Sequence record: NC_019411.1 | DNA: 64,000 nucleotides | Strand: one strand, 5' to 3' | Part shown: piece after piece, positions 1-64,000 of the stretch | Numbering within the stretch: position 1 is the stretch's first letter | Layout of the letters: the number at the start of each line of letters is the position of its first letter | The notes under the pieces: model-generated | The model's input: only the letters and a program-made list of their open reading frames with translations | What the model was told of the DNA's origin: nothing | The model's database searches: none | Translations under genes and position numbers: made by a program

Positions 1-236
1 GAGGCGGGGTAGACCACCAGACCCGTGCGGATGTCGATGACCCGCCAGGACCGGTCGTCCGTCTTGCCGACGCCGCAGTCGACGTCCAGGGCGGCTTCGG
101 TCAGGTTGGGGAATTTGGAGTGGAGCTTCCACGTCCGCTCGGCGTCTGGAATCGACGCCCGGTTGCCGTAGTAACGGTTGTTCGGAAGGGGATAGAACCC
201 CTGGAGCCAGAACGGATCGTGAGCCTGGGCGCTCAA
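1..236 (-). CDS. hypothetical protein (runs off window edge)
   Basis: TTG start overlapping stop of upstream ORF; open to position 1. Confidence 0.4.
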   Translation of the reverse strand, partial: MSAQAHDPFWLQGFYPLPNNRYYGNRASIPDAERTWKLHSKFPNLTEAALDVDCGVGKTDDRSWRVIDIRTGLVVYPA

Positions 237-523
237 CGGTGATCCTCGCGCTTGAAGCGGCCGTTCTCGTCATAGCGATCGGGATTGGCGCCGGGGGCGT
301 GGAAGCCCGCCATCGAGCCGATCTCCATGGCCGCGCGCTGCGCCGGCGTGACGCCCATGCGCTGGTTCATGGCGGTGACGGCGGCCTCGCCCTGGACCCC
401 GTAGTCGGTCGCGTAGTAGCCGGTCTCATCCTTCTTCAGGATGACCGTCTCGCCCGTCTCGATGTTGATCGAGTAGCAGAGGTCGGGCAGGGCCGCGAGA
501 TTGATCTGGCGTTGGGTCAGCAT
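233..523 (-). CDS. hypothetical protein
   Basis: AGGAGG RBS, directly behind cassette promoter. Confidence 0.8.
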   Translation of the reverse strand: MLTQRQINLAALPDLCYSINIETGETVILKKDETGYYATDYGVQGEAAVTAMNQRMGVTPAQRAAMEIGSMAGFHAPGANPDRYDENGRFKREDHR

Positions 524-581
524 GGAGGCCTCCTTGTTGTCGTCGAGGATGGCTTCTAGCCGGCCCAGGTCACGTTGTCAA
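524..581 (-). promoter_or_regulatory. sigma70-type cassette promoter + GACGACAAC + RBS
   Basis: TTGACA(581-576)-N17-TAGAAG...GACGACAAC AAGGAGG. Confidence 0.8.
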
Positions 582-898
582 CACTCGACAGCCAAGTAGA
601 CGTTGCGGCGCGGCTCATAGGGGAGATCGTTGGCGATCGCCATCAGCCAGCCGGCGTGGCAGCGCTTGGGAGCGCAGTGGCAGACGAGATGGAAGCCCTT
701 GAAGTTGGCCTTGACCCAGGCGACGAACGCCTCGTCCTTGGACTTCAGGGCGATGTACTTGTCGATCACTGTGTCGCGATCGCCATCCTGACCGATGCGG
801 AACTCGTTGCCCGCCGGGGTCCCCCGGCCGACGTACTTGGACATCGGCGGGAGATGGCCTGGGAACTCGCTTCGGCTGAGAACGCGCAGTTCGATCAT
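578..898 (-). CDS. DUF4326 family protein
   Basis: YVGRGTPAGNEF...LVCHCAPKRCHA motifs. Confidence 0.75.
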   Translation of the reverse strand: MIELRVLSRSEFPGHLPPMSKYVGRGTPAGNEFRIGQDGDRDTVIDKYIALKSKDEAFVAWVKANFKGFHLVCHCAPKRCHAGWLMAIANDLPYEPRRNVYLAVEC

Positions 899-1539
899 GC
901 CGCCCGGCTCTCCACGTAGTCGGCGAGGATCGCCAGGGTGTCCTCGGCCGAGGTGTGGAGGATCGAGAAGCCCCCAGCCCGGTTCCAGGCCACGCAGTTG
1001 GCGACGCGGTCGTCGATCAGGATTTGGTGGTCGGAGTGCTTGCGGTGCATGAATTCCTGCTTCTTGGCCGAGGTCGTGCAGATGAAGCGGTGGTCCTCGA
1101 TCCGGATGCGATCGGGCACCATGCCGGCCACGGCCTCGTCCCCGGAGAACATCTTGGAGAACGCCTCGGGCAGAAGCGTCTCCTCGATCCAGCGCCGCTT
1201 GCCATAGGCCGCGCCCAGCCAGTAGGGGTGGATCAGGAAGTCCTCGTCCGTCGCCCCGAACTTGGGCGAGGCGGTCAGGATGATCGGATCGGCCTCGAAC
1301 ACCGCCGTGTAGAGGTCGACGGCGCCGGGCATGAACGGCAGGGTCTCGAAGAAGTTCGTGCCCTCGATCTTGCGGTACATCCCCTGCTTCCAGAGGTTGG
1401 CTTCGTCGTCCATCGCGTGGCTCGACTTGTTGTACTCGGGATCGGGCTCGAACCCGAGCCGGCGGATGCCCGCGTCGAAATCGGCCAGGACGCCGTCCAT
1501 GTCGAGATAGATGGCGAAGTTCTTCAGGTTCATGGTCAC
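895..1539 (-). CDS. HAD-family 5'(3')-deoxyribonucleotidase-like protein
   Basis: YLDMDGVLADF, ILTASP, ILIDDRVANC motifs. Confidence 0.8.
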   Translation of the reverse strand: MTMNLKNFAIYLDMDGVLADFDAGIRRLGFEPDPEYNKSSHAMDDEANLWKQGMYRKIEGTNFFETLPFMPGAVDLYTAVFEADPIILTASPKFGATDEDFLIHPYWLGAAYGKRRWIEETLLPEAFSKMFSGDEAVAGMVPDRIRIEDHRFICTTSAKKQEFMHRKHSDHQILIDDRVANCVAWNRAGGFSILHTSAEDTLAILADYVESRAA

Positions 1540-1736
1540 TCCGGAAATTGCGCGTGCAGCCCCATGGCGATGCGCGCCAGTTCGTAGGCGGTCTTGGTCT
1601 CCAACTCGCGGGTCGGCGTGCGCTCGATCTTGAGTTGGTCGCTCATCATGTGGATGGCGTGGATGATGTCGCTCTTGCGCCTCTTCTCGTAGTAGCGGTG
1701 CGACGCGGTGGCGCGGATTTCGACGATCGCCATCAC
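1536..1736 (-). CDS. hypothetical protein
   Basis: packed co-oriented ORF, overlapping start/stop. Confidence 0.6.
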   Translation of the reverse strand: MMAIVEIRATASHRYYEKRRKSDIIHAIHMMSDQLKIERTPTRELETKTAYELARIAMGLHAQFPE

Positions 1737-2095
1737 AGGGCTCCCGCGCAGGCCAGAGCCATCGCCCAGCCGCGCTCGGTCGGCTCGAAGCGGGCGATCG
1801 GCCCCTTGACGTTCGGATCGTCGGAGAAATGCGGGTCGAGCCAGCCCTTGTTGGCGTGGATCACCTCGTCGAGCGAGCGCGCCTCATAGACCAGGATTTT
1901 GCGGCCCTCGTAGTTGAGGGCGTCGGGGTACATGATCTCGACCACCGTGCAGCGGCCGACCTCCTGGCCCCGGATGAGCCTCCAGCGCGCCGGGTCGGGA
2001 TCGCCCGGCGTCAGCGTCACGGGAGACTGCCCGCCGGAGAAAAGCCGCATCTTGCTGGGCTCACGCGCCGAGCGTCCGGTCGAGAACAATCGCAT
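1733..2095 (-). CDS. hypothetical protein
   Basis: packed ORF; start re-chosen at ATG 2095. Confidence 0.6.
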   Translation of the reverse strand: MRLFSTGRSAREPSKMRLFSGGQSPVTLTPGDPDPARWRLIRGQEVGRCTVVEIMYPDALNYEGRKILVYEARSLDEVIHANKGWLDPHFSDDPNVKGPIARFEPTERGWAMALACAGAL

Positions 2096-2102
2096 CCCCA
2101 CC

Positions 2103-2489
2103 CTAGTCTCCCAGGCCCTGCATGGCGTTGTCGCGACTGTCCTCGGCGTCGGGCCGAGACGCCAGGGCCGCCAGAAGGTCAACCGAGAGGTGGCGGTTGT
2201 AGATCGCCACGCCCTTATACTTGAAAAGCTCGCTGGCCTCGTGAATCAGCGCCCGCTCAACCGCCGCCCAGGCCGTCTGGACGATCTCGGTGTCGGTGGC
2301 GTAGTAGGAGAGCTTCCACTTGCGCCCCTTCCACATCTCCGGCTCGCCGGTGACGGTGTTGACCCCGTCCTTGCAGACGATCTGGAGCCAGACCTCCGTG
2401 CGGCTGGTCCCGAGTCGGAACTCGAAGCCAGGATAGCTCAGGCGGTCGACGATGGTGCGGATCGATTGGGCGCTGCGACGATTCGCCAT
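2103..2489 (-). CDS. hypothetical protein
   Basis: packed co-oriented ORF, phage-like codon bias. Confidence 0.7.
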   Translation of the reverse strand: MANRRSAQSIRTIVDRLSYPGFEFRLGTSRTEVWLQIVCKDGVNTVTGEPEMWKGRKWKLSYYATDTEIVQTAWAAVERALIHEASELFKYKGVAIYNRHLSVDLLAALASRPDAEDSRDNAMQGLGD

Positions 2490-2491
2490 GC

Positions 2492-2953
2492 TCAGGGCCT
2501 CGACTTGATCAGCTTCTTCTTGCGTCGGGGCGGGCGCGGCGCGAGCGGGAAGCCGTGATCCGCGTACACGGGTTCGGGCGGCGGGGCGGGGAGGTCCGCC
2601 GGGCGTTCCAGGCTAAAGGCGTCCGCGTCGAGGTCGTAGATCGACACCCGATCGCTGTAGCCGTAGCGGTTGTCATGGTAGGTGATCCCGACGTCTCCCA
2701 GGCTGGAGACCATGATCACCCGGCAGGCCTTGCCCTTGTAGCGGCCGTAGAGCTTCGGCATGAAGCCGGCCTCCTCGATCGCCAGGGTCTCGGTGGCGTT
2801 GCCGGCGTTCAGCGCCAGAAAGCCCCGCACGATGGCCGGCAGCTTGTAGTCGCAGATCGCGCGGCTGTTGCTGACCTCGTAGGGCATGCCGATCTTGCCC
2901 TCCATCAAGGCGCCCAGGACCTCGGCGTCGCTCAGGGTTTCAGTCTCGGCCAT
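2492..2953 (-). CDS. hypothetical protein
   Basis: start re-chosen at MAETET; basic C-terminal tail. Confidence 0.7.
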   Translation of the reverse strand: MAETETLSDAEVLGALMEGKIGMPYEVSNSRAICDYKLPAIVRGFLALNAGNATETLAIEEAGFMPKLYGRYKGKACRVIMVSSLGDVGITYHDNRYGYSDRVSIYDLDADAFSLERPADLPAPPPEPVYADHGFPLAPRPPRRKKKLIKSRP

Positions 2954-3209
2954 AGGTGATCCTGTACGGGAGCCCGCCGACGCAGATTTTCCCGCGTCGG
3001 CCGTCGGCGGTGGTGAAGCGGAAGCCCTGGCGGCTCTTGGTGCCGGCGCAGGACCACCATGCGCGGTGGAAGCTGACGACCTCGACGCCGGTGTCGCGCT
3101 CGACCAGATGTCGAGCATGACGTCCCTCCCAGGTGTAGGCCCAGACCCCGATGGCGAAGAAGACCAGAGTCAGGGAGCCATAGACGGCCCCTTTGACATA
3201 GTCCTCCAT
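2940..3209 (-). CDS. small membrane protein
   Basis: N-terminal hydrophobic segment. Confidence 0.65.
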   Translation of the reverse strand: MEDYVKGAVYGSLTLVFFAIGVWAYTWEGRHARHLVERDTGVEVVSFHRAWWSCAGTKSRQGFRFTTADGRRGKICVGGLPYRITYGRD

Positions 3210-3586
3210 CAGGCCGCCACGAGCCCGGTGATCACGTCGGTGACGATGCGACGCTTCTCGGCCGGCATGCCCGCCAGCGCCAGGATCGTCTTGGCGCCGA
3301 TCTCGGCGACGGCGGTCTCGACGTCGGCCCGGCCGTCGGTCAGGAACGCCGGATCGTCGACCGGCGGATAGAAATGCCCGATGTCCTTCTTCAGGAACTG
3401 GGCCGCCTCATAGAGCTTCGAGGACGAGATGCGGTTATGCCCGCGCTCGTATTTCTGGACCTGCTGGAAGGTCACGCCGATCGCCTCGGCGAGTTGGCCT
3501 TGCGAGAAGCCGGCCGTCTTGCGGGTGTCGCGCAGCTTGCGCCCCACATAGACGTCGACGGGGTGCGGGGTCTTGTCGTCAGCCAT
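3209..3586 (-). CDS. XRE-family HTH transcriptional regulator
   Basis: HPVDVYVGRKLR...SQGQLAEAIGVTFQQVQKYERGHNRIS. Confidence 0.9.
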   Translation of the reverse strand: MADDKTPHPVDVYVGRKLRDTRKTAGFSQGQLAEAIGVTFQQVQKYERGHNRISSSKLYEAAQFLKKDIGHFYPPVDDPAFLTDGRADVETAVAEIGAKTILALAGMPAEKRRIVTDVITGLVAA

Positions 3587-4565
3587 GAGCGGCTTCCTCC
3601 TTCTGCTTCTTGGACCGCAGGTCGCGGCGGTGTTTAAAGGCCGCGCGCAGGGCCTGGGTGGTGTCGTCGTGCATGCCCAGGTCCGCCCCATCGGGCGCGA
3701 CCACGCTGTTCTGGAGACCGAACCGATAGCCCTCGGCCGTCAGTTCATAGACCGCCTGCTCCTCGTGCATCTGGGCGAGGTGGCGATAATATTCGGCCAG
3801 CGCCAGTTCGTAGTCGCCCAGGAAGAGGCGCGCGTTGCGCTCGACGCCGGCGACCTCGGCGCGGAAGGTCAGCAGGAACCGCCCAGGCCCGACATGCGTC
3901 AGATTGTAGCCGTGTTCGGCCAGCACCTCGTCGACGGTCTTGGTGACCGTGTAGATGTGGAAGGTGTAGACGGCTTCGATGTGGGTGTCGTCGTAGAGAT
4001 ACTCGGACCGGTTTTGATGCTCGCCGATGTAGGGACCCCACTTGTGGTAGCGCCAGCCGCCGGACGCGGGCTGGTGCTCACGCCGGACTTCCACCATCGA
4101 GATGAAGTAGGGCGTGTCCGGATCGTCGATCAGGTCGGGGATGCAGGCGAGAAGCTGCTCGGGGCTGTCGCAGACGCCGTAGCTTTCGACCAGATAGGGG
4201 ATGCGCCTATAGCCCTCGGGGACCGGCGGGACCTCGTCCAGGTACTCGGTGTCGAGCACCTCGATCTTGTACTTGTCGTGGAGCAGCTTGATCCGCGCCT
4301 CGCGGCGGTCTCCGTCGGCCTTGATCCAGGCCCGGACCGCAGCGCTGCGTTCCTCCTCGGTCTGCCCGCGTTCGTAGGGCGGACCCCACTTGCTGTCGAG
4401 GTCCTCGATCTTTTCGACGATCTCGTACTCGGGATTCCAGGAGCCCATCGAGTAGACGCCCTGGTGGAGGCGAATGGGCTTGCGGGCGCGGTTGTTCATT
4501 TCCGCGATCATCTTGGCGATCGGGTCGACTTCCGAGGTGGGGCGCAGGGTGATGTCGTAGAGCAT
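3579..4565 (-). CDS. hypothetical protein
   Basis: 328 aa; TGATG coupling; YGVCDSPEQ and GGWRYHKWGPYIG blocks. Confidence 0.75.
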   Translation of the reverse strand: MLYDITLRPTSEVDPIAKMIAEMNNRARKPIRLHQGVYSMGSWNPEYEIVEKIEDLDSKWGPPYERGQTEEERSAAVRAWIKADGDRREARIKLLHDKYKIEVLDTEYLDEVPPVPEGYRRIPYLVESYGVCDSPEQLLACIPDLIDDPDTPYFISMVEVRREHQPASGGWRYHKWGPYIGEHQNRSEYLYDDTHIEAVYTFHIYTVTKTVDEVLAEHGYNLTHVGPGRFLLTFRAEVAGVERNARLFLGDYELALAEYYRHLAQMHEEQAVYELTAEGYRFGLQNSVVAPDGADLGMHDDTTQALRAAFKHRRDLRSKKQKEEAAHG

Positions 4566-4846
4566 CAGGCGGCGCCCTGGGCGATTTCGTAGGTGATCTT
4601 CGAGACGCCGATATCGACCACGAACCGGTCGGGCGAGCCGTCGAACACGTAGTTGGCCTGACACCCGATCGGCATCATCTTGCCGTTGTCCATCCAGATC
4701 GCGTCCGGCGTGGCCTCGACCACGCCGCGCACCTGCGCCTGGGCCGGAGAAGGTTGCATTTCCACGCCGCCCACGGTGATCGCCACGGCCGCGAGACGCG
4801 CGCCCGGCTGGTTCAACTTGGCGATCAGGTCCTGGATCGAGTTCAC
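4565..4846 (-). CDS. hypothetical protein
   Basis: GTG start with AAGGAGG RBS behind cassette promoter. Confidence 0.7.
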   Translation of the reverse strand: MNSIQDLIAKLNQPGARLAAVAITVGGVEMQPSPAQAQVRGVVEATPDAIWMDNGKMMPIGCQANYVFDGSPDRFVVDIGVSKITYEIAQGAA

Positions 4847-4906
4847 GCGGCCTCCTTCTGTCGTTGTGTCGACATAAGCTCTAGCCGTGGTTTTCCGGCC
4901 TGTCAA
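4847..4906 (-). promoter_or_regulatory. cassette promoter (variant GACACAAC)
   Basis: TTGACA-N17-TAGAGC...GACACAAC...GAAGGAGG. Confidence 0.75.
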
Positions 4907-4925
4907 CACACAACCGCCAAGGGTC

Positions 4926-4957
4926 AAAAGAAAACCGCCGCCCCGAAGGACGGCGGT
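4926..4957 (-). terminator. intrinsic terminator
   Basis: GC stem with TTCG loop followed by TTTTCTTTT on minus strand. Confidence 0.75.
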
Positions 4958-4983
4958 CATGACAGAGCATGTCAGGAGGGACG

Positions 4984-7107
4984 TCAGACGTCCAGAGCGA
5001 AGACCGGCGGGGAGACGTCCGGCTTCTGAATGATGAATCCCCGATCCAAGAGGGGCGGGAAGACCTGCTTGAGCACGCCGGCCGCGACCCCGGCTTCCTC
5101 GGCGATTTCGGCGAACGTGAAGGCCTCGCGCTGACCGGCGCTGGCGACAAACAGATCGTTGAGCGCCAGGATCACCGCGCCCGCCGGACTGATCTCGTAG
5201 GCCATGTCGAAATTCGGGTCTTCCGATAGCCGCAGCAGGCCTTCCGCCTCCAGGTTCGCGATGAGCGCCTTGAGTTGGTCGACCTTGACCGCGCCAAGAT
5301 GGGTTTGGATTTCCCAGGGCGTCGCCGGCTCCTCGGCGCGCACGGCTTGCAGCGTCGCGATCAAGGCGATCGCCGGCATGGCCCGCACGATCATCTCGTC
5401 GCCAACCGTCAGGTCCGGGGCGTTGACCAGCAGGTCATTGATCACCGCGTCGCCGTGGGTCTCGACATAGGTCCGCAGCCGCTTGAGGGCGACCAGGAAA
5501 TCGTCCTTGGTGATCGGCTCGATGCGGAAGGTCAGGAGCGGGTCGGTCGGAATCTCCGAGAAGTAGGCCCGACCCCGGTGGCTCCAGCCCTCGACCACAT
5601 GCAGGAAGAGATCGATCGGCATGGCGACGGCGCCAAAGCCCAGTCGCGCATCGTCCGTCGCCTCCTCGACCTGCGCCAAGGCGTTGTCGATCGCTTCGAG
5701 CGTGAAGCCCCCGACAAGGCCGTTTTCCGCCGCGTCCAGCACGTTGGCCGCTTCTTCGGTGCCGAGCCCTTCGACGACCATTTCCGAGGCCTCCTGAGCC
5801 GTTTCCTGCGGCAGGGCGTCGGCGAGCTTGCTCATCGCCTCGGCGACGCCGCTCGTATCGAGTTCCAGCTTCAGGGCCAGCTTCTCGGGACGCGCCGAGT
5901 AGGGCACGCCCTGGATCACCACGGCGCCCAGGTCGCCGACGACGCGCTTGGTCACTTCCAGATAGGCGTAGCGCGAGGCGGCGTTGAGCAACGACAGCCG
6001 TTCGAAGACGATCTGCTGCTCCTGCTCGCGCGACAGGATGCCCGTCTCCAGGATGAACAGCGGCTCGGAGCCATCCAGCGGGGGCTTGGCCTCGCCGTCG
6101 TCTTCCGGAAGGTCCTCGTCGAAATCGGCGCCGCTGATCGGCTCGCTCTCCGGCGGGGTGAAGCGGATGCCCGGCTCGCGGGGCGGTTCGGCGGGAGTGG
6201 CGTCGTCGAGAGGCATGTCGGTCCTTTGAGGCTTGGAGGTGATGAAGAGCGTGGTGAGATCGACGTCCCAGACCCCGCGCCCGTCGGTGAAGAGCGCCAT
6301 GAAGGTCCCCAGGCGCGCATCCCAGCGGATGGTCTGGATCACGCCGTTGACGTCGCCATAGACGCCGGTCGCCCCCACGAGTTCATCGCGCAGGACCTCC
6401 GCATGGTCGTGGCACTCGCCGAGCGTCGCCGGGCGCACGGCGTGGAACGGGTATTGCTGGTAGGCGCCCGGCGGCGAGACGAGGCGGACATTGACGTAGA
6501 GCGGCCCCAGATAGGTGTGGGCGTCGCGCAGGAAGCCGACCACGGTCTCCCCGTCGTTCTGGGTCGCCACCACGGGCATGCCGGCGCAGTTAGCCGTCAG
6601 GACCGCCGGATAGTCCTGGGGATAGGCCACGGCGTACAGGTGGAGATGATCACCCCGGCGCTGGGCCTTCCAGTCGGCGACACACCAAGCCGCCACCCGC
6701 GTGGCCCCGAACTCCGGCGTCTCCTCGATCAAGACGCCGCCGTCCGGAAGGTCCGCCTGCCCGACGTAAGGAACGACCTCGCTATGGCTGACGCTCCAGG
6801 CGGGCTTGGGAAATTGCGGGGTGATCATGAGCTTCTCGGTGAAGGTGAGATTGATGGCGTCGGCGTAGTGAACATACGGGCCGACCGGGGTAGTCCAGGG
6901 CGGATCACCCTTGCGGATGTCCGACAGCGGCACCGCGACGTGCCTGCCGTTGGGCTGGACGATGTCGGCCAGGATGCGCGGCGGCTGGTGCATCAGGGTC
7001 ACGACGTGCCCCTCGCCCGCCTCGAAGGTGCGGCTCTTGGGCCACCAGACCTTGGACCCGGTCCAGTGGATCGACTGGATGACGAGGTCTTGTTCGGTCC
7101 CGATCAT
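4984..7107 (-). CDS. large hypothetical protein with C-terminal winged-helix-like segments
   Basis: 707 aa; LIANLEAEGLLRL...YEISPAG and FAEIAEEAGV...LLDRGFI. Confidence 0.75.
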   Translation of the reverse strand: MIGTEQDLVIQSIHWTGSKVWWPKSRTFEAGEGHVVTLMHQPPRILADIVQPNGRHVAVPLSDIRKGDPPWTTPVGPYVHYADAINLTFTEKLMITPQFPKPAWSVSHSEVVPYVGQADLPDGGVLIEETPEFGATRVAAWCVADWKAQRRGDHLHLYAVAYPQDYPAVLTANCAGMPVVATQNDGETVVGFLRDAHTYLGPLYVNVRLVSPPGAYQQYPFHAVRPATLGECHDHAEVLRDELVGATGVYGDVNGVIQTIRWDARLGTFMALFTDGRGVWDVDLTTLFITSKPQRTDMPLDDATPAEPPREPGIRFTPPESEPISGADFDEDLPEDDGEAKPPLDGSEPLFILETGILSREQEQQIVFERLSLLNAASRYAYLEVTKRVVGDLGAVVIQGVPYSARPEKLALKLELDTSGVAEAMSKLADALPQETAQEASEMVVEGLGTEEAANVLDAAENGLVGGFTLEAIDNALAQVEEATDDARLGFGAVAMPIDLFLHVVEGWSHRGRAYFSEIPTDPLLTFRIEPITKDDFLVALKRLRTYVETHGDAVINDLLVNAPDLTVGDEMIVRAMPAIALIATLQAVRAEEPATPWEIQTHLGAVKVDQLKALIANLEAEGLLRLSEDPNFDMAYEISPAGAVILALNDLFVASAGQREAFTFAEIAEEAGVAAGVLKQVFPPLLDRGFIIQKPDVSPPVFALDV

Positions 7108-7529
7108 GCGGACGCCGCCGCGCCGGCCGGCGTCAAGCCGTAGATGGTGGGGCCGCGCGGCGACTTGCCGAGCGCGACCACTTCCAGATAGCCCATATTA
7201 TTCAAAGCCTTGGCTGTTTCATGATCGGGGTGATCGTTGAAGACGTTGAGGCGCCCGCCCTCGCCCATCGCCTGGGCGGCGCGCAGAAGACTCGCCTCGG
7301 CTTCGGTCAGGGTGACCAAGGCGACGTCCTCCAGCGCCACGTCGATCACGCAGGTCTGACCCTGGTGAACGAACTCGATGATCGCCAGCCGGCGATAGGT
7401 CCCCGGCAGGACCGCGAGGCAGACGCCTCGGACCTCGACCTTCTGGCGGGCGGTGATCGGGAGATAGAGGCTCGTCTTGACGGCCTTGCCCTTGAGGGAC
7501 AGATGCTCGTGCGTCGCCAGCGGGATCAT
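7104..7529 (-). CDS. hypothetical protein, C-terminal winged-helix-like
   Basis: TAKALNNMGYLEV...YGLTPAG. Confidence 0.7.
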   Translation of the reverse strand: MIPLATHEHLSLKGKAVKTSLYLPITARQKVEVRGVCLAVLPGTYRRLAIIEFVHQGQTCVIDVALEDVALVTLTEAEASLLRAAQAMGEGGRLNVFNDHPDHETAKALNNMGYLEVVALGKSPRGPTIYGLTPAGAAASA

Positions 7530-7771
7530 GGCTCGACCTTCCGGACAGTGTAGGAGAATTCGTCGTGGACGCGACCGTCGAAACTAGCCTCGTAGCCGGG
7601 GCCGAGTTCGGCCAGGATGCGCGCCTCGATCTCGGCGAAGTCGATGTTCGCCATCGCCTGTTCGGCCGCCCGCATCTGCTGGAGGAAGCCGTCCTTGATC
7701 TGGCGCCCCGCCTCGGTGCGGATCGGGATGTTCTGGATCGGCGGCTCGGATTTCGACAGACGCTCGCCCAT
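7526..7771 (-). CDS. miniature family-A DNA polymerase palm-like protein (81 aa)
   Basis: RLSKSEPPIQNIPIRTEAGRQIKDGF, DFAEIEARILA, VHDEF; TGATG-coupled to gcrA. Confidence 0.75.
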   Translation of the reverse strand: MGERLSKSEPPIQNIPIRTEAGRQIKDGFLQQMRAAEQAMANIDFAEIEARILAELGPGYEASFDGRVHDEFSYTVRKVEP

Positions 7772-8319
7772 CAGGCCCTCCGGCGATAGACCCGCACCGG
7801 GCGGGTGGGGAGGCGTTTCTCGGGCGGCTTGTAGGCGACCAGGGCATGGCTGATGCAGTAGACGCCTGCCTCGGCGCGGCACCCGCAATGGCCAAAGTCC
7901 GGCGAGTTCGGGTCGCCATAGGGCCAGCGGCACATTCCGCGCTTGAGTTCGGCCGTCGCGAACAGCCGCGCCGGGCGCGGCGGGATGACCGCCGTTCCTT
8001 CGGGGACCAGGGCGAGCTTGGGCTTGGCCGGCGGAGCGGGCTTTTCGACCTTCTTGGGCTTGCGCGCCGTGGCCTTCTTGACCTTGCGGACCTGGATGCC
8101 CAGGCCGCGCGTCTTCTTGCGGCGGGCGGTCGGAGGCGGAACCTTCTCGCCCAGTTCGCCGGCGGCCTTCAGTCGGTCGGCCTTGCCGCAGACGGCGCTC
8201 TTGGTGCGCGGCACGCTCAGGCGCTGACCGATCTCCTTGGTCCCGACCGGCTCCGCCCAGAGCTTCTTGAGCAGGGCGATGTCCTCGTCCGGCCAGTCGG
8301 AATTCCGCTTCTTCACCAC
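7771..8319 (-). CDS. gcrA: GcrA-family cell-cycle transcriptional regulator
   Basis: N-term WPDEDIALLKKLW...TKSAVCGKADRL; C-term CRWPYGDP...CGC...YCISH. Confidence 0.9.
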   Translation of the reverse strand: MVKKRNSDWPDEDIALLKKLWAEPVGTKEIGQRLSVPRTKSAVCGKADRLKAAGELGEKVPPPTARRKKTRGLGIQVRKVKKATARKPKKVEKPAPPAKPKLALVPEGTAVIPPRPARLFATAELKRGMCRWPYGDPNSPDFGHCGCRAEAGVYCISHALVAYKPPEKRLPTRPVRVYRRRA

Positions 8320-8326
8320 GCTTGCA

Positions 8327-8506
8327 CTACTCCTTGATCTCGACGCTCTTGGGCGGATTGGGATGAGGAACGAAGACCAGGGCCACGTCCTGACCGCCGG
8401 TATAGCGCGTGCGCCGACTGTAGAGCCAGCCGCCTTCCACCGCCAACCGCTCGGTCACCTGACCATCGGCTTCGTCGATCTTTTCCCACTTGGACTTCTT
8501 AGCCAT
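8327..8506 (-). CDS. small hypothetical protein (59 aa, absent from ORF track)
   Basis: GAGGGG RBS, ATG 8506, TAG 8329-8327; MAKKSKWEKIDE... Confidence 0.6.
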   Translation of the reverse strand: MAKKSKWEKIDEADGQVTERLAVEGGWLYSRRTRYTGGQDVALVFVPHPNPPKSVEIKE

Positions 8507-8527
8507 CTTCCCCTCGAATTTGGCGGC

Positions 8528-8556
8528 ACCCTAGAGGAGCGTTCGAGTGTTGACAA
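8528..8556 (-). promoter_or_regulatory. leftward promoter of gcrA operon
   Basis: TTGTCA-N17-TAGGGT on minus strand. Confidence 0.55.
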
Positions 8557-8582
8557 GCACCAATGTCGCTGGCTTTCGAGTG

Positions 8583-8641
8583 TTGACAAGTCCGGTGCTC
8601 GTCTATAGGGGAGACCGGGACGACAACGAAAGGAGCCTGCC
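8583..8641 (+). promoter_or_regulatory. cassette promoter
   Basis: TTGACA-N17-TAGGGG...GACGACAAC GAAAGGAG. Confidence 0.75.
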
Positions 8642-8950
8642 ATGCGCTATGTGCTCGACTATGCCGACGACCGGGACAAGCCGGTCTACACCGATTTCCA
8701 GGCCGGCGACCGCAAGGCGGCCATCGCCAAGGCCAAGCGCCTGCTCGCCAAGGCGATCAAGACCGTCGATTTCTCGCTCCACGGGGCCTACATCTTCGTC
8801 GATCCGACGGGCGTCGCCCGCGACGTCGACGACATGATCCCGTTCGGGATGCTGAGCACGATGGCCTACGCCAGCATCGTCACCCCGTCGATGATCTCGT
8901 TCGACGACCGCGACGCCAAGGCCGCGATCGCCACGAGGCTCGCCCAATGA
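8642..8950 (+). CDS. hypothetical protein
   Basis: first gene after promoter, RBS present. Confidence 0.75.
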   Translation: MRYVLDYADDRDKPVYTDFQAGDRKAAIAKAKRLLAKAIKTVDFSLHGAYIFVDPTGVARDVDDMIPFGMLSTMAYASIVTPSMISFDDRDAKAAIATRLAQ

Positions 8951-9159
8951 TGGATCGTCAGGACGTCCAGCCCGGCTTCATCTATCGCGGCGGCAAGAAC
9001 GGAACCCTGCGTCAGATCGTGAGCTATGGGGCGACCGAGGATTTCGTCTGCTGGGCCAATCCCCACGACCGCCTGCCCTACGGCGGCTTCATCTCCACCA
9101 TCTGCACGTCCAGGACGTCGTTCGCCCGCTGGGCCGACAAGATCGAGGAAGAGGTCTGA
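8947..9159 (+). CDS. hypothetical protein
   Basis: overlap-coupled ORF. Confidence 0.65.
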   Translation: MMDRQDVQPGFIYRGGKNGTLRQIVSYGATEDFVCWANPHDRLPYGGFISTICTSRTSFARWADKIEEEV

Positions 9160-9431
9160 TGAACACCTTCTTCCTCCGGCAGACCAAGCGGGACGAGCAG
9201 GGTCGACGCTACTTCGAGTTCGTCGATCCTGACCTGACCCAGCGCCTCTATGTCCGCAAGCCGCCGGACGAATGGTCCGAGGGCTTCCCGATCGTCCTGG
9301 AGGACTTCGTCAATGGCAAGCCCGCCGGCTCCATCATCTGCCCGGCCGGAAAGAAGCGGGGCCACGGCTTCGCGGCCTTCTTCAAGGCCAACCCCAAGGA
9401 TTTCCGCAAGCTCAAGAAAGGCCGCCTATGA
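9159..9431 (+). CDS. hypothetical protein
   Basis: TGATG coupling. Confidence 0.65.
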   Translation: MNTFFLRQTKRDEQGRRYFEFVDPDLTQRLYVRKPPDEWSEGFPIVLEDFVNGKPAGSIICPAGKKRGHGFAAFFKANPKDFRKLKKGRL

Positions 9432-9694
9432 GGATTCCCCAGCCCGTCGAATTCACCGTGGCCGACCTCATCGCCCACCTTGCGACCCTTCCCCAGGACG
9501 CCAAGGTTGGCGTGCGTGGCGGGTTCGGGGGCTTCCGGCCGCTCGACGAGATCGCCCCGATCGAACTCGTCACCCTCTATGGCGAGGACGAGACTGACCG
9601 GCTGACCCTGGCGACCGCCGATCCCATCGCCCAGAAGTGGATGGCCCAGGAGTCCCGCGCTGGCGAGCCCTTCACCGCCATCATTCTCGACTAG
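9428..9694 (+). CDS. hypothetical protein
   Basis: ATGA coupling; start MRIPQP. Confidence 0.65.
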   Translation: MRIPQPVEFTVADLIAHLATLPQDAKVGVRGGFGGFRPLDEIAPIELVTLYGEDETDRLTLATADPIAQKWMAQESRAGEPFTAIILD

Positions 9695-9702
9695 GAGGAC
9701 CC

Positions 9703-9942
9703 ATGACGAACCGTGTCTGGATTGAACTCGAACCGTCCGCGACCGAGGGGCACGCCCGCGCCGCCGCCGCGTCGGCCATGCTGAAGCGCCTGGGTGTCGA
9801 CGTCGGCGTCCACAAGCCGGTGTTCTGGCACGAGCGCAATGAGCGCTACTGCTTCACGCTCGACGCCTCGGGCGTCTACGTCGAGGCCGACGACCACGGC
9901 CACTGGTACAACCTCGATTTCCTGGCGGGCGCCGATGTCTGA
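9703..9942 (+). CDS. hypothetical protein
   Basis: AGGAGG RBS. Confidence 0.7.
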   Translation: MTNRVWIELEPSATEGHARAAAASAMLKRLGVDVGVHKPVFWHERNERYCFTLDASGVYVEADDHGHWYNLDFLAGADV

Positions 9943-10330
9943 GGTCTTCCCGCCGATCCGCCCCCGCGAGGCCAGGGACGAGGAAATCCACGGCTTCGTC
10001 GTCCGCTACGGCTGGTTCTGGAACGTGACCCTGCTGAACGGCACGATCCTGGCCTTCGATCCCGACGATGTCGACCCCTGCCGCTACGGCGTGACGGGCA
10101 AGGACGACTTTCGCAACCTCGCCGGCGCGCCTGAGACGATCGCGGCCTACGAGTGCGTCCAGGGCTGGCACGCCAAGGCCAAGCACCTCTCGGGCTGGAC
10201 CGAACGTCACGACGACCGGCTCGAAGCCCTGCGGACGGCTTATCGCCGCCTGGAGGAGCAGCGCGAGCGCAACAGCCGCGCCCTGGAGGAGCACGGCGGC
10301 ATCTTCAAGTTTCTGGAAGGTCAGGACTGA
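9935..10330 (+). CDS. hypothetical protein
   Basis: packed ORF; start MSEVFP. Confidence 0.65.
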   Translation: MSEVFPPIRPREARDEEIHGFVVRYGWFWNVTLLNGTILAFDPDDVDPCRYGVTGKDDFRNLAGAPETIAAYECVQGWHAKAKHLSGWTERHDDRLEALRTAYRRLEEQRERNSRALEEHGGIFKFLEGQD

Positions 10331-10572
10331 TGCAGAGGACCCTCCATTCGACCGGCCAGGAACTTTCGGTCAAGTTCAAGTTCCCGAGTGAAAACCTGAC
10401 CTTAACCGTGCATGCCGAACAGGACAGCCCGATGGCGTTCCTTTGGGTCGAAGGCCGCTCGGTCGACTATTTCGAGAAGCTCCTGAGCTTCGAGCCGGCC
10501 GATCTCGATCTCCTGATCGCCACCCTGTCCGAGGCGCGCAAGATGATCCGCGAGCGCGAGCCGCAGGACTGA
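10330..10572 (+). CDS. hypothetical protein
   Basis: TGATG coupling. Confidence 0.6.
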   Translation: MQRTLHSTGQELSVKFKFPSENLTLTVHAEQDSPMAFLWVEGRSVDYFEKLLSFEPADLDLLIATLSEARKMIREREPQD

Positions 10573-10573
10573 C

Positions 10574-10828
10574 ATGCTGACCAAGGACGAGATCACCTTC
10601 GCGGGCCTGATCAAGGCCATGGAGGACGCCCGACGCACCGCCAAGGCGGCGGGCGATCTCGTCAGCACGGCCGAGATCGACCGCTGGTTCAAGGAACACG
10701 CGCCGATCATCCGGGAGGTCCGCGACAAAGCCGAGGCCGACGAATTCGACGCTGGCGCGAGAGTGTTGACAGCCTCTGAGGAAGGGGCTAAAGACACCCT
10801 CGACGACAGCGAAAGGAGCCTGCCTTGA
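10574..10828 (+). CDS. hypothetical protein
   Basis: packed ORF; 3' end overlaps next promoter. Confidence 0.55.
   Translation: MLTKDEITFAGLIKAMEDARRTAKAAGDLVSTAEIDRWFKEHAPIIREVRDKAEADEFDAGARVLTASEEGAKDTLDDSERSLP
10766..10824 (+). promoter_or_regulatory. cassette promoter (variant GACGACAGC)
   Basis: TTGACA-N17-TAAAGA...GACGACAGC GAAAGGAG. Confidence 0.75.
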
Positions 10829-11844
10829 CCGACTTCCCGATCATCCGCGCCGCCATCTCGCCCCGCCGGGCCGCCCAGTTCGACGCCGCCCTGGCGAACG
10901 TGAAGGCCTTCACCGAGGAAGGCGTCCTGATCAAGGCCGAGTGGAACGACATCAAGGACACGTTCAGCCGCGCGATCGCCGAGACCTGGGACGCGTTCAA
11001 GGACAAGGAATACTACCCCCGCGCCCGCCAGGGCGAGCACGAGAACGTCGGCAAGCTCTACTGGGAGCTTCTGAGCCCCTACCCCCATGTGCTGGCCGGC
11101 TATCTGAAGAAGGTCCAGAACGCCAAGAACATCGAGCCGGCGATCCTGCGCGACTTCCCGATCGCCTTCTTCACCGAGGCCCTGCCGCTCAACGACATGC
11201 TGGTCGCCCTGAAGCCGCTGATCGGCAAGCGCGCGCCGAAGAAGACCAAGGTCCAGATCGAGCGCGAGGGCAAGGAGCGGACCTGTCAGGTCTGCGGTCG
11301 CGGCATCCTGGCCGAGAACGGCCGGATCGCCCACCACGGCTATCAGCGCCCCGGCATGGGCTATCAGACCCCCTCGTGCAGCGGCGCCCTGGAACTGCCC
11401 TTCGAGATCAGCCGCGACGCCTTGGGCGCCGACATCGAGAACCTGAAGGCCTACCGCGCCCGCCGCCAGACCTATCGCTCCGACGTCAACCTCGAACTGG
11501 TCAGCCTGCCGGTCAAGTATCAGGTCTCCGAGCAGGACCCGCGCCGCGCGCCGGGTTTCAAGCACGTGGTCGACAAGATGATCCACGTCACCCGCGCCGA
11601 CTGGGACGCCCAGAAAGCTGAAACCCCCGAGGCCTTCGCCGGCAAGTACGGGCCGCGCAAGCCCAACTACACCTACGAGCCCTTCACCTTCGACGCCCTG
11701 AAGACCCAGGTCCTGGGCATGGTCGACGGCGAGATCGAGTTCATCACCGGCACGATCCGGGCGCAGCAGAAGCGCTATGACGACTGGAAGCAGACGATGG
11801 AGTTCGTCGACGGCCAGTATCGGATGCTGGAGGTCGCGGCTTGA
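10825..11844 (+). CDS. hypothetical protein with Zn-ribbon-like motif
   Basis: 339 aa; CQVC...HHGY...C. Confidence 0.8.
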   Translation: MTDFPIIRAAISPRRAAQFDAALANVKAFTEEGVLIKAEWNDIKDTFSRAIAETWDAFKDKEYYPRARQGEHENVGKLYWELLSPYPHVLAGYLKKVQNAKNIEPAILRDFPIAFFTEALPLNDMLVALKPLIGKRAPKKTKVQIEREGKERTCQVCGRGILAENGRIAHHGYQRPGMGYQTPSCSGALELPFEISRDALGADIENLKAYRARRQTYRSDVNLELVSLPVKYQVSEQDPRRAPGFKHVVDKMIHVTRADWDAQKAETPEAFAGKYGPRKPNYTYEPFTFDALKTQVLGMVDGEIEFITGTIRAQQKRYDDWKQTMEFVDGQYRMLEVAA

Positions 11845-12029
11845 CTATCACCGCCCACGCAGAATCCGTCCTGGCGCTCCAGGCGCAGGCCGCCGACACC
11901 CTCAATCGGGTGATCGGAGAGCGCAACGCCGCCACGGGCGCGAAGAAAACGCGCCTGCGCCGCCTGACCCTGATCCTTGAAGACGTGATGGGCGCCTGCA
12001 ACGACGCCGTGGAGGAGATGCGCCGGTGA
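11841..12029 (+). CDS. hypothetical protein
   Basis: overlap-coupled ORF. Confidence 0.55.
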   Translation: MTITAHAESVLALQAQAADTLNRVIGERNAATGAKKTRLRRLTLILEDVMGACNDAVEEMRR

Positions 12030-12421
12030 TCTTCAGTTCCAAAACCCAGCCCCACTGCCGCTGCTGCGCCAAGCCGATCAAGAAGCACACCCGCCGCCAC
12101 TATTTCGGCTCCAGGGAAGCCAAGGACAACGGCTGGTCGCTCGACCGGATCGAGACCCCGATGTCGGAGGACGAACTGCGCCGGCTGGTGAACGGTCATA
12201 TCGTCTCGTTCGCCTGGAGCCACGACGTCACCTACGACGCCAACTACAAGGCCGTGCGGAAGAAGACCCACATCGCCTGGGCCAACGTCTGGGACGGCGA
12301 GACCTACGAGGACGGTTATTTCTGCACCCTGCGGTGCGCCGCCGCGTTCGGGAGCATGGTCGCCGAGCACTATCCCGATATCCACACCCAGGCCTACGCC
12401 GACTTCAAGGACAAGCGATGA
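12026..12421 (+). CDS. hypothetical protein, Cys-containing
   Basis: CRCC ... CTLRC. Confidence 0.65.
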   Translation: MIFSSKTQPHCRCCAKPIKKHTRRHYFGSREAKDNGWSLDRIETPMSEDELRRLVNGHIVSFAWSHDVTYDANYKAVRKKTHIAWANVWDGETYEDGYFCTLRCAAAFGSMVAEHYPDIHTQAYADFKDKR

Positions 12422-13140
12422 ACGACGAGATCAAGAGAACCCACGAGGCCTACGGGATCATCGGCTATAGCCACACCCAGGGCGACACCGATCTGGTCGG
12501 CGTCGACTACGCCCAGGGCCACTATGTGACCCTGACGATCAAGACGGCCGTCGCCTATGAGGGCGAGACCCATGACCGCTTCCACGGCGACAAGTACATC
12601 TGCAAGGTGGCGATGAGCGAGGTCCAGTGGGCCGCCTTCATCGCCAATCCGAACCGGGGCGACGGCGTGCCTTGCACCTTGCAGTTCTATCGCGATCCGC
12701 TGACCGGCGAGACCAAGCACCCAAAGTATCATCGCGAGCAAATGACCCGCGTCGAGCGCACCCGCGAGGCCGTCACCGCCCGCGCCAAGGCCCTGTCGAC
12801 CAAGGTCAAGGAGGCCCAGGCCGAGCTTCAGAGGTTGATGGACGGCGGCCCGATCAAGAAGGGTGATCTGAAGACGCTCAAGGACCTGCTCTACTTCGCC
12901 AACCAGGACATGGAGTCGAACCTCGGCTACTTCGTCGAGCGGGTGGAAGAGACCATCGACAAGGCGGTGGTCGACGCCAAGGCCCAAGTCGACGCCCATC
13001 TCGACTTCGTGGTTCGCGAACTGGGGGTGCGGGCTCTGGGCGCGCGGCTCCAGGAGGCCATCGACGCGGGGCATGATCCTGGCTCCGTGGGGCAGGCCCT
13101 GATCGGGCTCGTGGCGCCGCCGGAGGCAGACCCGACGTGA
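12418..13140 (+). CDS. hypothetical protein, coiled-coil C-half
   Basis: ATGA coupling; start MNDEIK. Confidence 0.75.
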   Translation: MNDEIKRTHEAYGIIGYSHTQGDTDLVGVDYAQGHYVTLTIKTAVAYEGETHDRFHGDKYICKVAMSEVQWAAFIANPNRGDGVPCTLQFYRDPLTGETKHPKYHREQMTRVERTREAVTARAKALSTKVKEAQAELQRLMDGGPIKKGDLKTLKDLLYFANQDMESNLGYFVERVEETIDKAVVDAKAQVDAHLDFVVRELGVRALGARLQEAIDAGHDPGSVGQALIGLVAPPEADPT

Positions 13141-13382
13141 GCCGCCGGTTCCTCAACCGCTGGGCCGAGGCGGTCGACGGCTCGCCCCAGTCCAAGCCCT
13201 TCCGGACCAAGGGCCTGTCGTTCGCCCATGCCCGCAGGACGGCGCGGGAGACCCAAGGGGTCGTCGCCGTCGAACACCAAGAACCCGTCAGCGACGCCTC
13301 GCCCAACTGGGCGGTGATCGAGCGCTGGGAATTCTATCCCGACGGCCGTGAGCGCCGCACCCTCAAGCTGGAGACCGTCTGA
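13137..13382 (+). CDS. hypothetical protein
   Basis: overlap-coupled ORF. Confidence 0.6.
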   Translation: MSRRFLNRWAEAVDGSPQSKPFRTKGLSFAHARRTARETQGVVAVEHQEPVSDASPNWAVIERWEFYPDGRERRTLKLETV

Positions 13383-13383
13383 C

Positions 13384-13881
13384 ATGACCCGCAGCACCGC
13401 CGACATCATCGCCCGCATCAAGGTCCTGGAGGAGGACCCCACCGACTTCTTCGGCTTCCAGGCCAATGATCTGGTCTGCTACCTGCCGTTCGAGGCCGCC
13501 AAGCCTTGGCTGAATGAAAACGCAACGCCCGAGGTCTGGACGCCCAACGTCAACACTCCCGAGGCGATCAAGCAGGTCATCCTCGACTACATGGAGTTCG
13601 CCTGGGATAAGGCCAACAACCGGCGCGGCCTGTCGGCCGGGCGCTCGCTCGACCACATGAAGGCGTGGCTCTGGATGCTGGACGAGGACGCGGCCTGGGT
13701 CGCGGCCCTGAAGCTCTCCGACTACACCCACTACGGCAAGCCGCAGCTTCGCGCGATCTGCAAGCGTTTCGGCTGGGACTGGACCGCCTGGGACGACGGC
13801 GCCTGGGGCAACAGCGAACACCGCGAAATCGACGTCAGGCCCGAGGACGTCCCCGAGGTCGGGATCGTCGAGCCGGCCTGA
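13384..13881 (+). CDS. hypothetical protein
   Basis: start MTRSTA; phage-like codon bias. Confidence 0.7.
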   Translation: MTRSTADIIARIKVLEEDPTDFFGFQANDLVCYLPFEAAKPWLNENATPEVWTPNVNTPEAIKQVILDYMEFAWDKANNRRGLSAGRSLDHMKAWLWMLDEDAAWVAALKLSDYTHYGKPQLRAICKRFGWDWTAWDDGAWGNSEHREIDVRPEDVPEVGIVEPA

Positions 13882-13902
13882 ATCTTTCCTGGCGCGAAAG
13901 TG

Positions 13903-13961
13903 TTGACAAGGTTCTGGGAACTCCTCTATACCCACGCTCGACGACAACGAGAGGAGTTCCC
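13903..13961 (+). promoter_or_regulatory. cassette promoter
   Basis: TTGACA-N18-TATACC...GACGACAAC GAGAGGAG. Confidence 0.75.
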
Positions 13962-15722
13962 ATGGCCGAGACCATGTCCCTGAGTTTCCGGATCGAAGGC
14001 GCCGCCCTGGTGGAACGGGCGCGCGATCGCGTCATCGAAGGTAACTGGGAGCACGGCCTGCGCATCCTGGTCGAGGGCCTGCACGGCATGTCCTACGAAC
14101 TCGCGATCGACATCCTGCTCGGCAAGCACACCCTGGGCGGCTGGTCCTCGGACCCCGAGGGCGTCTATCTCACCGACCAGGACCCGGAGGACGAGACTTT
14201 CAAGCGCTACAAGGAAACCCTCGACTACCAGTTCGCCGGCGTCTTCAAGCTGGACGACGGCCGGATCATGCGCCCCTACGCGGTGGTCGACAGCTTCTCC
14301 AAGATCGACTTCGACTCTAGGGTCCGCTTCCTGCGGCTGGCCCAGGGCTCGGACCCGGTGTTCTCGCGCCCCAAGCGCTATCACGACCCCCGCGCCGAGA
14401 TCAACGGCGAGGAGATCGACTGGGCCTATCGCGCCCTGCACTACGCCGACGAGCCGACCCAGGACATCGTCCGTCTGGTCCGCATGGAGGGCTTCCACCC
14501 CACGATCCGCGCGGCGGTCCTGTTCAAGGAAGTCCGCGACTACCCCAAGCTCCTGCTCCCGAAGGTCGAGACCGACGCCCAGAAGGCCGTCGACGTGGCG
14601 ATCAAGGCCCAGCGCGGCCTCTCCAAGCGCGGGCACGTCTACGAGTATGGCGCTGGTCAGGACTTCGACAAGGAGCACTACAAGACCACCATGGGGATCG
14701 ATCAGGTCCCCACCGCGTGGTCCGTGCGCAATCCGAAGTACGTCGATCCCGACGCCAAGTTCGTGAAGGACACCCTGGCCGAGATCGACGGCGACAAGCG
14801 CCCGGCGCCGGCCGGTGATTACGCCGGCGCCATGAACCGGATGATCAAGGATGAGATGGACGGCGGCATGGACATCAGCGCGGCCGTCGCCATGACCCAG
14901 GCCAAGATGGCGCTGCTGGGCGGCATGGCCGAGGACCCCGAGCAGCGCCTGCGGGCGATCAACGACGCCTACGCCGCCAAGTACGAGAAGGCCGAGGGCC
15001 GCAGCGTCGAGGAGTACCGCAAGGCCATCATCGCCCAGGCCGGCGATGATTTCTTCGATCTCGCGTACACGGATGTGAACGGCAAGGACGTCGTCCTGAA
15101 GGTCCCGACCGCGCCGTTCGAGCAATGGGCGCTCTGGCGCACGGCCGGCTCCCACCTCGCCAAGCCCTGGAAGCGGGTGACCTACACCGGCTTCAAGACG
15201 TTCGGCGATGATCCCTATCACACCGACTGGGTGCTGGGCGCTGGGCTCAATCCCGAAGATTGGCCGATCATCGAGGCCGACAACCCGCCGCTCCATAAGG
15301 CCGCCTGGGACAAGCGCTTCCGGCTGGCCGAGGAGAAGCTGGGCGGCAACATGCGCGTCCTGCTCGGCAAGGGCTTCGTGACCGGCAAGATCGTGATGCT
15401 CAAGCCGGGCGAGGCCCTGTCACCGGGCGAGATCGGTGTGATCCGCAACGCCGGCCCCGACTACGTTCAGGCCGCCCAGAGCGCGATCGAGCACAACACC
15501 GCCTTGATCTGCGAGAACGGCGGCAGCGTCGCCCACCTCGTGGTCGAGTACCTGGACAAGCCCCTGCGCCTGACCCGGATCGAGAACGCGCGCAAGATTT
15601 TCAAGGACGGCATGACCGTCTACCTCGACTTTGACAAGTCGACGCGAGAGATCGCCAAGGGCGGCCTGGGGCCGAGCCCTGCCGATCTTGGCCTCGACAC
15701 GGAATGGGAGATTTTCGAATGA
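13962..15722 (+). CDS. 586-aa protein with C-terminal PEP-utilising mobile (phosphohistidine swivel)-like domain
   Basis: GEIGVIRNAGPDY...ALICENGGSVAHLVVE. Confidence 0.7.
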   Translation: MAETMSLSFRIEGAALVERARDRVIEGNWEHGLRILVEGLHGMSYELAIDILLGKHTLGGWSSDPEGVYLTDQDPEDETFKRYKETLDYQFAGVFKLDDGRIMRPYAVVDSFSKIDFDSRVRFLRLAQGSDPVFSRPKRYHDPRAEINGEEIDWAYRALHYADEPTQDIVRLVRMEGFHPTIRAAVLFKEVRDYPKLLLPKVETDAQKAVDVAIKAQRGLSKRGHVYEYGAGQDFDKEHYKTTMGIDQVPTAWSVRNPKYVDPDAKFVKDTLAEIDGDKRPAPAGDYAGAMNRMIKDEMDGGMDISAAVAMTQAKMALLGGMAEDPEQRLRAINDAYAAKYEKAEGRSVEEYRKAIIAQAGDDFFDLAYTDVNGKDVVLKVPTAPFEQWALWRTAGSHLAKPWKRVTYTGFKTFGDDPYHTDWVLGAGLNPEDWPIIEADNPPLHKAAWDKRFRLAEEKLGGNMRVLLGKGFVTGKIVMLKPGEALSPGEIGVIRNAGPDYVQAAQSAIEHNTALICENGGSVAHLVVEYLDKPLRLTRIENARKIFKDGMTVYLDFDKSTREIAKGGLGPSPADLGLDTEWEIFE

Positions 15723-16015
15723 GCGAGAAGTGGCAACCGGTGGAGGAAGCCGCCAATAACCTCTCCGGCTGGAACGTGCGCTCGGCCCAGATGGCGGTCG
15801 CCGGCGGGACCCTCTATCGGACGATCGTCTCGCGCGACAGCCAGGGCGCCGCGCCGGCGGTGAGCACCACCTTCATCCCGGACGCCCCGCCGCAGTTCAC
15901 CGTCCAGGTCACCGACGAGGACCTCCGGAGCCTTGCCGAGTGCAAGGACGTCGCCAGGGCGCGCAGCCTGTTCCGGGGCATCCTGAAGGCCCACGGCCTG
16001 GAGATCATCGCCTAG
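15719..16015 (+). CDS. hypothetical protein
   Basis: ATGA coupling; resembles 8327-8506. Confidence 0.65.
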   Translation: MSEKWQPVEEAANNLSGWNVRSAQMAVAGGTLYRTIVSRDSQGAAPAVSTTFIPDAPPQFTVQVTDEDLRSLAECKDVARARSLFRGILKAHGLEIIA

Positions 16016-16240
16016 ATGCCGGTCTACGAACTCTCCGTCACCGCGATCCACCGCGACACCGTCACGATCGAGGCTGATAGCGAGGAGGCGGCCCGCGCCC
16101 GCATCCTCGAAGAAGGCTATGCCAATGGGGACGACATAAAGTCGGTTCACCACGATGTCGATCCGGAGATCGAGATCGGCGACGCGCGCGACGTGACGGA
16201 CGAGCAGTGGATCATCAGCACCTCGGACGAGGAGGACTAA
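16016..16240 (+). CDS. small acidic hypothetical protein
   Basis: packed ORF; TIEADSEEAA. Confidence 0.65.
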   Translation: MPVYELSVTAIHRDTVTIEADSEEAARARILEEGYANGDDIKSVHHDVDPEIEIGDARDVTDEQWIISTSDEED

Positions 16241-16747
16241 ATGGCCGACTTCAGCCGCGCCCGCCGCTCCATGGAGACCGCCGACCTGATCGAACGCCTC
16301 AAGGCCCTCTACGACCTGGAGGACGCCCGCGATATCCCAGACGAGGAGACCAAGGCCGCCTTGAAGGAGGCGGTGGTCCAACTCGGCTATCTTCACGAGC
16401 AGGTCGAGTTTGGAGAGAGCCTCCAAAAGTCCTATCAGAACCTGATCAACTACTACAAGACCGACGCCCTGGCCTCGTCCCAGGAGCCGGACTTCAAGCG
16501 CGCCGCCCGTGAGCTTCATCTGATCGAGTCCTACCCGCCCAGACTGCGGCTGGCGGTCGGTGGTTTCCGTAAGGCCATGGACGAGCAGGGCTTCTTGAGT
16601 GGTGAGAATGGCCGCGCGATCAGCCGACTGATCAGCAAGCATCTCGATCATGATCTGGCGGGCGTGCTGGGCTCGGAGATTAACTACTATACCCGCAAAG
16701 CCATCGGGGCGCTGCGGGGTCTGGCCCCCGAGGAACCCAAAGCATGA
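16241..16747 (+). CDS. hypothetical protein
   Basis: GAGGAGG RBS. Confidence 0.7.
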   Translation: MADFSRARRSMETADLIERLKALYDLEDARDIPDEETKAALKEAVVQLGYLHEQVEFGESLQKSYQNLINYYKTDALASSQEPDFKRAARELHLIESYPPRLRLAVGGFRKAMDEQGFLSGENGRAISRLISKHLDHDLAGVLGSEINYYTRKAIGALRGLAPEEPKA

Positions 16748-17316
16748 TCGATCCGAAAGCCAAACTCGCTGACCAAGTCGCCGGCCTCGGCCGTGACGGC
16801 GCTCGCCTCTGCGCCGAGGTGCAGGAACGCTGCGCCAGCAACATCGCCGACGCCGTGCTGGAATTCGTCGCCGACGCCGAGACGATCATCGAGCGCCAGC
16901 AAAAGCGCGTCGATGAACTCCAGGTCTCGACGGCGCGGCGGATGCACGTCGAGCGGGCCTATCTGCGGGTGATCCAGGAGTTCATCGCCGCCAAGCGCCT
17001 GCCGAGCCTGACGGCGTTCCATGATGCGGTCGGCATGCTCCAGGCCCAGACCGAGCAGATGAACGGCGACATCGAGCGGCTCGCGACCTATCTGCGCGGA
17101 CTGGACCGCCGCGCCATGGACCCCAAGCTGAAGGACCTCGTGGAGCACCTGGACTTCTACATCTTCCACGAGTTGATGCGGAAGATACACTATATCGAGC
17201 ATTTCGTCCTGCGAGACGCCCGCCTCGCCCTGGTCAGCCTGACCGAGGCCGACTTCGGGCGGATAGGGCTGGGCGAGCGGCCCGAGCCCCCGGTCAGCCA
17301 GGACATGCCGTCATGA
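16744..17316 (+). CDS. hypothetical protein
   Basis: ATGA coupling. Confidence 0.7.
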   Translation: MIDPKAKLADQVAGLGRDGARLCAEVQERCASNIADAVLEFVADAETIIERQQKRVDELQVSTARRMHVERAYLRVIQEFIAAKRLPSLTAFHDAVGMLQAQTEQMNGDIERLATYLRGLDRRAMDPKLKDLVEHLDFYIFHELMRKIHYIEHFVLRDARLALVSLTEADFGRIGLGERPEPPVSQDMPS

Positions 17317-17543
17317 TCGAGCACGTCTGGCGCCGTGATCCGCGCGGTCCCGCCTATGGCTTCCAGCGCCTGGACCTGGACGAGGCCCTGAAGATTGTCG
17401 CGGTCGAAAAGCAGGACTTCCTCCTCCATCTGGTCGCGGTCCTGCACGAGAACAACCTCCTGCGCGACGCGGACGTCATGGAACTGCTCGGCAAGGGCTG
17501 GGCGCTCGACTCCTACGACCTCCATCACATCGAAGACGATTAG
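17313..17543 (+). CDS. hypothetical protein
   Basis: ATGA coupling. Confidence 0.6.
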   Translation: MIEHVWRRDPRGPAYGFQRLDLDEALKIVAVEKQDFLLHLVAVLHENNLLRDADVMELLGKGWALDSYDLHHIEDD

Positions 17544-17546
17544 GCG

Positions 17547-17603
17547 TTGACAACACTTTCGCGCCAACATAGAACCGCCCTCGACGACAACGAGGAGGCT
17601 TCG
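17547..17603 (+). promoter_or_regulatory. cassette promoter
   Basis: TTGACA-N17-TAGAAC...GACGACAAC GAGGAGG. Confidence 0.85.
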
Positions 17604-17987
17604 ATGAAGCTCGCGACCCAAGACCGCACCGATCCGCGCCTGAACATGCGCTACCGCCTCGCCAAGGCGGTGTTCTATTACGGCGGCCCGCACGAGTACC
17701 CGATCCACCTGAACGACTGGTGGAACGAGGTGACGCCGGCCGACGTCGAGGACCGCATCTCCGAACTCTGCCGCGAACTGTCCAAGCTGTCGGGCCAGAC
17801 CCTGGCGCCGGCGACCTTCTACGAGCGGATGAAGCTGGGCTTCGTCGACCTCCCGGAAGTGAAGGACGAGGACTTCGCCGCCCTGTCGGAGACGACTCGC
17901 AACAACCTGCTCGCCATGCAGGACCGCTTCTCGGTCCACGGGAGCGGCTTCATGCTCTACTGGAACATCGTCAAAGAGGAGGCCTGA
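17604..17987 (+). CDS. hypothetical protein
   Basis: start MKLATQ after RBS. Confidence 0.75.
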   Translation: MKLATQDRTDPRLNMRYRLAKAVFYYGGPHEYPIHLNDWWNEVTPADVEDRISELCRELSKLSGQTLAPATFYERMKLGFVDLPEVKDEDFAALSETTRNNLLAMQDRFSVHGSGFMLYWNIVKEEA

Positions 17988-17990
17988 GCC

Positions 17991-18350
17991 TTGGATCGCA
18001 ACGACCCCGCCAAGCCCCTGTGCAAGATCGCCGTCCTGGCCGGCCCCTTGTGGGAGGTCGACACCGACAACTGCGAGACCCTGCTGGTCCCGGTCAAGGA
18101 TGTCCCTCACCCCTGCGCCGAGAATTTCCAGGACGAGATCGACATGGCCTTCAACATGAGCGGCGAGGCCATGGACTGGCGCCGCGTCGAGGGCTACGCC
18201 GCCGTCCTGCGCGATCCGCGCGGCGCGGACATGTCGCCCGTCGAGGGGCCGTTCGCGACCGCCGAGGAGGCTTTCGCCTACGTCAAGGACCAGTGGAGCG
18301 ACCGCATCCCTGGTTCGATGGGGCTGGCGCCCTACGAGGCCCCGCAATGA
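17991..18350 (+). CDS. hypothetical protein
   Basis: TTG start, GAGGAGG upstream. Confidence 0.65.
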   Translation: MDRNDPAKPLCKIAVLAGPLWEVDTDNCETLLVPVKDVPHPCAENFQDEIDMAFNMSGEAMDWRRVEGYAAVLRDPRGADMSPVEGPFATAEEAFAYVKDQWSDRIPGSMGLAPYEAPQ

Positions 18351-18616
18351 TCAAGGTGACGCGCGGCATGACCTGGGCTGACGCCGGCCGCTGCTCCAAG
18401 ACCGATTGGACCGCGTGGCTCATCCCCGCCGGCCCGCTGATCGCGGCGCTGCCCTTCGCCGCCCTGACCGGCGCGTGCCTGTCGATCAAGGACCCGACCC
18501 ACACCAATCTGGCCATCGCCTTGCTGCCCGGCGCGGCGATGCTCTTCAACGGCTGGATGGCGACGTTCGCCTTCGATCAGTTCCTGCGCGGGCGGGCCGG
18601 CGAGGAGTTGCGCTGA
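18347..18616 (+). CDS. two-TM membrane protein
   Basis: two hydrophobic segments; ATGA coupling. Confidence 0.65.
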   Translation: MIKVTRGMTWADAGRCSKTDWTAWLIPAGPLIAALPFAALTGACLSIKDPTHTNLAIALLPGAAMLFNGWMATFAFDQFLRGRAGEELR

Positions 18617-18617
18617 C

Positions 18618-19046
18618 ATGAAGCTCTTCATCATCATCCTGGCGGCGATCCTGTGGCTGGGTGACACCGCCCGCGCCCAGTCCCTGCCGTTCCGCCTGAC
18701 CCAGCCGCTGAACTACGGCAGTGATCTCCACTACACCGAGACGCGCGACGCGTCCGCCTCGCGCGAGCCGCTCAAGCGGGTGATCGTCGACCTGTCGCGC
18801 TCGTCCACGGTGGTCATCGAACGGGCCTGGACCTATGCCGAACTCGCCGGCGCCCAGACGACCTGCGGCGAGATCGTCCTGAACGGCCGCCGTCAGAGGT
18901 TCGTCCTCCAGGAAGGCCCCAAGACCGCCGTGATCGGCCCGGCGGTGCCCGCCTACTTCTGGTCGCTTGACGTGCCGGACTACCAGTTCCGCAACGCCGG
19001 GTGCCTGCGCGACCGCGCCGCCCTGATCATCCCTCCGAGGTTCTGA
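18618..19046 (+). CDS. putative secreted protein
   Basis: Sec-type signal MKLFIIILAAILWLGDTARA. Confidence 0.7.
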   Translation: MKLFIIILAAILWLGDTARAQSLPFRLTQPLNYGSDLHYTETRDASASREPLKRVIVDLSRSSTVVIERAWTYAELAGAQTTCGEIVLNGRRQRFVLQEGPKTAVIGPAVPAYFWSLDVPDYQFRNAGCLRDRAALIIPPRF

Positions 19047-19062
19047 TCCTGGCGTTCTTGTG

Positions 19063-19117
19063 TTGACAAGGCCGGCGCCGCTGGCCTAGAACGTCGTGGA
19101 CGACAACAGGAGGGACC
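19063..19117 (+). promoter_or_regulatory. cassette promoter
   Basis: TTGACA-N18-TAGAAC...GACGACAAC AGGAGG. Confidence 0.8.
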
Positions 19118-19474
19118 ATGCCGCTCTACGACTTTCCGACCGGACCGACCACGATGGAGGACATCGAGGCGTTCGTCGCCGGCGCCCAGGCGGTGGTGAC
19201 CGCCCAACTGGCCAAGGCCTTTCCCGGCGTGTCCGCGCCGGTGCTGGAGATCGCGCCGGTTCACCCGAGCAGCCAGTTCGCCAAAATCGTCGCGGTCGAC
19301 GCCAGCCAGCGCTCGGCCTGGGCGTTCGTCCGGCTGGAGAACGGCCTGATCTACAAGCCCTCGTCGTGGAAGGTGCCGGCCAAACATGCGCGTGGCACGA
19401 TCCACACCGCCGCGCACGGCGCCGAGTACGTCGACTGGACCGGCCCGCGCTACGTGAAGGACCTGCGTCGATGA
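19118..19474 (+). CDS. hypothetical protein
   Basis: RBS; KFAKIV..SAWAFV..G.IYKPSSWK.PAK..RG pattern. Confidence 0.75.
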   Translation: MPLYDFPTGPTTMEDIEAFVAGAQAVVTAQLAKAFPGVSAPVLEIAPVHPSSQFAKIVAVDASQRSAWAFVRLENGLIYKPSSWKVPAKHARGTIHTAAHGAEYVDWTGPRYVKDLRR

Positions 19475-19737
19475 GGAACTTCTCCGTTCTCCTGTCGCTG
19501 CATGACGAGCGCCGCCTCTACGTGGTCGAGGCGTCGGACCCCGGCAAGGCGGTGGCCTTCGCCAAGCGCGTGGCGGCGGCGCACGACACCGTCGGCTCCA
19601 ACTGGGAGATGGAAGTCGTCTTCCACGGCGCTTCCTACCTCGCCATGAAGGGCGCTTCCGTCAAGGTCATCGATCTGCGCTCCAGCGCGCAGGAACAGGA
19701 ACCGGTGCCGCACGCTCAGCGTGGGGGTGGCTGCTGA
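19471..19737 (+). CDS. hypothetical protein
   Basis: ATGA coupling. Confidence 0.6.
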   Translation: MRNFSVLLSLHDERRLYVVEASDPGKAVAFAKRVAAAHDTVGSNWEMEVVFHGASYLAMKGASVKVIDLRSSAQEQEPVPHAQRGGGC

Positions 19738-20150
19738 TGCGCGTCGAGGACGGAAAGGCCATCGTCGATGACGTCTGGGCGGTGGTCAAGGGCCACCTGC
19801 CCGGCGCCATCCATTTCGTGCGCCTCAACTGGGCCGGTCGCCTGCTGCACGGCGGCGACATGCTCCACTACTGGGGCATCCAACAGCCGACCCAGATTCC
19901 CGGCGTCGCCTATGTCTGGGACGACGAGACCAATGACGGCCCGCTCGGTGGCTGGATGGGTCCGGAGACCAAGATCATCGCCCGCTTCGCCGACCAGCGC
20001 CAGGGCCTGGACGTCCTGCGCGCGGCGATGGAGACCAAGGCGCGCTTCGACGCCCTGGTCCGCCAGGGCGAGGACCTGCTGCTCGCCCTCAAGGTCCAGC
20101 GTGACCAAGCCCTGTTCGCGGCCCTGACCCAGGGGGTTTCCGAGGCATGA
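19737..20150 (+). CDS. hypothetical protein
   Basis: TGATG coupling. Confidence 0.65.
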   Translation: MRVEDGKAIVDDVWAVVKGHLPGAIHFVRLNWAGRLLHGGDMLHYWGIQQPTQIPGVAYVWDDETNDGPLGGWMGPETKIIARFADQRQGLDVLRAAMETKARFDALVRQGEDLLLALKVQRDQALFAALTQGVSEA

Positions 20151-20557
20151 GCTTTGCGATCCGCTACTTCCCCGGCCCGCGTCTGGGCTATGGCAAGGTC
20201 GTTTCCCGGCATGGGATGCACGTCCTCTTTCAGGCCTATGTCGGGAATGAGCCCCAGCCTGGGACCCTGCCCGAGGTCGTTCACTGGGACGACATCATCG
20301 AAGGTCGCTTTGCCTCGGTCGCCAAGGTCATCCTGGCGATCGACGAATCCATGCGCTGGTTCAAGGCCCTGGAAGCCGAACGCGGCGCCGAGCAGTCCGC
20401 CGAGGTCCTCATGACGCATCTGCGGCGCTATGAGCGCGACGACTGCGAGGTTTGCCACGGCGCGCGCGGCGGGGTGCGGGGCAACGAGAACATCGTCGAT
20501 GGCAAGGTGGTCTGCGACTACTGCACCATGGATATCCTCGACGCGAGGAAAAGCTGA
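20147..20557 (+). CDS. hypothetical protein with CxxC..CxxC Zn finger
   Basis: CEVC...CDYC. Confidence 0.65.
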   Translation: MSFAIRYFPGPRLGYGKVVSRHGMHVLFQAYVGNEPQPGTLPEVVHWDDIIEGRFASVAKVILAIDESMRWFKALEAERGAEQSAEVLMTHLRRYERDDCEVCHGARGGVRGNENIVDGKVVCDYCTMDILDARKS

Positions 20558-20772
20558 TGGGGGCCTACGCCTACTGCCAGAACCCTCAGTGCGGCGCGCC
20601 ACAGGATCGCCCGACGGCCCGCGAGGTCGTGGAGCGCGATCGCCGCTGCTACGCCTGCGGCAAGGCCGTCCCGGTCTATGACGACTTGGCCGACGTCCTC
20701 GAACGGATTGAGAGCCGGATCGACGATCTGGAAGCCGAGGTCAAAGCCCTGAAGGAAGGCGGAACCCAATGA
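20557..20772 (+). CDS. small Zn-ribbon/coiled-coil protein
   Basis: CQNPQC...CYAC. Confidence 0.6.
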   Translation: MGAYAYCQNPQCGAPQDRPTAREVVERDRRCYACGKAVPVYDDLADVLERIESRIDDLEAEVKALKEGGTQ

Positions 20773-21170
20773 CCGCGTCACGCCAAGAGATCAAGGACGT
20801 CCTCGACCGCGTGGCGAACCTGCGCGAGCCTGACCGTGATGTCGAGCTTGCCGTCTGGAACGTCGTCAGCACCCAGGGCCGCTGGGCGTGGCACGCTCGC
20901 CACGAGACGATCCACCAGATCGCCAGCAGCGATGGGCGGTACGGCTATGGCATCTGCTCGCTGGAGCGCCTGACCTCGTCGATCAACGACGTGCTGTCGT
21001 TCGCCCACTATGCCGATCTCCATTCTCTCGAACTCCTGGAGAAGGGGCTGGCGCGGGTCAAGTTGCTTCCGCGCCATCTCTACGACCAGGACTATGACGT
21101 CCAATTCTTCCTCTGCCGCGACATGCTCATGGTGATCCTGGAGCATTGTCTTGAGAAAGCCAGCGCATGA
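20769..21170 (+). CDS. hypothetical protein
   Basis: ATGA coupling. Confidence 0.65.
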   Translation: MTASRQEIKDVLDRVANLREPDRDVELAVWNVVSTQGRWAWHARHETIHQIASSDGRYGYGICSLERLTSSINDVLSFAHYADLHSLELLEKGLARVKLLPRHLYDQDYDVQFFLCRDMLMVILEHCLEKASA

Positions 21171-21556
21171 GCTTCGTCTATCTTGCGATCCCCTACACCT
21201 CCCAACTGGAGGACGAGGCCGAAGCCAAGGCCGAGCGTGACGCCCGGATGGTCGAGTTCTGGAAGGCCGCCGCCTTCCTGATCGATCGCGGCGATCACGT
21301 TGTCTCGCCCATGACCTTGGAGCCGGCCCTGGTCGCCGTGCCCGACATGCCCTACCGCTGGGAGCACTGGAAGGAATACTCGATCAAGATGATCGGGATT
21401 TCATCGAAGCTGGTGGTCCTGCAACTGCCCGGCTGGTCGACCAGCCGGGGTGTCATCGGCGAGATGCACGCGGCGGGACAAGCCGGCATCGAGATCGAGT
21501 TCCTGACCCTTCAGACGGTCGCGACGTGGTTGAGCACCAGGGAGATTGAAGCGTGA
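21167..21556 (+). CDS. DUF1937 family (nucleoside deoxyribosyltransferase-like fold)
   Basis: YLAIPYT...VVSP...LVVLQLPGWSTSRGVIGE. Confidence 0.75.
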   Translation: MSFVYLAIPYTSQLEDEAEAKAERDARMVEFWKAAAFLIDRGDHVVSPMTLEPALVAVPDMPYRWEHWKEYSIKMIGISSKLVVLQLPGWSTSRGVIGEMHAAGQAGIEIEFLTLQTVATWLSTREIEA

Positions 21557-22008
21557 TCCAGTTCCTCAAGGACATCACGGGCATCACCGCGCGCGCCGAA
21601 GCCCTGGAGCGCGCAAAAGCCAAGGCCCTGCATGCCGACCGGCTGGCCCAGGCGCGCAAGGTCGGGGAATTTCAGGTGGTGCAGGAAGACCGCAAACTCT
21701 TCCACTATCAACTGTTTCTCACCCCCTCCACGCTCGACGGGTCTTGGTTTTACCTGGGGAGCTACGGCCACATCTGTAGCCGGGTCAACGCCCACTCCTT
21801 CTCGTCTCTGGAAGAGGCCAAGGCGGCGGGCGCGGCGGCGGGCGCTCAATGCCGCGAGCGCATCTCCGGCGAGATGGAGCGCCAGCAGCAGTTCCGCAAC
21901 ATCTACGCCCCGCCGGAGTTCCTGGCCAAATCCGTCAACGCCTTCAAGTCGAGTGAGGACCTGCTGATCGAGGTCGCTCAGGCGGTGTCCCAGAGGTACC
22001 AGCGATGA
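21553..22008 (+). CDS. hypothetical protein
   Basis: GTGA coupling. Confidence 0.65.
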   Translation: MIQFLKDITGITARAEALERAKAKALHADRLAQARKVGEFQVVQEDRKLFHYQLFLTPSTLDGSWFYLGSYGHICSRVNAHSFSSLEEAKAAGAAAGAQCRERISGEMERQQQFRNIYAPPEFLAKSVNAFKSSEDLLIEVAQAVSQRYQR

Positions 22009-22271
22009 GCGGCGTTGACCTGAAGTTCGACACGCTCGCCGACGCCGAGATGGCGGTCGCCCAGGCGCTCTATGAGCACTGGGTGCGGAGCGAGCGCGCT
22101 CGTCATGTAACCTGGAACCTCCCCGGCTGGGTCGAGCCGCCCGCCTGGGCGGACATGAACTGGACCGAGCGCACCCACTGGCTGGTCGAGGCCGGCCTCG
22201 TCGTCGACTGCCTGCTCGAATTCGTCAAGAACAATCCCGGCGCCTATGGAGAGAGCCATGAACCGTCGTGA
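22005..22271 (+). CDS. hypothetical protein
   Basis: ATGA coupling. Confidence 0.6.
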   Translation: MSGVDLKFDTLADAEMAVAQALYEHWVRSERARHVTWNLPGWVEPPAWADMNWTERTHWLVEAGLVVDCLLEFVKNNPGAYGESHEPS

Positions 22272-22878
22272 ACTGATCCTGGGCGCCGGCGCGGTCGTCG
22301 CGGCCTCGGCCCTGCCGAGCGTGGTCGAGGCCGCGCGCATAAAGCCCATTCGACGCTTGCTCCTGGAGAGCGGCTTCGTCCAGCACGAGACCTTCGCCAC
22401 CTCCTGGATGGCGACCTGGACGGAAGACTCCCACGCCTCGCGGCATGCCGAGGTCGTGCGCGCCTGGATCGACGAAACGGTCCAGAGCGGCTATCTCAAG
22501 TGCGGCGGCGAGACCCTCATCCTCGATAAGCACGTGCGGCTTCCGCAGGTGGACTTCACGATCTCGCCGGCCGACAAGGTCTGGTCGCACTGGTCGGGCT
22601 GGGTCGAGGAGGAGGGGCTGAAGGTCGTCGTGCGCGTGCTCGCGTCCGATCCCCAGGTCGATGCGACCTTCGATCCGGTCTATCTGATGAAGACCCGTTG
22701 GCAGGCCGACGGGACCCAGGCCCCGGAGGAGACCCGCTACCTCGTCCGCCGCCCGCTTCTGCGCTACCACGAGGAGCGCGAGCTTCGCTACGCCCTCGGG
22801 GACACCGCCGGCTACTCGCCGAACTCGTTGGTCGAGTTCGACAATAGCTGGCTCCTGGATATGGCGAAGACCGCATGA
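22258..22878 (+). CDS. putative Tat-exported protein
   Basis: MNRRELILGAGAVVAASALPSVVEA. Confidence 0.7.
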   Translation: MNRRELILGAGAVVAASALPSVVEAARIKPIRRLLLESGFVQHETFATSWMATWTEDSHASRHAEVVRAWIDETVQSGYLKCGGETLILDKHVRLPQVDFTISPADKVWSHWSGWVEEEGLKVVVRVLASDPQVDATFDPVYLMKTRWQADGTQAPEETRYLVRRPLLRYHEERELRYALGDTAGYSPNSLVEFDNSWLLDMAKTA

Positions 22879-23378
22879 TCCGCTCGACCGGAGAAGCGCC
22901 CGAGACCCGCGCCGGCCGTCTTGCCGAGGGCTATGCCGTGCAGAAAGCCGCGATCAAGAAGCTGCTGGACAGTCCGCCCGAGGTGGTGAACGCCCATTGG
23001 CAGCACCTGAGCGCGATGATCTGGGCGCACTGTGATCTGCGGGTCCTCGGGGAGTGGCAGGAACGGCCGGTCCGGGGCTGGATCGCCGAGCACATCAACG
23101 CCCCGTTCGACATCTGCCTTTCCCAGGACGGGAACGGCCGCACGATCAGCGATACTGATCTGGCGATCTCGATGATCTCCAATCTGCTCCCGACGGCCTC
23201 GATCGAAATTCGAAAGTGGCCTCCCGGCGGAATCCAAATGCCCTGGGAGTTGAAGCTGGACACGCGCTTCAGCGCCGGCCGCCACCAGGGCCTTCTCTGG
23301 GGTTTCGGCCACAACATCGCCCAGGCCGCTTGGCGCGCCTATTTCAGCTACGTCAACAAGGAGCCCACCGATGTCTGA
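22875..23378 (+). CDS. hypothetical protein
   Basis: ATGA coupling. Confidence 0.65.
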   Translation: MIRSTGEAPETRAGRLAEGYAVQKAAIKKLLDSPPEVVNAHWQHLSAMIWAHCDLRVLGEWQERPVRGWIAEHINAPFDICLSQDGNGRTISDTDLAISMISNLLPTASIEIRKWPPGGIQMPWELKLDTRFSAGRHQGLLWGFGHNIAQAAWRAYFSYVNKEPTDV

Positions 23379-23589
23379 CGTCTTCGACGAGGTCGAGCGC
23401 CGCCTGAACCGCCGGCGTCCTGGCTTCTGGATTCACAAGGTCGCCATCGCGATCATCGTGGTGATCGGCCTGTTGGTCGTCGCCGGCGCCGCCGTCCAGG
23501 TCTTCAACCCGACCCTGGCTGTCCAGTGGCAGGCCAAGCAGGACGCGGCCTATGACCGCGCCTACGAAGAAGCCCGGCGGGCCGAGTGA
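23371..23589 (+). CDS. small membrane protein
   Basis: one TM segment; AAGGAG RBS. Confidence 0.65.
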   Translation: MSDVFDEVERRLNRRRPGFWIHKVAIAIIVVIGLLVVAGAAVQVFNPTLAVQWQAKQDAAYDRAYEEARRAE

Positions 23590-24080
23590 TGGCGATCTTC
23601 GCGCCTGAATACACCTGGGAGGCGATCGGCACCGATGTCGCCGTTGGCCTGACCGAGGCGGTGATCCGGGGCGAGGCCGCGCCGGTCTGCGTCGGCTCCT
23701 CGCTGCACGCCATGGAATTCCACGTCATCTGGCGCGGCGATCTCTACCGGGCCTTCACCGGCATGGGGAGCGATCCCGACTGGACCTGCGCCGAGAAGGG
23801 CGTGCGGGTCCCCCATCCGCTGGACGGCAAGAAGATCGACGAGATCGAGAAGGACCGGCATCGCGACGAGGAACGCTACCGCCGCGAGATCGAGACCATG
23901 CCCGGCCGGCACCTCTACATCTGCCGTAAGACCGATGACCTCCAGGACATCCTCGCCCGCATCCCGATGGACCTGCGGATGCGCCACGAGATGTCGAACA
24001 TGATCACCCTCCTGGCCCGGATGATGCTGGTCCAGAACTCCACCCGCACGCTTTCCCGCTCCAAACTCGACCGGTTCTGA
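23586..24080 (+). CDS. hypothetical protein
   Basis: overlap-coupled ORF. Confidence 0.65.
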   Translation: MMAIFAPEYTWEAIGTDVAVGLTEAVIRGEAAPVCVGSSLHAMEFHVIWRGDLYRAFTGMGSDPDWTCAEKGVRVPHPLDGKKIDEIEKDRHRDEERYRREIETMPGRHLYICRKTDDLQDILARIPMDLRMRHEMSNMITLLARMMLVQNSTRTLSRSKLDRF

Positions 24081-24081
24081 C

Positions 24082-24603
24082 ATGACCACCCAACGCCTCG
24101 ATTTCTCCAGCGACGTCAACTGGCCCCCGAAGGTCGACTTCGATCTCAAGAAGCTGCGCTACGACGTGGCGGTCGAAATCCTGGAGACCCTGTGGCCCAA
24201 GCACCGCCACGACAAGCGCCACGACCTGTCGCTGCTGGGCTCGCTCTGCAAGGTCAAGTTCGGCGCGGCGGGCTTCAAGGCCGACGACATCAAGGAGCAG
24301 ACCCTGGCGGTCATGCGCACGCTCGAAGCGGCCAACTTCGTGCGCAACGACGGCGGCGACTGGCACCTGACGGCGACCGGGGCGATCTGGGTCCTGGTGG
24401 CCCGGACCGCGCCCTCGGGCTGGGCGACCGAGAGCGCCCTGCTCCACCACATCGAACTGGCGACCTTCCCCGCCGCCGAGATCATCTGGGCGGTCGAGTC
24501 CTGCCCCTATTTCCACGTCCGCAAGGGAAGCCTGTTCGACGACAAGGTCTTCGATCTCCAGGCCTACCAGCAGCCGCTCGATGGATGGAACGGATGGCGC
24601 TGA
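24082..24603 (+). CDS. hypothetical protein, winged-helix-like
   Basis: VMRTLEAANFVRNDGGDWHLTATG. Confidence 0.65.
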   Translation: MTTQRLDFSSDVNWPPKVDFDLKKLRYDVAVEILETLWPKHRHDKRHDLSLLGSLCKVKFGAAGFKADDIKEQTLAVMRTLEAANFVRNDGGDWHLTATGAIWVLVARTAPSGWATESALLHHIELATFPAAEIIWAVESCPYFHVRKGSLFDDKVFDLQAYQQPLDGWNGWR

Positions 24604-25130
24604 CCCCCGAGGCCTGGGACAGCCTGATTCTCGACCTGCGGACCGCCGCCGAGGACAAGGACCGCGAGGCCTGGGACGACGCCGTCCAGGCTCTGGAAGC
24701 CGCCTTCGATGAGCATGTCGAGGGACCGCTGGAGAGCCATCCCAACACCCTGGCCTGGAAGAAGAGCCTCGAAGAGAAGACGCGGTTCATGGCCGGCTGG
24801 CGCCACTGGGGCGGCGGGGCGCGCGACGTCCCCGACGCCTACCGGGGCGACCCGCACTTCAACCGGGGCCGGGCCGGCGCGGCGATCGCCCAGGACATGA
24901 GCGCCGTGAAGGACCTTGACGCGTGTCACCATCCGGTCAAGCATCGGATCGCCGGCGGGGATAATCAGGTCCTGCCGCGCCACCCGGCCGTCTACGGCTC
25001 CTACGCGGTCGAAATCTGCCGCCTCTGCCGGGGGTGGACCCTGGTTCAGCACGGGACGCCCCGGTGGCGTCCTGGTCCGTACTATGACGCCTACGAGAAG
25101 GCGACGCGCGAGGAAGAGGAGCGCTGCTGA
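24594..25130 (+). CDS. hypothetical protein
   Basis: start MALTPE. Confidence 0.65.
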   Translation: MALTPEAWDSLILDLRTAAEDKDREAWDDAVQALEAAFDEHVEGPLESHPNTLAWKKSLEEKTRFMAGWRHWGGGARDVPDAYRGDPHFNRGRAGAAIAQDMSAVKDLDACHHPVKHRIAGGDNQVLPRHPAVYGSYAVEICRLCRGWTLVQHGTPRWRPGPYYDAYEKATREEEERC

Positions 25131-25825
25131 TGCTCTATGTGTTCGGGGATATCCACGGCCGCCTCGACCTCCTGGAGAAGGCGCGACACGAAATCCGTGT
25201 ACGCGGCGACTGCACGCAGATGATCTTCCTCGGGGACTATGTCGATCGCGGTCCCGAGAGCAAGGGCGTCGTCGAGGCCGTGATGGCGCTTCAGGCCCAG
25301 GGCGAGATCGCCCTGATGGGCAACCACGAGGAAATGATGCTGATCGCCTGTCAGATCAAGTCCTACAACGCCATGTCCAAGCTCTGGGTGTCGAACGGCG
25401 GCAAGCAGACCCTGAAGTCCTACGGGGCCGGCGACAATGCCTGGAACGCCAAATGGGACCTGATCCCCCAGGAGCACGTCGACTGGCTGGCGCGGCTCAA
25501 GCCGATCCACGAGACGCCGGGGCGGGTGTTCGTCCACGCGGGCCTCGCGCCGGGGGTGGCGATCAAGATGCAGGAGGAGGAACACCTTCTCTGGATCAGG
25601 GACAAGTTCCTCAACGCCTCGGCCGACCAGTTCGAAAAGCACGTCGTCCACGGCCACACCCACACCCATGCGCGCAAGAAGATCGAAGAGCCCGAGCTTC
25701 TCGCGCATCGGACCAACCTCGACACCGGGGCCTTCTACACGGGCGTCCTGGCCGTCGGGGTGTTCGACCCGGACGGCTACGGCGGACCCGAGGAGGTGCT
25801 GTTGATCCGCGAGGACGACGCATGA
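25130..25825 (+). CDS. calcineurin-like metallophosphoesterase (Ser/Thr protein phosphatase, lambda NinI/PrpA type)
   Basis: GDIHG, GDYVDRG, GNHE, HGHT motifs. Confidence 0.9.
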   Translation: MLYVFGDIHGRLDLLEKARHEIRVRGDCTQMIFLGDYVDRGPESKGVVEAVMALQAQGEIALMGNHEEMMLIACQIKSYNAMSKLWVSNGGKQTLKSYGAGDNAWNAKWDLIPQEHVDWLARLKPIHETPGRVFVHAGLAPGVAIKMQEEEHLLWIRDKFLNASADQFEKHVVHGHTHTHARKKIEEPELLAHRTNLDTGAFYTGVLAVGVFDPDGYGGPEEVLLIREDDA

Positions 25826-26406
25826 TCCCCGACTTCGTCCAGAAGGCTCGCAAGCTCCTGGGCCTCTATGGGGACAAGCCGAAGGTCAAGCCGGTCGATC
25901 CCGCCGCGCCGCTGGGCGGGGCGATCGTCGGCCAGGGCTTCGGCTTCCCAGTCCCGCAGGTCCCTTCCGGGAGCAGCCACGGTGCCTTGGGCGGCCCTGG
26001 CGGCGGATCGATCCACACCGGCTCGGGTCGCGGCGTCATCATGATGGGGGCAGGCGGTGGCGGCTCGGCCCAAATCCTGGTCTATAACGGCGCGACGACG
26101 ACGTGGGCGCCAATGCCCGAGGCCGTGGTCAAGACGGTCGAGAAGCCCAAGACGCGGCCGGGTCTGACGGCGGGAGAGGACGAGGTCATCACGACCATGG
26201 TTCGCTATGGCGATGTCGAACTGGTCCTGGAGCGCGACCGCAGGTTCGCCTTCGTCCGTTTCGGCCTGGAGCTTGCCTATCCCCGCGTCTCGGGCCGGAT
26301 GCTCAAGTCCTTGATCAAGAAGGGCTATCTGAAAGCTATCGAGCATGACGAGATGGGCGGGCCGCAGGTGGTGGTGGTCGTGGCGGGCAAGGTCGCGGTC
26401 TGCTGA
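25822..26406 (+). CDS. hypothetical protein, Gly-rich linker, C-terminal wHTH-like DExG motif
   Basis: SGRMLKSLIKKGYLKAIEHDEMG. Confidence 0.65.
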   Translation: MIPDFVQKARKLLGLYGDKPKVKPVDPAAPLGGAIVGQGFGFPVPQVPSGSSHGALGGPGGGSIHTGSGRGVIMMGAGGGGSAQILVYNGATTTWAPMPEAVVKTVEKPKTRPGLTAGEDEVITTMVRYGDVELVLERDRRFAFVRFGLELAYPRVSGRMLKSLIKKGYLKAIEHDEMGGPQVVVVVAGKVAVC

Positions 26407-26426
26407 ATTTTGTTGGCGTTAGAACG

Positions 26427-26483
26427 TTGACAGCCTCGGCGTGATGTCATAAAAGCCTCCTCGACGACAACGAGGAGGCCCAC
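26427..26483 (+). promoter_or_regulatory. cassette promoter with 9-bp RBS-occluding inverted repeat
   Basis: TTGACA-N17-TAAAAG; GCCTCCTCG-ACGACAA-CGAGGAGGC. Confidence 0.85.
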
Positions 26484-26903
26484 ATGGCTTACGCAATTCC
26501 GGACCTGAGCACGTTCACGTTCCACGACCCCAAGGTCGAACGGTTCGCCAAGGCGATGATCTCGACGATCGAGACTGCTCAGACCATCCTCACGGCCTTC
26601 GCCAACGATCTCGCCGACAATCCTCTTCAGGCGTTCGAGCATAGCTACGGCGCCAAGATGGCCGCCGCCCACAGGGACGTCGCCAAGGGGCTGCTCAACG
26701 AGGTTCTCGACGCGCTGCTGCACGGTCAGGACAAGACCTGGGCCTACATCGGCCAGGACCTGCGCGAGCGGCTGATGTATCGCGTGATCTACGCGGCCTC
26801 GAACCCGCCGCGCTCGACCAACGTCGAAGGCAACGACATGGCCCGCTTCGTCCTGCGCGCCGAGGCCGACATGCTCGACCGCATGACCAAGAGCCGCTTC
26901 TGA
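26484..26903 (+). CDS. hypothetical protein
   Basis: RBS behind promoter. Confidence 0.75.
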   Translation: MAYAIPDLSTFTFHDPKVERFAKAMISTIETAQTILTAFANDLADNPLQAFEHSYGAKMAAAHRDVAKGLLNEVLDALLHGQDKTWAYIGQDLRERLMYRVIYAASNPPRSTNVEGNDMARFVLRAEADMLDRMTKSRF

Positions 26904-27217
26904 TGCGGATCGTCGACTTCGCGACGTTCGTGACGCTTCCGGCTGGGACCCTCTACCAGGAGATCGACCAGTACGGGAGCCCCATCAGCGCCCTGGCGAT
27001 CCGCCACGACGTGCTGTTCGACGGCGATCGCCCGTTCGACTTCATCTACGAGGAAATCCTCTACCAGACGGCCGACGGCTTCCTGGGCGACCCGCCGAAG
27101 CTGGCCGAGTTGGGGACCAAGCGCTGGGGGCTCTTCGATGACGAGACCCTGTTCATCGTCTACGAGACGCAGGACCGCGCCCGGCTGGCCAAGATCATCC
27201 TGGGAGACGCCGCATGA
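26903..27217 (+). CDS. hypothetical protein
   Basis: TGATG coupling. Confidence 0.65.
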   Translation: MRIVDFATFVTLPAGTLYQEIDQYGSPISALAIRHDVLFDGDRPFDFIYEEILYQTADGFLGDPPKLAELGTKRWGLFDDETLFIVYETQDRARLAKIILGDAA

Positions 27218-27435
27218 AGCCGCAGACCCAGAGGACCTTCATCCTGTCCGGCGTGGGCTTCTTCCTCGGCTTCCTGCTGGTGTTTGGCTTCATGAGCGCC
27301 ACGCAGGCCTCCTACAACCGAGGCTATCGAGACGCCAAGGCCGACACGCGCCGGGACGAGCCGGCATGCTTCGTCACCGAGCGCTGCTATCTGGGCCAGG
27401 ACGCCGACGGGCGGTGGTTCATCGAGCCGAAATAG
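27214..27435 (+). CDS. small membrane protein
   Basis: N-terminal TM segment. Confidence 0.65.
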   Translation: MKPQTQRTFILSGVGFFLGFLLVFGFMSATQASYNRGYRDAKADTRRDEPACFVTERCYLGQDADGRWFIEPK

Positions 27436-27449
27436 TTGGCGTTCAAGTG

Positions 27450-27505
27450 TTGCCAAAGCTGATCTGATCAGCTAGAACCCTCGCCGACGACAACGAGGAG
27501 GCCCC
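27450..27505 (+). promoter_or_regulatory. cassette promoter (TTGCCA variant)
   Basis: TTGCCA-N17-TAGAAC...GACGACAAC GAGGAGG. Confidence 0.75.
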
Positions 27506-27700
27506 ATGCCGCACCTGAGCAAGACGCCGTTCGACTTCGACTTCACCAGTGACGCTTTGGCGGCAACGCTGGAATTCGAGCGCAACACGACCGAGTTCTA
27601 CCGCTACGAGACAGTCTTCACATCCGGTCGTGCGGCAACTCACGTTCTCGTCATGGAAGAAGACGGGAATTTCGTCGGCTTCGTCTCGGGTGAAGCCTGA
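27506..27700 (+). CDS. hypothetical protein
   Basis: RBS behind promoter. Confidence 0.7.
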   Translation: MPHLSKTPFDFDFTSDALAATLEFERNTTEFYRYETVFTSGRAATHVLVMEEDGNFVGFVSGEA

Positions 27701-28068
27701 TGCAGCACCTCGACCCCCGCATCGGCGTCCTGAACTCGGGCGTCTACTACGCCTTCGTCGACGGCTACGACAAGCCCGAGACGCGCGGCACGCTCGAAGA
27801 GGTCGAGATCGCCCTGGGCCTGCGCGCTGCGAAGCCGGCTCCGACCAAGCGCATCGTCGCCGCCCAGCCGGCCGTCAAGACCTACTCGGTCCACATGCGG
27901 TTCGAATATCCGGGCTGGAGCTATACCGACGGCATCACCTACGAGGGCATGCTCGGTCGCACGAAGGCCGAAGCGATCCGCAACGCCCGCGCCCAGGCCT
28001 TTGCCGACGGTCACCTCGGCGTCGGCCAGGGTCGTGTGTGGTTCAAGGCCACGGAAGAGGACGCCTAG
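27700..28068 (+). CDS. hypothetical protein
   Basis: TGATG coupling. Confidence 0.7.
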   Translation: MQHLDPRIGVLNSGVYYAFVDGYDKPETRGTLEEVEIALGLRAAKPAPTKRIVAAQPAVKTYSVHMRFEYPGWSYTDGITYEGMLGRTKAEAIRNARAQAFADGHLGVGQGRVWFKATEEDA

Positions 28069-28302
28069 ATGAGCCGCATCCGTGTCATCGACCGCGACGG
28101 GTTCATGCAGGGCTGGGTCGACGCCCGCGTCGGCCTGCCGACCTATTCCGGCCCCGTCACCCGCTGGACCGAAAAGGGCTCGTTCTGGACCACCGGCTCG
28201 GACGGCGAGGAGCGCCTGTGGAAGGCCGGTAATCACCAGCCCTGCGTCTACAAGAGCAAGCTCCGCAAGAGCGACATCATCCACGAGCGACGGGAGGGCT
28301 GA
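28069..28302 (+). CDS. hypothetical protein
   Basis: abutting ORF. Confidence 0.6.
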   Translation: MSRIRVIDRDGFMQGWVDARVGLPTYSGPVTRWTEKGSFWTTGSDGEERLWKAGNHQPCVYKSKLRKSDIIHERREG

Positions 28303-28303
28303 C

Positions 28304-28621
28304 ATGGGCCTGCTGAGCATCTATCTGACGGGCGCGGCGCTCACCGGCGTGGCGACGGGCGTCTACCTTTTCAAGTTCCGGGCGCCCGCGACGCATGAGA
28401 CCTACACCACCACCTGGGGCTATGTCGAAACCGATAACGTCGCCGAGACCGGCAACCACCTGGGGGCCATCCTCCTGATGGCGCTCTTCTGGTTCGTCAT
28501 GGTCCCGATGGCGACCGTCATGTTGCTCTGGCACCTCCTGGTCCGCACCGTCGACAAGGCTTGGCGCCGCCGCACGTCGCGCCGCGAGAAGACGCACGTC
28601 GGCACCCATCGCTATCTGTGA
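28304..28621 (+). CDS. two-TM membrane protein
   Basis: two hydrophobic segments; GGAGG RBS. Confidence 0.65.
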   Translation: MGLLSIYLTGAALTGVATGVYLFKFRAPATHETYTTTWGYVETDNVAETGNHLGAILLMALFWFVMVPMATVMLLWHLLVRTVDKAWRRRTSRREKTHVGTHRYL

Positions 28622-28650
28622 CCGCCGCCAGCCTCGCTGGCTTCAGTGTG

Positions 28651-28679
28651 TTGACGGCGCGTCGATCGCCCGCTAAGAA
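28651..28679 (+). promoter_or_regulatory. sigma70-type promoter lacking GACGACAAC
   Basis: TTGACG-N17-TAAGAA. Confidence 0.55.
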
Positions 28680-28737
28680 GGGCTGACGGTCACGCTCTGG
28701 CTGCATGAATTTTCAATCCGAAAGGGGCCTTAAGTCC

Positions 28738-30768
28738 ATGGATTTCCACGTCTTTAAGACGGCTGTCGCCAAGCAGTGGGCCGCGATGACCAAGGGTGAC
28801 GCGACCTTGTTCCGCGTCGACGTCGACAAGGACCTCCTGTGGTCGACCTACCTGAAGGCGTTCCCGGCCGGGACCGATCCGATCTTCCGCGAGCGCTCCG
28901 AGCACGACTGCTCGTGCTGCCGCAACTTCATCCGAAACGCCGGCGACGCCGTGGCGGTGGTCAACGGCCAGATCGTCACGATCTGGGACTGGCCGATCGA
29001 GGGCGAGCCGGCCTATCAGCAGGTCTCCCAGACCCTGGCGGCCCTGGTCCGCTCGCGCCCGGTGCGCGACATCTTCCTGCACGACCAGAAGACCATCGGG
29101 ACCGACAAGAACGTCGAGACCATGCTGGGCGGCGACGTCACCTGGAACCACTTCTTCGTCAATGTCCCCTCGCGCTTCGTCAAGAAGGGCAAGGACATCC
29201 CGACCGCGCTCCACATCCCGCGCACCGCGCAGGAGACGCTTCTGCGCGCCGTGACCGAGATCACCGACGAGGCGATCGACACGGTGCTGGACCTGATCGC
29301 CCAGAACGCGCTCTATCGCGGGGCCGAGCACAAGTCGGCGGTGGTGGCGTTCCAGAAGGCCAAGAAGACCTTCGAGGGCCTGCCGGCGGCCGACAAGGCG
29401 CTGAAGGCCTGGGTCAACGTCACCAACGGCGAAATCTGGGGCTCGGTCTCGGGCATCCGGAGCACGGTGATCGGTTCGCTGCTGGTCGACCTGTCGGCTG
29501 ACGTCGACCTGGAGGACGCGGTCAAGAAGTTCGAGGCAAAGGTCGCGCCGCACAACTACAAGCGCACGACCGCCCTGGTGACCAAGAAGCAGATCGAGAA
29601 CGCCAAGAAGACGATCTCCGACCTGGGCCTGACCTCGGCCCTGGAGCGCCGCTACGCCGTCCTCAAGGACGTGTCGATCAACGACGTGCTGTTCGCCGAC
29701 CGCGACGCCAAGTCGGTGATGAACGACGTCTTCGACGATCTGGCCGCCGACGTCGCCGAGAAGGCCAAGTCCTACGACAAGGTCGAGGAGGTCTCGATCG
29801 ACAAGTTCCTGTCCGACATCCTCCCGAGGGTGTCGAGCGTCGAGGCCCTGGTCGAGAACCGCCTGACGAGCAATTTCGTCAGCCTGATCGCGCCGGTCGA
29901 TCCGACCGCCGGCTCCCTCTTCAAGTGGGGGAACAACTTCTCCTGGTCCTATGCCGGGGAGGTGGCGGACTCGATCAAGGCCCGCGTCAAGGCGGCCGGC
30001 GGCAACGTCACCGGCGATCTCTGCTGCCGTCTGGCGTGGTTCAACTATGACGACCTCGACTTCCACATGAAGGAGCCGGGCGGCAACCTGATCTACTTCC
30101 GCCAGAAGTCCTCGCCTTACACGGGCGGGCGCCTCGACGTCGACATGAACGCCGGTGGGGGCCATACCCGCGAGCCGGTCGAGAACATCTTCTACGGCGA
30201 CCGCCGGACGATGAAGGAAGGCGTCTACGAACTGATGGTCCATCAGTACAGCAAGCGCGAGTCCAGCAACGTCGGCTTCGAGGTGGAGATCGACTACCTG
30301 GGCTCGGTCACCCGCTACGCCTACACCACGGCCCTGCGCCAGGATCAGGTCGTCAAGGTGGCGCAGTTCAAGTACAGCCACGCGCGCGGCATCGAGTTCA
30401 TCTCCTCGCTCCCGGCCTCGTCGGCGAGCAAGGACGTCTGGGGCGTCAAGACCGAGACCTTCCGCAGGGTCAACGTCATCATGCTCTCGCCCAACCACTG
30501 GGAAGGCGAGCCGGGCGTGGGGAACAAGCACTGGTTCTTCATGCTGGACGGGGGCGTCAACGAGGACGGCGCCCGTGGCTTCTACAACGAGTTCCTGAAG
30601 GACAGCCTCACGCCCCACCGTCGCGTCTTCGAGATGCTGGGGTCCAAGCTGAAGCCCGCGCCGGCGGCTGAACAACTCTCCGGCCTGGGCTTCTCCTCGA
30701 CCAAGCGCGACGAACTTGTCGTGCGCGTCAAGGGGGCCTTCACCCGTACCCTCAAGATCAAATTCTAA
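28738..30768 (+). CDS. 676-aa hypothetical protein, N-terminal Cys/His motif and YfaP/DUF2135-like domain
   Basis: EHDCSCC; LAWFNYDDLDFHMKEP...GGRLDVDMNAGG...PVENIF. Confidence 0.8.
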   Translation: MDFHVFKTAVAKQWAAMTKGDATLFRVDVDKDLLWSTYLKAFPAGTDPIFRERSEHDCSCCRNFIRNAGDAVAVVNGQIVTIWDWPIEGEPAYQQVSQTLAALVRSRPVRDIFLHDQKTIGTDKNVETMLGGDVTWNHFFVNVPSRFVKKGKDIPTALHIPRTAQETLLRAVTEITDEAIDTVLDLIAQNALYRGAEHKSAVVAFQKAKKTFEGLPAADKALKAWVNVTNGEIWGSVSGIRSTVIGSLLVDLSADVDLEDAVKKFEAKVAPHNYKRTTALVTKKQIENAKKTISDLGLTSALERRYAVLKDVSINDVLFADRDAKSVMNDVFDDLAADVAEKAKSYDKVEEVSIDKFLSDILPRVSSVEALVENRLTSNFVSLIAPVDPTAGSLFKWGNNFSWSYAGEVADSIKARVKAAGGNVTGDLCCRLAWFNYDDLDFHMKEPGGNLIYFRQKSSPYTGGRLDVDMNAGGGHTREPVENIFYGDRRTMKEGVYELMVHQYSKRESSNVGFEVEIDYLGSVTRYAYTTALRQDQVVKVAQFKYSHARGIEFISSLPASSASKDVWGVKTETFRRVNVIMLSPNHWEGEPGVGNKHWFFMLDGGVNEDGARGFYNEFLKDSLTPHRRVFEMLGSKLKPAPAAEQLSGLGFSSTKRDELVVRVKGAFTRTLKIKF

Positions 30769-30787
30769 CGGAAGGACCTGAAAGACC

Positions 30788-31210
30788 ATGAGCACCGATC
30801 TCTTCGAAATCGCCGCGCGCGAGAAGTTCCGCTTCGAGAGCCCCAAAGGCCTCCTGGGCGTGGAAGAACTGTTCGACCTGCCGCTGACCAGCACCGTCGC
30901 CGGCAAGGCCAACCTGAACGACATCGCCGTCGACCTGTTCAAGCAGATCAAGGACCTCGACAACATCTCGTTCGTCACGCCCAAGAAGGTCGACCCCTCG
31001 ATCGGTCAGCGCCTGGACATCGTCAAGCGGGTGATCGAGATCAAGCAGGCCGAGAACGCGGCCAAGCTGAAGACCGCCCAGGACAAGGAAACCCTGCGCA
31101 TCCTCGACGAGGCGATCGCCGCCAAGAAGTCCGAGAAGATCGCCGGCACCTCGCTGGAAGACCTGGAAGCCCAGCGCGCGGCCCTGCTCTCGGGCGGCGC
31201 CTCGGCCTAA
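30788..31210 (+). CDS. hypothetical protein, C-terminal coiled coil
   Basis: LFEIAAREKFRFESPKGLLGVEELFDLPL. Confidence 0.8.
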   Translation: MSTDLFEIAAREKFRFESPKGLLGVEELFDLPLTSTVAGKANLNDIAVDLFKQIKDLDNISFVTPKKVDPSIGQRLDIVKRVIEIKQAENAAKLKTAQDKETLRILDEAIAAKKSEKIAGTSLEDLEAQRAALLSGGASA

Positions 31211-31236
31211 GCCTCCGGGCGGGCTGACATAGGCGC

Positions 31237-31297
31237 TTGACAACACTCTCGCGCCAACATAGAAGGGCCTCCGACGACAACGCCGGAGGCCCTTTTC
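31237..31297 (+). promoter_or_regulatory. cassette promoter overlapping terminator-like hairpin
   Basis: TTGACA-N17-TAGAAG; GGGCCTCCG-N10-CGGAGGCCC-TTTT. Confidence 0.8.
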
Positions 31298-31606
31298 ATG
31301 ACCGAGATTAGCTGCACCACGCCGGTTCCGAATAATCCGCGCTACGTGATTGTTACCGTCGATGGTCGGAAATATCGTTTCTCAGCGGCTGAGCGACGCC
31401 GACGCGGCGATGTCGTGATCAACTATGTGCTCGGAAGTCGAAAGGGCAAATGGGGCCAGTCGACCGATTGGGTCTCCCTGCCCCAAGGCCCCAAGCGCCG
31501 GACGGTGGTCTCCTCGGCCGCCGAGTTCCTCGCTTCGTCCCCAGACATTCCGGCTGAAGAACAGTCGGTCTGGGCCGGCGTCGCCTTTGCGAACCTCGCC
31601 CAATGA
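31298..31606 (+). CDS. hypothetical protein
   Basis: after promoter; codon usage less GC3-biased than neighbours. Confidence 0.6.
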   Translation: MTEISCTTPVPNNPRYVIVTVDGRKYRFSAAERRRRGDVVINYVLGSRKGKWGQSTDWVSLPQGPKRRTVVSSAAEFLASSPDIPAEEQSVWAGVAFANLAQ

Positions 31607-32055
31607 CCTATCCCATCCAGATCGACCCCGCGATCCTCGCCCTGGGCGCCGCCTGGAAGGCGGCTGACATCCTGGAGCGCGACCTGCGCGCCAAATGGAC
31701 CTACGACAGCCACGACCGCGCCACCTACGAGGCCTGGAAGCTCGCCGACGACGCGCGCAACGCCGCCTTCAAGGCGATGACCAGCGCCCTGCCCGATCCG
31801 GGCAAGCCGGTGTTCATCAGTCCCACCGACTGGCTGGCCCAGCAGGACAACTGGCGCACCTACTATGCGCCGGTGAAGGCCTGGAACTCGGCGCCGCACT
31901 GGAACAACTGGTACCCGTGCCTGGGCCACTATGAGTTCAACGCCCGCACCGGCGAGCACTTCTACCGTGGGGCCGAGATGTACGACCGCTGCATCGAGGA
32001 GGCCGTCCGGCGCAATGCCGAGTACGCGGCATACTACGCCAAGAAGGCCGCCTGA
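31603..32055 (+). CDS. hypothetical protein (aromatic-rich)
   Basis: ATGA coupling. Confidence 0.7.
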   Translation: MTYPIQIDPAILALGAAWKAADILERDLRAKWTYDSHDRATYEAWKLADDARNAAFKAMTSALPDPGKPVFISPTDWLAQQDNWRTYYAPVKAWNSAPHWNNWYPCLGHYEFNARTGEHFYRGAEMYDRCIEEAVRRNAEYAAYYAKKAA

Positions 32056-32056
32056 C

Positions 32057-32305
32057 ATGACCAAGTCCGTCCAGGTCCAGCGCGGCAAGACCACCTACCA
32101 CGTCACCTTCGACGAGGCCGGGCAGGTCTCGTCGATCATCGGCGTCGCGGTGGTCGGCAAGGTCCCGCGCTACAAGGGCGGGACGCGGCGCGTCACCTAT
32201 TCCGGCGCCGGCAACGGCTGGCACGCCAGCGCCGGCCGCCCCATCCCCATGCAGCTTCGCCCGATCGCGGACGAGGCGTTCCAGATCAAGGAGGCCCAGT
32301 CTTGA
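32057..32305 (+). CDS. hypothetical protein
   Basis: start MTKSVQ. Confidence 0.6.
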   Translation: MTKSVQVQRGKTTYHVTFDEAGQVSSIIGVAVVGKVPRYKGGTRRVTYSGAGNGWHASAGRPIPMQLRPIADEAFQIKEAQS

Positions 32306-33105
32306 GCGACTTCCAGCTTTCCGCCCAGCACCAGCGGATCGTCAACAACACGATCGACGCGCTGGACTATCTCTTCCGGCGCAACGGCGAGCCGTCCTCG
32401 GGCGGCGAGATGCCGTTCAACCGGCTCGATCTCGGGAGCATCGCCGACAACATCTCGGCCGTCCTGGCGGTGCTCCCCAGCCACGCCGACATCCTGACGA
32501 AGTACCTCTTCATCGCCCAGGGGCTGCTTCGCGAGATCGCCAACTACCACGCGGCCAAGCCTGACGAACTGCGCCGGATGGCGCAGGCCCTGCGCCCCTT
32601 CTACAAGACCCGCGCCGCCGCTGGTCTGTCGCCGGCGGCCCAGCAGACCCTCGATTTCATGGTCGAAGGCCTGCGCTTCCTGGCCGAGAACGACTGCGAG
32701 CCTCCGTCAGGTGGCGAGCAGATGTACAACCGCATCTCGCTTCTGAGCCGCACCGGCTCGGACGCCAAGCGCCTGCGCCAGGAGGCCCCCAACCTCGACG
32801 TGGTGATCACCCAGGTCGAGGCCCTGTTCATCGACCTCTGGCATTATCGCGCCATCGCCCTGAAGGACGTCCAGGACGCCTTGGAGGCCCTGGAGCCCTA
32901 CTATGTTCCGCCCGCCTGGACGGTCGCGCCGGCCCCTGCGCCGGCTAAGCCCGCCGCCCGCATCGTCTCGAAGGCCGAGGCCCTGGAACTCCTCGACCAC
33001 ATCGCCACGACGGCCTCCGTCCTGCGGATGCAGATGGGACCGGCCAACGCCGACATCACACTGGAGCGGGTCAAGACGCTCGAAGCCTTCGTCAATCAGC
33101 AATAG
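32302..33105 (+). CDS. hypothetical protein with internal tandem duplication
   Basis: EPSSGGEMPFNR and EPPSGGEQMYNR. Confidence 0.7.
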   Translation: MSDFQLSAQHQRIVNNTIDALDYLFRRNGEPSSGGEMPFNRLDLGSIADNISAVLAVLPSHADILTKYLFIAQGLLREIANYHAAKPDELRRMAQALRPFYKTRAAAGLSPAAQQTLDFMVEGLRFLAENDCEPPSGGEQMYNRISLLSRTGSDAKRLRQEAPNLDVVITQVEALFIDLWHYRAIALKDVQDALEALEPYYVPPAWTVAPAPAPAKPAARIVSKAEALELLDHIATTASVLRMQMGPANADITLERVKTLEAFVNQQ

Positions 33106-33113
33106 GGGCCAGC

Positions 33114-33563
33114 ATGACCACTCCGCTCTGTCTGAATCCGGACGGCGCCGACTTCCAGGCCCAGGCCGTCCTCGCCCTGGTCCGCTTCATCATCGGCGAC
33201 GACTTCGAGCCGTCCTGGAACGCCCAGAAGCAGGTCTTCGAGGGCGAGCCCCAAGTCGCCCGCTTCGATAGCCCGCGCTGCCACGGCTACGTGATCTGGC
33301 TGGTCGATCACCGCGCGGCGGTGTTCGGCGGCGAACCCCGGCAGATCAACATCACCCTCTACCAACACGGGGTCAGCGACGAGATCGTCATCAACGCGTG
33401 GCTGGGCGAAACCAACCGCTGGATGGTCCCGACCTATCACGACATGCCCGGCCTCGATCTGATGTTCAGGCACGTGACCTTCCGCTGCCTGGACGTCAAG
33501 TCAGCCGCCTACTACGTCGCCGACCTGATGAAGGAATTCTGGGCCGAGGGCTCGCCGCGATGA
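33114..33563 (+). CDS. hypothetical protein
   Basis: packed ORF. Confidence 0.65.
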   Translation: MTTPLCLNPDGADFQAQAVLALVRFIIGDDFEPSWNAQKQVFEGEPQVARFDSPRCHGYVIWLVDHRAAVFGGEPRQINITLYQHGVSDEIVINAWLGETNRWMVPTYHDMPGLDLMFRHVTFRCLDVKSAAYYVADLMKEFWAEGSPR

Positions 33564-33862
33564 GTGACCACGATGCCTGCCTGACCAACTGGGTCCTCTG
33601 CGACGCGCCCGGCGGCGGGCTGGTGGTGATCGGCGAGATCATGGCCGACAAGCGCGGGCGCTGGCCGGACGGGCGGCTCATCCACACCTCGCTCCTCCAG
33701 GCCAAGGCCGAGGCGGTGGCGCCGGGCGCGGTGGTCGCCACGCTCAACTCCCGCTACATCCTGGGACGCAAGGCCGAGGAGATCACCGTCCGGCACTTCG
33801 TCGGGGCGATGCTCGCCCGCGTCGCGATCAGACCGCTTGACAACACTCTCGCGCCAACATAG
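33560..33862 (+). CDS. hypothetical protein
   Basis: ATGA coupling; 3' end overlaps next promoter. Confidence 0.6.
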   Translation: MSDHDACLTNWVLCDAPGGGLVVIGEIMADKRGRWPDGRLIHTSLLQAKAEAVAPGAVVATLNSRYILGRKAEEITVRHFVGAMLARVAIRPLDNTLAPT

Positions 33863-33881
33863 AAGGGTCCTCGACGACAAC
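33837..33881 (+). promoter_or_regulatory. cassette promoter
   Basis: 34 bp identical to 31234-31267; GACGACAAC. Confidence 0.85.
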
Positions 33882-33929
33882 GGCTGTCCGAAATTTGTAG
33901 ACGGATTTCGGACATAGAGGAGCACCCCG

Positions 33930-34313
33930 ATGGCCCAGCGCCTGAAGATCAAGGAAGTCGTGGTGGCGCAGCAGGACGCTGTCTACCACTGGCGTGGCGA
34001 GGAAGGCGACGAGTATCAGGTCATGAGCCTCGTCCACGTCCAGACCCTGGACGGCCGCTGGTTCCTGATGCCGGCCATGCGCCCCTACACCCGCGCCGAG
34101 GAGGCCGCGTTCGACGAGGCCTGCGGCGAAATCCTGTTCGGGATGAAGACCCGCTACTCGGACCCGCAGGCCTTCGCCACCATCGTCCGCGCCGCCGGCT
34201 CGATCGATCCTGATCTGTGGGTCGAGTATCAGCCCGACACCCGCACCCTGGAAGAGAAGTTCCACGACGACTGGATCGAGGAACAGTTCGACCGTCAACG
34301 CTTCGCCGCCTGA
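33930..34313 (+). CDS. hypothetical protein
   Basis: GAGGAG RBS. Confidence 0.75.
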   Translation: MAQRLKIKEVVVAQQDAVYHWRGEEGDEYQVMSLVHVQTLDGRWFLMPAMRPYTRAEEAAFDEACGEILFGMKTRYSDPQAFATIVRAAGSIDPDLWVEYQPDTRTLEEKFHDDWIEEQFDRQRFAA

Positions 34314-34323
34314 GGAGGACCCG

Positions 34324-34791
34324 ATGAGCTACCAACAAGCCCTGATGGACGCCCAGGCCGCGTTCCACGCCCACGAGATGGACGTCAACGACCGCGCCTG
34401 GGAGCGCTGGCTCAAGAAGCTGGAGGACGTCCTCGGCTTCGATGTCGACGCCGACAACTCCGAGGAGGCCAAGGCCTTCCACTGCGACATGGGCTACTCG
34501 CTCGACGAGACCTTCGAGATGTTCGACAAGGGCATGAGCGTCGAGCAGGCCCGCGTCGCCATCCTGCGCGCGTGCTACGAGGCCGCCGCCCGCGCCGCCG
34601 GCGTGGGCCTGGACGCCCTGGTCGAGGCCGAGGCGCGCGCCGTCGCCACCCGCGACGCCCTGCCTGAAAAGCGCAAGGTGGACCGCGAGCAGTACGCCCG
34701 CTACGCCGAACTGCTGGGCAAGATGATCGCCCGCATCCGCGAGGTCGGCGACGACTCGGGCGCGGCGCTTGAGAAGGCGTTCGGCCAATGA
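34324..34791 (+). CDS. hypothetical protein
   Basis: GAGGAGG RBS. Confidence 0.75.
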   Translation: MSYQQALMDAQAAFHAHEMDVNDRAWERWLKKLEDVLGFDVDADNSEEAKAFHCDMGYSLDETFEMFDKGMSVEQARVAILRACYEAAARAAGVGLDALVEAEARAVATRDALPEKRKVDREQYARYAELLGKMIARIREVGDDSGAALEKAFGQ

Positions 34792-35015
34792 GCGGCGGTC
34801 TCCACATGCGCCGGATCGATCACCCGCCGGGCCATGAGCTTCACGGCGTCACCGAGCGCGAGTTCGAGTGGTTCGGCAAGTCCTACCACGTGCGCAAGGA
34901 GTCTGGCGCCGTGCGGGTCTGGGTCCGCAAGAAGCGCGGGAGCCACTATCGCTTCCTGTCGCGCGACAGCGTGATCGCCGCCTGCGTCCGCCAAGCCTCG
35001 GGGCTGTTCCAATGA
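34788..35015 (+). CDS. hypothetical protein
   Basis: ATGA coupling. Confidence 0.6.
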   Translation: MSGGLHMRRIDHPPGHELHGVTEREFEWFGKSYHVRKESGAVRVWVRKKRGSHYRFLSRDSVIAACVRQASGLFQ

Positions 35016-35404
35016 GCCGCCCGTCGATCGCGGTGGTCGCCGCCACGCCGGCCCTGGCGCCCATGCACTGGGAGATCGTCGACCTCAAGGTCTGCGACGA
35101 CAGCCGGGTCAAGCTGAACGGCGATGGGACGATGTTCGCCCGCGCCGCCGATCCGACGGCGCTGGGCTGGATTCCGTTCAAGATCGTCCTGGGCTGCTTT
35201 GAGACCTTCGCCGACGCCTACGAGGCCCGCAACAAGGCCCGGTCGCTCTGGTTCAAAGCGGCCGAAACGGTCGACGCCGCCGCCGAGGCGGTGGTCGCCG
35301 CAGAACAGGCCCTGGCGCGCGCCCGCGCCGTCCAGGCCCAAGCCGAAAGCGCCCAGCGCGCGTCCTGTCGCGAGCCGTTCCTCGGCACGCCCACCGACTA
35401 CTAG
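35012..35404 (+). CDS. hypothetical protein
   Basis: ATGA coupling. Confidence 0.65.
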   Translation: MSRPSIAVVAATPALAPMHWEIVDLKVCDDSRVKLNGDGTMFARAADPTALGWIPFKIVLGCFETFADAYEARNKARSLWFKAAETVDAAAEAVVAAEQALARARAVQAQAESAQRASCREPFLGTPTDY

Positions 35405-35412
35405 GAGGTCCC

Positions 35413-35790
35413 ATGCGCAAGCCCAAGAAGACCGAGCAGGCCTATATCGTGTCGGGGACGTGGCCGTTCCCGACCGACATGCTGCGCTACGACGACGCCC
35501 GCCCGGCGACCGAGGGCGACGCCAACCTGATCAAGGCTCTGGAGAGCGAGGACCCCTCGCTTTCGGACCTGCGCAACCGCGTCCAGATCAAGCTGATCCG
35601 CCCGGCCAACGGCTTGCCCGCCGTCAAGCGCTGGGAGTCCTTCCTCTGGAAGGTCGTGGGCGGCGACGAGGAGGTCGCGGCGGACGTGGCGTGGCGCGAC
35701 GCCCTGGATAACCGCGACGCCCTGCGCAAGTCCGGGCTCGCCAAGCTGACTCCCGCCGAGCGCGCCGCGCTCAATCTCGACATTCGCTAG
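35413..35790 (+). CDS. hypothetical protein
   Basis: AGGAGG RBS; FPTDMLRYD. Confidence 0.75.
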   Translation: MRKPKKTEQAYIVSGTWPFPTDMLRYDDARPATEGDANLIKALESEDPSLSDLRNRVQIKLIRPANGLPAVKRWESFLWKVVGGDEEVAADVAWRDALDNRDALRKSGLAKLTPAERAALNLDIR

Positions 35791-35804
35791 GACAAGGAGG
35801 CCCC

Positions 35805-36290
35805 ATGCCCTGCAATTCCGAATATCAACAGCCGAACGCGCGCGAAGCCGAGTCCAAGAAGGTCGCCGGCCTGCTGGTCTATGTCCACGATAAGCTGGGC
35901 CGCACCGATCTTTCGAGCAGCATCCGTACCATCGCCAACATCTATTACGGCGCGCCCGGCCGTTGCGATGAACTGACCGAACGGCTCTGCTCGATGCTGC
36001 GCGATCTGACGGTCGATGAGCAGAACGAGGTCATCTACGACGGCCGCAATCCCAAGGCGCGCGAACTGGCCGACTGGTGGGAGCGCCACCAGGAGCATGA
36101 CCGCAAGCGCGCCGAGGCCGAAGCCCAGGCCGCCAAGCCGACCCTGAAGCAAGCCGTCTCGGCGGTGATCGCCCAACTCGACTATTCGGCCGACGGCAAG
36201 GTGTTCCCGACCGAGGGGAGCGATCAGCTTCCTCCGAAGCTGGCCAAGGCCCTGAACGACATGACCGACGCCTGGAACGACGGGCGTTGA
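35805..36290 (+). CDS. hypothetical protein
   Basis: AAGGAGG RBS. Confidence 0.75.
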   Translation: MPCNSEYQQPNAREAESKKVAGLLVYVHDKLGRTDLSSSIRTIANIYYGAPGRCDELTERLCSMLRDLTVDEQNEVIYDGRNPKARELADWWERHQEHDRKRAEAEAQAAKPTLKQAVSAVIAQLDYSADGKVFPTEGSDQLPPKLAKALNDMTDAWNDGR

Positions 36291-36307
36291 TCGTTGGCTC
36301 CGATGTG

Positions 36308-36366
36308 TTGACAAGAAGCGGCGGCCTCCTGTAGAAGCATCCTCGACGACAACAGGAGGCCCCGCC
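36308..36366 (+). promoter_or_regulatory. cassette promoter
   Basis: TTGACA-N18-TAGAAG...GACGACAAC AGGAGG. Confidence 0.85.
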
Positions 36367-36861
36367 TTGACCGACACCATCGCGCCTGGAACCGAGTTCG
36401 AAGATGCCGTCACCCTCGGCGTCGAGATCATCCAGTCCAAGCCGCCGCACCTGACCGCCCGTGAGGCGGTCGAGAAGTTCCAACACCAGCCGGACGAGTT
36501 CCGCCTGCTGGTCACCCGCTTCAACAAGGCGACCGCCGCCTTGCCGGCGGTGGTCCACGGCCACCAGTTGCAGTCGACCTGCGCCAAGTGGGTGCTCGAC
36601 GCGGCCCAGCGGCTGCTCGACTTGCCGTTCGAGACGATTGAGCAGCGCGTGGCGTTCTACGCCAAGCAGATGACGCTCCCGGCCTATGGCTACCTGATGG
36701 ATCGCTACAAGGACCGGCTCGACGCCAAGATCGCCATCATCCGGGCCTGCCTGGAAGACCGCAACCACGTCGGCGCCAGCTACAACCTCGGCATCCTGGA
36801 AGAGGACTTCCAGGAGATGGTCGACCGTCACGACGATCTGGTCTCGGACGGCTACCCTTGA
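36367..36861 (+). CDS. hypothetical protein
   Basis: TTG start after RBS. Confidence 0.7.
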   Translation: MTDTIAPGTEFEDAVTLGVEIIQSKPPHLTAREAVEKFQHQPDEFRLLVTRFNKATAALPAVVHGHQLQSTCAKWVLDAAQRLLDLPFETIEQRVAFYAKQMTLPAYGYLMDRYKDRLDAKIAIIRACLEDRNHVGASYNLGILEEDFQEMVDRHDDLVSDGYP

Positions 36862-36933
36862 TGGGCGCTTGCAGCCGTCACAACTCCAGCCTAGCTTCCT
36901 CGCGCCGCGCTGTTGCGGTCATGAGGATTCGAA

Positions 36934-37194
36934 ATGGACAGGCTGAAAGTCAAGCTCTTCGCCAAGGGGATTCATACCTCGGCCGAGGCCCTGGTCGATG
37001 CGATCGCGGCGCTTCCGGAGGGGCCGGAGAAGGATGCGGTGGTCGCGGCCGAGAAGCAGTTGCACGCGCGGCTGAACTGGGGCGCGGCGAAGGCCGGCGA
37101 GTTCTTCGGGGACGAGTCGATCTCGCTCCTGGCGCAGCGGCGCACTGGCGGCGAGGACAAGCCGGACGCCCCCGAGGTTCCGCCCGGCGGCTGA
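36934..37194 (+). CDS. hypothetical protein
   Basis: GAGG RBS. Confidence 0.6.
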   Translation: MDRLKVKLFAKGIHTSAEALVDAIAALPEGPEKDAVVAAEKQLHARLNWGAAKAGEFFGDESISLLAQRRTGGEDKPDAPEVPPGG

Positions 37195-37204
37195 CGGGTG
37201 CGTC

Positions 37205-37729
37205 ATGGGCCTGACGGGCTGCACCTTCGCAGTCCTGACGGCCGGCTCGGTCGCCTATGCGATCGACCGTGGCGGCAAGGCGCTGAAGCTCAGCGCCTTC
37301 CTGCTGCTGGCGTCCTGGGCGTTCTCGGTCACCCTGGGCCAGACCCTCAACGCGGGCATGAAGCCCTATGTCTACGCCTGGGTCGACGCCCTGTTCGCCG
37401 GCGCGATGGGGATATTGATCTCCGCCCGACTTCAGCGCTGGCGGGTCGCCCTCTTCACCCTGGCGATCGCCCAGATGGGCCTCCACCTGATCATGATCGG
37501 GGTCTGGGATTTCTCGCTGCACGCGCGGCGCCTCCACATCCTAGCCCTCAACCTGACCTATGGCCTGGAACTCTTCGTCCTGACGATCGGGGCGGCGACC
37601 TATCGCGCCGAGGCCGAGGACGACATGCCGGCGGTGATCGAGGTCCAGCACCGCTTGATCGGGACCGACGACGGCCGCGTTCTCGATTGGCTTGAATGTG
37701 TTGACAAAGCCAGAGAGCCCGTCCTATAA
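37205..37729 (+). CDS. multi-pass membrane protein
   Basis: about five hydrophobic segments. Confidence 0.7.
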   Translation: MGLTGCTFAVLTAGSVAYAIDRGGKALKLSAFLLLASWAFSVTLGQTLNAGMKPYVYAWVDALFAGAMGILISARLQRWRVALFTLAIAQMGLHLIMIGVWDFSLHARRLHILALNLTYGLELFVLTIGAATYRAEAEDDMPAVIEVQHRLIGTDDGRVLDWLECVDKAREPVL

Positions 37730-37758
37730 GCTCCCTCGACGACAACGAGGAGGCCCCC
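37701..37758 (+). promoter_or_regulatory. cassette promoter
   Basis: TTGACA-N18-TATAAG...GACGACAAC GAGGAGG. Confidence 0.85.
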
Positions 37759-38190
37759 ATGCCGAAGACAAGTCCCGCGACCCTCTCCCGCGCCCTGGCC
37801 TATCTGGCGATCACCGGCGGGACCTCCTGCCTGACCATCAACACCCGCGTGGCCATGCACCCCTACTACGATCTGGTGCCGCGCGTGGTCAAACTCGGCG
37901 AGACCGAGTTGACCCTCCACGTCTACAAGCTCAACGCCGAGGGCAAGGCCCTGGCCGAGAAGTCCAAGCTCTGGCGCGGTCACCAGAAGCTCCTCGACAT
38001 GGGCTTCCAGTTCAAGAAGAACCGCCGGCGCCAGTCGTCGCGCTTCCTGTCCTACGAACATGGCGAGCACATGGAGCGCAAGAGCCTGCGCGGCGCCTTC
38101 ATCTCCGGCGATCGGGTCTACGCCCAGCCGGCGCCGGGCCAGACGCCCGAGGGCAAGAAGGACTGGGACTACATCGAGGTGACCCTGTGA
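37759..38190 (+). CDS. hypothetical protein
   Basis: RBS behind promoter. Confidence 0.75.
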   Translation: MPKTSPATLSRALAYLAITGGTSCLTINTRVAMHPYYDLVPRVVKLGETELTLHVYKLNAEGKALAEKSKLWRGHQKLLDMGFQFKKNRRRQSSRFLSYEHGEHMERKSLRGAFISGDRVYAQPAPGQTPEGKKDWDYIEVTL

Positions 38191-38546
38191 GCGAGCGCAC
38201 CGCGATCGACATCCTTCGCCACGCCGCCGAACTCCTGGAGACGCGCGGCTGGGGCCAAGGCGCCACCGTGGTCGACACCGCCGACATCGGCGGCGCCCTC
38301 TGCGCCAACATCGCGCTGGGCCACGCCTCGGTCCGCATCGATCCCAAGGACTACGCCGCCTACACCGGCGCCCAGGTCGCCCTCCTGAAACATCTGGGGA
38401 TCGACCTGGGGCCGGCCCTGCTCCAGAAGACGACCAAGGCCAGCCTGATCATCGAGTGGAACGACGCGCCCGAGCGCACCGCCCGCGAGGTGACCGACGC
38501 CCTGCGCGGCGCGGCCGACGGCCTTAGCCGGGAGGCGCAGCCTTGA
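38187..38546 (+). CDS. DUF6197-like protein (paralog 1)
   Basis: AAELLETRGWGQG...WNDAPERTAREV. Confidence 0.65.
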   Translation: MSERTAIDILRHAAELLETRGWGQGATVVDTADIGGALCANIALGHASVRIDPKDYAAYTGAQVALLKHLGIDLGPALLQKTTKASLIIEWNDAPERTAREVTDALRGAADGLSREAQP

Positions 38547-38917
38547 TCACTCCCGTCCAGCACATCCTCACCGACGCGGCCGTGCTGCTTGAAGAGCGCG
38601 GCTGGGGCCAAGGCAACGACACGATCCGGACGGCCGACCAGGGCGGCGCCATGTGCCTCAACCTCGCCCTGGGCGCGGCGCCCTCCGAGGAGTTGGAGAC
38701 CTTCCGCGCGGCCCAGTACGCCCTCATCAACCATCTGGGCCTGGAGGTGGTCACCGAATATGATCGCTTCGCCGGCCTGATGCGTGAGATGCCGGGCGTG
38801 ACCCTGGTCAACTGGAACGACGCGCCGGGGCGCACGGCCCAGGAGGTGATCCACGCCCTGCGGGCGACGGCGCTGTCGGCGGTGGTCGACACCCTGACGG
38901 CGGAGGCCCTGGCCTGA
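38543..38917 (+). CDS. DUF6197-like protein (paralog 2)
   Basis: AAVLLEERGWGQG...WNDAPGRTAQEV. Confidence 0.65.
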   Translation: MITPVQHILTDAAVLLEERGWGQGNDTIRTADQGGAMCLNLALGAAPSEELETFRAAQYALINHLGLEVVTEYDRFAGLMREMPGVTLVNWNDAPGRTAQEVIHALRATALSAVVDTLTAEALA

Positions 38918-39261
38918 TGCCCCGTCCCGCCCAACGCCGCCATGCCCTCTACCTGCTGGTCGTCAGTTGCGGCCCGCTGGTGATCATGAAGGGGCCGGAG
39001 GCCTTCACCCCCTGGCCGGTCCTGCGCAAGGCGATCCTCAAGACCATGCGCGAGGCGCACGGGCTGAAGGCCTCCGAGGTCTCGGCCGTCGAGGGTCTCG
39101 CCGATCCGCGCAGCGAAGACCCGCAAGACCGCAACGCCGTCGAGAAGTTCGCCGCCGCCTTCGCCGGCTCGGACAACTTCCCGGCCTTCCATCTCTACGC
39201 CTGGACTGGCGAAGGCTTCGCCCTGGTCCGCGCCCCTCTGGAACAGGAGACCGCCGCCTGA
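38917..39261 (+). CDS. hypothetical protein
   Basis: TGATG coupling. Confidence 0.6.
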   Translation: MPRPAQRRHALYLLVVSCGPLVIMKGPEAFTPWPVLRKAILKTMREAHGLKASEVSAVEGLADPRSEDPQDRNAVEKFAAAFAGSDNFPAFHLYAWTGEGFALVRAPLEQETAA

Positions 39262-39917
39262 TGCCGCTCTACCTGACCCAGTACCCCCTCGACTGGCCCG
39301 GCACGACGGCCAAGGGCGGCGCCAAGACGACGCTGTTCGCCCGCGATTACGTCGAGGCCGAGGCGTTCTGCAAAGCCCGCAAGCTGGGCGAGGTCCTGAT
39401 CGACCCCGCCGAGCACATCACCGCCCGCGACGCCTCCGTGCTCAACCACATGCGGCCCGAAATGCCTTCGGACCTCCTGCGGCGCCGGCGCTACAGCGAT
39501 GCGCTCCACGCTGGGGCCTTCCTCTCGTTCGTGGGGCTGAAGTCCGGCTATCTTCAGGTCGAGGAACTGCTGGGCGATGTCTCGCCCGTCCACGAACTGG
39601 CCCATTGGGTGATGTTCCGGGACATGCACGCGGAAAGGGGCGCGACTTGGACGCCGCCTTCGGCCGAGGTGCTGATGAGCCATGCCGATCGCCTGGAGAT
39701 CATGGAACGGCAGGTCCCCGGCTTCCATCCCCGCTCGGTGTCATACACCGAACGACGAGGGCTCCCGATCGAAAGCTGGGAACGCGCCGAGGCGATCCGG
39801 CAATGGGACCTGGAGAAGCTCGCAGGCTTCGCCGATGACTATCCGCGCCAGCGTCGGATCGTCCAACGTCAACGCAAGAAGCGCGCTGAGAAGATCGCGC
39901 GACTGGAGAACGCATGA
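39261..39917 (+). CDS. hypothetical protein
   Basis: TGATG coupling. Confidence 0.65.
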   Translation: MPLYLTQYPLDWPGTTAKGGAKTTLFARDYVEAEAFCKARKLGEVLIDPAEHITARDASVLNHMRPEMPSDLLRRRRYSDALHAGAFLSFVGLKSGYLQVEELLGDVSPVHELAHWVMFRDMHAERGATWTPPSAEVLMSHADRLEIMERQVPGFHPRSVSYTERRGLPIESWERAEAIRQWDLEKLAGFADDYPRQRRIVQRQRKKRAEKIARLENA

Positions 39918-40447
39918 CCCCGACCGATGAGCTTTTGAACCGCGCCGCCCAGCGCCTGGAACAGCGTGGCGGGCGAGACGCCTACAGCGCCCTGCTCGAC
40001 GTCTCGCAAGGCGGCGAGAGCATCGCCGAGGCCCTGGAGGCGGTGATCCTCCACCTGGGCCTGCCCTATGATCCGACCCGTCGTCTGCGCGGGCCGGTCC
40101 TGCGCTGGTGCCTCGCCGAGGACCGCACCCAGACCCAGGTGCTGGGCGCCCTGCGCGGCGCGGCCCTGTCCATCAAAAAGGCCCGCATGAAGGACCCCTA
40201 CGAGATCATCAACGGCTGGTGGTGGCTGAGCTTCGCCGACGACACCGGCTTCCTGGGCGTGGCGATCCTTCACGCCGAGAGCTTCGACGCGGCGCTGCGC
40301 AAGAGCGGAGCCACCGGGCTCAATCCGGGCGGTTCGGTTCAGGGCGTGCCCCTCCCCGAGGAGTACGTTCCGGCCGAGCCCTACCGCAATCGCCTGCTGA
40401 ACGCGGCCGAAGCCGTCTCCGCCGGCGGGATCAAGGTGAGCGCATGA
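39914..40447 (+). CDS. hypothetical protein, diverged DUF6197-like N-terminus
   Basis: AAQRLEQRGG...RTQTQVLGALRGAA. Confidence 0.6.
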   Translation: MTPTDELLNRAAQRLEQRGGRDAYSALLDVSQGGESIAEALEAVILHLGLPYDPTRRLRGPVLRWCLAEDRTQTQVLGALRGAALSIKKARMKDPYEIINGWWWLSFADDTGFLGVAILHAESFDAALRKSGATGLNPGGSVQGVPLPEEYVPAEPYRNRLLNAAEAVSAGGIKVSA

Positions 40448-40923
40448 CCGAGGCCCGCATCTACAACGGCGCGGCCGGCGCCATCTTCATCCGCAACCCC
40501 AAGTACGGGGTGATCGAGACCGACTCCCTGGTGGTGATCGACCGCCCGGACGACCTCGACCATCACGGCCTGATCGGACGGCTCCACATCCAGCCCGGCA
40601 TGGACACGGTGATCGTCAAGGCCGGCGTCGTCCACGTCAACGTCTATCCGTGTCAGGTCCGGCCGCTGAAGCTGGGCGAGCGGATCGGCGACCCCGAGGC
40701 CAACGCCCACCTCAACCAGATCGCCGAGATGGTCGGCGAGGGCGAGGACGTCGGGGCGGCCTGGGAGAGCGTCCAGGCGATCATCACCGAGCGGGACAAC
40801 CTCAAGACGGCGGCCGAGCGCGTGCGCGACTGCCTGCGGTCGGCCAACCTGACCGACTCGGTTCAGGACGTCCGCTACGAGATCGAGACGGCCGCCAATT
40901 TCATCGCCGAGGCCCTGTCATGA
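40444..40923 (+). CDS. hypothetical protein
   Basis: ATGA coupling. Confidence 0.65.
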   Translation: MTEARIYNGAAGAIFIRNPKYGVIETDSLVVIDRPDDLDHHGLIGRLHIQPGMDTVIVKAGVVHVNVYPCQVRPLKLGERIGDPEANAHLNQIAEMVGEGEDVGAAWESVQAIITERDNLKTAAERVRDCLRSANLTDSVQDVRYEIETAANFIAEALS

Positions 40924-41528
40924 AGGTCCCGCTGAAGCAATGCCCGCCCGGCCCGTTCCTCTATGAGGGCGTCCTGGGCTTCAAGACCGAGTACGGGGCG
41001 ATGTCCACGCGCGAGCTTCCGAGCCCGCCGCTGTCGGGGCGCCACCAGCGCGAGTGGTACGTCACCGACCACGCCGACGCCTATTGCATGTCGTCCGGCG
41101 AGGCCTTCTGGGCGGGCGCCAAGACGCGCGAGGAGCGGGACGAACTCCTGGTCCAGCCGCTCTACGAGGGCTGGCTGAAGCTCAACCGACCGAGCGATCG
41201 CGAACGCCCCTCGGCGGCCGTCCTGCGCGAGGCGATCGACACGGCCCTGGTCCAGATCAGCGGTGGTCTCTGCTACTTCACGGCCGACGCCAAGCACGCC
41301 CAGCTTCGTGACGCCGAGAAGACCCTGGAGCGGGCGCTGAACGGCGACGAGACCCCGTTCGAAAAGCGGGTCTATGGCGAAGAGCCGGCGGCCGACTGGA
41401 GCCTGGAGCTTCACGTCTTCCACGCCGCCAACAACCCCGACCTGCCGCAGGCCACGCGGGAGCTTCTCAAGACCCTGTGGAAGGCCTACTGCGAGATGGA
41501 ACAACGCTGCGAAGGAGCCTCGACTTGA
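40920..41528 (+). CDS. hypothetical protein
   Basis: ATGA coupling. Confidence 0.65.
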   Translation: MKVPLKQCPPGPFLYEGVLGFKTEYGAMSTRELPSPPLSGRHQREWYVTDHADAYCMSSGEAFWAGAKTREERDELLVQPLYEGWLKLNRPSDRERPSAAVLREAIDTALVQISGGLCYFTADAKHAQLRDAEKTLERALNGDETPFEKRVYGEEPAADWSLELHVFHAANNPDLPQATRELLKTLWKAYCEMEQRCEGAST

Positions 41529-42073
41529 ACATTCTGCAAGACCTCCTCGCCCACCCCGAGAACATGACGGACGCCTACGCGTCCTGCATCTCGATGCGGA
41601 TCGGCGACACCCTGACCAGCCCTCGGCGCCAGGACCTCTTCGATCTGGCGACCACCCTGACCTCGATCTCGCACGCCCTGCTGGCCCAGGCCCCGCAGGA
41701 GGTGCGCAACGTCCTGGTCCACGACAAGGGCGACATGGGCGATCCGATCATGGTCGCCTTCCGCCTCGGGCAGTTGTCCATGGCCGGCGAGATCATGGGC
41801 TACGAGGCCAGCCGCCGGGCCGATGACGACATCATCGAGGTGGTTCGCGCCCACCGGGGCTTTCTGTCCGACATCGCCGCCGGCCGCAACACCCAGCGCG
41901 AACTCGCCGCCCAGTTCGGGATGTCGGGTCGGGAGGTCCGCGTCACCCTGCGGCTCCTCGGGAGCAAGGGCCTCGTCAACACCGTGCTCGGTAAGAAGGT
42001 CGGCGAGTTCGAGGCCCGGCTGACGCCGCTGGCCGAATCGGTGCTCGACCAGATCAGGAAGGCCGCCGCATGA
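41525..42073 (+). CDS. winged-HTH (MarR-like) DNA-binding protein
   Basis: TQRELAAQFGMSGREVRVTLRLLGSKGLV...LTP; start uncertain. Confidence 0.7.
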   Translation: MNILQDLLAHPENMTDAYASCISMRIGDTLTSPRRQDLFDLATTLTSISHALLAQAPQEVRNVLVHDKGDMGDPIMVAFRLGQLSMAGEIMGYEASRRADDDIIEVVRAHRGFLSDIAAGRNTQRELAAQFGMSGREVRVTLRLLGSKGLVNTVLGKKVGEFEARLTPLAESVLDQIRKAAA

Positions 42074-42426
42074 GCGAGGGCGCCAAGCGCAAGCGGGCCG
42101 CCCGGCGCGCGCCGCAAAAGACGCTGATCGAAAAGCTCGACGCGATTCTCGACGAGAGCCTCGCCGGGATCGAGCATCCCTCGCAGGTGGCGATCAATGT
42201 CTGCGTGCCTCGCGCCGACCTTCAGGAGGCCGTCAGGGGCCTGAAGCTGCGGGAGGTGTCCACCGGCCTGCCCGAGGACTTCCTGGTCGCCTGGGACGAT
42301 CTGCGGCGGGCGATCACCGCCGTCGAGACCGCCAGCCTCTACTCGATCGGCGAGGCCGTCCGCTGGCTGGAGGAAGAGCGCATGAAGTTCGACGCCAAGG
42401 TTCGCGACACGGCAAGGTACGCATGA
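42070..42426 (+). CDS. hypothetical protein
   Basis: ATGA coupling. Confidence 0.65.
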   Translation: MSEGAKRKRAARRAPQKTLIEKLDAILDESLAGIEHPSQVAINVCVPRADLQEAVRGLKLREVSTGLPEDFLVAWDDLRRAITAVETASLYSIGEAVRWLEEERMKFDAKVRDTARYA

Positions 42427-42749
42427 CTCCCAAGACCTTCATCGACAAGCTGCGGGTCGGCGCGCAGAAGGCGCTCGCCCGCTCCAGGGCCTGGACGCCC
42501 GAGGAGAACATCGTGCTCCAGACCCTGGTCTGGGCTCCGGCCAACATCCAGCAGCGCTCGGACCTCTATGTGGCGGGCGTCATGCGCGGCATGCTGGCCC
42601 TGATCTCGACCATGAGCGGCAAGGTCTCCGAGGAGATCAAGACCCTCCTGTGGATGGCCGGCGAGGCGACCGAGACCAACGCGCCCGTGCCGGATGATCA
42701 GGTCCTGACGGCGCTGGCGGCCCTCGACGGCCTGCATGCGAGGGGCTGA
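42423..42749 (+). CDS. hypothetical protein
   Basis: ATGA coupling. Confidence 0.65.
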   Translation: MTPKTFIDKLRVGAQKALARSRAWTPEENIVLQTLVWAPANIQQRSDLYVAGVMRGMLALISTMSGKVSEEIKTLLWMAGEATETNAPVPDDQVLTALAALDGLHARG

Positions 42750-43144
42750 TGGTCAGCGCCTACCAGCAATCGCTCAACGCCCAGGCCTCGGGTCTGTCGA
42801 CCCAGGCTGATCCGCTCGCCCGAGGCTATTGGAAGAACGGCCAGTGGGTGCGCAACTCGCTGCACGATCGCCTCAAGGCCTACATCGCCAGGGTCCCGGA
42901 CGTGGAGTTCCATCGCTACTCGACGCGCCCGGCCGGCTCAATCACCGTCGCGGGCATCTCGCCGAACGCCTATGTCCCGGTCACCGACCAGAGGAGCCCG
43001 CCGGCCCCGTTCAGCAAGGACAGATGGTGCTACATGCCCAAGACGATGCGCGCCCTGGTCGAGGCCGGCGTCCTGATGGTCGCCAGTCTCGACGTCCAGA
43101 TGGACGGCAGCACCAAGGTGGCGATCTACAAGCCGGTGCGCTGA
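42749..43144 (+). CDS. hypothetical protein, wHTH-like C-terminus
   Basis: PKTMRALVEAGVL. Confidence 0.65.
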   Translation: MVSAYQQSLNAQASGLSTQADPLARGYWKNGQWVRNSLHDRLKAYIARVPDVEFHRYSTRPAGSITVAGISPNAYVPVTDQRSPPAPFSKDRWCYMPKTMRALVEAGVLMVASLDVQMDGSTKVAIYKPVR

Positions 43145-43422
43145 TGCGACGGTTCATGCGCGCCCCCAGCCTGTCGACCTATCCGATCCCCTACCAGCTT
43201 GAGCGCTACCTGCTCAACAACCGCGACGTGCGGCTGGTGCGCTGCCGTGACGGCTGGCGTCTCCAGGGCCGAACCGGCGTCTTCCATCGATCCCGTGTAC
43301 CCGGCACCGGGCGCTACTCCTGGCGGTCGGTGGCGATCTGCCTGGACAGCCTCTGCGTGGTCGAGAGCTATGACGAGACCATGCGCCCCGACGTTGTCGG
43401 GCTCGCCAAGGACGTGGTGTGA
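43144..43422 (+). CDS. hypothetical protein
   Basis: TGATG coupling. Confidence 0.55.
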   Translation: MRRFMRAPSLSTYPIPYQLERYLLNNRDVRLVRCRDGWRLQGRTGVFHRSRVPGTGRYSWRSVAICLDSLCVVESYDETMRPDVVGLAKDVV

Positions 43423-43784
43423 TGGTCTGGTGGGACCCTCAGGCGCTGGTCAAGAGCCACTGGCCCTATGATCCGAAGGACGGCACGCGCCCCTATTACA
43501 TGTTCGAAGGCCGGCGCTACAAGAGCGCCATCGCCGCCGCCACCGCCGAGGTGCTGAGCAATCGCCTGTGGGCGTTGTTCGACGTCCTCCCGATCCTGCT
43601 GCGCTGCGCCGACGGCTCCTATGTCGTCGACTGCGAACCGATCGGGAGCGAGCCGCACCTGCCGGCCCCCGACATCCGGGTCTCCAGGCGCATCGCGCTT
43701 GGGCTGGTCGAGGCCGGGCTGCTGCTGATCACCGAGTACAACGAGCGCGGCGTCCCCGACCGCCTGGAGCTTGCCGCCACATGA
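43419..43784 (+). CDS. hypothetical protein, wHTH-like C-terminus
   Basis: SRRIALGLVEAGLL...YNERG. Confidence 0.65.
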   Translation: MMVWWDPQALVKSHWPYDPKDGTRPYYMFEGRRYKSAIAAATAEVLSNRLWALFDVLPILLRCADGSYVVDCEPIGSEPHLPAPDIRVSRRIALGLVEAGLLLITEYNERGVPDRLELAAT

Positions 43785-44047
43785 GAGGTCTTCCCAAGCC
43801 CGCCGAGGTCCAGCTTCGCCGGTACCTCCAGGGCGGTCACTTCAAGCACCTGATCCGGGCCTATCGCGGCTGGCGACCCTACAACCCCGCCACCGGGACC
43901 ATCCACGTCGACAAGCGGTTCTCGACCAAGACGGTCCAGCGGGCCGTCAGCGCCGGCACGCTCGACGTCTACGAGTTCGACGAAGAGGGGCAGGTTCAGG
44001 TCTACGCCCTCGGCGCCCAATTCCTCGGCTGGAAGTCCTCGTCATGA
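43781..44047 (+). CDS. small wHTH-like protein
   Basis: STKTVQRAVSAGTL...FDEEG. Confidence 0.65.
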   Translation: MRGLPKPAEVQLRRYLQGGHFKHLIRAYRGWRPYNPATGTIHVDKRFSTKTVQRAVSAGTLDVYEFDEEGQVQVYALGAQFLGWKSSS

Positions 44048-44352
44048 CCCCGCACGAAAAGGCGATGACCAAGTCGGTGATGCGCATCTGCGACGACATC
44101 CGCATGGTCGGCGGCGGGACGGGCGAGGCGATCGTGCTCTGGAAGTTCGTCTACCGTCCGGCGATCAAGCCGGGGCGCGCCGGGCGCTACGCCCTCGTGA
44201 CGGCCAAGCTCGACGTCCCCTTGCCAATGCGGGTCACCAGGGGTTATCGTCGCTGCGAGATGGAGGCGGTGGTCGACGTCGGCTATGCGGGGCTGCGCCC
44301 CGTGGCCTGGGACGAAACTGGCCGTGTCCTGGAGTATCGGGGTCGGGCGTGA
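44044..44352 (+). CDS. small wHTH-like protein
   Basis: EMEAVVDVGY...WDETG. Confidence 0.6.
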   Translation: MTPHEKAMTKSVMRICDDIRMVGGGTGEAIVLWKFVYRPAIKPGRAGRYALVTAKLDVPLPMRVTRGYRRCEMEAVVDVGYAGLRPVAWDETGRVLEYRGRA

Positions 44353-44969
44353 AGGCCGATTGGCGCGAGACATTGGCGGTCGCTTTTGACCGGCCTCTTC
44401 CGACTGCGGACGAGGTCAAGGACCCCTACGCCTTCGATCCCACCGCGCCGGCCATCATCCTCGACTTCGCCACCCCGCCCGAGCCGCCGCCCGAGAACGA
44501 ATATCGGTGGCTGGCCCTGGACGCGGCGGGCGAACCGCTGGGGGAGTTCTGGACCATCCCGCTGGCGGCCGAGGGGCTCGCCCATATCCTCTATCCAGGC
44601 CACGCCCAGATCGTGCGGGGCAACGCCACCAGCCGCCTGCGGGCCAAGCGCCTGTCGCGCCTCTGCGAAGCCCAGAACTGGCGCTGCTGCTACTGCTACG
44701 GGGTGATGCGCCTGCCGGTCGAGTGCCTGCCTCAGGCGCCGGACATGGCGACCCTGGAGCACCTGCACCGCCAGACCGACGGCGGCGGCGGGCGGCTGGA
44801 CAATCTGGTCGCCGCCTGCGCGTCCTGCAACTCCCATCGGGGCGGCTTCACGCCGCTGAAGTGGTGGAAGGTCCGCCAGCGCCTGCTCCCCGTCTGGCCC
44901 GCCTGCACGACGATGACCGAAGCCGCCCGTTACAACCTGCGAGGCTATGGTCCGCTGCGGGCCGGCTAG
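44349..44969 (+). CDS. HNH endonuclease
   Basis: CCYC...TLEHL...DNLVAACASCNSHRG. Confidence 0.85.
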   Translation: MKADWRETLAVAFDRPLPTADEVKDPYAFDPTAPAIILDFATPPEPPPENEYRWLALDAAGEPLGEFWTIPLAAEGLAHILYPGHAQIVRGNATSRLRAKRLSRLCEAQNWRCCYCYGVMRLPVECLPQAPDMATLEHLHRQTDGGGGRLDNLVAACASCNSHRGGFTPLKWWKVRQRLLPVWPACTTMTEAARYNLRGYGPLRAG

Positions 44970-44974
44970 GTGGA

Positions 44975-45022
44975 ACAACCGTTTTTGGTTGTATTTCCGG
45001 AATACAACCGTTTTTGGTTGTA
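44975..45022. repeat. two tandem 19-bp palindromic repeats (operator-like)
   Basis: ACAACCGTTTTTGGTTGTA at 44975 and 45004. Confidence 0.85.
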
Positions 45023-45033
45023 GCGCGACTGTG

Positions 45034-45063
45034 TTGACAGGGTTTACAGAACCGGGCTAGACC
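45034..45063 (+). promoter_or_regulatory. sigma70-type promoter lacking GACGACAAC
   Basis: TTGACA-N18-TAGACC, GGAGG RBS. Confidence 0.65.
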
Positions 45064-45070
45064 GGAGGCC

Positions 45071-45499
45071 ATGACGGCTTCCGCCCCATTCATCCCGATG
45101 CTCCTCAAGGTCGGCGCGACCCGCCGGCGCTTGGCCGCCGCGCCCCAGCGGGTGCGCGACAAGGTCAACGCCCAGGCGGAGTTCTATACCGACGCCAAGG
45201 AGAAGGCCCGCCGACGCCGGGCGTTCATCCTGACGGCCCTGCTCGACGAGTTCTTTCACGGGACGGTGGTGTTCGAGCGCAACGCCCACGGGACCTACGA
45301 CGCCCATTTCATTGGCACCTCGGCGCAGTTCCAGGCCCTGGATCGGCCGAGCGCCCATCTCCTGTTGGACGCGCGCTGGTCGCTCAAGACCCTGCGCTAT
45401 CCCCTGTCGGTGGGCGATCTGGTGGTCGACGCCATGGACGAGAACAGGACGCCGCTGCGGCTGATCCAGCCCCCGATCCTTCCGGAGGACGCGGCGTGA
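45071..45499 (+). CDS. hypothetical protein
   Basis: GGAGG RBS. Confidence 0.7.
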   Translation: MTASAPFIPMLLKVGATRRRLAAAPQRVRDKVNAQAEFYTDAKEKARRRRAFILTALLDEFFHGTVVFERNAHGTYDAHFIGTSAQFQALDRPSAHLLLDARWSLKTLRYPLSVGDLVVDAMDENRTPLRLIQPPILPEDAA

Positions 45500-45852
45500 A
45501 GCGCCAGACCCAGATGGACCTCAACGGGATCACCCGCGCCGAGGCCGCCTGCGTCGCGGCCCTGATCCACGGCACGCGGCTGAAGTTCGTCGACCGCGCG
45601 CCCGACGGCTATTATCGGGTCGTGGCCATGGTGACGCGCGATCTGACGCACCAGAAGCCCGACGGGCGGGTGCGGCTGAAGTGCTACGAGCGCAAGTTCT
45701 CCCGTCCGACCATCGACAAGCTGGTGGCGCGCCGGGCGCTCCAGGTCGTCCAGATGGACGAGCAGGGCCGCGTCCAGATCGCCGCCTCGGCCGAGATGGT
45801 TCACGCTTGCATGGCGCTGCACGGGATCAGGCTGAAGAGACCGGGCGGATGA
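45496..45852 (+). CDS. small wHTH-like protein
   Basis: SRPTIDKLVARRAL...MDEQG. Confidence 0.65.
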   Translation: MKRQTQMDLNGITRAEAACVAALIHGTRLKFVDRAPDGYYRVVAMVTRDLTHQKPDGRVRLKCYERKFSRPTIDKLVARRALQVVQMDEQGRVQIAASAEMVHACMALHGIRLKRPGG

Positions 45853-46178
45853 TCCGGCGCCGCGTCACCCGGCGGCAGGCCGAGGCCAAGGCCGCCTATC
45901 GCGTCGCCGACGCGGTGGGCTATCTGGGGCCGCACCATCTCCTGGTCGAGAAGGTCCCCGGCGGCTGGGTGCTGGTCGATCGCCTGGAGGGCACCTACGC
46001 CCGTCGCGAGCCGCAGGACTTCATGACCTGCACGACCGACGATCTTTCCGAGGCCACGCGCTGGGCCTGGAACTCGATCACCGAGGCCTGCGCCCAGTGC
46101 CGCCTTTCGCTCCAGGCCATCGCCTGGGATCACCTGCTGCGCCCGGTCCAGTACACCCTCAACAAGGAGCCCCTGTGA
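45849..46178 (+). CDS. hypothetical protein
   Basis: ATGA coupling. Confidence 0.6.
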   Translation: MIRRRVTRRQAEAKAAYRVADAVGYLGPHHLLVEKVPGGWVLVDRLEGTYARREPQDFMTCTTDDLSEATRWAWNSITEACAQCRLSLQAIAWDHLLRPVQYTLNKEPL

Positions 46179-46507
46179 GCGCCGCCTTCCGCGTCAAGCG
46201 CATCCTCGACTACATCGAGGGCCTGCGCGCCATGGGCGATGGCCGCCCCGCGACGATCCACGTCGACCACATCCGGGGCGACGTCTACCGCCTGCGGGTG
46301 ATCGAGGCCAACGGCGAGACGTCCTATGGCTTCTACTCGCCGCGCCACTACTCGGCCGACCTCATCCCCGCCGCGCGCGGCGTCTTCTCGCGCTTCCGCC
46401 TGGGCTCGATCCGCGACGGGGTGCTGCTCTGGCGCGAGGACGCGGACCTGGAGATGATCTCCTGCGACCACCGCCAGCGGCCGATCGACTTCGTCGTCCG
46501 GTCCTGA
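46175..46507 (+). CDS. hypothetical protein
   Basis: GTGA coupling, AAGGAG RBS. Confidence 0.65.
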   Translation: MSAAFRVKRILDYIEGLRAMGDGRPATIHVDHIRGDVYRLRVIEANGETSYGFYSPRHYSADLIPAARGVFSRFRLGSIRDGVLLWREDADLEMISCDHRQRPIDFVVRS

Positions 46508-46518
46508 GAGGCCCCAAG

Positions 46519-46860
46519 ATGCAGACCAACGCCAAGACCCGCGCGCTCCTGATGGACCTCTTCGCGACCACCGAGCACGCCTGGAAGGCCATTCCCTCCT
46601 CGCACTCGGCCAAGCGCGCCTTCCACCTGCGGCTGCTCGACGACCACACCGCCTTCCTGTTCAAGAACCCCGACGGCCTGTGGTCGCTCCAGCGCCAGGG
46701 CCACGCCCCGCGCGCCCTGTTCCACGCCTTCGACATCGGGATGGCGATGCTCGAACACGCCGGCCGCGCCCAGGTGATCGACCACCTCGCCACCTGGGGC
46801 GGAAGCCTCACCTTCATCCCGCACGGCTATGTCGCGAACCGCGACCGTCATGACGCTTGA
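46519..46860 (+). CDS. hypothetical protein
   Basis: GAGG RBS. Confidence 0.65.
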   Translation: MQTNAKTRALLMDLFATTEHAWKAIPSSHSAKRAFHLRLLDDHTAFLFKNPDGLWSLQRQGHAPRALFHAFDIGMAMLEHAGRAQVIDHLATWGGSLTFIPHGYVANRDRHDA

Positions 46861-46885
46861 CACGCCCGCAGGGCCGCGCTAACCA
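46857..46885 (+). promoter_or_regulatory. sigma70-type promoter with ~150-nt leader
   Basis: TTGACA-N17-TAACCA. Confidence 0.6.
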
Positions 46886-47037
46886 TTTTCCTTAACGCAA
46901 CCCATACGAAAATCCTGGTCCAGGGCGCCGCTGAACAGGCTCCCCGGCCGCGCGAAGCCCCGGACCCCAAAAGGGTGTCGCCCGAGGGCGCCGTAGGCGG
47001 ACGCCAAATTTTTTCGTAAGAATGAGGAAATACATCC

Positions 47038-48159
47038 ATGCCCCGTGGTCCGCTGGTCGAGAAGTACGTCAAGGGCAAGCTCTACAGCCAGCGCCAGTTC
47101 CGCCGGCTCATCATCGACACCCTGCGGGCCATCCTCGATCTGCCCGGCTACGAGAAGGGGGCGCGCGCCCGCGACATCGCCGACAAGTTCGGCGACCCCG
47201 CCTGGGTCGAGGCCGAGAACCTGCGGCTGATCGCCGTCACCCTGAACAACCTCAAGACCCAGGGGCTGGTCAAGCAGATCGAGCGCGGGCTCTACAAGGT
47301 CAACGAGGCCAAGGTCGATCTGGGCCTGGACCAGATGGAGCAGACCGAGCAGACCATCGCCGAGGTCCTGCGGGCCGAAGGGGGCTACGCCAAGCGCCGG
47401 GTGATCGACCGCGAGCACGACGCCGACAGCCAGTCGACCGACGCCAAGGCCGGCGACATCCAGCGCACCCTCACCCGCGTGCTGATGAACAGCCAACGAA
47501 TCCAGAAGGCCTACGGGGGGATGGTCTACGCCTTCTACAACCTCCCCCAGGCCGAATTGTCCCTCCTGCCCCAGATGGGGAAGTGGCTCCACCTCCAGTC
47601 GGCCGCCGCCACCCGCATGCTGACCGGCCAACCCTCCCACGAGGTCTACGGCCTGATCGAGAAGGCCACCCGCCTCCAGTACCGCCACATCGGGGCGGTC
47701 TTCAAGTTCGTGATCGACCACATCGACGAGGACTTCGCCGACGCCGCGCGCGGCTTTGAGCCCCTGCATGAGGCGATGGCCGAATTCAACGACGCCTTCT
47801 CGGACGTCAACGCCGGCGCCCGGAACAAGATCGAGGACCGGTTCGGCCCCGAGGGCGAAGACCACCGCCAGATGCGCGAGGCCGGCAAGACCTACACCGA
47901 GATCGACGACGCGCGCGAAGCGGCCTTGCGCGCCTACGACGCCGAAGCCCCGCTGCGGCTGATCGACCTCTTCTGCGAAGGAAACCCCCAGGCCCACGAG
48001 CGCGCGCCGCTCTCTTTCTACGAGGCGTTCGCCGACTGGGCGATGCTCGACGCGGCCCAACTCAGCCGGGGCATCCTCGTCGCCGACTTCACCCGCGCCA
48101 AGCGGATCAAGAAGCTCGACGACCGGGAAGACGGCCCGCTGCCCGGCTATGAGGGCTGA
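47038..48159 (+). CDS. 373-aa protein with tandem winged-helix-like N-terminal domains
   Basis: IAVTLNNLKTQGLVKQIERGLYKV; second LTRVLMNSQRIQKAYGGMVY. Confidence 0.75.
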   Translation: MPRGPLVEKYVKGKLYSQRQFRRLIIDTLRAILDLPGYEKGARARDIADKFGDPAWVEAENLRLIAVTLNNLKTQGLVKQIERGLYKVNEAKVDLGLDQMEQTEQTIAEVLRAEGGYAKRRVIDREHDADSQSTDAKAGDIQRTLTRVLMNSQRIQKAYGGMVYAFYNLPQAELSLLPQMGKWLHLQSAAATRMLTGQPSHEVYGLIEKATRLQYRHIGAVFKFVIDHIDEDFADAARGFEPLHEAMAEFNDAFSDVNAGARNKIEDRFGPEGEDHRQMREAGKTYTEIDDAREAALRAYDAEAPLRLIDLFCEGNPQAHERAPLSFYEAFADWAMLDAAQLSRGILVADFTRAKRIKKLDDREDGPLPGYEG

Positions 48160-48189
48160 TCGGCTGGAGGCCCAAAAGGGCTGGCCGCT

Positions 48190-48465
48190 CTGGGTTTGTC
48201 AACCAAAGCCCTACTCCTCTATGGTCCATAAAGGTACACATATTAAATACATTCTTAGTTTACTCTGTATATGTAAACCTCTCCCTATACTCTCTATACC
48301 CTCTAAAAGCTAACCTAATTAAATACATAGTTAGTAATATGTGTGTCTTTCTACCATTTTACTACCCATTTATTTATTATAGTTAGTTTTTCTCCTATAG
48401 TGTAGGGTAGAGAAGAGAAGAAAGGATGAAAAGTGGACTATCTACTAAATGAATAGATAATAATC
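48190..48465. other. AT-rich non-coding island (candidate origin / unwinding element)
   Basis: 53 G+C in 180 nt (48241-48420); ATTAAATACAT x2; TAGTTAGT x2. Confidence 0.6.
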
Positions 48466-48754
48466 CCTGCCGGGCAGACCTCGAAATTGGCGTCGAGCAA
48501 ATCCCGAGCAAATCCTGGTCGCCTCGCTGCCTCGTCGAGGGGATCGACACGGTATGCAGAACCCGGAGGGAGAGCGGAGCGTGTCCAGGCCGTGTCGGCG
48601 AACCTGTTGATCGTCGACCGCCTGTCCCGCCCCGACCCGTCGACCGTCCTGCCCGTCAACCGCCCTGCCGAGAAACGACCCGTCATCTGACACGGCATCC
48701 AGGTCCCGGAGGGCAAGAGCCCGATAGGGCGGGTTCGGGCCGTGTCGGCGGGAG

Positions 48755-48790
48755 TTGACAGTCGTTGATCACGACGCTAGACGTCGTGAA
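48755..48790 (+). promoter_or_regulatory. promoter of resolvase/terminase cluster with palindrome around -10
   Basis: TTGACA-N17-TAGACG; TCACGACG-CTAGA-CGTCGTGA. Confidence 0.6.
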
Positions 48791-48865
48791 TCTTGACATA
48801 CGCCCGTCTGCATGAGAGACGTGGTTAACGAGATGGGCTGCTCCAAGGCCCCTCGGGAGCCACCC

Positions 48866-49570
48866 ATGCCGACCACCCTCCGCTCGACCTCGCCGTCCGA
48901 TCCGCGCCCCACCGCCGTCGACACTGACGTCCTGGCCCTGGCGATCGGCAAGGTCCTGCCCGACATCCTGGGCTGGGCGCGTCTGCGCCAGCCGGGCTTT
49001 GGCGAGGCCGATGTCCGCCATGCGGTGGTCGAGGCGCTGCACATCGCGGGCCTGGACGCCTTCCGCCTCGGCGTGGTCCTGGCCTCGAAGTTCAACTGGT
49101 CGGTCGACTACAGCCTCGTGCGCCTGCTCGACAGCGTCATCGAGGCCCTGCCGACCGCCTACCGGGCGGTGACCGGCCGCTGGGTCGCTCGCACCGGCAT
49201 CCGCTTTCCGGCCAAGGAAGGCGACACCATCGAGTTCTTCGACGCGTCCGGTCGTCGCCGCGTCGGCAAGGTGGTCGGGGTCTCGGGCCTGACCGCCACG
49301 GCCTATGTCCAGCCCGCCGTCGGCACCGAGTTCACCGACCCGCCGATCGAGATCGCCGCCGAGGCGGTCGCCGCCAACGTCACCCAGAAGCGCTACCAGC
49401 CCGAGCACCCGATCCTGGGGGCACGCTATGATGACGCCCCGACGCTGGGGGCTCTGGCCGAGGCCGAACGCGCCCGCCGCACTGACGCGGCGGCTTCGCC
49501 GAGGACGCCGGCGCCCCACCCGCACCTGACCGACTTCCGCCCGGACCCTGACGGGCCGGCCATCGCCTGA
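48866..49570 (+). CDS. hypothetical protein
   Basis: GGGAG RBS; start MPTTLR. Confidence 0.7.
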   Translation: MPTTLRSTSPSDPRPTAVDTDVLALAIGKVLPDILGWARLRQPGFGEADVRHAVVEALHIAGLDAFRLGVVLASKFNWSVDYSLVRLLDSVIEALPTAYRAVTGRWVARTGIRFPAKEGDTIEFFDASGRRRVGKVVGVSGLTATAYVQPAVGTEFTDPPIEIAAEAVAANVTQKRYQPEHPILGARYDDAPTLGALAEAERARRTDAAASPRTPAPHPHLTDFRPDPDGPAIA

Positions 49571-49580
49571 GACCCTCCCC

Positions 49581-49754
49581 ATGAGCCTTTCCTTCAACGA
49601 CGATCCCGAGCAATGCGTGCGTGACGCGCTGGACCTCGACCTGGACGAGGTGGCGGTGGTCTGCCGCGACGCCTCGGGCGAGGTCTATGTCCTGGCCTCC
49701 ACCAAGGGCCGGCGCCTGGAGCGCCTGCTCGCCGACGGGGTCGACCTGACGTGA
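49581..49754 (+). CDS. small hypothetical protein (57 aa, absent from ORF track)
   Basis: fills gap, GTGA-coupled to resolvase. Confidence 0.5.
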   Translation: MSLSFNDDPEQCVRDALDLDLDEVAVVCRDASGEVYVLASTKGRRLERLLADGVDLT

Positions 49755-50266
49755 AGATCATCGGCGTCGATCCGGGCATCGCCGGCGGCGTCGTGCTGCT
49801 GGACACCAAGGCCTGCACCCTGGCGGTTCACGACATGCCGACCGAGCCCTCGACCAAGGGCCGGCGGCTGGCGTCCTCGGCCCTCTTGACCGTCTTCCTG
49901 CACGACGTCGCCCCCGATCACATCTTCCTCGAAGAGGTCGGGGTCCGCCCCGGCGAGGGCGCGGTCGGGGCCTTTTCGTTCGGGCGCGGCATGGGACGCC
50001 TGGAGGGCGTGGCGGCCGGCACCCGCACCCCGCTGACCATGGTCACGCCCCAGGAATGGAAGCGCGTCACCAAGACCCCGGCCGACAAAAAGCGCGCCAT
50101 CGCCCGCGCCTACCAACTCTTCCCCCGTTGCGTGAAGCTCTTCCAGGGGCCGCGCGGCGGTGAAAAGGACGGGCGCGCCGAAGCCGCCCTGATCGCCTTC
50201 TACGGGGCGATGAAGCTCGGCGCCGTCCCCTCCTCTCCCATCGACCCGGCGGAGTTTCCGGCTTGA
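49751..50266 (+). CDS. RuvC-like Holliday junction resolvase
   Basis: IIGVDPG, IFLEEV, FSFG...G, KDGRAEAALIA. Confidence 0.85.
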   Translation: MKIIGVDPGIAGGVVLLDTKACTLAVHDMPTEPSTKGRRLASSALLTVFLHDVAPDHIFLEEVGVRPGEGAVGAFSFGRGMGRLEGVAAGTRTPLTMVTPQEWKRVTKTPADKKRAIARAYQLFPRCVKLFQGPRGGEKDGRAEAALIAFYGAMKLGAVPSSPIDPAEFPA

Positions 50267-50898
50267 CCCAGCCCCAGTACCTGACGCGCCAAGCGCTTTT
50301 CCGCCGCCGCCAGCGCGGCGACATTTGGCCCGTCCATGACGAGATGGACTACGCCGCCAGCGCCTCCACCGTCGTCGACGATCCGCGCGAGCCGAGCATC
50401 GTCCCGACCGGGGTGCTCGACGCGGCCGGCGAGATGCTGCTGAAGGTCCACATGCCGATCAAGGTCCCGCTGGGCTTCGCCATCCCGCCGGTCGACCGCG
50501 ACGACGCCGACGAGGTGGTCTCCTACGTCCCCGAGAGCCAGTTGATCGTCTCCGACATCGGCCTGGGGCGCGGCTATGTCACCCCCGAGGAAGCCGACGC
50601 CGGCGAGATCGACGGCCATGAGGCCCACGAGGAACACCCCGGTCAGGCCTCGATCCGCATCCCCGCCACCAAGGAAGTGATCGCCGCCCACGGGGCGATG
50701 GGCGAGGCGGCCGAACGGGTCGCCGATCAGGTCACCGCCCTGCATGTCGATCTCACCCCCGAGGGGATCATCGTGCTGCGCGGCCTGATCGCCGCCCAGG
50801 GCGAGGCGCTGATCGCCTTCCTCCAGGCGGCTCACACCGCGCGGGCCGAGGGTGGCGAAGAAGACGAGGACGAGGACGATGGCCCCGAAGAAGCCTGA
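50263..50898 (+). CDS. acidic hypothetical protein
   Basis: TTGA coupling. Confidence 0.65.
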   Translation: MTQPQYLTRQALFRRRQRGDIWPVHDEMDYAASASTVVDDPREPSIVPTGVLDAAGEMLLKVHMPIKVPLGFAIPPVDRDDADEVVSYVPESQLIVSDIGLGRGYVTPEEADAGEIDGHEAHEEHPGQASIRIPATKEVIAAHGAMGEAAERVADQVTALHVDLTPEGIIVLRGLIAAQGEALIAFLQAAHTARAEGGEEDEDEDDGPEEA

Positions 50899-51184
50899 CC
50901 TCTCGACCCGGTCGGGCGCGGCCCGCCATAGCGCCGAGCGCGACAAGGCCCTCGACGCGGCGGTTTCCGCCTTCCACGAGGCGGTGCGGATGTACACGGG
51001 CCTGACCGCCCAGGCCAACCTCAACAAGGTCCGCCCGGCCATCGTCGAGGAGTACCGCTTCGGGGCGATCGCCGCCTTCGAAGCCCTGCTCGACAACATG
51101 AAGACCGCCTCCGACGCCCTGGTGATCCTCAACGCCGTGCGCGGGGCCTCCCCGCCCGACAAGCCCAAACGCACCGAGCTTTAG
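50879..51184 (+). CDS. hypothetical protein
   Basis: start MAPKKP. Confidence 0.6.
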   Translation: MAPKKPDLSTRSGAARHSAERDKALDAAVSAFHEAVRMYTGLTAQANLNKVRPAIVEEYRFGAIAAFEALLDNMKTASDALVILNAVRGASPPDKPKRTEL

Positions 51185-51187
51185 ATC

Positions 51188-52063
51188 ATGCCGCGCCTTT
51201 CCAACGATCGCCACGAGATGTACGCCCTGATGCGGGCCAAGGGCATGAAGCCCCAGGCCGCCGCCCAGGCCGCCGGCTTCGTGGCCGGCTCGTCGATCTA
51301 CGCCGAACTGGAGAAGGACCCCGAGGTCCAGGCGCGCGCCCAGGAACTGCTCGACGAGAACAACCTCAAGCGCGAGCAGATGCGCACCGCCGCCACCGAG
51401 GCGGCCAAGGTCGTCGGTCAGGTCTCGGGCCTGTCCAAGGCCTGGGTGCTCCAGAAGCTGGCCGAGAACGCCCAGATGGCGGCCCAGGACGGCGACTACA
51501 AGGAGAGCAACGCCGCCCTCAAGCTGATCGGCGACGAGTTCGGCATGTTCAGCGGCGCCTCCTCGGAAGGGACCGAGGGCCAGAACGGCGAGCGCGTCTA
51601 CGACCTCGACGGGCTGAGCGCCCTTCTCGTCAAGGGGACCTCGGCGATCCCCGTGCCGCCGCCCAAGGTCGACCCCTCGGCCGCCTTCGACCTGATCGCC
51701 GGCAACGGGGCCGCCGCCCGCCGCGCCCGCGAGAGCCGGGCCTTCTCCGACGGCGAGGAAAGCGACGCGGTGTTCTCCGAGGACGCCGATATCGACGCGG
51801 TCATGGACGGGGCCTGGAGCGGCCCCAGCCCCGACGACTACCTGGAGGCCGAAAATTCGCGCCAGGAGGCCCCTGAAGCCGCTGACCGACCCGAGCCCCC
51901 GGCCGACCCCGTTCCGGCCGCTGGCGACCCCGCGCAGGAGCCGGGAACCTGGGAGCAGATCGATCCCAAGACCTCCCCCGAAGCGATCATGGCGCGCATC
52001 CAAGCCGCCGGCCAATCCCCGACTTCCAGCGATGACCGGCCCAAGCGCCGCTCCTCGCGCTGA
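51188..52063 (+). CDS. terS: putative terminase small subunit
   Basis: directly upstream of terL; N-terminal HTH-like (KGMKPQAAAQAAGF), helical oligomerisation region; C-terminal acidic low-complexity tail. Confidence 0.6.
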   Translation: MPRLSNDRHEMYALMRAKGMKPQAAAQAAGFVAGSSIYAELEKDPEVQARAQELLDENNLKREQMRTAATEAAKVVGQVSGLSKAWVLQKLAENAQMAAQDGDYKESNAALKLIGDEFGMFSGASSEGTEGQNGERVYDLDGLSALLVKGTSAIPVPPPKVDPSAAFDLIAGNGAAARRARESRAFSDGEESDAVFSEDADIDAVMDGAWSGPSPDDYLEAENSRQEAPEAADRPEPPADPVPAAGDPAQEPGTWEQIDPKTSPEAIMARIQAAGQSPTSSDDRPKRRSSR

Positions 52064-52075
52064 CCCTAGAACGCC

Positions 52076-54808
52076 GTGAGCTACTATCCGATCGAGGACC
52101 GCGCCAAGGCCCGGTCCGTCGTCAAGAACCTGCTGGACCTTCAGCGCGAGGCGGTCAAGGCCTCGCGCGGCGGCCTGATCCTGCCGCCCGACCAGAAGGC
52201 GATCATCACCCAGGTCACCGAGACCGAGGACCCGGCCCGCTGGGTCGACCTTCTGGGCCAGTTCGCCGATCGCGTCCAGACCGATCACCTCGCCCGGCTG
52301 AAGCCCCTGGCCAAGCACGACTTCAACGCCTTCTGCGAATACGTCAATCCCGAGGAGGCCCCGGCCTCCAAGTGGCACGTCTACCTGACCTCGCTCCTCC
52401 AGGAGATCGAGAACAACCACGAGCTTGAGCGCTTCGTGCTCAACTGCCCGCCCGGTCACGCCAAGCCGCTCGACGTCGACACCGAGGTCCTGATGGCCGA
52501 CGGGTCCTGGAAGCGCCTGGGCGACATCACCGTGGGCGAATACGTGGTCGGCGAGAGCGGCGCGCGCTGCAAGGTCACCGCCGTCCACGAGCAGGGGGAG
52601 CTTGCCACCCTGAAGATCACCACCGCCCACGGCCGCCAGATCATCGCCGCCCCCGATCACGCCTTCCGGGTCGGCAACACCTGGAAGGAGGCGGGCAAGC
52701 TGCGGCCGGGGGATGCGCTGTCCGTGGTCGGCGCCGCCAACCTCAACTACGACGCCAGCGGCAAGACCATCGACCACTTCGAGCTTGCCGCCTACCTCCA
52801 GGCCAAGGGCGGACGCTCCTACTTCCACCGCGTCCACAAGAGCGGGCCGAAGACCTACCGCAACGTCTTCCTGTGGACCTCCGACCACCGCGAGGCCAGC
52901 AAGATCAGCGCCTGCCTCAAGCGCCTGGGGATCGCCTTCAAGGGGCGCCTCGCCAAGCACGAGCAGGTCTGGAAGATGCGTCTGGCCACCGAATGGGGCG
53001 ACGCCCTGGCCGAGGAGTACGGCCTGGACGCGCGGATCGACGCGCGCCGGGTTCCGGCCTTTGTCACGAAAGGCGACGAGGAGCAGATCGCCCGCTACCT
53101 GTCGACCTACGCCTCCCTGGCCGGCGAGGCGCCCGACCGCTACACCATCCCGCGCATCATCCTCTACTTCAAGAACCCGGCCTTCGCCCGCGACATCCAG
53201 CGCCTGTTCGCCGTGGTCGGCGTCAACGCCCGCATCGAGGGGCGCAAGACCGGCCGCACCCGGCTGATCCTGTCGGGGCCGGACCTGGAGGCCTACTTCG
53301 CCGCCGGCCTGACCTACACCGGCCCCAACGCCGACAAGCTCGACGACAAGCGCGCGGCCTTCCCGACCTCGCCCTCGCTCCTGGCCGACACCGTCACCTG
53401 GATCGAGCCGCACGGCGTGCGCCCCTGCCGCTGCCTGACCGTCGAGGACGAGCACACCTTCATCGCCGAAGGCGTGGTGGTCCACAACTCGACCTACGCC
53501 TCGCGCCTGTTCGTGGCGTGGCGCCTGGGGCGCGATCCGCGCCAGAAGATCATCGGCGGCGGTCACTCCCAGCGCTTCGTCGAGAACGAGTTCTCCGGCA
53601 AGATTCGCAACCTCGTGCGCACCCCGCAATATCGCGACGTCTTCCCCGACGTGGTCATCGACCACGCCACCTCGGCCAAGGACATGTGGGCGATCGCCGG
53701 GCACGGTGGGCAGTACGCCGCCAAGGGCGCCGGGCAGGCCATCCACGGTCTGCGCGCCCACTTCGTCTGCGTCGACGACCCCTACCGGTCGATCGAAGTG
53801 GCCGAGTCCGCGATCGAGCGCGAGAAGATCAAGACGTGGTTCTTCGGCGACGTTGGCTCGCGTTTGTTGCCGCTCGCCAAAGTATTCCTCATCATGACGC
53901 GCTTCCATGAGGAAGATTTGACCGGGGAGATCATCAAACTCAACCAAGAAGTTCTCACCGGCGCCGACCGTTATCACATCGTTGAAGCGCCCGCCCTGTG
54001 CTACGACCCCGAGAACGACGTCCTGGGCCGGGCTCTGGGCGAAGTTTTGTGGGACTACTATGACTTGCATTATTTCAAGCGCAAGCGGTCCGAGTGGAAG
54101 TACCAAAGATTTGCTTTGGTTTATCAACAACTTGCCGACGCGGCCTCGGACACCTCCATCGCGTCCAAGTTTCAGACCTACGATCACCTGCCCCACCTGG
54201 AGCCGAAGGTGCTCAAGGCCCGGCTTGACGCGGGTCACGCCGACGAGCGCGGGCGGCCGATTCCGGACCGCAAGGAGCACTTCCGGCGGGTGGTGGTCAG
54301 CGTCGACTCGGCCAACAAGCCCGGCGCCCGCAACGACTACAGCGTCGCCCAGGTCTGGGGGGAGACCCACGCCCGCAAGCACTACCTGATCTACCAGGAG
54401 CGCAAGAAGGTCGACATCACCGGCCTGACCGAGATGATCGAGCGGGTGGCCAAGCGCTACGAGGTCGACGCCATCCTGGTCGAAGACAAGGGCAACGGCA
54501 CCGCCTACATCCAGGCTCGGGGCCAGACCGACAGCCAGCGGCGGCTCGCCCCGGCCCCGATCGAGGCGATCCAGGTCCCGAGCACCTATTCCAAGGAGTT
54601 CCGCTTCAACGAGATCGTCCCGATGATCGAGGCCGGCGAGGTCTTCCTGCCGGGCAAGGCCCCGTGGCTCGACCTGCTGATCCGCGAAATCGGTCAGTTC
54701 CCCGAAGGCGCCCATGACGACCAAGTCGACGCCATGACGCAGTACCTCCGCTGGGCCAAGTCCAAGCGCACGCGGTTCGGCGCGCGCAAGGTCGGCTCGA
54801 TGGGCTGA
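52076..54808 (+). CDS. terL: terminase large subunit, intein-interrupted
   Basis: Walker A PPGHAK/ST split by intein; Walker B FVCVDDP; nuclease SVDSA...HDDQVDA. Confidence 0.92.
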   Translation: MSYYPIEDRAKARSVVKNLLDLQREAVKASRGGLILPPDQKAIITQVTETEDPARWVDLLGQFADRVQTDHLARLKPLAKHDFNAFCEYVNPEEAPASKWHVYLTSLLQEIENNHELERFVLNCPPGHAKPLDVDTEVLMADGSWKRLGDITVGEYVVGESGARCKVTAVHEQGELATLKITTAHGRQIIAAPDHAFRVGNTWKEAGKLRPGDALSVVGAANLNYDASGKTIDHFELAAYLQAKGGRSYFHRVHKSGPKTYRNVFLWTSDHREASKISACLKRLGIAFKGRLAKHEQVWKMRLATEWGDALAEEYGLDARIDARRVPAFVTKGDEEQIARYLSTYASLAGEAPDRYTIPRIILYFKNPAFARDIQRLFAVVGVNARIEGRKTGRTRLILSGPDLEAYFAAGLTYTGPNADKLDDKRAAFPTSPSLLADTVTWIEPHGVRPCRCLTVEDEHTFIAEGVVVHNSTYASRLFVAWRLGRDPRQKIIGGGHSQRFVENEFSGKIRNLVRTPQYRDVFPDVVIDHATSAKDMWAIAGHGGQYAAKGAGQAIHGLRAHFVCVDDPYRSIEVAESAIEREKIKTWFFGDVGSRLLPLAKVFLIMTRFHEEDLTGEIIKLNQEVLTGADRYHIVEAPALCYDPENDVLGRALGEVLWDYYDLHYFKRKRSEWKYQRFALVYQQLADAASDTSIASKFQTYDHLPHLEPKVLKARLDAGHADERGRPIPDRKEHFRRVVVSVDSANKPGARNDYSVAQVWGETHARKHYLIYQERKKVDITGLTEMIERVAKRYEVDAILVEDKGNGTAYIQARGQTDSQRRLAPAPIEAIQVPSTYSKEFRFNEIVPMIEAGEVFLPGKAPWLDLLIREIGQFPEGAHDDQVDAMTQYLRWAKSKRTRFGARKVGSMG
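52466..53488 (+). mobile_element. 341-aa intein with degenerate LAGLIDADG domain
   Basis: PLDVDTEVLMADG start; block B AAPDH; block F CRCLTVED; end VVHN followed by Ser. Confidence 0.88.
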
Positions 54809-54811
54809 CGA

Positions 54812-54880
54812 GGCCCGTTAACCACGTTTGTTAACCTCCGCCGGGGCCTTAACCCTAACACGGCGAGGGTTAACAGGTCC
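54812..54880. repeat. TTAAC-rich element, near copy of 56040-56064
   Basis: GGCCCGTTAACCACGTTTGTTAACC (1 mismatch to 56040 copy). Confidence 0.8.
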
Positions 54881-55034
54881 AGGGACCCTTCGAAATTAAC
54901 CTTTCGGGGACCCTGGGAAATCGACAGACGGGGACCCTGGCCATTTTCCGGCTGGGGACCCTGCCAAATTCATCGCCGGGGACCCTCCGAAATTCATCTC
55001 TGGGGACCCTGGCGAATTCAGAGCCGGGGACCCT
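54881..55034. repeat. 24-bp-period GGGGACCCT array
   Basis: cores at 54906, 54930, 54954, 54978, 55002, 55026 plus AGGGACCCT at 54881. Confidence 0.9.
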
Positions 55035-55054
55035 GGCGAATCATGGAGCCGACG

Positions 55055-55246
55055 ATGGCCGGATTTCTCAACCTGATCCCGAACCTCGCGCCGTTCGCGC
55101 TTTGGGGCGTCCTCCTCTGGATCGCCGCCGAGGTGGTCTGGAGCGTCTGCCTCTGGGTCTACGGCCTGCGGACCCTGTTCAAGCTGCACCGCGACGATCT
55201 GGCCGAGGCGATCAGCTTCGAGCGGGCCTTGAGCCCCTTCGACTAG
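55055..55246 (+). CDS. small membrane protein
   Basis: GGAG RBS; hydrophobic segment. Confidence 0.5.
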   Translation: MAGFLNLIPNLAPFALWGVLLWIAAEVVWSVCLWVYGLRTLFKLHRDDLAEAISFERALSPFD

Positions 55247-55329
55247 GCGCGGCCTGCCGACCTAAGTCACGGACTGTAGGTTTCATGACAAGGTGGATTA
55301 TTCCACAACGAAATCAAAGGCTTATCGCC

Positions 55330-55578
55330 ATGTCGATCCGCGCGTTCCTCCACGATCTGGCTGTCCGCTTCGTCGTTTTGGGGTGGATTTTTGCTCAAAA
55401 ACCCCAGAAATGGGCTCCAAAAGGGCATAATTTTCAGCCCATCCCGCCGGCCCAGGTCGAGCGGCAGGACCTCCGGGGGCGCGTGCTACTCCTGAGGAGC
55501 TTCGGCGTCCTCGCCGCCGCATGCACAACCATGGGCCTGTGTCAATACCTGCTCTGGCGCCGCGCGGCCATGTCATAG
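55330..55578 (+). CDS. possible small membrane protein
   Basis: two hydrophobic segments; atypical codons. Confidence 0.3.
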   Translation: MSIRAFLHDLAVRFVVLGWIFAQKPQKWAPKGHNFQPIPPAQVERQDLRGRVLLLRSFGVLAAACTTMGLCQYLLWRRAAMS

Positions 55579-55722
55579 ACTAGGGCTTTCGTGACAGCTT
55601 CACGATCCCGTTACCGGACAACCCCATGCCTCACCTGGGTTTCTGGCTCTCCGCCGCCTGCATCGCTCTGGCCTGGGCGATCTGGGCGCTGCGGCGGCTG
55701 ATCGGCCCACCACCGCCCACCT

Positions 55723-55756
55723 GATACCGGCGGCGCGAGCCCGCGCCGCCGGTATC
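55723..55756. other. 15-bp perfect hairpin
   Basis: GATACCGGCGGCGCG-AGCC-CGCGCCGCCGGTATC. Confidence 0.7.
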
Positions 55757-55858
55757 GCCCGGCCAAAGCATCATATATGAGCCCTTAACCCCTCTAAGGT
55801 CTCATATATGCGACCTTACGGCCCTCTTGACGCCCTCGTGTTCCTCTGAACGCGGGGG

Positions 55859-55960
55859 CGTTTTGACGTCGGCGCATTTCCAACTCAACGCGCGGCCGTT
55901 TTGACGTCCGAGCGTTTTGACGCGAGCGCATTTTCGATTCGACGGGCGAGCGTTTTGACG
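55859..55960. repeat. CGTTTTGACG x4 (54-bp tandem duplication)
   Basis: copies at 55859, 55897, 55913, 55951. Confidence 0.85.
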
Positions 55961-56004
55961 TCCGAACGTTTTTCAACTTGACGTCGTTTCATTTACCACG
56001 AGCG

Positions 56005-56220
56005 CCTTAAGGTTAACCGCCGAGCCTGGGAAGGGTTAAGGCCCGTTAACCATGTTTGTTAACCCTCAGGCCGTTAACCCATCGCCCGTTAAGGTTAACG
56101 CACCCGCCCCCATTAACCCTTAGCGTGTTAAGGTTAACGCCCCGCCCGCCAACGTTAGGGTTAACAGGCCGTTAAGGTTAACAAACATGGTTAACGGGCC
56201 AGACCGGCGTTAACCCTAAC
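56005..56220. repeat. dense GTTAAC/TTAAGG array with 25-bp perfect inverted repeat
   Basis: GGCCCGTTAACCATGTTTGTTAACC 56040-56064 and its reverse complement 56176-56200. Confidence 0.9.
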
Positions 56221-56304
56221 GGCCGGCGCCCAGGCGTTCGCCGGCGAGCCCAGGCCCAGGCCCTACCGGGTATGACCTGCCGGCCATACCCGGTAGGGCG
56301 CGCC

Positions 56305-56562
56305 TCACGCGTCCGCGTCGGGCGACGCCGCCGCGCCGTATTCGTGGTCATTCCAGAGTATGCCCAGAATTTCGTCAGGCCCGAACGAAGGCAACAGGGT
56401 TTGCAGGGCGTCGTATGTCTCGCGAAAGGCGCTCGCGTCGTCGTCTTGCATCCAAACCGACTCCTTGCCGGCCTTGTCGCGGAACGTGTACGCCGCGCCG
56501 TTCCCGTAGCTGTCGAGGGCGAAGCGTTCGCCCTCCGAAATGCGTAGCGGTCCTGAGTACAT
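56305..56562 (-). CDS. hypothetical protein (divergent early gene)
   Basis: TTGGAG RBS, ATG 56562; CtrA-like box upstream. Confidence 0.6.
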   Translation of the reverse strand: MYSGPLRISEGERFALDSYGNGAAYTFRDKAGKESVWMQDDDASAFRETYDALQTLLPSFGPDEILGILWNDHEYGAAASPDADA

Positions 56563-56618
56563 GGGGCGATCTCCAAGGGCGCGGGGTGCGCCGACCCGTG
56601 CAATCTGACAGCCAATTC

Positions 56619-56634
56619 TTAACAAAAGGTTACC
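56619..56634 (-). promoter_or_regulatory. CtrA-like box, leftward
   Basis: minus strand GTAA-CCTTTTG-TTAAG. Confidence 0.6.
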
Positions 56635-56652
56635 GTGAGATTTTTCTTGCCG

Positions 56653-56685
56653 TTTACTTTTTGTTAAGAATTGGGGTCTAGTGTC
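56653..56685 (+). promoter_or_regulatory. CtrA-box promoter
   Basis: TTTA-N7-TTAAG; CTAGTGTC 14 nt after second half-site. Confidence 0.7.
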
Positions 56686-56734
56686 CTCCTTGTCGGGGCC
56701 AGCCCCGGCGCTCTTTGACATTGTGAGGCAATCC

Positions 56735-56923
56735 ATGATTCCCCAAGAAATCCTGAATCCGCGCGAGCACTGGACTCCCGTCGCCTCGCGCGAGGAAGCC
56801 GACAAGATCGCCGCGCGCTGCACCGAAGGCGACCCCGTCGGCCGCTACTATGTCGAGCCCAAGGGCGCCGGCTACGCTGTCGCCTATGACGACGAGGCGG
56901 GCGAATTCGTCGCCTACCTTTAA
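56735..56923 (+). CDS. hypothetical protein
   Basis: GAGG RBS; start MIPQEI. Confidence 0.7.
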   Translation: MIPQEILNPREHWTPVASREEADKIAARCTEGDPVGRYYVEPKGAGYAVAYDDEAGEFVAYL

Positions 56924-56950
56924 CCTTTTGTTAAGACCTGACCTCTAAAC
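56920..56950 (+). promoter_or_regulatory. CtrA-box promoter
   Basis: perfect TTAA-CCTTTTG-TTAA; CTAAAC. Confidence 0.8.
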
Positions 56951-56984
56951 AGGGGTCAGGTTCAACCCCTGGAGGCCCTGCCCC

Positions 56985-57524
56985 ATGTCCGTTATCGAAA
57001 CCGCCAACCTCTCGCGCGGCCGTGTTCTCACGGTCGAAATCGACGACTGCGCTCAAGAGCCCTACGCCGACGACAAGGGCGTGCGAATCGTCGTCCTGCA
57101 TCGCCATTGGGCGAACCCCGCCGCCGGCCTGCTGGACACCGTCGAGGACGTTCAAGCCTTCGAGGCGCAGAACGCCGCGCCCGACTCCGCATGGGCGATC
57201 TTTGAGCTATGGGTGATGGACCATAGCGGCCGGACCTTCAAGGCCGGCGCGCTGGGCGCCGGAAACCCGTTCGGCGCCGGACCCTACGCGCAATGGGATA
57301 GCGGCCGGGTCGGAGTCATCGCCCTGGCGCGCGCCGAGTGGCCCGCCGCCGACCTCAAGACCGCCCAAGGCGTCGCCGACACCTACGGCGCATGGGCCGA
57401 AGGCGAGGTTTACCAATTCGTCATTTCGAACCGCCGGGGCGACGTGCTCGACTCGTGCGGCGGGTTCTACAGCGTCGCCGAAGCCCTGGCCGCCGGCCGC
57501 GACGCCGCCAAGGTGAAGGCGTGA
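56985..57524 (+). CDS. hypothetical protein
   Basis: GGAGG RBS; WDSGRVG, WAEGEVY, DSCGGFY blocks. Confidence 0.75.
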   Translation: MSVIETANLSRGRVLTVEIDDCAQEPYADDKGVRIVVLHRHWANPAAGLLDTVEDVQAFEAQNAAPDSAWAIFELWVMDHSGRTFKAGALGAGNPFGAGPYAQWDSGRVGVIALARAEWPAADLKTAQGVADTYGAWAEGEVYQFVISNRRGDVLDSCGGFYSVAEALAAGRDAAKVKA

Positions 57525-57715
57525 GGGTCGCCCGCGAAAGCTTCGCCGTGTTCTGGACCCGCCCCGGCTGGCGCGTCCAGTTTCACGCCGACATGAAACG
57601 GGCGCTGTACCCGACCGCCAAGGCCGCCGCCGACGCCTTCGCCGCCATGTTCCCGGCTGATCAGGTCAAGAGCGTGCGCGACGGTTCCGGCCGCTTCCTG
57701 GCCTTCAAGCGCTAG
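57521..57715 (+). CDS. hypothetical protein
   Basis: GTGA coupling. Confidence 0.55.
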   Translation: MRVARESFAVFWTRPGWRVQFHADMKRALYPTAKAAADAFAAMFPADQVKSVRDGSGRFLAFKR

Positions 57716-57720
57716 ACCAG

Positions 57721-57756
57721 ACGCCCCGGAAAACTTTTCCGGGGCGTTTACTTTTT
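57721..57756 (+). terminator. intrinsic terminator overlapping CtrA box
   Basis: ACGCCCCGGAAAA/TTTTCCGGGGCGT then T-rich tract. Confidence 0.7.
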
Positions 57757-57780
57757 GTTAAGGAATGGCGTCTAGTGTCC
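57747..57780 (+). promoter_or_regulatory. CtrA-box promoter
   Basis: TTTA-CTTTTTG-TTAAG; CTAGTGTC. Confidence 0.7.
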
Positions 57781-57824
57781 CTCTTGCCGCCGGGCAATCC
57801 CGCCCGGCCTTGGAGTTCTTCCCC

Positions 57825-58343
57825 ATGCCGGAATTTGTCCTAGATACGTCGGGCCAAGTCGCCCCGCCCGCCGCCGCCAAGCTTTGGCCGCACCCCCTGG
57901 CCTGGAATCAGTTGAGCGATTTTGCTCAAGGCTATATCGAGGCCCTGTTTTTCACCGAGTCGTCGCCGGCCTATGACCGCGCCGAATGGTTCGGCGCCGA
58001 GTGTCAAGAGGCCCTGACCGAAGGCACGGCGGACGGCAACATTCCGGGCGATGTCGGTTTTTCCGACCTCGCGCCCGACACCCTCAACCGCATCTTGAAC
58101 GACTGCGCCAACTTCAAGCGCGAGCACGCCGACACCCTGGCCAAGGCCTATGACCACGGCGGCGCGGCGGGCGACTATGACGAAACCCAAGCCGGCCGCG
58201 ATTACTGGTACACCCGCAACGGCCATGGCGTCGGGTTTTGGGATCGCGGACTCGGCGAGATCGGCGAGGCCCTGAGCAAGGCCGCCCGCTACAGCGAGCA
58301 AAACGCCTCTTTCGAAGAGGACGGAAAAGTCTACCTGTTTTAA
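57825..58343 (+). CDS. hypothetical protein
   Basis: TTGGAG RBS; GRDYWYTRNGHGVGFWDRG block. Confidence 0.75.
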   Translation: MPEFVLDTSGQVAPPAAAKLWPHPLAWNQLSDFAQGYIEALFFTESSPAYDRAEWFGAECQEALTEGTADGNIPGDVGFSDLAPDTLNRILNDCANFKREHADTLAKAYDHGGAAGDYDETQAGRDYWYTRNGHGVGFWDRGLGEIGEALSKAARYSEQNASFEEDGKVYLF

Positions 58344-58372
58344 CCTTTTGTTAAGACTTGGCCTCTAGGGTC
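58340..58372 (+). promoter_or_regulatory. CtrA-box promoter
   Basis: perfect TTAA-CCTTTTG-TTAA; CTAGGGTC. Confidence 0.8.
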
Positions 58373-58435
58373 GAGTTGTCCCGGCGCCGGGGCTGGAAAC
58401 CCCGGCGCGTCCATTCCGTGAAAGGAATCCATACC

Positions 58436-59188
58436 GTGTCTTTTGGTCAATTCTCCGCCGACGCCCGCGCCCCGCTGTCGAAAGCCGCCATGCTGGACGC
58501 CCTCCCCGCCGCCCGCCGCGACGCTCTGGTCAAGTCCAGCAAGCCGGCGCGCAACACCCTCGATTACACGACGTCGGACGGCGTGCGCCGCGTGCGCCTG
58601 CATGACACCGACGTCCTGACCTTCCATGTCAACGGCGCCGTCGAGATCAACACGGGCGGCTGGAATACCCTCACCACGCGCGACCGCATCAACGCTTTCG
58701 CCCCGCCTCACGTGCGCGTCTACAGCGACAAGGGCCGCGCCGTGGTTCACGCCTTGCCGGCCGGCGCCAGCGCCGTCACGTGGTCCAGCCCCGCCGCGTC
58801 CAAGCCGTTCGCCAAGCGCGCCACCGTCCACCCGGACGGCCGAATCGAAGTGGACGCCACCGTCAAGGAACTGGAGGCGATTCCTAGCCTCATCCGCCGC
58901 TATCTGGAGGCCTTCAAGGCCGGTTTCCCGTTCAACTCGTCGGGCGACCCGTGGATGACGCCCGGCGCCCTCGTCGCCCCTGAAACGGCCCTGGATTGGC
59001 TGGGCGCCGACAGCGGCAAGCCGTACCTGTTCGACTCGATCCTGTTTCACGCCCATGTCGCGGCCGGCCTTACCGAAGAGGGCGCGGCCGGCTACATGCG
59101 CGACCTCTTCCGCCACCCGGCGCGGCTGGATAAGTTCCACCTCGGCCGCATCCGGCGTTATCTCAAGCGCTGCTTGCGCGACGCCTAA
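58436..59188 (+). CDS. hypothetical protein
   Basis: AAAGGA RBS, GTG start; LHDTDV...NTGGWNTLTTRDRIN. Confidence 0.7.
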   Translation: MSFGQFSADARAPLSKAAMLDALPAARRDALVKSSKPARNTLDYTTSDGVRRVRLHDTDVLTFHVNGAVEINTGGWNTLTTRDRINAFAPPHVRVYSDKGRAVVHALPAGASAVTWSSPAASKPFAKRATVHPDGRIEVDATVKELEAIPSLIRRYLEAFKAGFPFNSSGDPWMTPGALVAPETALDWLGADSGKPYLFDSILFHAHVAAGLTEEGAAGYMRDLFRHPARLDKFHLGRIRRYLKRCLRDA

Positions 59189-59195
59189 GACCCTC

Positions 59196-59229
59196 CGGCC
59201 GCGCCTCCCCTGGCGCGGCCGTTCTTTTT
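59196..59229 (+). terminator. intrinsic terminator
   Basis: CGGCCGCGCC/GGCGCGGCCG then TTCTTTTT. Confidence 0.8.
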
Positions 59230-59240
59230 CCGTGTACGCG

Positions 59241-59275
59241 TTAACTTGTTGTTAAGACTTTATCCGCTAGTGTCC
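59241..59275 (+). promoter_or_regulatory. CtrA-box promoter
   Basis: perfect TTAA-CTTGTTG-TTAA; GCTAGTGTC. Confidence 0.8.
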
Positions 59276-59318
59276 CTTTGCCGGCGCACTTCCGCGCCCT
59301 CACCTGGAGATTTTCCCC

Positions 59319-59939
59319 ATGGTCCGCCTGATCAAAGCCAAGACCGCCGCCGAACAAGCCGAAGCCCTCGCCAGCCTGCGCAAGATGATCAAGCCGGGCG
59401 ACACGGTTTATCCCGTGCTGCGCCACGTCTCGACCTCCGGCATGTTGCGGGTCATTGACCTGATTATCCCGGTCACCGTCACCCAAACCGACACCTTGCC
59501 GGCCGATGCGCGCGGCTTCAAGATCGGCGTTCAAGCCTATGCGACCCCGCCGGAACGCAACGCCCCCCGCGCCTTCTCAACCGGTACGGTTTCGGCTTTC
59601 GACGCCGACACCGTGACCATTACCTATCAGGCCACCGCCGACGGCCGGGGCGACGCGGAGTCGGTGACGTGGCCCCGTGGTCAGGTCAAGTTCTACCGCA
59701 AGAGCACGCGCCCCGGCGTCCGCTCGATCGGCTGGCTTGCCGCGAAGGCCATGGGCGACACTTTCGACGCCGACCGCCAAGGAATCAAGGTCGGCGGGTG
59801 CGGGATGGATATGGGCTTTCACCTCGTTTACAGCCTGGGCCGCACCTTGTGGCCGAAGGGGACGAAAAAGCCCCATGGCTCGCGCAATGGCGAGCCCGAC
59901 CGCGACGGCGGTTATGCGCTGAAACATTCCTGGCTTTAA
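59319..59939 (+). CDS. hypothetical protein
   Basis: GGAG RBS; LRHVSTSGM...GCGMDMGFHLVY blocks. Confidence 0.75.
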   Translation: MVRLIKAKTAAEQAEALASLRKMIKPGDTVYPVLRHVSTSGMLRVIDLIIPVTVTQTDTLPADARGFKIGVQAYATPPERNAPRAFSTGTVSAFDADTVTITYQATADGRGDAESVTWPRGQVKFYRKSTRPGVRSIGWLAAKAMGDTFDADRQGIKVGGCGMDMGFHLVYSLGRTLWPKGTKKPHGSRNGEPDRDGGYALKHSWL

Positions 59940-59970
59940 CTTTTTGTTAAGAGTTTAGCCGCTAATGTCT
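59936..59970 (+). promoter_or_regulatory. CtrA-box promoter
   Basis: perfect TTAA-CTTTTTG-TTAA; GCTAATGTC. Confidence 0.8.
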
Positions 59971-60017
59971 CCTTGCGGCCGGGCAATCCCGCCCGGCCGC
60001 ACTGGAAAGCCAAGCCC

Positions 60018-60290
60018 ATGACCCGCGCTCAAGCCCTCGCCGAAATGAACGCCCTCCCCGGTATCATCGCCTCTTTCGAGCGCGAGACGGGCGAATATCG
60101 CGTCACCCTGCGCTTTGGCCCCCTGCCGGGCGGCCGGGGCGCTCAAGAGTGGATGCACAAGCGCCGCGAAGCCGTCGCCAGCTACAGCGACGACAAGGCC
60201 GACGCCCTGGCCACCGCCCGCGACATGTCGGCCCGTTGGGAAGCCATGACGCCCGCGCAACGTGATCACCTGTACCGCCACCCCGCGTAA
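60018..60290 (+). CDS. hypothetical protein
   Basis: start MTRAQA. Confidence 0.7.
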   Translation: MTRAQALAEMNALPGIIASFERETGEYRVTLRFGPLPGGRGAQEWMHKRREAVASYSDDKADALATARDMSARWEAMTPAQRDHLYRHPA

Positions 60291-60320
60291 CCCTTCCTTA
60301 AGACCTCGCCGCCTAGGGTG
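60287..60320 (+). promoter_or_regulatory. CtrA-box promoter
   Basis: GTAA-CCCTTCC-TTAAG; CTAGGGT. Confidence 0.65.
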
Positions 60321-60354
60321 GCGGGGTCATCAACCCCCGCAAGGATCGCCCGAC

Positions 60355-60633
60355 ATGCGCAAGCCCCTCACCCAAGAGCAAAAGGCCCGCCGCCGCGCCC
60401 AACGCCGCGCCGCCCGCCTCGCCTGGAGCGACGAACGCCGCGCGGCCGAATACGCCCGCCAATCGCGCTTTTTCCTGATGATCGCCGAACGCGCCCAAGC
60501 GGCGGGCGACGCCAAGGAAGCCGCCCGCCTCGCCACCGTCGCCCAACGCAAGGTCACTAACTGGCGCATGGCGCAAGCCTGCGCTCGAATCAACGCCCTG
60601 GCGGTTCACGCCTGGGCTTCCGTCGCCGCCTAA
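60355..60633 (+). CDS. basic Arg/Ala-rich hypothetical protein
   Basis: AAGGA RBS; start MRKPLT. Confidence 0.65.
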   Translation: MRKPLTQEQKARRRAQRRAARLAWSDERRAAEYARQSRFFLMIAERAQAAGDAKEAARLATVAQRKVTNWRMAQACARINALAVHAWASVAA

Positions 60634-60645
60634 GGAGCCGCAACC

Positions 60646-60969
60646 ATGCCCCCGATGACTCACCCTCACGCCCTGGCCTTGATCGCGCTCGCCGAAAAGG
60701 TCTTGCCCCTGACCCGGCTGGACCCGCTGGACCAGCGCGCCGCCGCTGTCGACCTGATCGGCGATCTTTACAGCCTCGCCGACTCCATCGACGCCACCGC
60801 CGGCCACTTGGTCGAGGCCGTCAACGGCGCCTTGCGCGACGGCTGCGAGGGTTACGCGCCCAAGAGCCGCGCCGCCGCCGCTGTCGCCACCGTCCGCGCC
60901 GACGAACTGCGCTCCGCCCTGGAAGCGTACACCGAAGCCGCCGCCCTGGCCCTGCCGAAGGTCGCCTAA
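60646..60969 (+). CDS. hypothetical protein
   Basis: AAGGAG RBS. Confidence 0.7.
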   Translation: MPPMTHPHALALIALAEKVLPLTRLDPLDQRAAAVDLIGDLYSLADSIDATAGHLVEAVNGALRDGCEGYAPKSRAAAAVATVRADELRSALEAYTEAAALALPKVA

Positions 60970-60972
60970 GCC

Positions 60973-61641
60973 ATGTCGCAACGCTACCGCCTCGCGCCCT
61001 CCGCCCGCGTCTCCAAGACGCTTTCGGACCTGCTTTATGCGGCGTCGGAAGTCGTCGCCACGGCGGCGCAATATGAGACGACGCCCGCCGGTCAAACCAA
61101 GCTCGCCAAGATGCGCGGCGACCTGATCACCGAAAGCGCCGGCGCCCTTGTGCGCAAGCCGCCTAGCGCCGTCCTCGCAACCCTCGTTTGGGTTGTCGAA
61201 CTGGCGCAAGCCCGCGCCACGGAAAACGACTTCGGCAACGCTCAAGAGGCGCTGGACGAACACGACGCCTTAGCGTTCGTCGCCGATTGGCTGGAAGCCG
61301 AAGGCGTGGACGTGAGCGACATTCGCGGCGCCGCGCCCTCCGCCGAAGCCTTGGCCGAACTGGTCGCCCGTCGCGACGCCGAACAAGAGGCGCTGGACGC
61401 CCTAGAGCGCCCCGTTCCCCTCATCGCGTCGGATAAGGCCTATGCGCTTGCCGAAGTCTTCGGCGGGCTGATCCCGGCCGCCCTGGCGCTGGGCTATGAA
61501 TTCCACGTCAGGCCCGACGGGCTCGCCCCGCCGCACTACGTCAGCCGCAACGGCGTTCCCGTCGCCGCGTACTACGCCGACAAGGAAGCGCTCGCGCTGG
61601 ACACCCTCGCCATTCACATTGACCAAGCCAAGGAAGCCTAG
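60973..61641 (+). CDS. hypothetical protein
   Basis: packed ORF. Confidence 0.7.
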   Translation: MSQRYRLAPSARVSKTLSDLLYAASEVVATAAQYETTPAGQTKLAKMRGDLITESAGALVRKPPSAVLATLVWVVELAQARATENDFGNAQEALDEHDALAFVADWLEAEGVDVSDIRGAAPSAEALAELVARRDAEQEALDALERPVPLIASDKAYALAEVFGGLIPAALALGYEFHVRPDGLAPPHYVSRNGVPVAAYYADKEALALDTLAIHIDQAKEA

Positions 61642-61644
61642 ACC

Positions 61645-62355
61645 ATGACCGCCCCCGCCCTGACCCGCGCCGCCGCCCTCGAAGCCCTGGAAATCGCCCG
61701 CGCCAACCTCGCCGCCGGTCCTGCCCTGGCCAAGGCCGCCGACGGCGTGACGAATGTGTGTCACTTCGCCCTGACCCGCGCCGCCATGCTCAAGGCCGCC
61801 AACATGATCGCCGCCGCCGCCCCGGCGCTGGACCTGGGCGCCGTCTCGACGGCTGATCTTATCGCCGAACTCTACCGCCGCCCCGTGGCGCTTTGCGTGT
61901 TCGAAGCCGCCGACGTGTTGAGCGAGGCGCCCGGCGCTTTCGACGACGCCGACGACGCGGGCCAATGGCTGGCGAGCAAGTCCAGCTATATCGGCGACGC
62001 GATGAGCGGCGCCGGCTGGGACTCGGTGCGCTATCACCTGACCGCCGACGGCCGGGCGACCGATGACGACGAGGAAGCCGACGACGAGGGCGACGCCCTC
62101 CCCGTCGCCGTGACCTTGGAGCAAGGCGACGCGGTCCCCGTGGTCGGGCGCTTCGCTACCGTGGCGGAGGCTGAAACCTTCCTGGCGTCGCCGATCCGTG
62201 ATCAAGCCGCCCTGGAGGCCGGCCGCTACGGTATCGACGCGCCGCACGGCGTGGCCAGCGACGACGACGCCGTGACCCTGGCGCGGCGCCTGGGCTGGGC
62301 TGGCGTGGCGAACGCGGCCGAAGCCTTGCGCTTCCTGGCCAAAATCGAGCCTTAA
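61645..62355 (+). CDS. Ala-rich hypothetical protein
   Basis: AAGGA RBS. Confidence 0.7.
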   Translation: MTAPALTRAAALEALEIARANLAAGPALAKAADGVTNVCHFALTRAAMLKAANMIAAAAPALDLGAVSTADLIAELYRRPVALCVFEAADVLSEAPGAFDDADDAGQWLASKSSYIGDAMSGAGWDSVRYHLTADGRATDDDEEADDEGDALPVAVTLEQGDAVPVVGRFATVAEAETFLASPIRDQAALEAGRYGIDAPHGVASDDDAVTLARRLGWAGVANAAEALRFLAKIEP

Positions 62356-62546
62356 GCCCGCCTAAGTCATCAAACCGACCGTCTATGACTTGTCACCGGC
62401 CGAACTCTTGCCCGGTGACAGTCTGGGCAAGTAAAGCTCACTCTTGATTTTATGACTTAGCGCAAAAGATTGAAATTGCTCGAAAAATTCCTCGAAGCTC
62501 ACAAAGTCGTTTTCTGGCTGCTTTTGCTGGCCTGTTTGTGGCGCTT

Positions 62547-62580
62547 TTAACGGTTTGTTAACCCCTGGCCCTCTAGGGTC
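62547..62580 (+). promoter_or_regulatory. CtrA-box promoter
   Basis: perfect TTAA-CGGTTTG-TTAAC; CTAGGGTC. Confidence 0.85.
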
Positions 62581-62633
62581 GAATTCCCGGCGCGGCAATC
62601 CCGCCGCCCGGCCTTCCTTCGGAGCTTCTGATC

Positions 62634-63080
62634 ATGTTCGCTTCCGTGACCCTCCCCGCCCATGACGCCCAAGGCCTGAGCCTCGAAACCGTCCACATGG
62701 TTTTCGCCCGTGAACTGGCGCAACACTTCGACCACGTGATTTCCGCCCCCGTGGTCGAAAGCTGGACCGACGAGGACACCGGCGCCGTGCAAGAGCAAGC
62801 CGCCGTCTGCTTCACCGTTTCGGCGACCCCGGCCGCGTGGGAAGCCAAGGGCGGGCGCCTCGCGCGCCGGCTGGAAAACCTCGCCGCGCGCTATGCCGCC
62901 GACTGCGACGCCCCGGCCCTGACCGTCACCCACTGCGACGGCTCGACGGTCTATGTCGGCGCTCTGGAAGCCCTGGCGCGCCCCGCCCCGGTGCAAGGCC
63001 CGACCCGCGACGCGGACCCGGCTTTCCTCCCCCGCCAGCGCGAGGACAAGGCCGCCCGCTTCGATCGCCTGACCGCCTAG
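62634..63080 (+). CDS. hypothetical protein
   Basis: GGAG RBS behind CtrA promoter. Confidence 0.7.
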   Translation: MFASVTLPAHDAQGLSLETVHMVFARELAQHFDHVISAPVVESWTDEDTGAVQEQAAVCFTVSATPAAWEAKGGRLARRLENLAARYAADCDAPALTVTHCDGSTVYVGALEALARPAPVQGPTRDADPAFLPRQREDKAARFDRLTA

Positions 63081-63097
63081 CCCCTGGCCTTCCCCCT

Positions 63098-63132
63098 AGC
63101 GCACCGCCCCTAGAAAGGCGGTGCGCTTTTCT
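63098..63132 (+). terminator. intrinsic terminator
   Basis: AGCGCACCGCC/GGCGGTGCGCT then TTTCT. Confidence 0.75.
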
Positions 63133-63139
63133 GTGTCTG

Positions 63140-63174
63140 TTTACTTGTTGTTAAGGAATAGCCTGCTAGTGTCC
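63140..63174 (+). promoter_or_regulatory. CtrA-box promoter
   Basis: TTTA-CTTGTTG-TTAAG; GCTAGTGTC. Confidence 0.7.
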
Positions 63175-63223
63175 CCTTGTCGGCGGACGCATCCCGCGCC
63201 CGCCCCTTTCTGGATCGCTCCCC

Positions 63224-63616
63224 ATGGCTCGCCCCTCTGACCTGCTCAACGTCAACGCCGCCCGCGTCCTGGCTTGCCTTGAGCCTATCGCCGCCGCCGC
63301 TAAGACCGCCCCGGCCGCCGACCGCGCCGCCCTTTCCTACCTGCTCGACGCTGGCGAGTATGTCGCCGCGTGGCGCCGCAACCTCACGGAAACCGACCGC
63401 CGCAAGGCCTATGGCGCGGCCTGCGCCGCCGAAGCCCTGGCGCTCGCTAACGCCTATCAGCCCGCCACCCTGCAAGGCGGCGCCGTCCGCCGCGCGCTGG
63501 GCGCCTATGCCGCCGCCCTGAAGGTCCTGCTAGACGGGGAGCCGGTCAAGGCGGTGCGCGCCGCCGAAGGCGCGGCGCTTTCGGTCCGCGCTCGCTACGC
63601 CAACACCCGCCTTTAA
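63224..63616 (+). CDS. Ala-rich hypothetical protein
   Basis: behind CtrA promoter. Confidence 0.7.
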   Translation: MARPSDLLNVNAARVLACLEPIAAAAKTAPAADRAALSYLLDAGEYVAAWRRNLTETDRRKAYGAACAAEALALANAYQPATLQGGAVRRALGAYAAALKVLLDGEPVKAVRAAEGAALSVRARYANTRL

Positions 63617-63645
63617 CCTCTTGTTAACACCCCCCGGCTATGGTC
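63613..63645 (+). promoter_or_regulatory. CtrA-box promoter
   Basis: perfect TTAA-CCTCTTG-TTAAC; GCTATGGTC. Confidence 0.85.
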
Positions 63646-63670
63646 GGGGGGTCGCAAGGAGACACCCGAC

Positions 63671-63865
63671 ATGACCCGCCCCGGCCCCGCCTCGCTCCTG
63701 ACCCCGCAAGCCCGCTTCTCGTCGCCGCGCGTCCTGATCCTTCCGGGCGCGGCTCCCATGCCGATTCGCCAGCCGCGCGGCCTTTGCGCCGTCGAGTGCG
63801 TCGCCCTTGGCGTGACGCTGGGCGCGGCGCTCTACCTCGCCGCCCGCGTGTTCGGTCTGGTCTGA
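63671..63865 (+). CDS. small protein with C-terminal TM segment
   Basis: AAGGAG RBS; hydrophobic C-terminus. Confidence 0.6.
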   Translation: MTRPGPASLLTPQARFSSPRVLILPGAAPMPIRQPRGLCAVECVALGVTLGAALYLAARVFGLV

Positions 63866-64000
63866 CCAGACCCCCGCCCGCCCCCGGTCGGACCGGTCGG
63901 GGGTGTGTCCCATAATGACACACCCCCCGCCACCTAGTATCTTTTTTGATTCGGAGGGACCCAAAGGCCCCCTACGTTAACCATTTTTGGCGGCGCCCCC

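Follow-up and report, generated by a model that had tools for sequence, protein, structure and literature searches.

What is the role of a nine-base sequence that recurs at the predicted start of transcription of many promoters in one phage genome? The window analyzed here is a 64-kb stretch of DNA, the final 64 kb of Caulobacter phage CcrSwift (JX100809.1), a virulent phage of ~220 kb. A preliminary description of this window listed 13 promoters that carry the 9-mer GACGACAAC or a variant of it and proposed that the element defines a temporal regulon, either read by a phage protein or acting as a shared 5' RNA tag. The 13 promoters exist as described, with every -35 position verified, and the motif is indeed absent from those at 28651, 45034, 46857 and 48755. 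Neither the 9-mer nor the small RNA discussed below is mentioned in the earlier literature that we searched.

The window holds 11 exact copies of the 9-mer, whereas dinucleotide shuffles predict 0.63 ± 0.72 (maximum of 3 in 100). All 11 copies sit within the tagged promoters, as expected for the promoter-coupled element at the predicted +1 that had been claimed. These promoters have a TTGACA -35 box (TTGCCA at 27450), a spacer of 17 or 18 nt and a TAnnnn -10 box (13/13 window sites), and in all 13 the tag starts 36-37 nt past the first T of the -35. Searching the rest of the CcrSwift genome for the same design added eight promoters, for a total of 21 (record positions 113675-192954). The tag begins 6-8 nt 3' of the -10 hexamer at all 21 sites, and at 12 of them the CTC immediately 5' of the tag is conserved. 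Most of the spacers between the -35 and the -10 are unlike one another, the exception being three near-identical copies (17547, 31237 and 33837). Because the spacers vary while the 9-mer is constant, the conservation of the tag reflects more than recent duplication.

The tag also has a regular relation to translation signals. A GGAG-type ribosome site follows it by 0-5 nt in 12 of the 13 window promoters, in line with the few nucleotides originally reported. At the remaining promoter (33837) the ribosome site lies ~40 nt further on, so the tag there is tied to the promoter rather than to the ribosome site. The standard leader of the promoter-proximal cistrons would be ~22-25 nt long and consist of the tag, 0-5 nt, GGAGG, a spacer and the start codon. 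The -10 form used by the Caulobacter host sigma-70/sigma-73 is GCtANAWC. A pattern of the sigma-70/sigma-73 type (TTGACA, 17-18 nt spacer, -10) fits the 13 window sites and the eight further ones (for instance, GCTAGAAC). The 9-mer would thus represent the first nine transcribed bases at about 21 phage promoters of the host-sigma type, with transcription probably starting at the tag.

Two of the window promoters are on the minus strand. The first (536..581; -35 at 581-576, tag at 544-536) drives gp215, and the second (4863..4906), which carries the variant tag GACACAAC at 4870-4863, drives gp225-gp224-gp223. On the plus strand, the promoter at 8583..8627 (tag 8619-8627) drives gp231, that at 10766..10810 (variant tag GACGACAGC at 10802-10810) drives gp239, and that at 13903..13948 (tag 13940-13948) drives gp245. 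The promoter at 17547..17591 (tag 17583-17591) belongs to the shared-spacer subclass (ACACTTTCGCGCCAACA) and drives gp251, and is followed by the promoters of gp255 (19063..19107, tag 19099-19107), gp272 (26427..26471, tag 26463-26471) and gp275 (27450..27494, tag 27486-27494). Two further members of the shared-spacer subclass drive gp281 (31237..31295, tag 31273-31281) and gp287 (33837..33881, tag 33873-33881). The last two promoters in the window drive gp293 (36308..36353, tag 36345-36353) and gp296 (37701..37746, tag 37738-37746).

Genome-wide, the tagged promoters are restricted to the two small-gene arms that lie at 113-193 kb of CcrSwift; the terminal repeat and the structural, lysis and replication modules have none. 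Promoters of other kinds are found as well. A consensus-type promoter upstream of gp279 (28651..28690, plus strand) provides a contrast case without the tag. Upstream of gp319 (48788..48797, plus strand), GAATCTTGAC fuses a CcrM-type GANTC site to the -35. This second class has 18 copies in the genome, all within the structural, lysis and replication modules, and has zero overlap with the tagged class.

The proposal of a temporal regulon holds in so far as the tagged units form a genomically coherent set, with 21 promoters in the two arms. As regards timing, one tagged promoter, at 4906(-), drives an operon whose third gene, gp223 (3209..3586, minus strand), is the orthologue of phiCbK tgrL (gp216); its start, ATGGCTGACGACAAGACC, is the one found in the published tgrL cloning primer. 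In phiCbK, tgrL was found experimentally to be an early gene that falls after 15 min. An RNA-seq series exists for phiCbK (GSE241057). Co-expression from one promoter class does not alone explain a temporal switch.

The only exact copy of the 9-mer in the CcrSwift genome that is not in a promoter is antisense and lies outside the window, in a non-coding gap, 8 nt 5' of an annotated terminator. The sequence 5' of this copy reads TGGCG-N5-GTGTTGACA-N17-TAAAAC. It belongs to a conserved unit of ~96 nt (plus strand, ~52255-52351 of JX100809.1, -35 at 52220) with the tRNA cluster on one side and the gene upstream of phoH on the other. The unit resembles a small RNA (sRNA) gene: a promoter of its own is followed by a 5' stem-loop, an unpaired linker and an intrinsic terminator, the last already annotated in the phage records. 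The promoter has the same upstream architecture as the tagged promoters. In CcrSwift the linker is CUUCUGCGUUGUCGUC, which complements the leader over the stretch that starts at +1 and includes the Shine-Dalgarno (SD) sequence. By chance alone, about one stray antisense 9-mer would be expected per genome, so the case for an sRNA rests on location, conservation and co-variation.

The unit is bounded by TTGACA-N17-TA(A/C)AAC and by a GC-rich hairpin with a U-run in Swift, phiCbK, BL57, BL10 and Rogue, and likewise in Bajun, Colossus, PW, Domovoi and Gurke. It has no start codon and no ribosome site, and the BL57 copy carries a 1-nt indel. In an alignment of the first five phages, the linker GAGCYTCTG(T)CGTTGTCGTCAGRAACGG is invariant but for one C/T change, one A/G change and the 1-nt insertion of BL57. 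In the same alignment, changes occur in the promoter spacer, the 5' hairpin and the terminator, yet each hairpin persists (for instance, GGACC/GGTCC versus GGGCC/GGCCC). RNAalifold on an automatic alignment reported one-sided changes only; a change from A-U to G-C in the 5' hairpin was seen by eye. In minimum-energy folds, the complement of the tag is unpaired between two hairpins in Swift, BL57, BL10, Rogue, Colossus and Domovoi. The mean unpaired probability of this seed is 0.53-0.61, compared to 0.22-0.39 elsewhere, with the exception of CcrPW (0.11). Rfam searches returned no matches at the gathering score in the window, and on the sRNA region they returned only tRNAs plus a chance-level P17 match (E 0.49). 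The putative sRNA gene is predicted to be expressed, and its product would pair with the leaders in vivo.

At the syntenic position, Bajun, Colossus, PW, Domovoi and Gurke have homologues of the RNA in which an anti-SD block precedes ...RUCGUC.... CcrColossus, a phage of the CcrSwift host, has a different tag: its promoters carry TGACGATCA (GACGAT in 12/18), and its syntenic linker, CCUCCUGAUCGUCAAG, holds UGAUCGUCA. As both differ from their Swift counterparts, tag and RNA co-vary. Seed matching was scored as at least 7 contiguous Watson-Crick matches within the +1 zone of the leaders. By this measure, 62% of Swift leaders match their own seed and 0-10% a foreign one; the corresponding values are 92% and 0-23% for Rogue and 67% and 11-22% for Colossus. 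The match is poorer in other phages. More Bajun leaders match the Swift seed (62%) than the Bajun seed (25%), Domovoi leaders match their own seed weakly (38%), and Gurke leaders (TGACA...) have no complementarity to the 3' part of their own seed. The context of the ribosome site follows the seed in Domovoi (GGAGGACC with GGUCCUCC) and Bajun (AAGGAGAC with GUCUCCUU). In CcrSC the syntenic site lacks the RNA, and the promoters lack a GACGAC tag. Thus, the co-variation is clear for the Swift/Rogue group versus Colossus and weaker in Bajun, Domovoi and Gurke.

The cognate seed gives the best mean duplex energy in Swift/Rogue, Bajun and Colossus, with z scores of -10 to -17 relative to shuffled seeds. 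When a leader is co-folded with the complete sRNA, 18-25 kcal/mol is gained and the region from +1 through the SD is paired. As a genome-wide scan, duplex energy is unspecific: the leaders rank in the top 0.1-1% of windows, and ~20 coding windows equal them.

The explanation that we favor, with moderate confidence, is that the 9-mer is the seed-match of a trans-acting phage sRNA that would mask the 5' end and the ribosome site of promoter-proximal early cistrons. The sRNA linker would pair with the leaders from +1 through the Shine-Dalgarno and would presumably block ribosome loading on the first cistron of every tagged unit, with decay or Rho polarity along the operon likely to follow. A block-wide response would need the tag at every serial promoter. 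Because the sRNA promoter and its target promoters are alike upstream, the circuit resembles an incoherent feed-forward loop, which would yield a pulse of early expression. The tag would then be what lets a single small RNA control an entire block of early genes. The shared 5' RNA tag is thus the option in the preliminary description that gained ground, through a conserved RNA linker that complements tag and ribosome site and co-varies between lineages. That description had also named GcrA, an XRE or a wHTH protein as a possible reader; nothing points there, and the partner found is an RNA.

The 9-mer could instead act as DNA, an alternative that we consider possible but unlikely. RNA polymerase and a phage protein would read it as an initially transcribed or discriminator-proximal element, or it would be a +1 operator for a phage repressor; it would set start-site choice, promoter escape or shut-off, and the antisense copy would be a further binding site or a coincidence. 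This would account for the fixed 6-8 nt to the -10 at 21/21 sites even where the ribosome site is distant (33837 in the window; L147 34758 and 38426 in Colossus, where the tag-to--10 distance is also fixed), for the conservation in 12/21 sites of a CTC that would not be transcribed, and for the coupling of all exact tag copies to promoters, with none before internal genes. It leaves unexplained why the complement lies beside an anti-SD block in the unpaired linker of a conserved RNA bounded by a promoter and a terminator. The anti-SD block, moreover, has U facing G, a pairing that RNA tolerates but that would have no meaning for a shared DNA site. No candidate protein has been identified, and a host factor is unlikely to be the only reader, given that two phages of one host, CcrSwift and CcrColossus, have different tags. 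Since a pure anti-SD model needs neither the fixed distance to the -10 where the ribosome site is 40 nt off nor the conserved CTC, these two features hint at an additional role of the tag at the DNA level.

Improbable, in our view, is that the tag serves as a hairpin loop, with the discriminator (CCTC...) paired to the ribosome site (GAGG...), so that read-through RNA would be terminated or have its ribosome site hidden while transcripts started in the loop escape. The tag does fold into a loop at 11/21 sites, with a mean of -8.7 kcal/mol versus -6.5 kcal/mol for shuffled discriminators. For instance, at 26427 the discriminator CCTCCTC pairs with GAGGAGG. At 31237 the loop belongs to a GC-rich hairpin followed by a T-run, annotated as a terminator in the record (31268-31295); this site and record 132819 are the two whose hairpin, with its T-run, is strong enough for such annotation. 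Colossus has analogous cases (for example, CCTCCATG...CATGGAGG). However, half of the sites lack the hairpin, and a loop needs no set sequence, so neither the conservation of the 9-mer nor its lineage-specific change would be explained. Some units may have the hairpin as an extra layer, but it does not account for the tag. A nut boxB antitermination hairpin of the lambda/P22 type was also considered and rejected, as half of the sites have no hairpin and the hairpin does not lie wholly within the transcript: its 5' arm fills the 6-8 nt between the -10 and the tag and is thus upstream of any plausible start of that promoter.

Copying of a mobile or recombining promoter cassette, with the 9-mer kept merely by descent or gene conversion, would suit the near-identical spacer at 17547, 31237 and 33837 and the identity of the whole leader at window 31237 and record 132819. 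As a sole explanation it is disfavored, and we give it very little probability: other sites combine unrelated spacers and flanks with the exact 9-mer, and the core persists across genera (Bajun, Domovoi) and shifts coherently in Colossus. Least credible of all is a translation enhancer pairing with 16S rRNA, toward which point the literature matches to the 9-mer (mostly 16S primer lists) and the sequence UGUCGUCAG, complement of CUGACGACA, which we take to lie in the universal 1055F primer region AUGGCUGUCGUCAGCU (16S helix 34) and presumably to be common to that segment and the Swift sRNA linker; but helix 34 is base-paired within the ribosome, and Colossus, with the same host and so the same 16S, has a tag that deviates from the rRNA complement and tracks the Colossus sRNA.

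Several known systems share parts of this design, which also occurs in relatives of CcrSwift, Brevundimonas phages among them. T4-type PeSL are likewise repeated early-promoter modules, some with a stem-loop, that punctuate runs of small genes of unknown function. They occur in hyperplastic regions and have been proposed to drive modular recombination. We know of no trans-acting RNA partner of PeSL cassettes, and unlike them CcrSwift conserves what are predicted to be the first nine transcribed bases, with a stem-loop at only ~11/21 sites. The SAS/ESAS of cluster K mycobacteriophages similarly place a short conserved sequence with a ribosome site before a subset of phage genes. The SAS is positioned relative to the start codon, and to our knowledge no complementary RNA has been reported for it. 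The CcrSwift tag is not an SAS, as it is fixed to the -10 and not to the start codon (case 33837), its distance to the ribosome site ranging from 0-5 nt up to ~40 nt. The early promoters of T5 are also strong host-sigma promoters of a large virulent phage at which the sequence after +1 matters, but there the effect is on promoter clearance and depends on composition, not on an exact shared 9-mer with a complementary RNA.

The candidate RNA itself resembles Hfq-type sRNAs such as RybB and Spot 42 in having a 5' stem-loop, a single-stranded conserved seed and a Rho-independent terminator with a U-tail. As is predicted here, their seeds pair at or near the ribosome sites of many mRNAs. Their regulons consist of unrelated leaders with imperfect matches, whereas CcrSwift has an identical 9-mer at the +1 of a standardized cassette. 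Closest in the proposed action are the c4 RNA of P1/P7 and the CI RNA of P4, in which a small phage RNA pairs with short repeated sites in phage mRNAs, including the ribosome binding site, and blocks expression (PMC12197685). As in P1/P7 heteroimmunity, target and RNA co-vary among related phages (PMC12197685). The c4 and CI RNAs act in the immunity of temperate phages, are processed from the operon that they control and have two to three targets, whereas the CcrSwift RNA has its own promoter and terminator and lies far from the ~21 separate 5'-tagged units.

The window matches the genome of Caulobacter phage CcrSwift (Swift; JX100809.1, 219,216 bp) at 100% identity, and window positions equal record positions minus 155,216. 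The right terminal repeat forms its last ~10 kb, and the GC content of window and genome is ~65-66%. The span 524-37758 is occupied by small, mostly unannotated genes arranged in two divergent arms that flank a GcrA-like gene. All 13 promoters that the preliminary description had placed in this span are present, each with TTGACA (TTGCCA at 27450), a spacer of 17 or 18 nt and TAnnnn (frequently GCTAGAAC/G), followed after 6-8 nt by the 9-nt tag at the predicted +1. The tag reads GACGACAAC at 11 sites, GACGACAGC at 10802 and GACACAAC at 4870(-). The window holds 11 exact copies of the 9-mer, each within one of these promoters, against 0.63 copies expected from shuffled sequences (maximum of 3 in 100 shuffles). 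GGAG-type ribosome sites lie 0-5 nt downstream of the tag, except at 33837 (~40 nt downstream), and the promoters at 28651, 45034, 46857 and 48755 lack the tag, as had been claimed. A motif search across the genome and its relatives revealed eight further CcrSwift promoters of the same design, and the tag also in relatives, which confirms and extends the earlier observation. The 21 tagged promoters of CcrSwift run from record 113675 to 192954; the terminal repeat and the structural, lysis and replication modules have none. Spacer sequences are near-identical in three promoters (17547, 31237 and 33837) and unrelated among most of the others, so conservation of the 9-mer stands out from a drifting background.

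Other elements accompany these promoters. TTGGC(G/T) lies ~15 nt upstream of the -35 in 10 of the 13 window sites (for instance, 596-600(-), 26412-26416 and 36293-36297), and most tagged promoters have GTG immediately 5' of the -35. The three shared-spacer promoters have neither and carry GCCAAC within the spacer instead. Both forms fit, in two registers, an imperfect 21-bp palindrome, TTGNC-N11-GNCAA, that could be the site of a dimeric factor. Variant tag sites were found outside the window at JX100809.1 141798(-), with CACGACAGC behind a consensus promoter, and 10221(+), with GACGACAC right after the left terminal repeat. A look-alike at 124619(-), the gp151 start (ATGACGACAGC), stands behind a TTGACA without a clear -10. 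The divergent promoter TTGTCA-N17-TAGGGT at window 8556(-) (region 8530-8560) serves the gp230/GcrA-like operon and has no tag; its palindromic -35 region (GTGTTGACAACAC type) is shared with the neighboring plus-strand element. For the TGGC upstream of the tagged promoters, a sigma-54 reading was rejected because the spacing is wrong. CtrA, DnaA, LexA and FNR boxes gave no match, Hfq ARN and NAD-capping consensus sequences fitted poorly, and a boxB-like reading failed because the hairpin arm is upstream of +1.

Many copies of the tag occur in the relatives Karma, Rogue and CcrBL10. The Brevundimonas phage Bajun, which infects a different host genus and has a portal protein 67% identical, shows the same promoter layout: GTGTTGACA-N17/18-TAnnnn-N6-8, GACGAC or ACGAC, then AAGGAGAC. 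In Domovoi, also a Brevundimonas phage, part of the promoters have GACGAC followed by GGAGGACC. CcrColossus (Colossus) infects the same host as CcrSwift, and its tag at this position differs; TGACGATCA predominates, and GACGAT was present in 12 of 18 promoters from a motif-blind scan. The early regions of Colossus and the Brevundimonas phages were located by synteny; tblastn with the GcrA-like protein did not reach these phages. GACGAC-type tags are absent from the promoters of CcrSC, another phage of the same host. Searching IMG/VR for the promoter plus tag returned at least 118 loci, where a few hundred were estimated by chance, and outside CbK-like phages there were only single, chance-level matches.

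Promoter form differs among the relatives in further respects. Between 190 and 240 kb Colossus has two promoter flavors, both with the Colossus tag: one has GAGAG 5' and GACGGC 3' of TTGACA, and the other is TTGAC(G/A/C)-N10/11-TTTCTT abutting TACAAG, the TTTCTT block being extended -10-like. Domovoi and Gurke have an analogous TTCCTT-TAC. In CcrSC, promoters at 225-275 kb have a conserved AGAAAnCTG abutting TTGACA upstream and, in some, GTCAAC near +1, a promoter grammar that differs although the host is the same.

The sole exact 9-mer outside the promoters of the CcrSwift genome lies at record 52299-52307, where the plus strand reads the complement, GTTGTCGTC. It falls in a non-coding gap that separates the last tRNA of a cluster from the gene preceding phoH, with a terminator annotated in the record 8 nt downstream and a promoter of the same family ~45 nt upstream (TGGCG-N5-GTGTTGACA-N17-TAAAAC). 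The predicted transcript (~96 nt, record ~52255-52351, plus strand; hereafter the sRNA) has no start codon and no ribosome site. Its predicted fold consists of a 5' stem-loop, an unpaired linker that is exactly CGUUGUCGUC, and a terminator hairpin with a U-rich tail. We thus identify a specific candidate partner for the tag. The promoter of this RNA also shows the upstream form of the TTGNC-N11-GNCAA arrangement.

Among Swift, phiCbK, BL57, BL10 and Rogue, the sRNA region is 76-99% identical. The linker varies only by one C/T, one A/G and one inserted base; the promoter spacer, 5' hairpin and terminator vary, and each hairpin is kept. For instance, reading by eye showed an A-U to G-C change in the 5' hairpin (GGACC/GGUCC vs GGGCC/GGCCC). 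RNAalifold on automatic alignments, in which this hairpin was mis-registered, reported one-sided changes and no double compensatory ones. No Rfam family matched the sRNA, and an IMG/VR scan for its design returned Karma, Rogue and BL10 plus unrelated AT-rich matches. Syntenic RNAs of the same architecture are present in five further phages, with the linkers GGUCUCCUUUCAUCCGUCGUCAG in Bajun, GGGCCUCCUGAUCGUCAAG in Colossus and CcrPW (PW), GGUCCUCCGUCGUCAAG in Domovoi and GUCCUCCUUAUCUAUCGUCGG in Gurke; in each, a block complementary to the Shine-Dalgarno (SD) site precedes one complementary to the tag. The syntenic gap of CcrSC, which lacks the tag, has no RNA of this kind, and no comparable gap or RNA was found upstream of phoH in Mesorhizobium phage Cp1R7A-A1.

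Complementarity between the standard leader GACGACAACGAGGAGG and the linker with its 5' neighbor (CUUCUGCGUUGUCGUC) extends from +1 through the SD, with one mismatch and two G-U pairs. Co-folding of the full-length sRNA with representative leaders gained 18-25 kcal/mol over the separate folds and kept the terminator hairpin. An exact complement of TGACGATCA, the tag of the Colossus promoters, is found in the Colossus linker, and in the 58.7 kb of Colossus examined this antisense 9-mer occurs nowhere else. In order to assess co-variation, we gathered promoters without reference to the tag and scored leaders for uninterrupted runs of 7 or more Watson-Crick matches within the +1 zone. The leaders of Swift (62% with their own seed, 0-10% with foreign seeds), Rogue (92% vs 0-23%) and Colossus (67% vs 11-22%) matched their own linker, or seed, best. 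By mean whole-leader duplex energy, the leaders of Swift/Rogue, Bajun and Colossus paired best with the cognate seed (z from -10 to -17 relative to shuffled seeds). The SD context tracks the seed as well: Domovoi combines GGAGGACC with GGUCCUCC, and Bajun combines AAGGAGAC with GUCUCCUU. Within the +1 zone, the Swift seed is a better fit to Bajun leaders than the Bajun seed is, and Domovoi leaders match weakly; Gurke leaders (TGACA...) are complementary only to the anti-SD part of their own RNA.

Duplex energy proved a poor discriminator in a 66% GC genome: a genome-wide scan placed the leaders in the top 0.1-1% of windows without singling them out, as ~20 coding windows scored equally. We therefore based the argument on contiguous complementarity together with position and co-variation. 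A genome may hold one stray 9-mer by chance, and thus the case depends on its location, its invariance and the coordinated change in Colossus.

The tag could instead act at the DNA level, by influencing start-site choice or promoter escape, or by serving a phage protein as operator. Its coupling to the -10 is strict, including at promoters with a distant ribosome site, and a conserved CTC lies immediately upstream of the tag. A host-only reader is unlikely, given that Swift and Colossus have one host and differ in tag; the complementary, co-varying RNA favors the option of a shared 5' RNA tag, which the earlier interpretation had raised. DNA-level and RNA roles may coexist. A hairpin between the discriminator and the ribosome site, with the tag as its loop, is present at about half of the sites, and two tagged promoters overlap annotated Rho-independent terminators (window 31268-31295 and JX100809.1 132800-132827) with the tag as loop and the ribosome site as 3' arm, so that the same DNA may stop one unit and start the next; this leaves the fixed loop sequence unexplained. 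The Swift sRNA linker has UGUCGUCAG in common with the universal 16S rRNA segment of primer 1055F. Pairing of the tag with 16S rRNA helix 34 is contradicted by the Colossus tag, which departs from the rRNA complement, and because Colossus departs from this segment the overlap is probably a coincidence. Simple cassette duplication conflicts with the variable spacers and with the tag being conserved across genera.

In the sRNA reading, which we consider the likeliest, host RNA polymerase would initiate on the tag's first G or right beside it, 6-8 nt beyond the -10, and each unit would then begin with tag, ribosome site and first cistron. The sRNA would bind the 5' end and ribosome site and block initiation on the first cistron. 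Because downstream genes in tagged units mostly overlap or closely abut, we infer that an untranslated operon head would leave the rest open to decay or Rho polarity. Successive promoters are 1-3 kb apart with no strong terminators between them, so each would need the tag for block-wide control, which would account for the repetition. The sRNA promoter has the same upstream design as its targets (TGGCG...GTG-TTGACA), which suggests that sRNA and targets are co-activated and then repressed, giving a pulse. This would agree with a published phiCbK time course, in which 41% of the genes, tgrL among them, peak by 15 min and then fall. The tgrL orthologue gp223 (window 3209-3586(-)) belongs to the operon of the tagged promoter 4906(-), and the term temporal regulon is anchored on tgrL only; the sign and timing of regulation are inferred.

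A GANTC site of the CcrM type is fused to the -35 TTGAC in GAATCTTGAC, of which CcrSwift JX100809.1 has 18 copies, one at window 48788-48797. All are upstream of structural, lysis or replication genes (portal, tail tube, endolysin, NrdA, helicase and others) or gp319, and the tagged 113-193 kb block has none except at its edge. The element also follows the sRNA gene in Bajun, Colossus and PW and is present at the corresponding place in CcrSC. This element probably defines a second class of promoter, which the phage's GcrA-like protein may serve, and the two classes partition the genome, which aids annotation of ~190 unknown genes. The 700-bp non-coding gap between gp318 and gp319 also contains a very-low-GC island (~240 bp, window 48220-48460; genome 66% GC), for which candidate explanations are an origin, a signal for packaging or entry, and foreign DNA.

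In large virulent phages, temporal control is generally credited to proteins: sigma factors, anti-sigmas, RNA polymerase modifiers and nucleases like RegB. Our candidate is a viral sRNA regulon in a virulent jumbo phage, in which an RNA of ~100 nt reads a 5' 9-nt tag on ~20 early units and silences them as a set with the help of an anti-SD block, tag and seed co-evolving across Dolichocephalovirinae in two host genera. On the sequence evidence that makes up the whole tag-sRNA finding, we give this a little less than an even chance. If true, this would be another kind of switch, compact and post-transcriptional, in which one phage RNA reaches about twenty early operons by their 5' tag, with lineage-specific addresses for early-gene shut-off. 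It would explain the identical leader at every serial promoter in long runs of small genes, and offer a handle for turning the whole early block of phiCbK, a standard Caulobacter tool phage, up or down. Even without the sRNA link, the tag marks a clean, previously unreported promoter class.

The subscription-free literature searched held no description of the tag motif or the sRNA. Mycobacteriophage SAS and the downstream promoter regions of T5 bear a partial resemblance and fail on defining points, and so, less clearly, do the PeSL cassettes of T4. The nearest precedents are P1/P7 c4 and P4 CI, trans-acting antisense RNAs of temperate phages (PMC12197685) that, as proposed for Swift, pair with repeated sites in their own phage's transcripts and co-vary between relatives; bacterial seed-type sRNAs with multi-gene regulons are also close. 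CcrSwift differs from these in being a virulent phage of ~220 kb, in its putative free-standing sRNA gene far from the targets, in its ~21 predicted targets, and in a standard promoter-leader cassette whose +1 always carries the same tag.

Follow-up and report, generated by a model that had tools for sequence, protein, structure and literature searches.

The gene gp245 of Caulobacter phage CcrSwift, whose product is annotated as a "hypothetical protein" (CcrSwift_gp245), raises the question of what a phage would do with a swivel histidine domain and between which sites such a domain would carry a phosphoryl group. Enzymes with a swivel histidine act in central metabolism (PEP synthase [PEPS], PPDK, and Enzyme I), in antibiotic resistance (rifampin phosphotransferase [RPH]), and in aromatic catabolism (HpeHI). 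To our knowledge, in every characterized enzyme with a swivel domain the histidine is the covalent carrier of a phosphoryl or pyrophosphoryl group between two distant sites. We analyzed the last 64 kb of the genome of CcrSwift, a phiCbK-like Shapirovirus (JX100809, positions 155217 to 219216); this stretch is called the window, and nucleotide positions refer to it unless a contig is named.

gp245 is a protein-coding gene under strong purifying selection

The gp245 coding sequence occupies positions 13962 to 15722 of the forward strand, from the ATG at 13962 to the stop codon ending at 15722, and is translated into 586 aa (P0001). A longer open frame at the locus begins at 13665. The sequence AGAGGAG, which resembles a Shine-Dalgarno element and was read at 13950 to 13956 (+), lies 5 nt 5' of the ATG at 13962; this spacing, the annotated start, and the fact that all homologues begin there identify this ATG as the real start. 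The codon for His525 is CAC at 15534 to 15536 (+), read in the context ICENGGSVAHLVVE, and in alignments this residue falls on the His that accepts the phosphoryl group in PEPS and RPH. The open reading frame, its coordinates, and the position of the histidine given by the initial annotation were thus correct.

The counterpart of gp245 in phiCbK is gp239 (CbK_gp239). Codon differences from phiCbK were synonymous in 20 cases and nonsynonymous in 1, and those from the close relative Karma were synonymous in 18 and nonsynonymous in 2. These ratios demonstrate that gp245 is a protein under strong purifying selection. At the DNA level, the gene is 97 to 100% identical across 16 phiCbK-group records. 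The downstream gene gp246 (98 aa, hypothetical; 15719 to 16015, +) starts within the stop of gp245, with a 4-nt overlap (ATGA) that suggests translational coupling. Homologues of gp245 do not have gp246 as a family-wide neighbor.

The C terminus of gp245 is a phosphohistidine swivel domain

Residues 463 to 567 (15348 to 15662, +) form a phosphohistidine swivel domain of beta/beta/alpha fold, as the initial annotation had proposed, and profile searches, hhalign, and fold comparison agree on this. The single gp245 sequence was a poor query. It gave no match to PF00391 at an E value of ≤1, its only Pfam match being DUF7097 (E value, 0.08), and no match in the PDB. The failure to match PF00391 is attributable to divergence in the phiCbK clade, in which the usual "...AHLVTVaRE" has become "AHLVVEYLD." In this clade the sequence after the His motif (VVEYLDKP) lacks the usual Arg-Glu, and Ala precedes the His instead of Thr, Ser, or Cys. 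A relationship to PF00391 had been set beforehand as a check on the domain assignment; gp245 itself gave no match at an E value of ≤1, and 13 of the 18 homologues found by word search matched PF00391 at an E value of ≤0.01, the best at 8.8e-12. The protein of Vibrio phage 1.232.O scored 22.1 bits (cutoff, 23.1). At the level of sequence, then, membership in PF00391 holds for the family profile and not for the single gp245 sequence.

When a profile of 18 family sequences was compared with the PDB, it matched the swivel domains of PEP synthase (8a8e; E value, 3.9e-10) and of the Listeria rifampin phosphotransferase (5fbs and 5hv1; E value, 4e-10), as well as Geobacillus pyruvate kinase (2e28; E value, 4.6e-9) and 2ols (E value, 2.6e-8). 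No Enzyme I chain was matched by the profile at an E value of ≤10. In these alignments the gp245 motif GGSVAH525L (family "GGalAHL") was placed against "GGrtsH" and "GGLMTH." We also compared the swivel block of 161 family representatives, which differ from one another by >50%, with a PEPS swivel alignment built in this analysis; hhalign returned a probability of 98.7% (E value, 1.9e-16). Searches of NCBIfam gave only subthreshold matches, located in the swivel region, with RIF_Ptrans_rph at 13 to 20 bits against a cutoff of 999.

Structure prediction led to the same assignment. An AlphaFold model of gp245 built on the 18-sequence alignment had a mean pLDDT of 72, with values of 77 to 91 in the swivel domain, and the modeled residues 463 to 567 superposed on several swivel domains and showed their three-layer beta/beta/alpha fold. 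The top Foldseek match was RPH (E value, 7.6e-5). The geometry between the domains was predicted without confidence (pTM, 0.39). Conservation of His525 among homologues, on which the domain call had been made to depend, was complete in two sets of aligned relatives (18/18 and 19/19) and extended to 158 of the 161 representatives, the exceptions being two sequences gapped at this column and one with Asn. Residues 463 to 567 of gp245 are therefore genuinely homologous to the phospho-carrier domain found in PEP synthase, RPH, and PPDK and, judged by sequence, are closest to the PEPS/RPH/pyruvate kinase type. The domain call as such is not new, since UniProt automatically labels relatives of gp245 "PEP-utilising enzyme mobile domain-containing protein."

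Two conserved front modules have no detectable relative in the PDB

The 460 residues in front of the swivel domain comprise two conserved modules and a variable region between them. Module A (residues ~8 to 225; 13983 to 14636, +) is a conserved alpha/beta module with a fold without known match and a pLDDT of 80 to 92 over most of its length; F9, G13, R21, G42, G54, G60, P105, D116, R157, Y161, and P195 are near-invariant among the 161 representatives. It is followed by a linker and helical insert (residues 226 to 348; 14637 to 15005, +) with a pLDDT of 30 to 60, which varies in length across the family and is mostly gaps in the shorter homologues. Module B (residues 349 to 460; 15006 to 15341, +) lies directly before the swivel domain and is again conserved (pLDDT, 75 to 96). 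It contains the invariant motif G410-x-K412-x3-D416-D417-P418-x-H420-x-D422 (15189 to 15227, +), a candidate second active site, from which the loop runs on to x3-G426; P382, F386, W389, and W403 are also conserved in this module. The motif was identical in 19/19 loci, and among the 161 representatives K412 was kept in 98%, D416 in 99%, H420 in 99%, and D422 in 100%. The conserved residues of both modules are thus kept as strongly as His525.

Residues 1 to 460 folded alone gave a pLDDT of 72.6. The profile of these residues retrieved nothing from the PDB (best E value, 2.3), and Foldseek searches with the model returned no match better than an E value of 0.54. Comparison of gp245 with Pfam gave no match to PPDK_N or to PF02896 (PEP/pyruvate TIM barrel). 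Across Pfam, PDB profile, fold, and hhalign comparisons, no donor module could be recognized in gp245, whether ATP-grasp, P-loop, or PEP barrel, and the earlier statement that the protein has neither an ATP-grasp domain nor a PEP barrel holds. Modules A and B are neither of these two domains, and neither module has a detectable PDB relative by sequence or by fold.

Three candidate relationships were examined. For module A, ATP-grasp received a probability of 1.1% in hhalign against a 16-sequence PEPS ATP-grasp (PPDK_N type) alignment, and no fold match was found. Module B, at ~110 aa, is too small for a PEP barrel, and a barrel relic was considered in its place. Over 50 columns the module resembled the catalytic-Cys beta-alpha-beta unit that ends the PEPS barrel (probability, 33.5%; E value, 4.4e-4), with a reversed-query control at 1.1%. 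The same segment was the top match in an independent comparison with the EI/PtsP/PPDK type, where it was not significant (0.9%); this weak likeness was thus not reproduced against the EI type, and we draw no conclusion from it. The segment covers positions 15105 to 15260 (residues 382 to 433), where SG-x-KM-x-x-DDPYHTDW-x-LGAGL stands against CGE/Q-x-x-x-DP...L-x-x-G. Finally, an RPH-like front part found no support, since there was no fold match, RPH structures being absent from the fold-search matches of the front part, and since the family HMM aligned with an RPH-like open reading frame over the swivel alone with all filters off. A feature search of the ESM Atlas pointed twice to clusters with PF27448, "Rph_4th." Comparison with PHROGs returned phrog_11532, of which gp245 is a member and to which no function is assigned, and PADLOC models of known antiphage defense proteins gave no match for three family members.

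The gp245 family is large and essentially phage restricted

gp245 was recognizable in 28/28 matching Caulobacter phage records. Phages with relatives further included Brevundimonas phage Bajun (37%) and Caulobacter phage Seuss (36%), and ten records of Vibrio phages matched too, a number of them labeled "PEP-utilizing enzyme." The family is therefore not specific to Caulobacter phages but extends to those of Vibrio and Brevundimonas and to uncultured mega-phages. With the swivel domain left out, a profile of residues 1 to 460 matched 1,282 cluster representatives (50% identity) at an E value of ≤1e-3, 502 of them at ≤1e-30, among 1.84 billion. The best 150 of these 1,282 matches all showed the A-B-swivel architecture; nearly all were 430 to 630 aa long, the front part being followed by ~100 more residues. 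The A-B-swivel architecture is thus the rule.

IMG/VR contained 17 family loci, including contigs of 330 to 580 kb. A scan of 185,579 prokaryotic species (one genome each) found the family in at least one, on a 15-kb MAG contig; the scan used one exact peptide pattern, so that this count is a lower bound. The gp245 family is essentially phage restricted. Full-text literature searches retrieved no study of the family. What is new is a very large, phage-restricted family in which the carrier His is kept and both partner modules are folds without known match. A natural short form of ~240 aa, consisting of module B and the swivel domain only, is encoded at positions 5899 to 6615 of contig L023 (IMGVR_UViG_3300014208_000056). 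Within 6 kb of it no module A is encoded, and its upstream neighbors are a DUF5131 protein and a ParB_N-like protein.

gp245 as a candidate swivel-type phosphotransferase

Because characterized swivel enzymes shuttle phosphate, and because RPH and HpeH offer precedents, we read gp245 as a phosphotransferase of the swivel type whose donor and acceptor modules are new, a reading to which we give about even odds (a probability of roughly 0.5). In RPH (PMC4844700), as in HpeH of the two-component dikinase HpeHI (PMC12167813), the C-terminal swivel His shuttles between two sites that do not involve PEP, and RPH shows that a PEP barrel is required at neither site. HpeH further demonstrates that a substrate domain and a C-terminal swivel His can form a separate polypeptide (PMC12167813).

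On the phosphotransferase reading, gp245 would be a three-module enzyme of the swivel-histidine kind. By analogy with PEP synthase, RPH, and PPDK, His525 is presumably phosphorylated; it would be loaded with a phosphoryl or pyrophosphoryl group at a first site, swing, and hand the group over at a second, and the two sites would sit in the conserved new modules A and B. Module B adjoins the swivel domain, contains K412, D416, H420, and D422 as an invariant cluster, and persists in the natural short form; for these reasons it would be the likelier docking and acceptor site, acting through the loop that bears these residues. This would leave module A to bind the donor or to provide targeting, and the substrate may be a small molecule or a protein of the host or of the phage. 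The initial annotation had offered two roles for the protein, that of intercepting or feeding host phosphoryl relays and that of a novel phosphotransferase. The second fits the invariant His on a genuine swivel fold and the two conserved modules with invariant polar residues, whereas the first is left without support.

Comparison with known systems brings out what the phosphotransferase reading shares with them and where it departs from them. RPH (5hv1 and 5fbs) is closest to gp245 by both sequence and structure, and the C-terminal swivel is common to the two proteins. However, RPH has an ATP-grasp domain and a RIF-binding domain before the swivel, whereas gp245 lacks the ATP-grasp domain, its front 460 residues differ from the RIF-binding domain in fold and in sequence, and it has 586 aa against 867. 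HpeH and the phenylphosphate synthase type resemble gp245 in that a substrate-binding part and a C-terminal swivel His are joined in one polypeptide without ATP-grasp (PMC12167813). In the HpeHI type, though, the ATP-grasp subunit is encoded by a neighboring gene and the substrate domain is RIF-BD-like, whereas gp245 has no conserved neighbor and no RIF-BD-like fold. PEP synthase and PPDK (PF01326, PF00391, and PF02896) have a swivel homologous to that of gp245, as the hhalign score above indicates, but module A is not an ATP-grasp domain (1%), the PEP/pyruvate TIM barrel is missing, and the domain order is different. Compared with Enzyme I and EI-Ntr of the PTS, gp245 has neither the HPr-binding helical subdomain nor the PEP barrel, and no profile match was obtained at an E value of ≤10. 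The "phage PPDK" of vB_VneS_J26, a protein of 691 aa, has been described with PPDK-type nucleotide-binding, swivel, and PEP-barrel domains (PMC12038007), an architecture that is absent from gp245.

A bolder version of this reading is possible, although we hold it tentatively and with the odds against it. It supposes that gp245 is the founding member of a class of histidine-swivel phosphotransferases, self-contained and specific to phages, in which module A would be a phosphodonor-binding fold not seen before and module B, with its K/D/D/H/D loop, would be a new acceptor site, a host molecule being phosphorylated to take over or protect the cell. If this were true, the target might be a metabolite, a signaling nucleotide, or a protein that Caulobacter shares with Vibrio and further hosts. 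With >1,000 diverged clusters, found nearly only in phages and including mega-phages, the family would add a new branch of swivel-histidine enzymes, one that keeps the carrier His while donor and acceptor modules are both replaced by folds without known match. Such a branch points to a phosphorylation reaction needed by many virulent phages. The system is tractable, since genetic work is feasible in phiCbK and Caulobacter and since a single gene that stands on its own is involved.

Candidate donor genes and alternative roles

The absence of a donor-type domain from gp245 could also mean that the protein is half of a two-component system. In that case it would itself lack a donor site, and His525 would be charged in trans by the ATP-grasp domain of a host PEP synthase or PPDK, by Enzyme I-Ntr, or by a phage protein; the phosphate would then pass to a substrate of gp245, or a host relay would be drained or fed. 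Split dikinases with a separate ATP-grasp subunit do exist, HpeHI being one (PMC12167813). Only two mega-phage contigs, related to each other, have a gene for an R2K-type ATP-grasp protein (L003, positions 1016 to 1846; L013, positions 765 to 1580), located 4 to 6 kb upstream of the swivel gene. This gene is not adjacent to the swivel gene and not conserved elsewhere, and it is a possible trans donor in the lineage of these two contigs. Set against charging in trans, no neighboring gene is conserved across 18 family loci, and HMMs of the PEPS ATP-grasp domain and of the PEPS barrel found nothing of the PPDK_N or PEP-barrel type within 6 to 8 kb in any of them. The ten largest flanking genes encode a UvrD helicase, DUF1552, DUF5131, or ParB_N proteins or have no assignment, and none is an ATP-grasp gene. 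The complete genome of Karma contains no PPDK_N, PEP-utilizers_C, R2K_3, or ATP-grasp_4 domain and is thus free of such donor-type genes throughout. Moreover, module A equals the rest of the protein in conservation and needs a role, and the hosts are so diverse that any one host partner would need to occur in all of them. Charging in trans is the chief alternative, and on these observations it is rather unlikely.

Interception of the PTS-Ntr relay, and with it of ppGpp control, is a special case of charging in trans and finds no support. Nothing resembling an HPr- or EIIA-binding surface was seen in gp245. In addition, a role specific to Caulobacter is disfavored by the diversity of the hosts and by the family profile having reached PEPS, RPH, and pyruvate kinase chains but no Enzyme I chain.

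A different view of the domain itself is that the swivel of gp245 is no phospho-carrier but is structural or regulatory, comparable to the additional C-terminal domain seen in pyruvate kinases of the Bacillus type, and that all activity resides in modules A and B. The family profile did match such a domain (2e28), but the rest of gp245 is unrelated to pyruvate kinase. His525 and the preceding GG are kept in 98 to 99% of the 161 representatives despite their divergence of >50%, a level of conservation not easily accounted for unless the His is catalytic; with the His kept in 98%, a noncatalytic swivel is improbable. Least probable of all is a phosphate sink or phosphatase, in which His525 would accept phosphate from a host donor (e.g., PEP or a phosphoprotein) and module B would hydrolyze it, so that a host metabolite or signal is depleted, since the Asp/His/Lys-rich invariant loop of module B and the weak likeness (33%) that this module bears to the catalytic-Cys segment of PEP barrels, both of which would suit such an activity, are met by the insignificance of that likeness against the independent EI/PPDK-type alignment (0.9%) and by a lack of direct evidence.

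A recurring promoter-like cassette precedes gp245

The initial annotation had given gp245 a cassette promoter of its own. The 60 bases 5' of the gp245 ATG are indeed one copy of a recurring cassette with the layout TTGACA, 17 to 18 nt, TA(G/T)A(A/C), then C(T/C)CGACGACAACGAGGAGG, then ATG. In the gp245 copy (13903 to 13948, +), TTGACA is followed after 18 nt by TATAC and then by CTCGACGACAAC. The core pattern TTGACA-N-CGACGACAAC occurs 8 times in the window, this copy included, against 0 expected from 100 shuffles, and the copies fall into repeat families D5, D7, and D13. The claim is thus borne out as a sequence pattern, and promoter activity may be presumed from it; gp245, which lies among the small right-arm genes without known role, probably has a sigma-70-like cassette promoter of its own from which it is transcribed. 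In four RNA-seq runs from one 2023 study, contigs of a phage ~97% identical to the window span the gp245 region, although contigs cannot show transcription. In the phage of these runs (X1 to X4), 58 nt at positions 16182 to 16241 are replaced by 191 other letters. The replacement spans the gp247/gp248 junction (gp247 ends at 16240 and gp248 starts at 16241) and represents a small replacement polymorphism among phiCbK-group phages.

The eight cassettes lie at 536 to 581 on the reverse strand and at 13903, 17547, 26427, 31237, 33837, 36308, and 37701 on the forward strand, and each (TTGACA ... TA[GT]A[AC] ... CGACGACAACGAGGAGG-ATG) stands before a separate gene or gene block. They look like a family of early promoters for the host RNA polymerase with a common leader and ribosome-binding site. 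Other repeats were observed toward the right end of the window. Positions 54881 to 55041 contain five repeats at a 24-nt spacing with the core GGGGACCCTG, and three repeats containing GCGTTTTGACG follow 800 nt past this array, at 55858 to 55965. Both arrays are iteron-like and might serve as an origin of replication or as a binding site for a regulator. Another repeat family, TTTAC(T/C)TTTTGTTAAG-N-CTAGTGTC, is present in at least 8 copies between 56641 and 63645, in the final 7 kb of the genome, and probably represents a different class of promoter.

Follow-up and report, generated by a model that had tools for sequence, protein, structure and literature searches.

A CG-free AT-rich island next to a winged-helix gene is a candidate replication origin of phiCbK-type Caulobacter phages

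Introduction

What does an isolated AT-rich stretch do between the genes gp103 and gp102 of the GC-rich Caulobacter phage CcrSwift, and could replication start there? Studies of the Caulobacter cell cycle use phiCbK as their standard phage, and to our knowledge no replication origin has been mapped for phages of its type. Replicating episomes of these 200-kb phages were described by Mohammadi and Ely in 2025, with an origin postulated as the explanation (PMC12195562). An origin is not mentioned by Gill et al. (2012; PMC3556154), nor is the island, which is apparently undescribed in the literature.

The window, meaning the whole stretch of DNA analysed here, is the last 64 kb of the CcrSwift genome (NC_019411, 219,216 bp) and is 100% identical to the record. 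Coordinates are window positions (NC_019411 record position minus 155,216) unless the record is named. For genome-wide scans, the whole CcrSwift genome was put together from loci L012-L019 and the window. A first-pass annotation of the window had proposed the island as an origin-type site carrying an unwinding element and iterons, with a nucleoid-protein loading site or an sRNA locus as alternatives.

Composition and gene context of the island

The island lies inside a 706-bp gap between two genes:

47038-48159, plus strand: gp103 (D870_gp103), 373 aa, phrog_10876 (function unknown), the proposed reader of the island
48187-48470, no strand: CG-free AT-rich island, without a second of its kind in the 219-kb genome
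48866-49570, plus strand: gp102 (D870_gp102), by annotation the first gene of a block running to a RuvC-like resolvase, TerS and TerL

No gene is annotated in the gap in CcrSwift, Magneto, Karma, Ccr10 and other records, in agreement with the initial statement that no credible ORF is present. The products of the downstream block (gp102, RuvC-like resolvase, TerS and TerL) were matched to phrog_11118, phrog_1770, phrog_11494 and phrog_38, and the gap indeed marks a boundary between accessory genes and a resolvase-terminase block, as had been described.

In genome coordinates, the island falls at about 203.40-203.70 kb of CcrSwift and 199.65-199.95 kb of phiCbK (JX100813). The count of 53 G+C in 180 bases with zero CG, given earlier for 48241-48420, was reproduced. 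The CG-free run is longer than first noted, covering 284-285 bp (48187-48470) at about 30% GC versus 66% for the genome, and the runner-up in the whole 219,216-bp genome measures 85 bp. Similarly, the sole stretch of the genome below 0.38 GC is the island region (348 bp, minimum 0.25), and no second copy of the island was found elsewhere in the CcrSwift genome. Judged by composition only, 25-35% GC over about 280 bp beside repeats is what a region of the unwinding type would look like, and by this measure no other part of the CcrSwift genome is easily melted. The switch from pyrimidine-rich to purine-rich DNA reported near 48400 was also recovered, the purine fraction being 0.27-0.37 over most of 48250-48399 and 0.87 at 48400-48429.

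Repeat architecture of the island

The following elements were delimited in and around the island:

48158-48190 and about 48193-48212, plus strand: two hairpins 3' of the gp103 stop, forming the terminator-like left boundary of the island
48208-48259, plus strand: unit 1, with C-box 48208-48224 (GCCCTACTCCTCTATGG) and AT-box 48230-48259
48278-48350, plus strand: unit 2, with C-box 48278-48304 (holding a tandem CTCTCTATA) and AT-box 48306-48335
48355-48425, minus strand: unit 3, inverted, with an inverted AT-box at about 48355-48392 and a purine G-box at 48400-48425
48426-48481, no strand: right AT-rich spacer, with sigma-70-like hexamers at 48434-48461 and a small GC hairpin at 48466-48478

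The short words on which the iteron proposal was built are all present, namely ATTAAATACAT at 48242 and 48318, TAGTTAGT at 48328 and 48380, and tandem CTATAC at 48285 and 48294. Swift has six direct and three inverted repeats against 0.2 and 0.3 in shuffles (14-mers with up to 2 mismatches), and repeats were far above shuffles in every phage tested. The proposal holds in that the repeats are real and above chance; it does not hold for the units themselves, which are composites of about 76 bp and not the short words listed. For example, the 11-mer pair at 48242/48318 is the core of a direct repeat (D1) that links the AT-boxes of units 1 and 2 over 30 nt, with 77% identity and a period of 76 bp.

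Three such composites were resolved in the island, the first two direct and the third inverted. Each is made of an AT-box and a C-box, the latter being replaced by the purine G-box in the last unit. Units 1 and 2 can be aligned over about 70 nt, and reverse-complementing unit 3 gives an alignment of about 65 nt with unit 2. Because unit 3 is inverted, units 2 and 3 make a long imperfect palindrome, seen as a long hairpin in the folds of both strands. In addition, the start of AT-box 1 recurs in inverted orientation at 48335-48350 in unit 2 (repeat I1).

At the left boundary, the fold of 48156-48205 reaches -19.7 kcal/mol. RBC57 has a different sequence at this site, which is again self-complementary, and a rho-independent terminator is annotated at the equivalent position in Colossus. 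The GC hairpin at 48466-48478 is weak and not significant. Sigma-70-like hexamers are also found at the left edge (48196-48225).

Conservation among the Dolichocephalovirinae

Ten lineages were compared: the Swift group, Ccr5, Rogue, BL57, BL10, the metagenomic L028, Bajun, Colossus, PW and Bambus. Conservation in relatives had been named at the outset as a check on the origin proposal, and the layout was found at the equivalent place in 10/10 lineages, including the Brevundimonas phages Bajun and Bambus. A hairpin comes directly 3' of the gp103 homologue and is followed by two to five units in direct orientation and by one inverted unit that closes with a G-box. All ten share the element TTT(T)CC-N6-9-GGGGTATAGAGAG in this box, in degenerate form in some (e.g., Colossus and PW). 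The spacing of the direct repeats is 76-79 bp in nine of the ten lineages:

76 bp: Swift, BL57, Bajun and Bambus
77 bp: Colossus and L028
78 bp: PW
79 bp: Ccr5 and BL10
95 bp: Rogue (its only direct repeat detected)

AT-boxes of one genome are alike and those of different lineages are unrelated, which is the pattern of repeated binding sites that co-evolve with their reader. Among close relatives, the 282-bp island carries 0-1 substitutions in Magneto, Karma, Ccr10 and RBC57, where the flanking 3 kb differ by 1.6-3%. No indels were found in the island in six relatives, and the adjoining 90 bp are full of them. Judging from these counts, both the sequence and the spacing of the island are under purifying selection. 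The island of phiCbK has 15 substitutions, two of which, 48310 C>G and 48386 G>C, are paired so that units 2 and 3 stay symmetrical.

The gap of Bajun (L006) is 1 kb long and contains, along with the island, two exact 27-bp copies of TAACTGTCCATATATGGACACTTAGCG placed 40 bp apart (4396-4462), each copy being itself palindromic.

The neighbouring gene gp103

A profile search with gp103 gave 114 cluster representatives, 59 of which were used for the AlphaFold2 alignment. The resulting model (pLDDT 94, pTM 0.86) superseded a poor earlier one built from 6 sequences (pLDDT 68). In this model, winged helices at about residues 15-96 and 97-175 are followed by a helical C-terminal domain, and VIA-align related the gp103 domains to the winged helices of IdeR, IclR, H1 and forkhead with Z scores of 8-8.7. 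We were thus able to model gp103 confidently as a multi-winged-helix protein of DNA-binding type. No specific functional homologue emerged: gp103 has no Pfam match, Foldseek searches of the PDB with both models returned weak multi-winged-helix matches only, and the ESM Atlas search gave nothing usable (scores of 0.83 or less). No ATPase, helicase-loader or known initiator domain was detected in gp103, whose best initiator-like match (TIGR01714) reaches 12 bits at an E value of 0.14, the cut-off being 49.8. Weak matches to AbiEi-type wHTH domains were obtained with PADLOC for gp103 (E 2e-4) and with Pfam in 7/59 relatives; ORC4_C was matched in one of the 59 and is there merely a winged-helix domain. 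An AbiEi-type antitoxin or regulator locus was considered and rejected, since such a locus pairs the wHTH protein with an AbiEii nucleotidyltransferase toxin gene, whereas only the wHTH part matches here and neither gp104 nor gp102 has defence-system or Pfam matches.

With 35-57% identity between lineages, gp103 is among the most divergent proteins of the region, its best-kept part being the last conserved segment (residues 301-347). The distant family members L024, L026 and L027 have neither a downstream gap nor an AT island, and the contexts of L024, L026, L027 and L030 showed no island and no informative neighbours. As members outside the subfamily lack an adjacent island, the pairing of gp103 with the island is a feature of the subfamily and not a rule of the family.

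In RBC57 (L031, PV231353, 74960-76078), the annotation divides the gp103 homologue into three ORFs. The split is due to three 1-nt deletions, each in a homopolymer run, with only 7 substitutions besides. These deletions are probably sequencing errors and not evidence that gp103 is dispensable; if real, they would make it dispensable in RBC57.

Joint exchange of gp103 and the island in Ccr5

The relation between the island and its neighbours can be followed in Ccr5 (L002), an otherwise Swift-like phage in which a BL10-like version takes the place of gp104, gp103 and the island. Identity between Ccr5 and Swift is distributed as follows:

up to 46508: 94%
46509-48481 (gp104-gp103-island): low, with 35% for the gp103 protein
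from 48482: 96%
TerS protein: 93%

The gp103 of Ccr5, named gp312 there, is 77% identical to that of BL10. The exchanged segment stops exactly at the right edge of the island, with Ccr5/Swift identity resuming at 48482. The island therefore travels with gp103 and not with the promoter block or the terminase, a pattern that linkage alone could explain, as a single event between adjacent DNA would suffice. A terminase recognition site of the pac or cosB type was rejected, because the island was replaced while TerS remained 93% identical to that of Swift.

The GC-rich half of the gap

The remainder of the gap is GC-rich and contains separate elements:

48494-48515, plus strand: two exact tandem copies of CGAGCAAATCC, part of the conserved downstream segment and not of the island module, unchanged in Ccr5
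48546-48600, plus strand: copy 1 of a GC-rich element of about 60 bp (GACACGG..CCCGGAGGG..GGCCGTGTCGGCG; direct repeats D2 and D3)
48601-48688, no strand: hypervariable tandem repeats with CGTCGACC-type units, whose copy number differs between Swift, Karma, Ccr10 and RBC57
48689-48836, plus strand: copy 2 of the 60-bp element (48689-48750) and the promoter-like block, leading into gp102
48755-48836, plus strand: promoter-like block, with TTGACA at 48755-48760, GCTAGAC at 48776-48782, GAATC at 48788-48792, TTGACA at 48793-48798 and GTTAAC at 48824-48829

The reported positions of CGAGCAAATCC (48494 and 48505) and CGTGTCGGCG (48591 and 48741) are correct. The GC-rich "iterons" assigned to the origin by the first-pass annotation (CGAGCAAATCC and the CGTCGACC-type repeats) belong to a different mosaic segment, part of which is hypervariable and deleted in phiCbK. 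The GC-rich middle of the gap differs by indels between close relatives, and in phiCbK 89 nt of the hypervariable stretch are swapped for 31 nt, leaving it largely deleted. Slippage drives the evolution of 48601-48688, which seems loosely constrained.

The CGTGTCGGCG pair is the core of the duplicated element of about 60 bp, whose copies lie 143-150 bp apart. Two copies are found in the Swift group and Ccr5, and one in Rogue, BL10 and BL57. As copy 2 abuts the promoter-like block, the element may be an upstream regulator site. The block itself (TTGACAGTCG..GCTAGAC..GAATCTTGACAT..GGTTAACGAGATG) is conserved across the subfamily, its AATCTTGACA being retained even in the Bajun, Colossus and Bambus phages, and it holds the only GANTC (CcrM) site of the gap as well as a GTTAAC.

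A candidate origin with gp103 as its proposed reader

On the sequence evidence, the island is a cis-acting DNA site and not a gene. Its best-supported reading is that of a nucleoprotein assembly site with gp103 as the specificity partner, and gp103 probably binds it. Several observations point to a replication origin, for lytic growth, for episomal carriage or for both, as its most likely role, which we propose tentatively and by analogy: the island is the only easily melted DNA, it has direct and inverted repeats, the gene of its putative reader adjoins the site and was exchanged along with it, and no other initiator or origin of these phages is known. In this sense the first-pass proposal of an origin-type site stands in part, being supported by the AT-rich island, the ordered repeats, the neighbouring gene of DNA-binding type and the conserved position; it is not supported by GC skew or by DnaA and CtrA boxes. 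The island is the best candidate so far for the replication origin of the phiCbK-type phages.

A mechanism can be outlined on this basis. The three units of about 76 bp, two direct and one inverted, would form a phased platform on which the tandem winged-helix protein gp103 assembles. Specificity would be conferred by the lineage-specific AT-boxes, and the C-box/G-box motif found throughout the subfamily would be read by a conserved partner or by part of gp103. The DNA of about 30% GC between and beside the units would be the place of duplex opening, and we infer that unwinding at the island would let replication start there, lytically and/or as an episome. A further step, which we consider doubtful, would be to see in gp103 and the island a new type of phage replicon, with an ATPase-free winged-helix/helical initiator and repeats phased at about 76 bp, driving both lytic replication and episomal persistence.

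If the origin reading is true, a 1.6-kb fragment with gp103, its upstream gap and the island (46861-48481) should replicate autonomously and the units should be footprinted by gp103; a ready-made specificity swap is offered by the variants that occur naturally in Ccr5 and BL10, and a compact replicon for Caulobacter and Brevundimonas vectors could be derived. If replication starts elsewhere, no other non-coding DNA of the genome is as constrained as the island, which would still need an explanation.

The cumulative GC skew, suggested earlier as a check, makes no turn at the island and gives the origin no support, as the skew merely follows gene orientation. Its minimum coincides with a minor AT dip (0.44 GC) at 81024-81125 of the CcrSwift record, at the convergent junction between the lysis cassette and the minus-strand replication module, and gene orientation accounts for the minimum.

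Several types of origin were rejected. The motifs of the Caulobacter Cori include DnaA G-boxes and W-boxes and the CtrA site TTAA-N7-TTAA. None of these was found within one mismatch in the Swift gap, and the gaps of relatives gave scattered single near-matches only; a host-type, DnaA-dependent origin like Cori was rejected for the Swift gap on these grounds. Similarly, Phage_rep_org_N, Phage_rep_O and Rep3_N had no match anywhere in the 219-kb genome. An iteron-type origin with an initiator of the Rep_3, lambda O or G38P type was rejected, as these families are absent and the units are of about 30-60 nt with a period of 76-79 bp, in place of several direct repeats of about 17-22 bp spaced by some two helical turns.

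Comparison with known systems

The ORB repeats of haloarchaea carry a G-string. The repeats of the island are likewise about 30-60 nt long, direct and inverted, and end in a G-run; the site adjoins a winged-helix gene and behaves as if specifically paired with it. The initiator-adjacent origins of archaea combine an Orc1/Cdc6 gene, an AT-rich unwinding element and inverted ORB repeats (PMC4010727, PMC3936714), and the island is similarly AT-rich and flanked by repeats. In contrast to these systems, gp103 has no AAA+ domain, the units of about 76 bp recur at a fixed period, and no homology was detected. If confirmed, the island would be an AT-rich origin of this design, flanked by repeats and next to its initiator gene, with phased repeats of unusual length.

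With the iteron origins of plasmids and of lambdoid or SPP1-type phages (Rep/RepE-pi, lambda O and SPP1 G38P), the island shares direct repeats for assembly to which one inverted copy is added, AT-rich DNA next to them, and an adjoining initiator gene, here proposed to be gp103. The swapping of the specificity module as a cassette between related phages and a reader with two winged helices (putatively gp103) are also common to both. The differences are the period of 76-79 bp versus about 18-22 bp, the lack of DnaA boxes in the island, and the absence of Rep3_N, Phage_rep_O and Phage_rep_org_N, with TIGR01714 matched only at the E value given above.

The primary origin of phage T7 consists of promoters followed by an AT-rich stretch, and the island is also AT-rich and has promoter-like hexamers. 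Words resembling T7/SP6 promoters were found on the minus strand of Swift (ACACTATAGG) and in Rogue (ACTCACTATAGG); these words are not conserved across lineages. No gene for a single-subunit RNA polymerase was detected by a PF00940 match, in a search where the control genomes could not have given a positive. A T7-type promoter based on ACACTATAGG-like words was rejected for both reasons, the polymerase result being qualified by the uninformative controls. A T7-like DNA polymerase is present in the phiCbK-type phage (Gill et al. 2012, PMC3556154).

Finally, the T5 injection stop, lambda cosB and SPP1 pac resemble the island in having clusters of direct and inverted repeats near packaging genes, and the CcrSwift genome has long terminal repeats like those of T5. 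The island differs in lying 5.6 kb before the boundary of the 10-kb terminal repeat, which begins at 54030, and in that TerS does not co-vary with it.

Alternative explanations

The alternative that survives best, although we hold it to be unlikely, keeps gp103 on the island and gives it a role other than replication: insulating the accessory operon from the gp102-resolvase-terminase operon combined with promoter timing, concatemer processing, or episome partition. Winged helices and AbiEi-type domains are typically found in transcription regulators, for which operator arrays with direct and inverted repeats are common, and the island does have terminator-like hairpins on one side and a promoter-like block, strongly conserved, on the other. 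However, that block is 290-350 bp away in a different mosaic segment and stayed Swift-like in Ccr5 despite the change of island, and AT richness with CG avoidance over 284 bp exceeds the needs of an operator. The resolvase and terminase genes downstream would suit such a role; TerS does not co-vary with the island, which speaks against it. Episomal carriage requires maintenance functions, yet no gene for a partition ATPase adjoins the island.

Less probable is an action of the island without gp103, as a topological barrier or loading site, through DNA structure (a cruciform or an H-DNA-prone polypyrimidine/polypurine palindrome) or through host GapR, MucR or IHF. A long imperfect palindrome is present in every lineage, its symmetry is maintained by the one compensatory pair of changes in phiCbK, and the pyrimidine-to-purine switch would be in keeping with such structures; distant gp103 homologues that have no island are also easier to accommodate. 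AT-rich DNA is preferred by GapR (PMC8510090), but the phage encodes no GapR, the gene being absent from the CcrSwift genome. Neither a cruciform nor generic AT binding needs direct repeats fixed at 76-79 bp or the likeness of units 1 and 2. Moreover, the AT-box is strongly conserved inside a lineage, yet replaced between lineages, and such lineage-specific repeats are not explained by a generic nucleoid-protein site.

We regard a structured non-coding RNA of about 200-280 nt, regulatory or acting as a decoy, as very improbable. A long hairpin is predicted, the BL57 plus strand folds with z = -7, and sigma-70-like hexamers occur at both edges (48196-48225 and 48434-48461), but the left-edge candidate promoter is not conserved outside the Swift group. 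The strand that folds better by z-score is plus in 6/10 phages and minus in 4/10, with most z-scores weak, and the window has no Rfam, tRNA or tmRNA match. The sRNA locus offered earlier as an alternative is disfavoured by the lack of an Rfam match and of a consistent strand preference in folding. Assembled contigs from RNA libraries of phiCbK infection run through the island, which is accordingly not demonstrably untranscribed; these contigs show neither level, strand nor ends of transcription, and the libraries may contain DNA. An RNA would also leave the direct repetition of units without explanation, and this repetition together with a strand-neutral palindrome points to recognition at the level of DNA.

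It is scarcely credible that the island lacks a function and is left over from AT-rich DNA that was mobile or acquired horizontally, as its foreign composition and location at a mosaic junction might suggest, since its place and architecture are kept in ten lineages including Brevundimonas jumbo phages, close relatives differ by 0-1 changes and no indels in 282 bp beside a hypervariable stretch, and the genome has no other copy.

Features of the terminal repeat region

TerL (52076-54808) has an intein with a LAGLIDADG-type endonuclease domain, and the left boundary of the terminal repeat falls within terL; both are in the annotation and in the literature (Gill et al. 2012). At 54905-55041, immediately behind the terL stop, we found a rival origin candidate made of about 5.7 copies of a 24-bp CGGGGACCCTGGCGAATTCAGAGC-like unit. 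The 24-bp-phased GGGGACCCT array, inside the terminal repeat and amid GTTAAC words, is classical iteron-like in appearance. As a competing candidate, the array may be an origin or an early-operator site.
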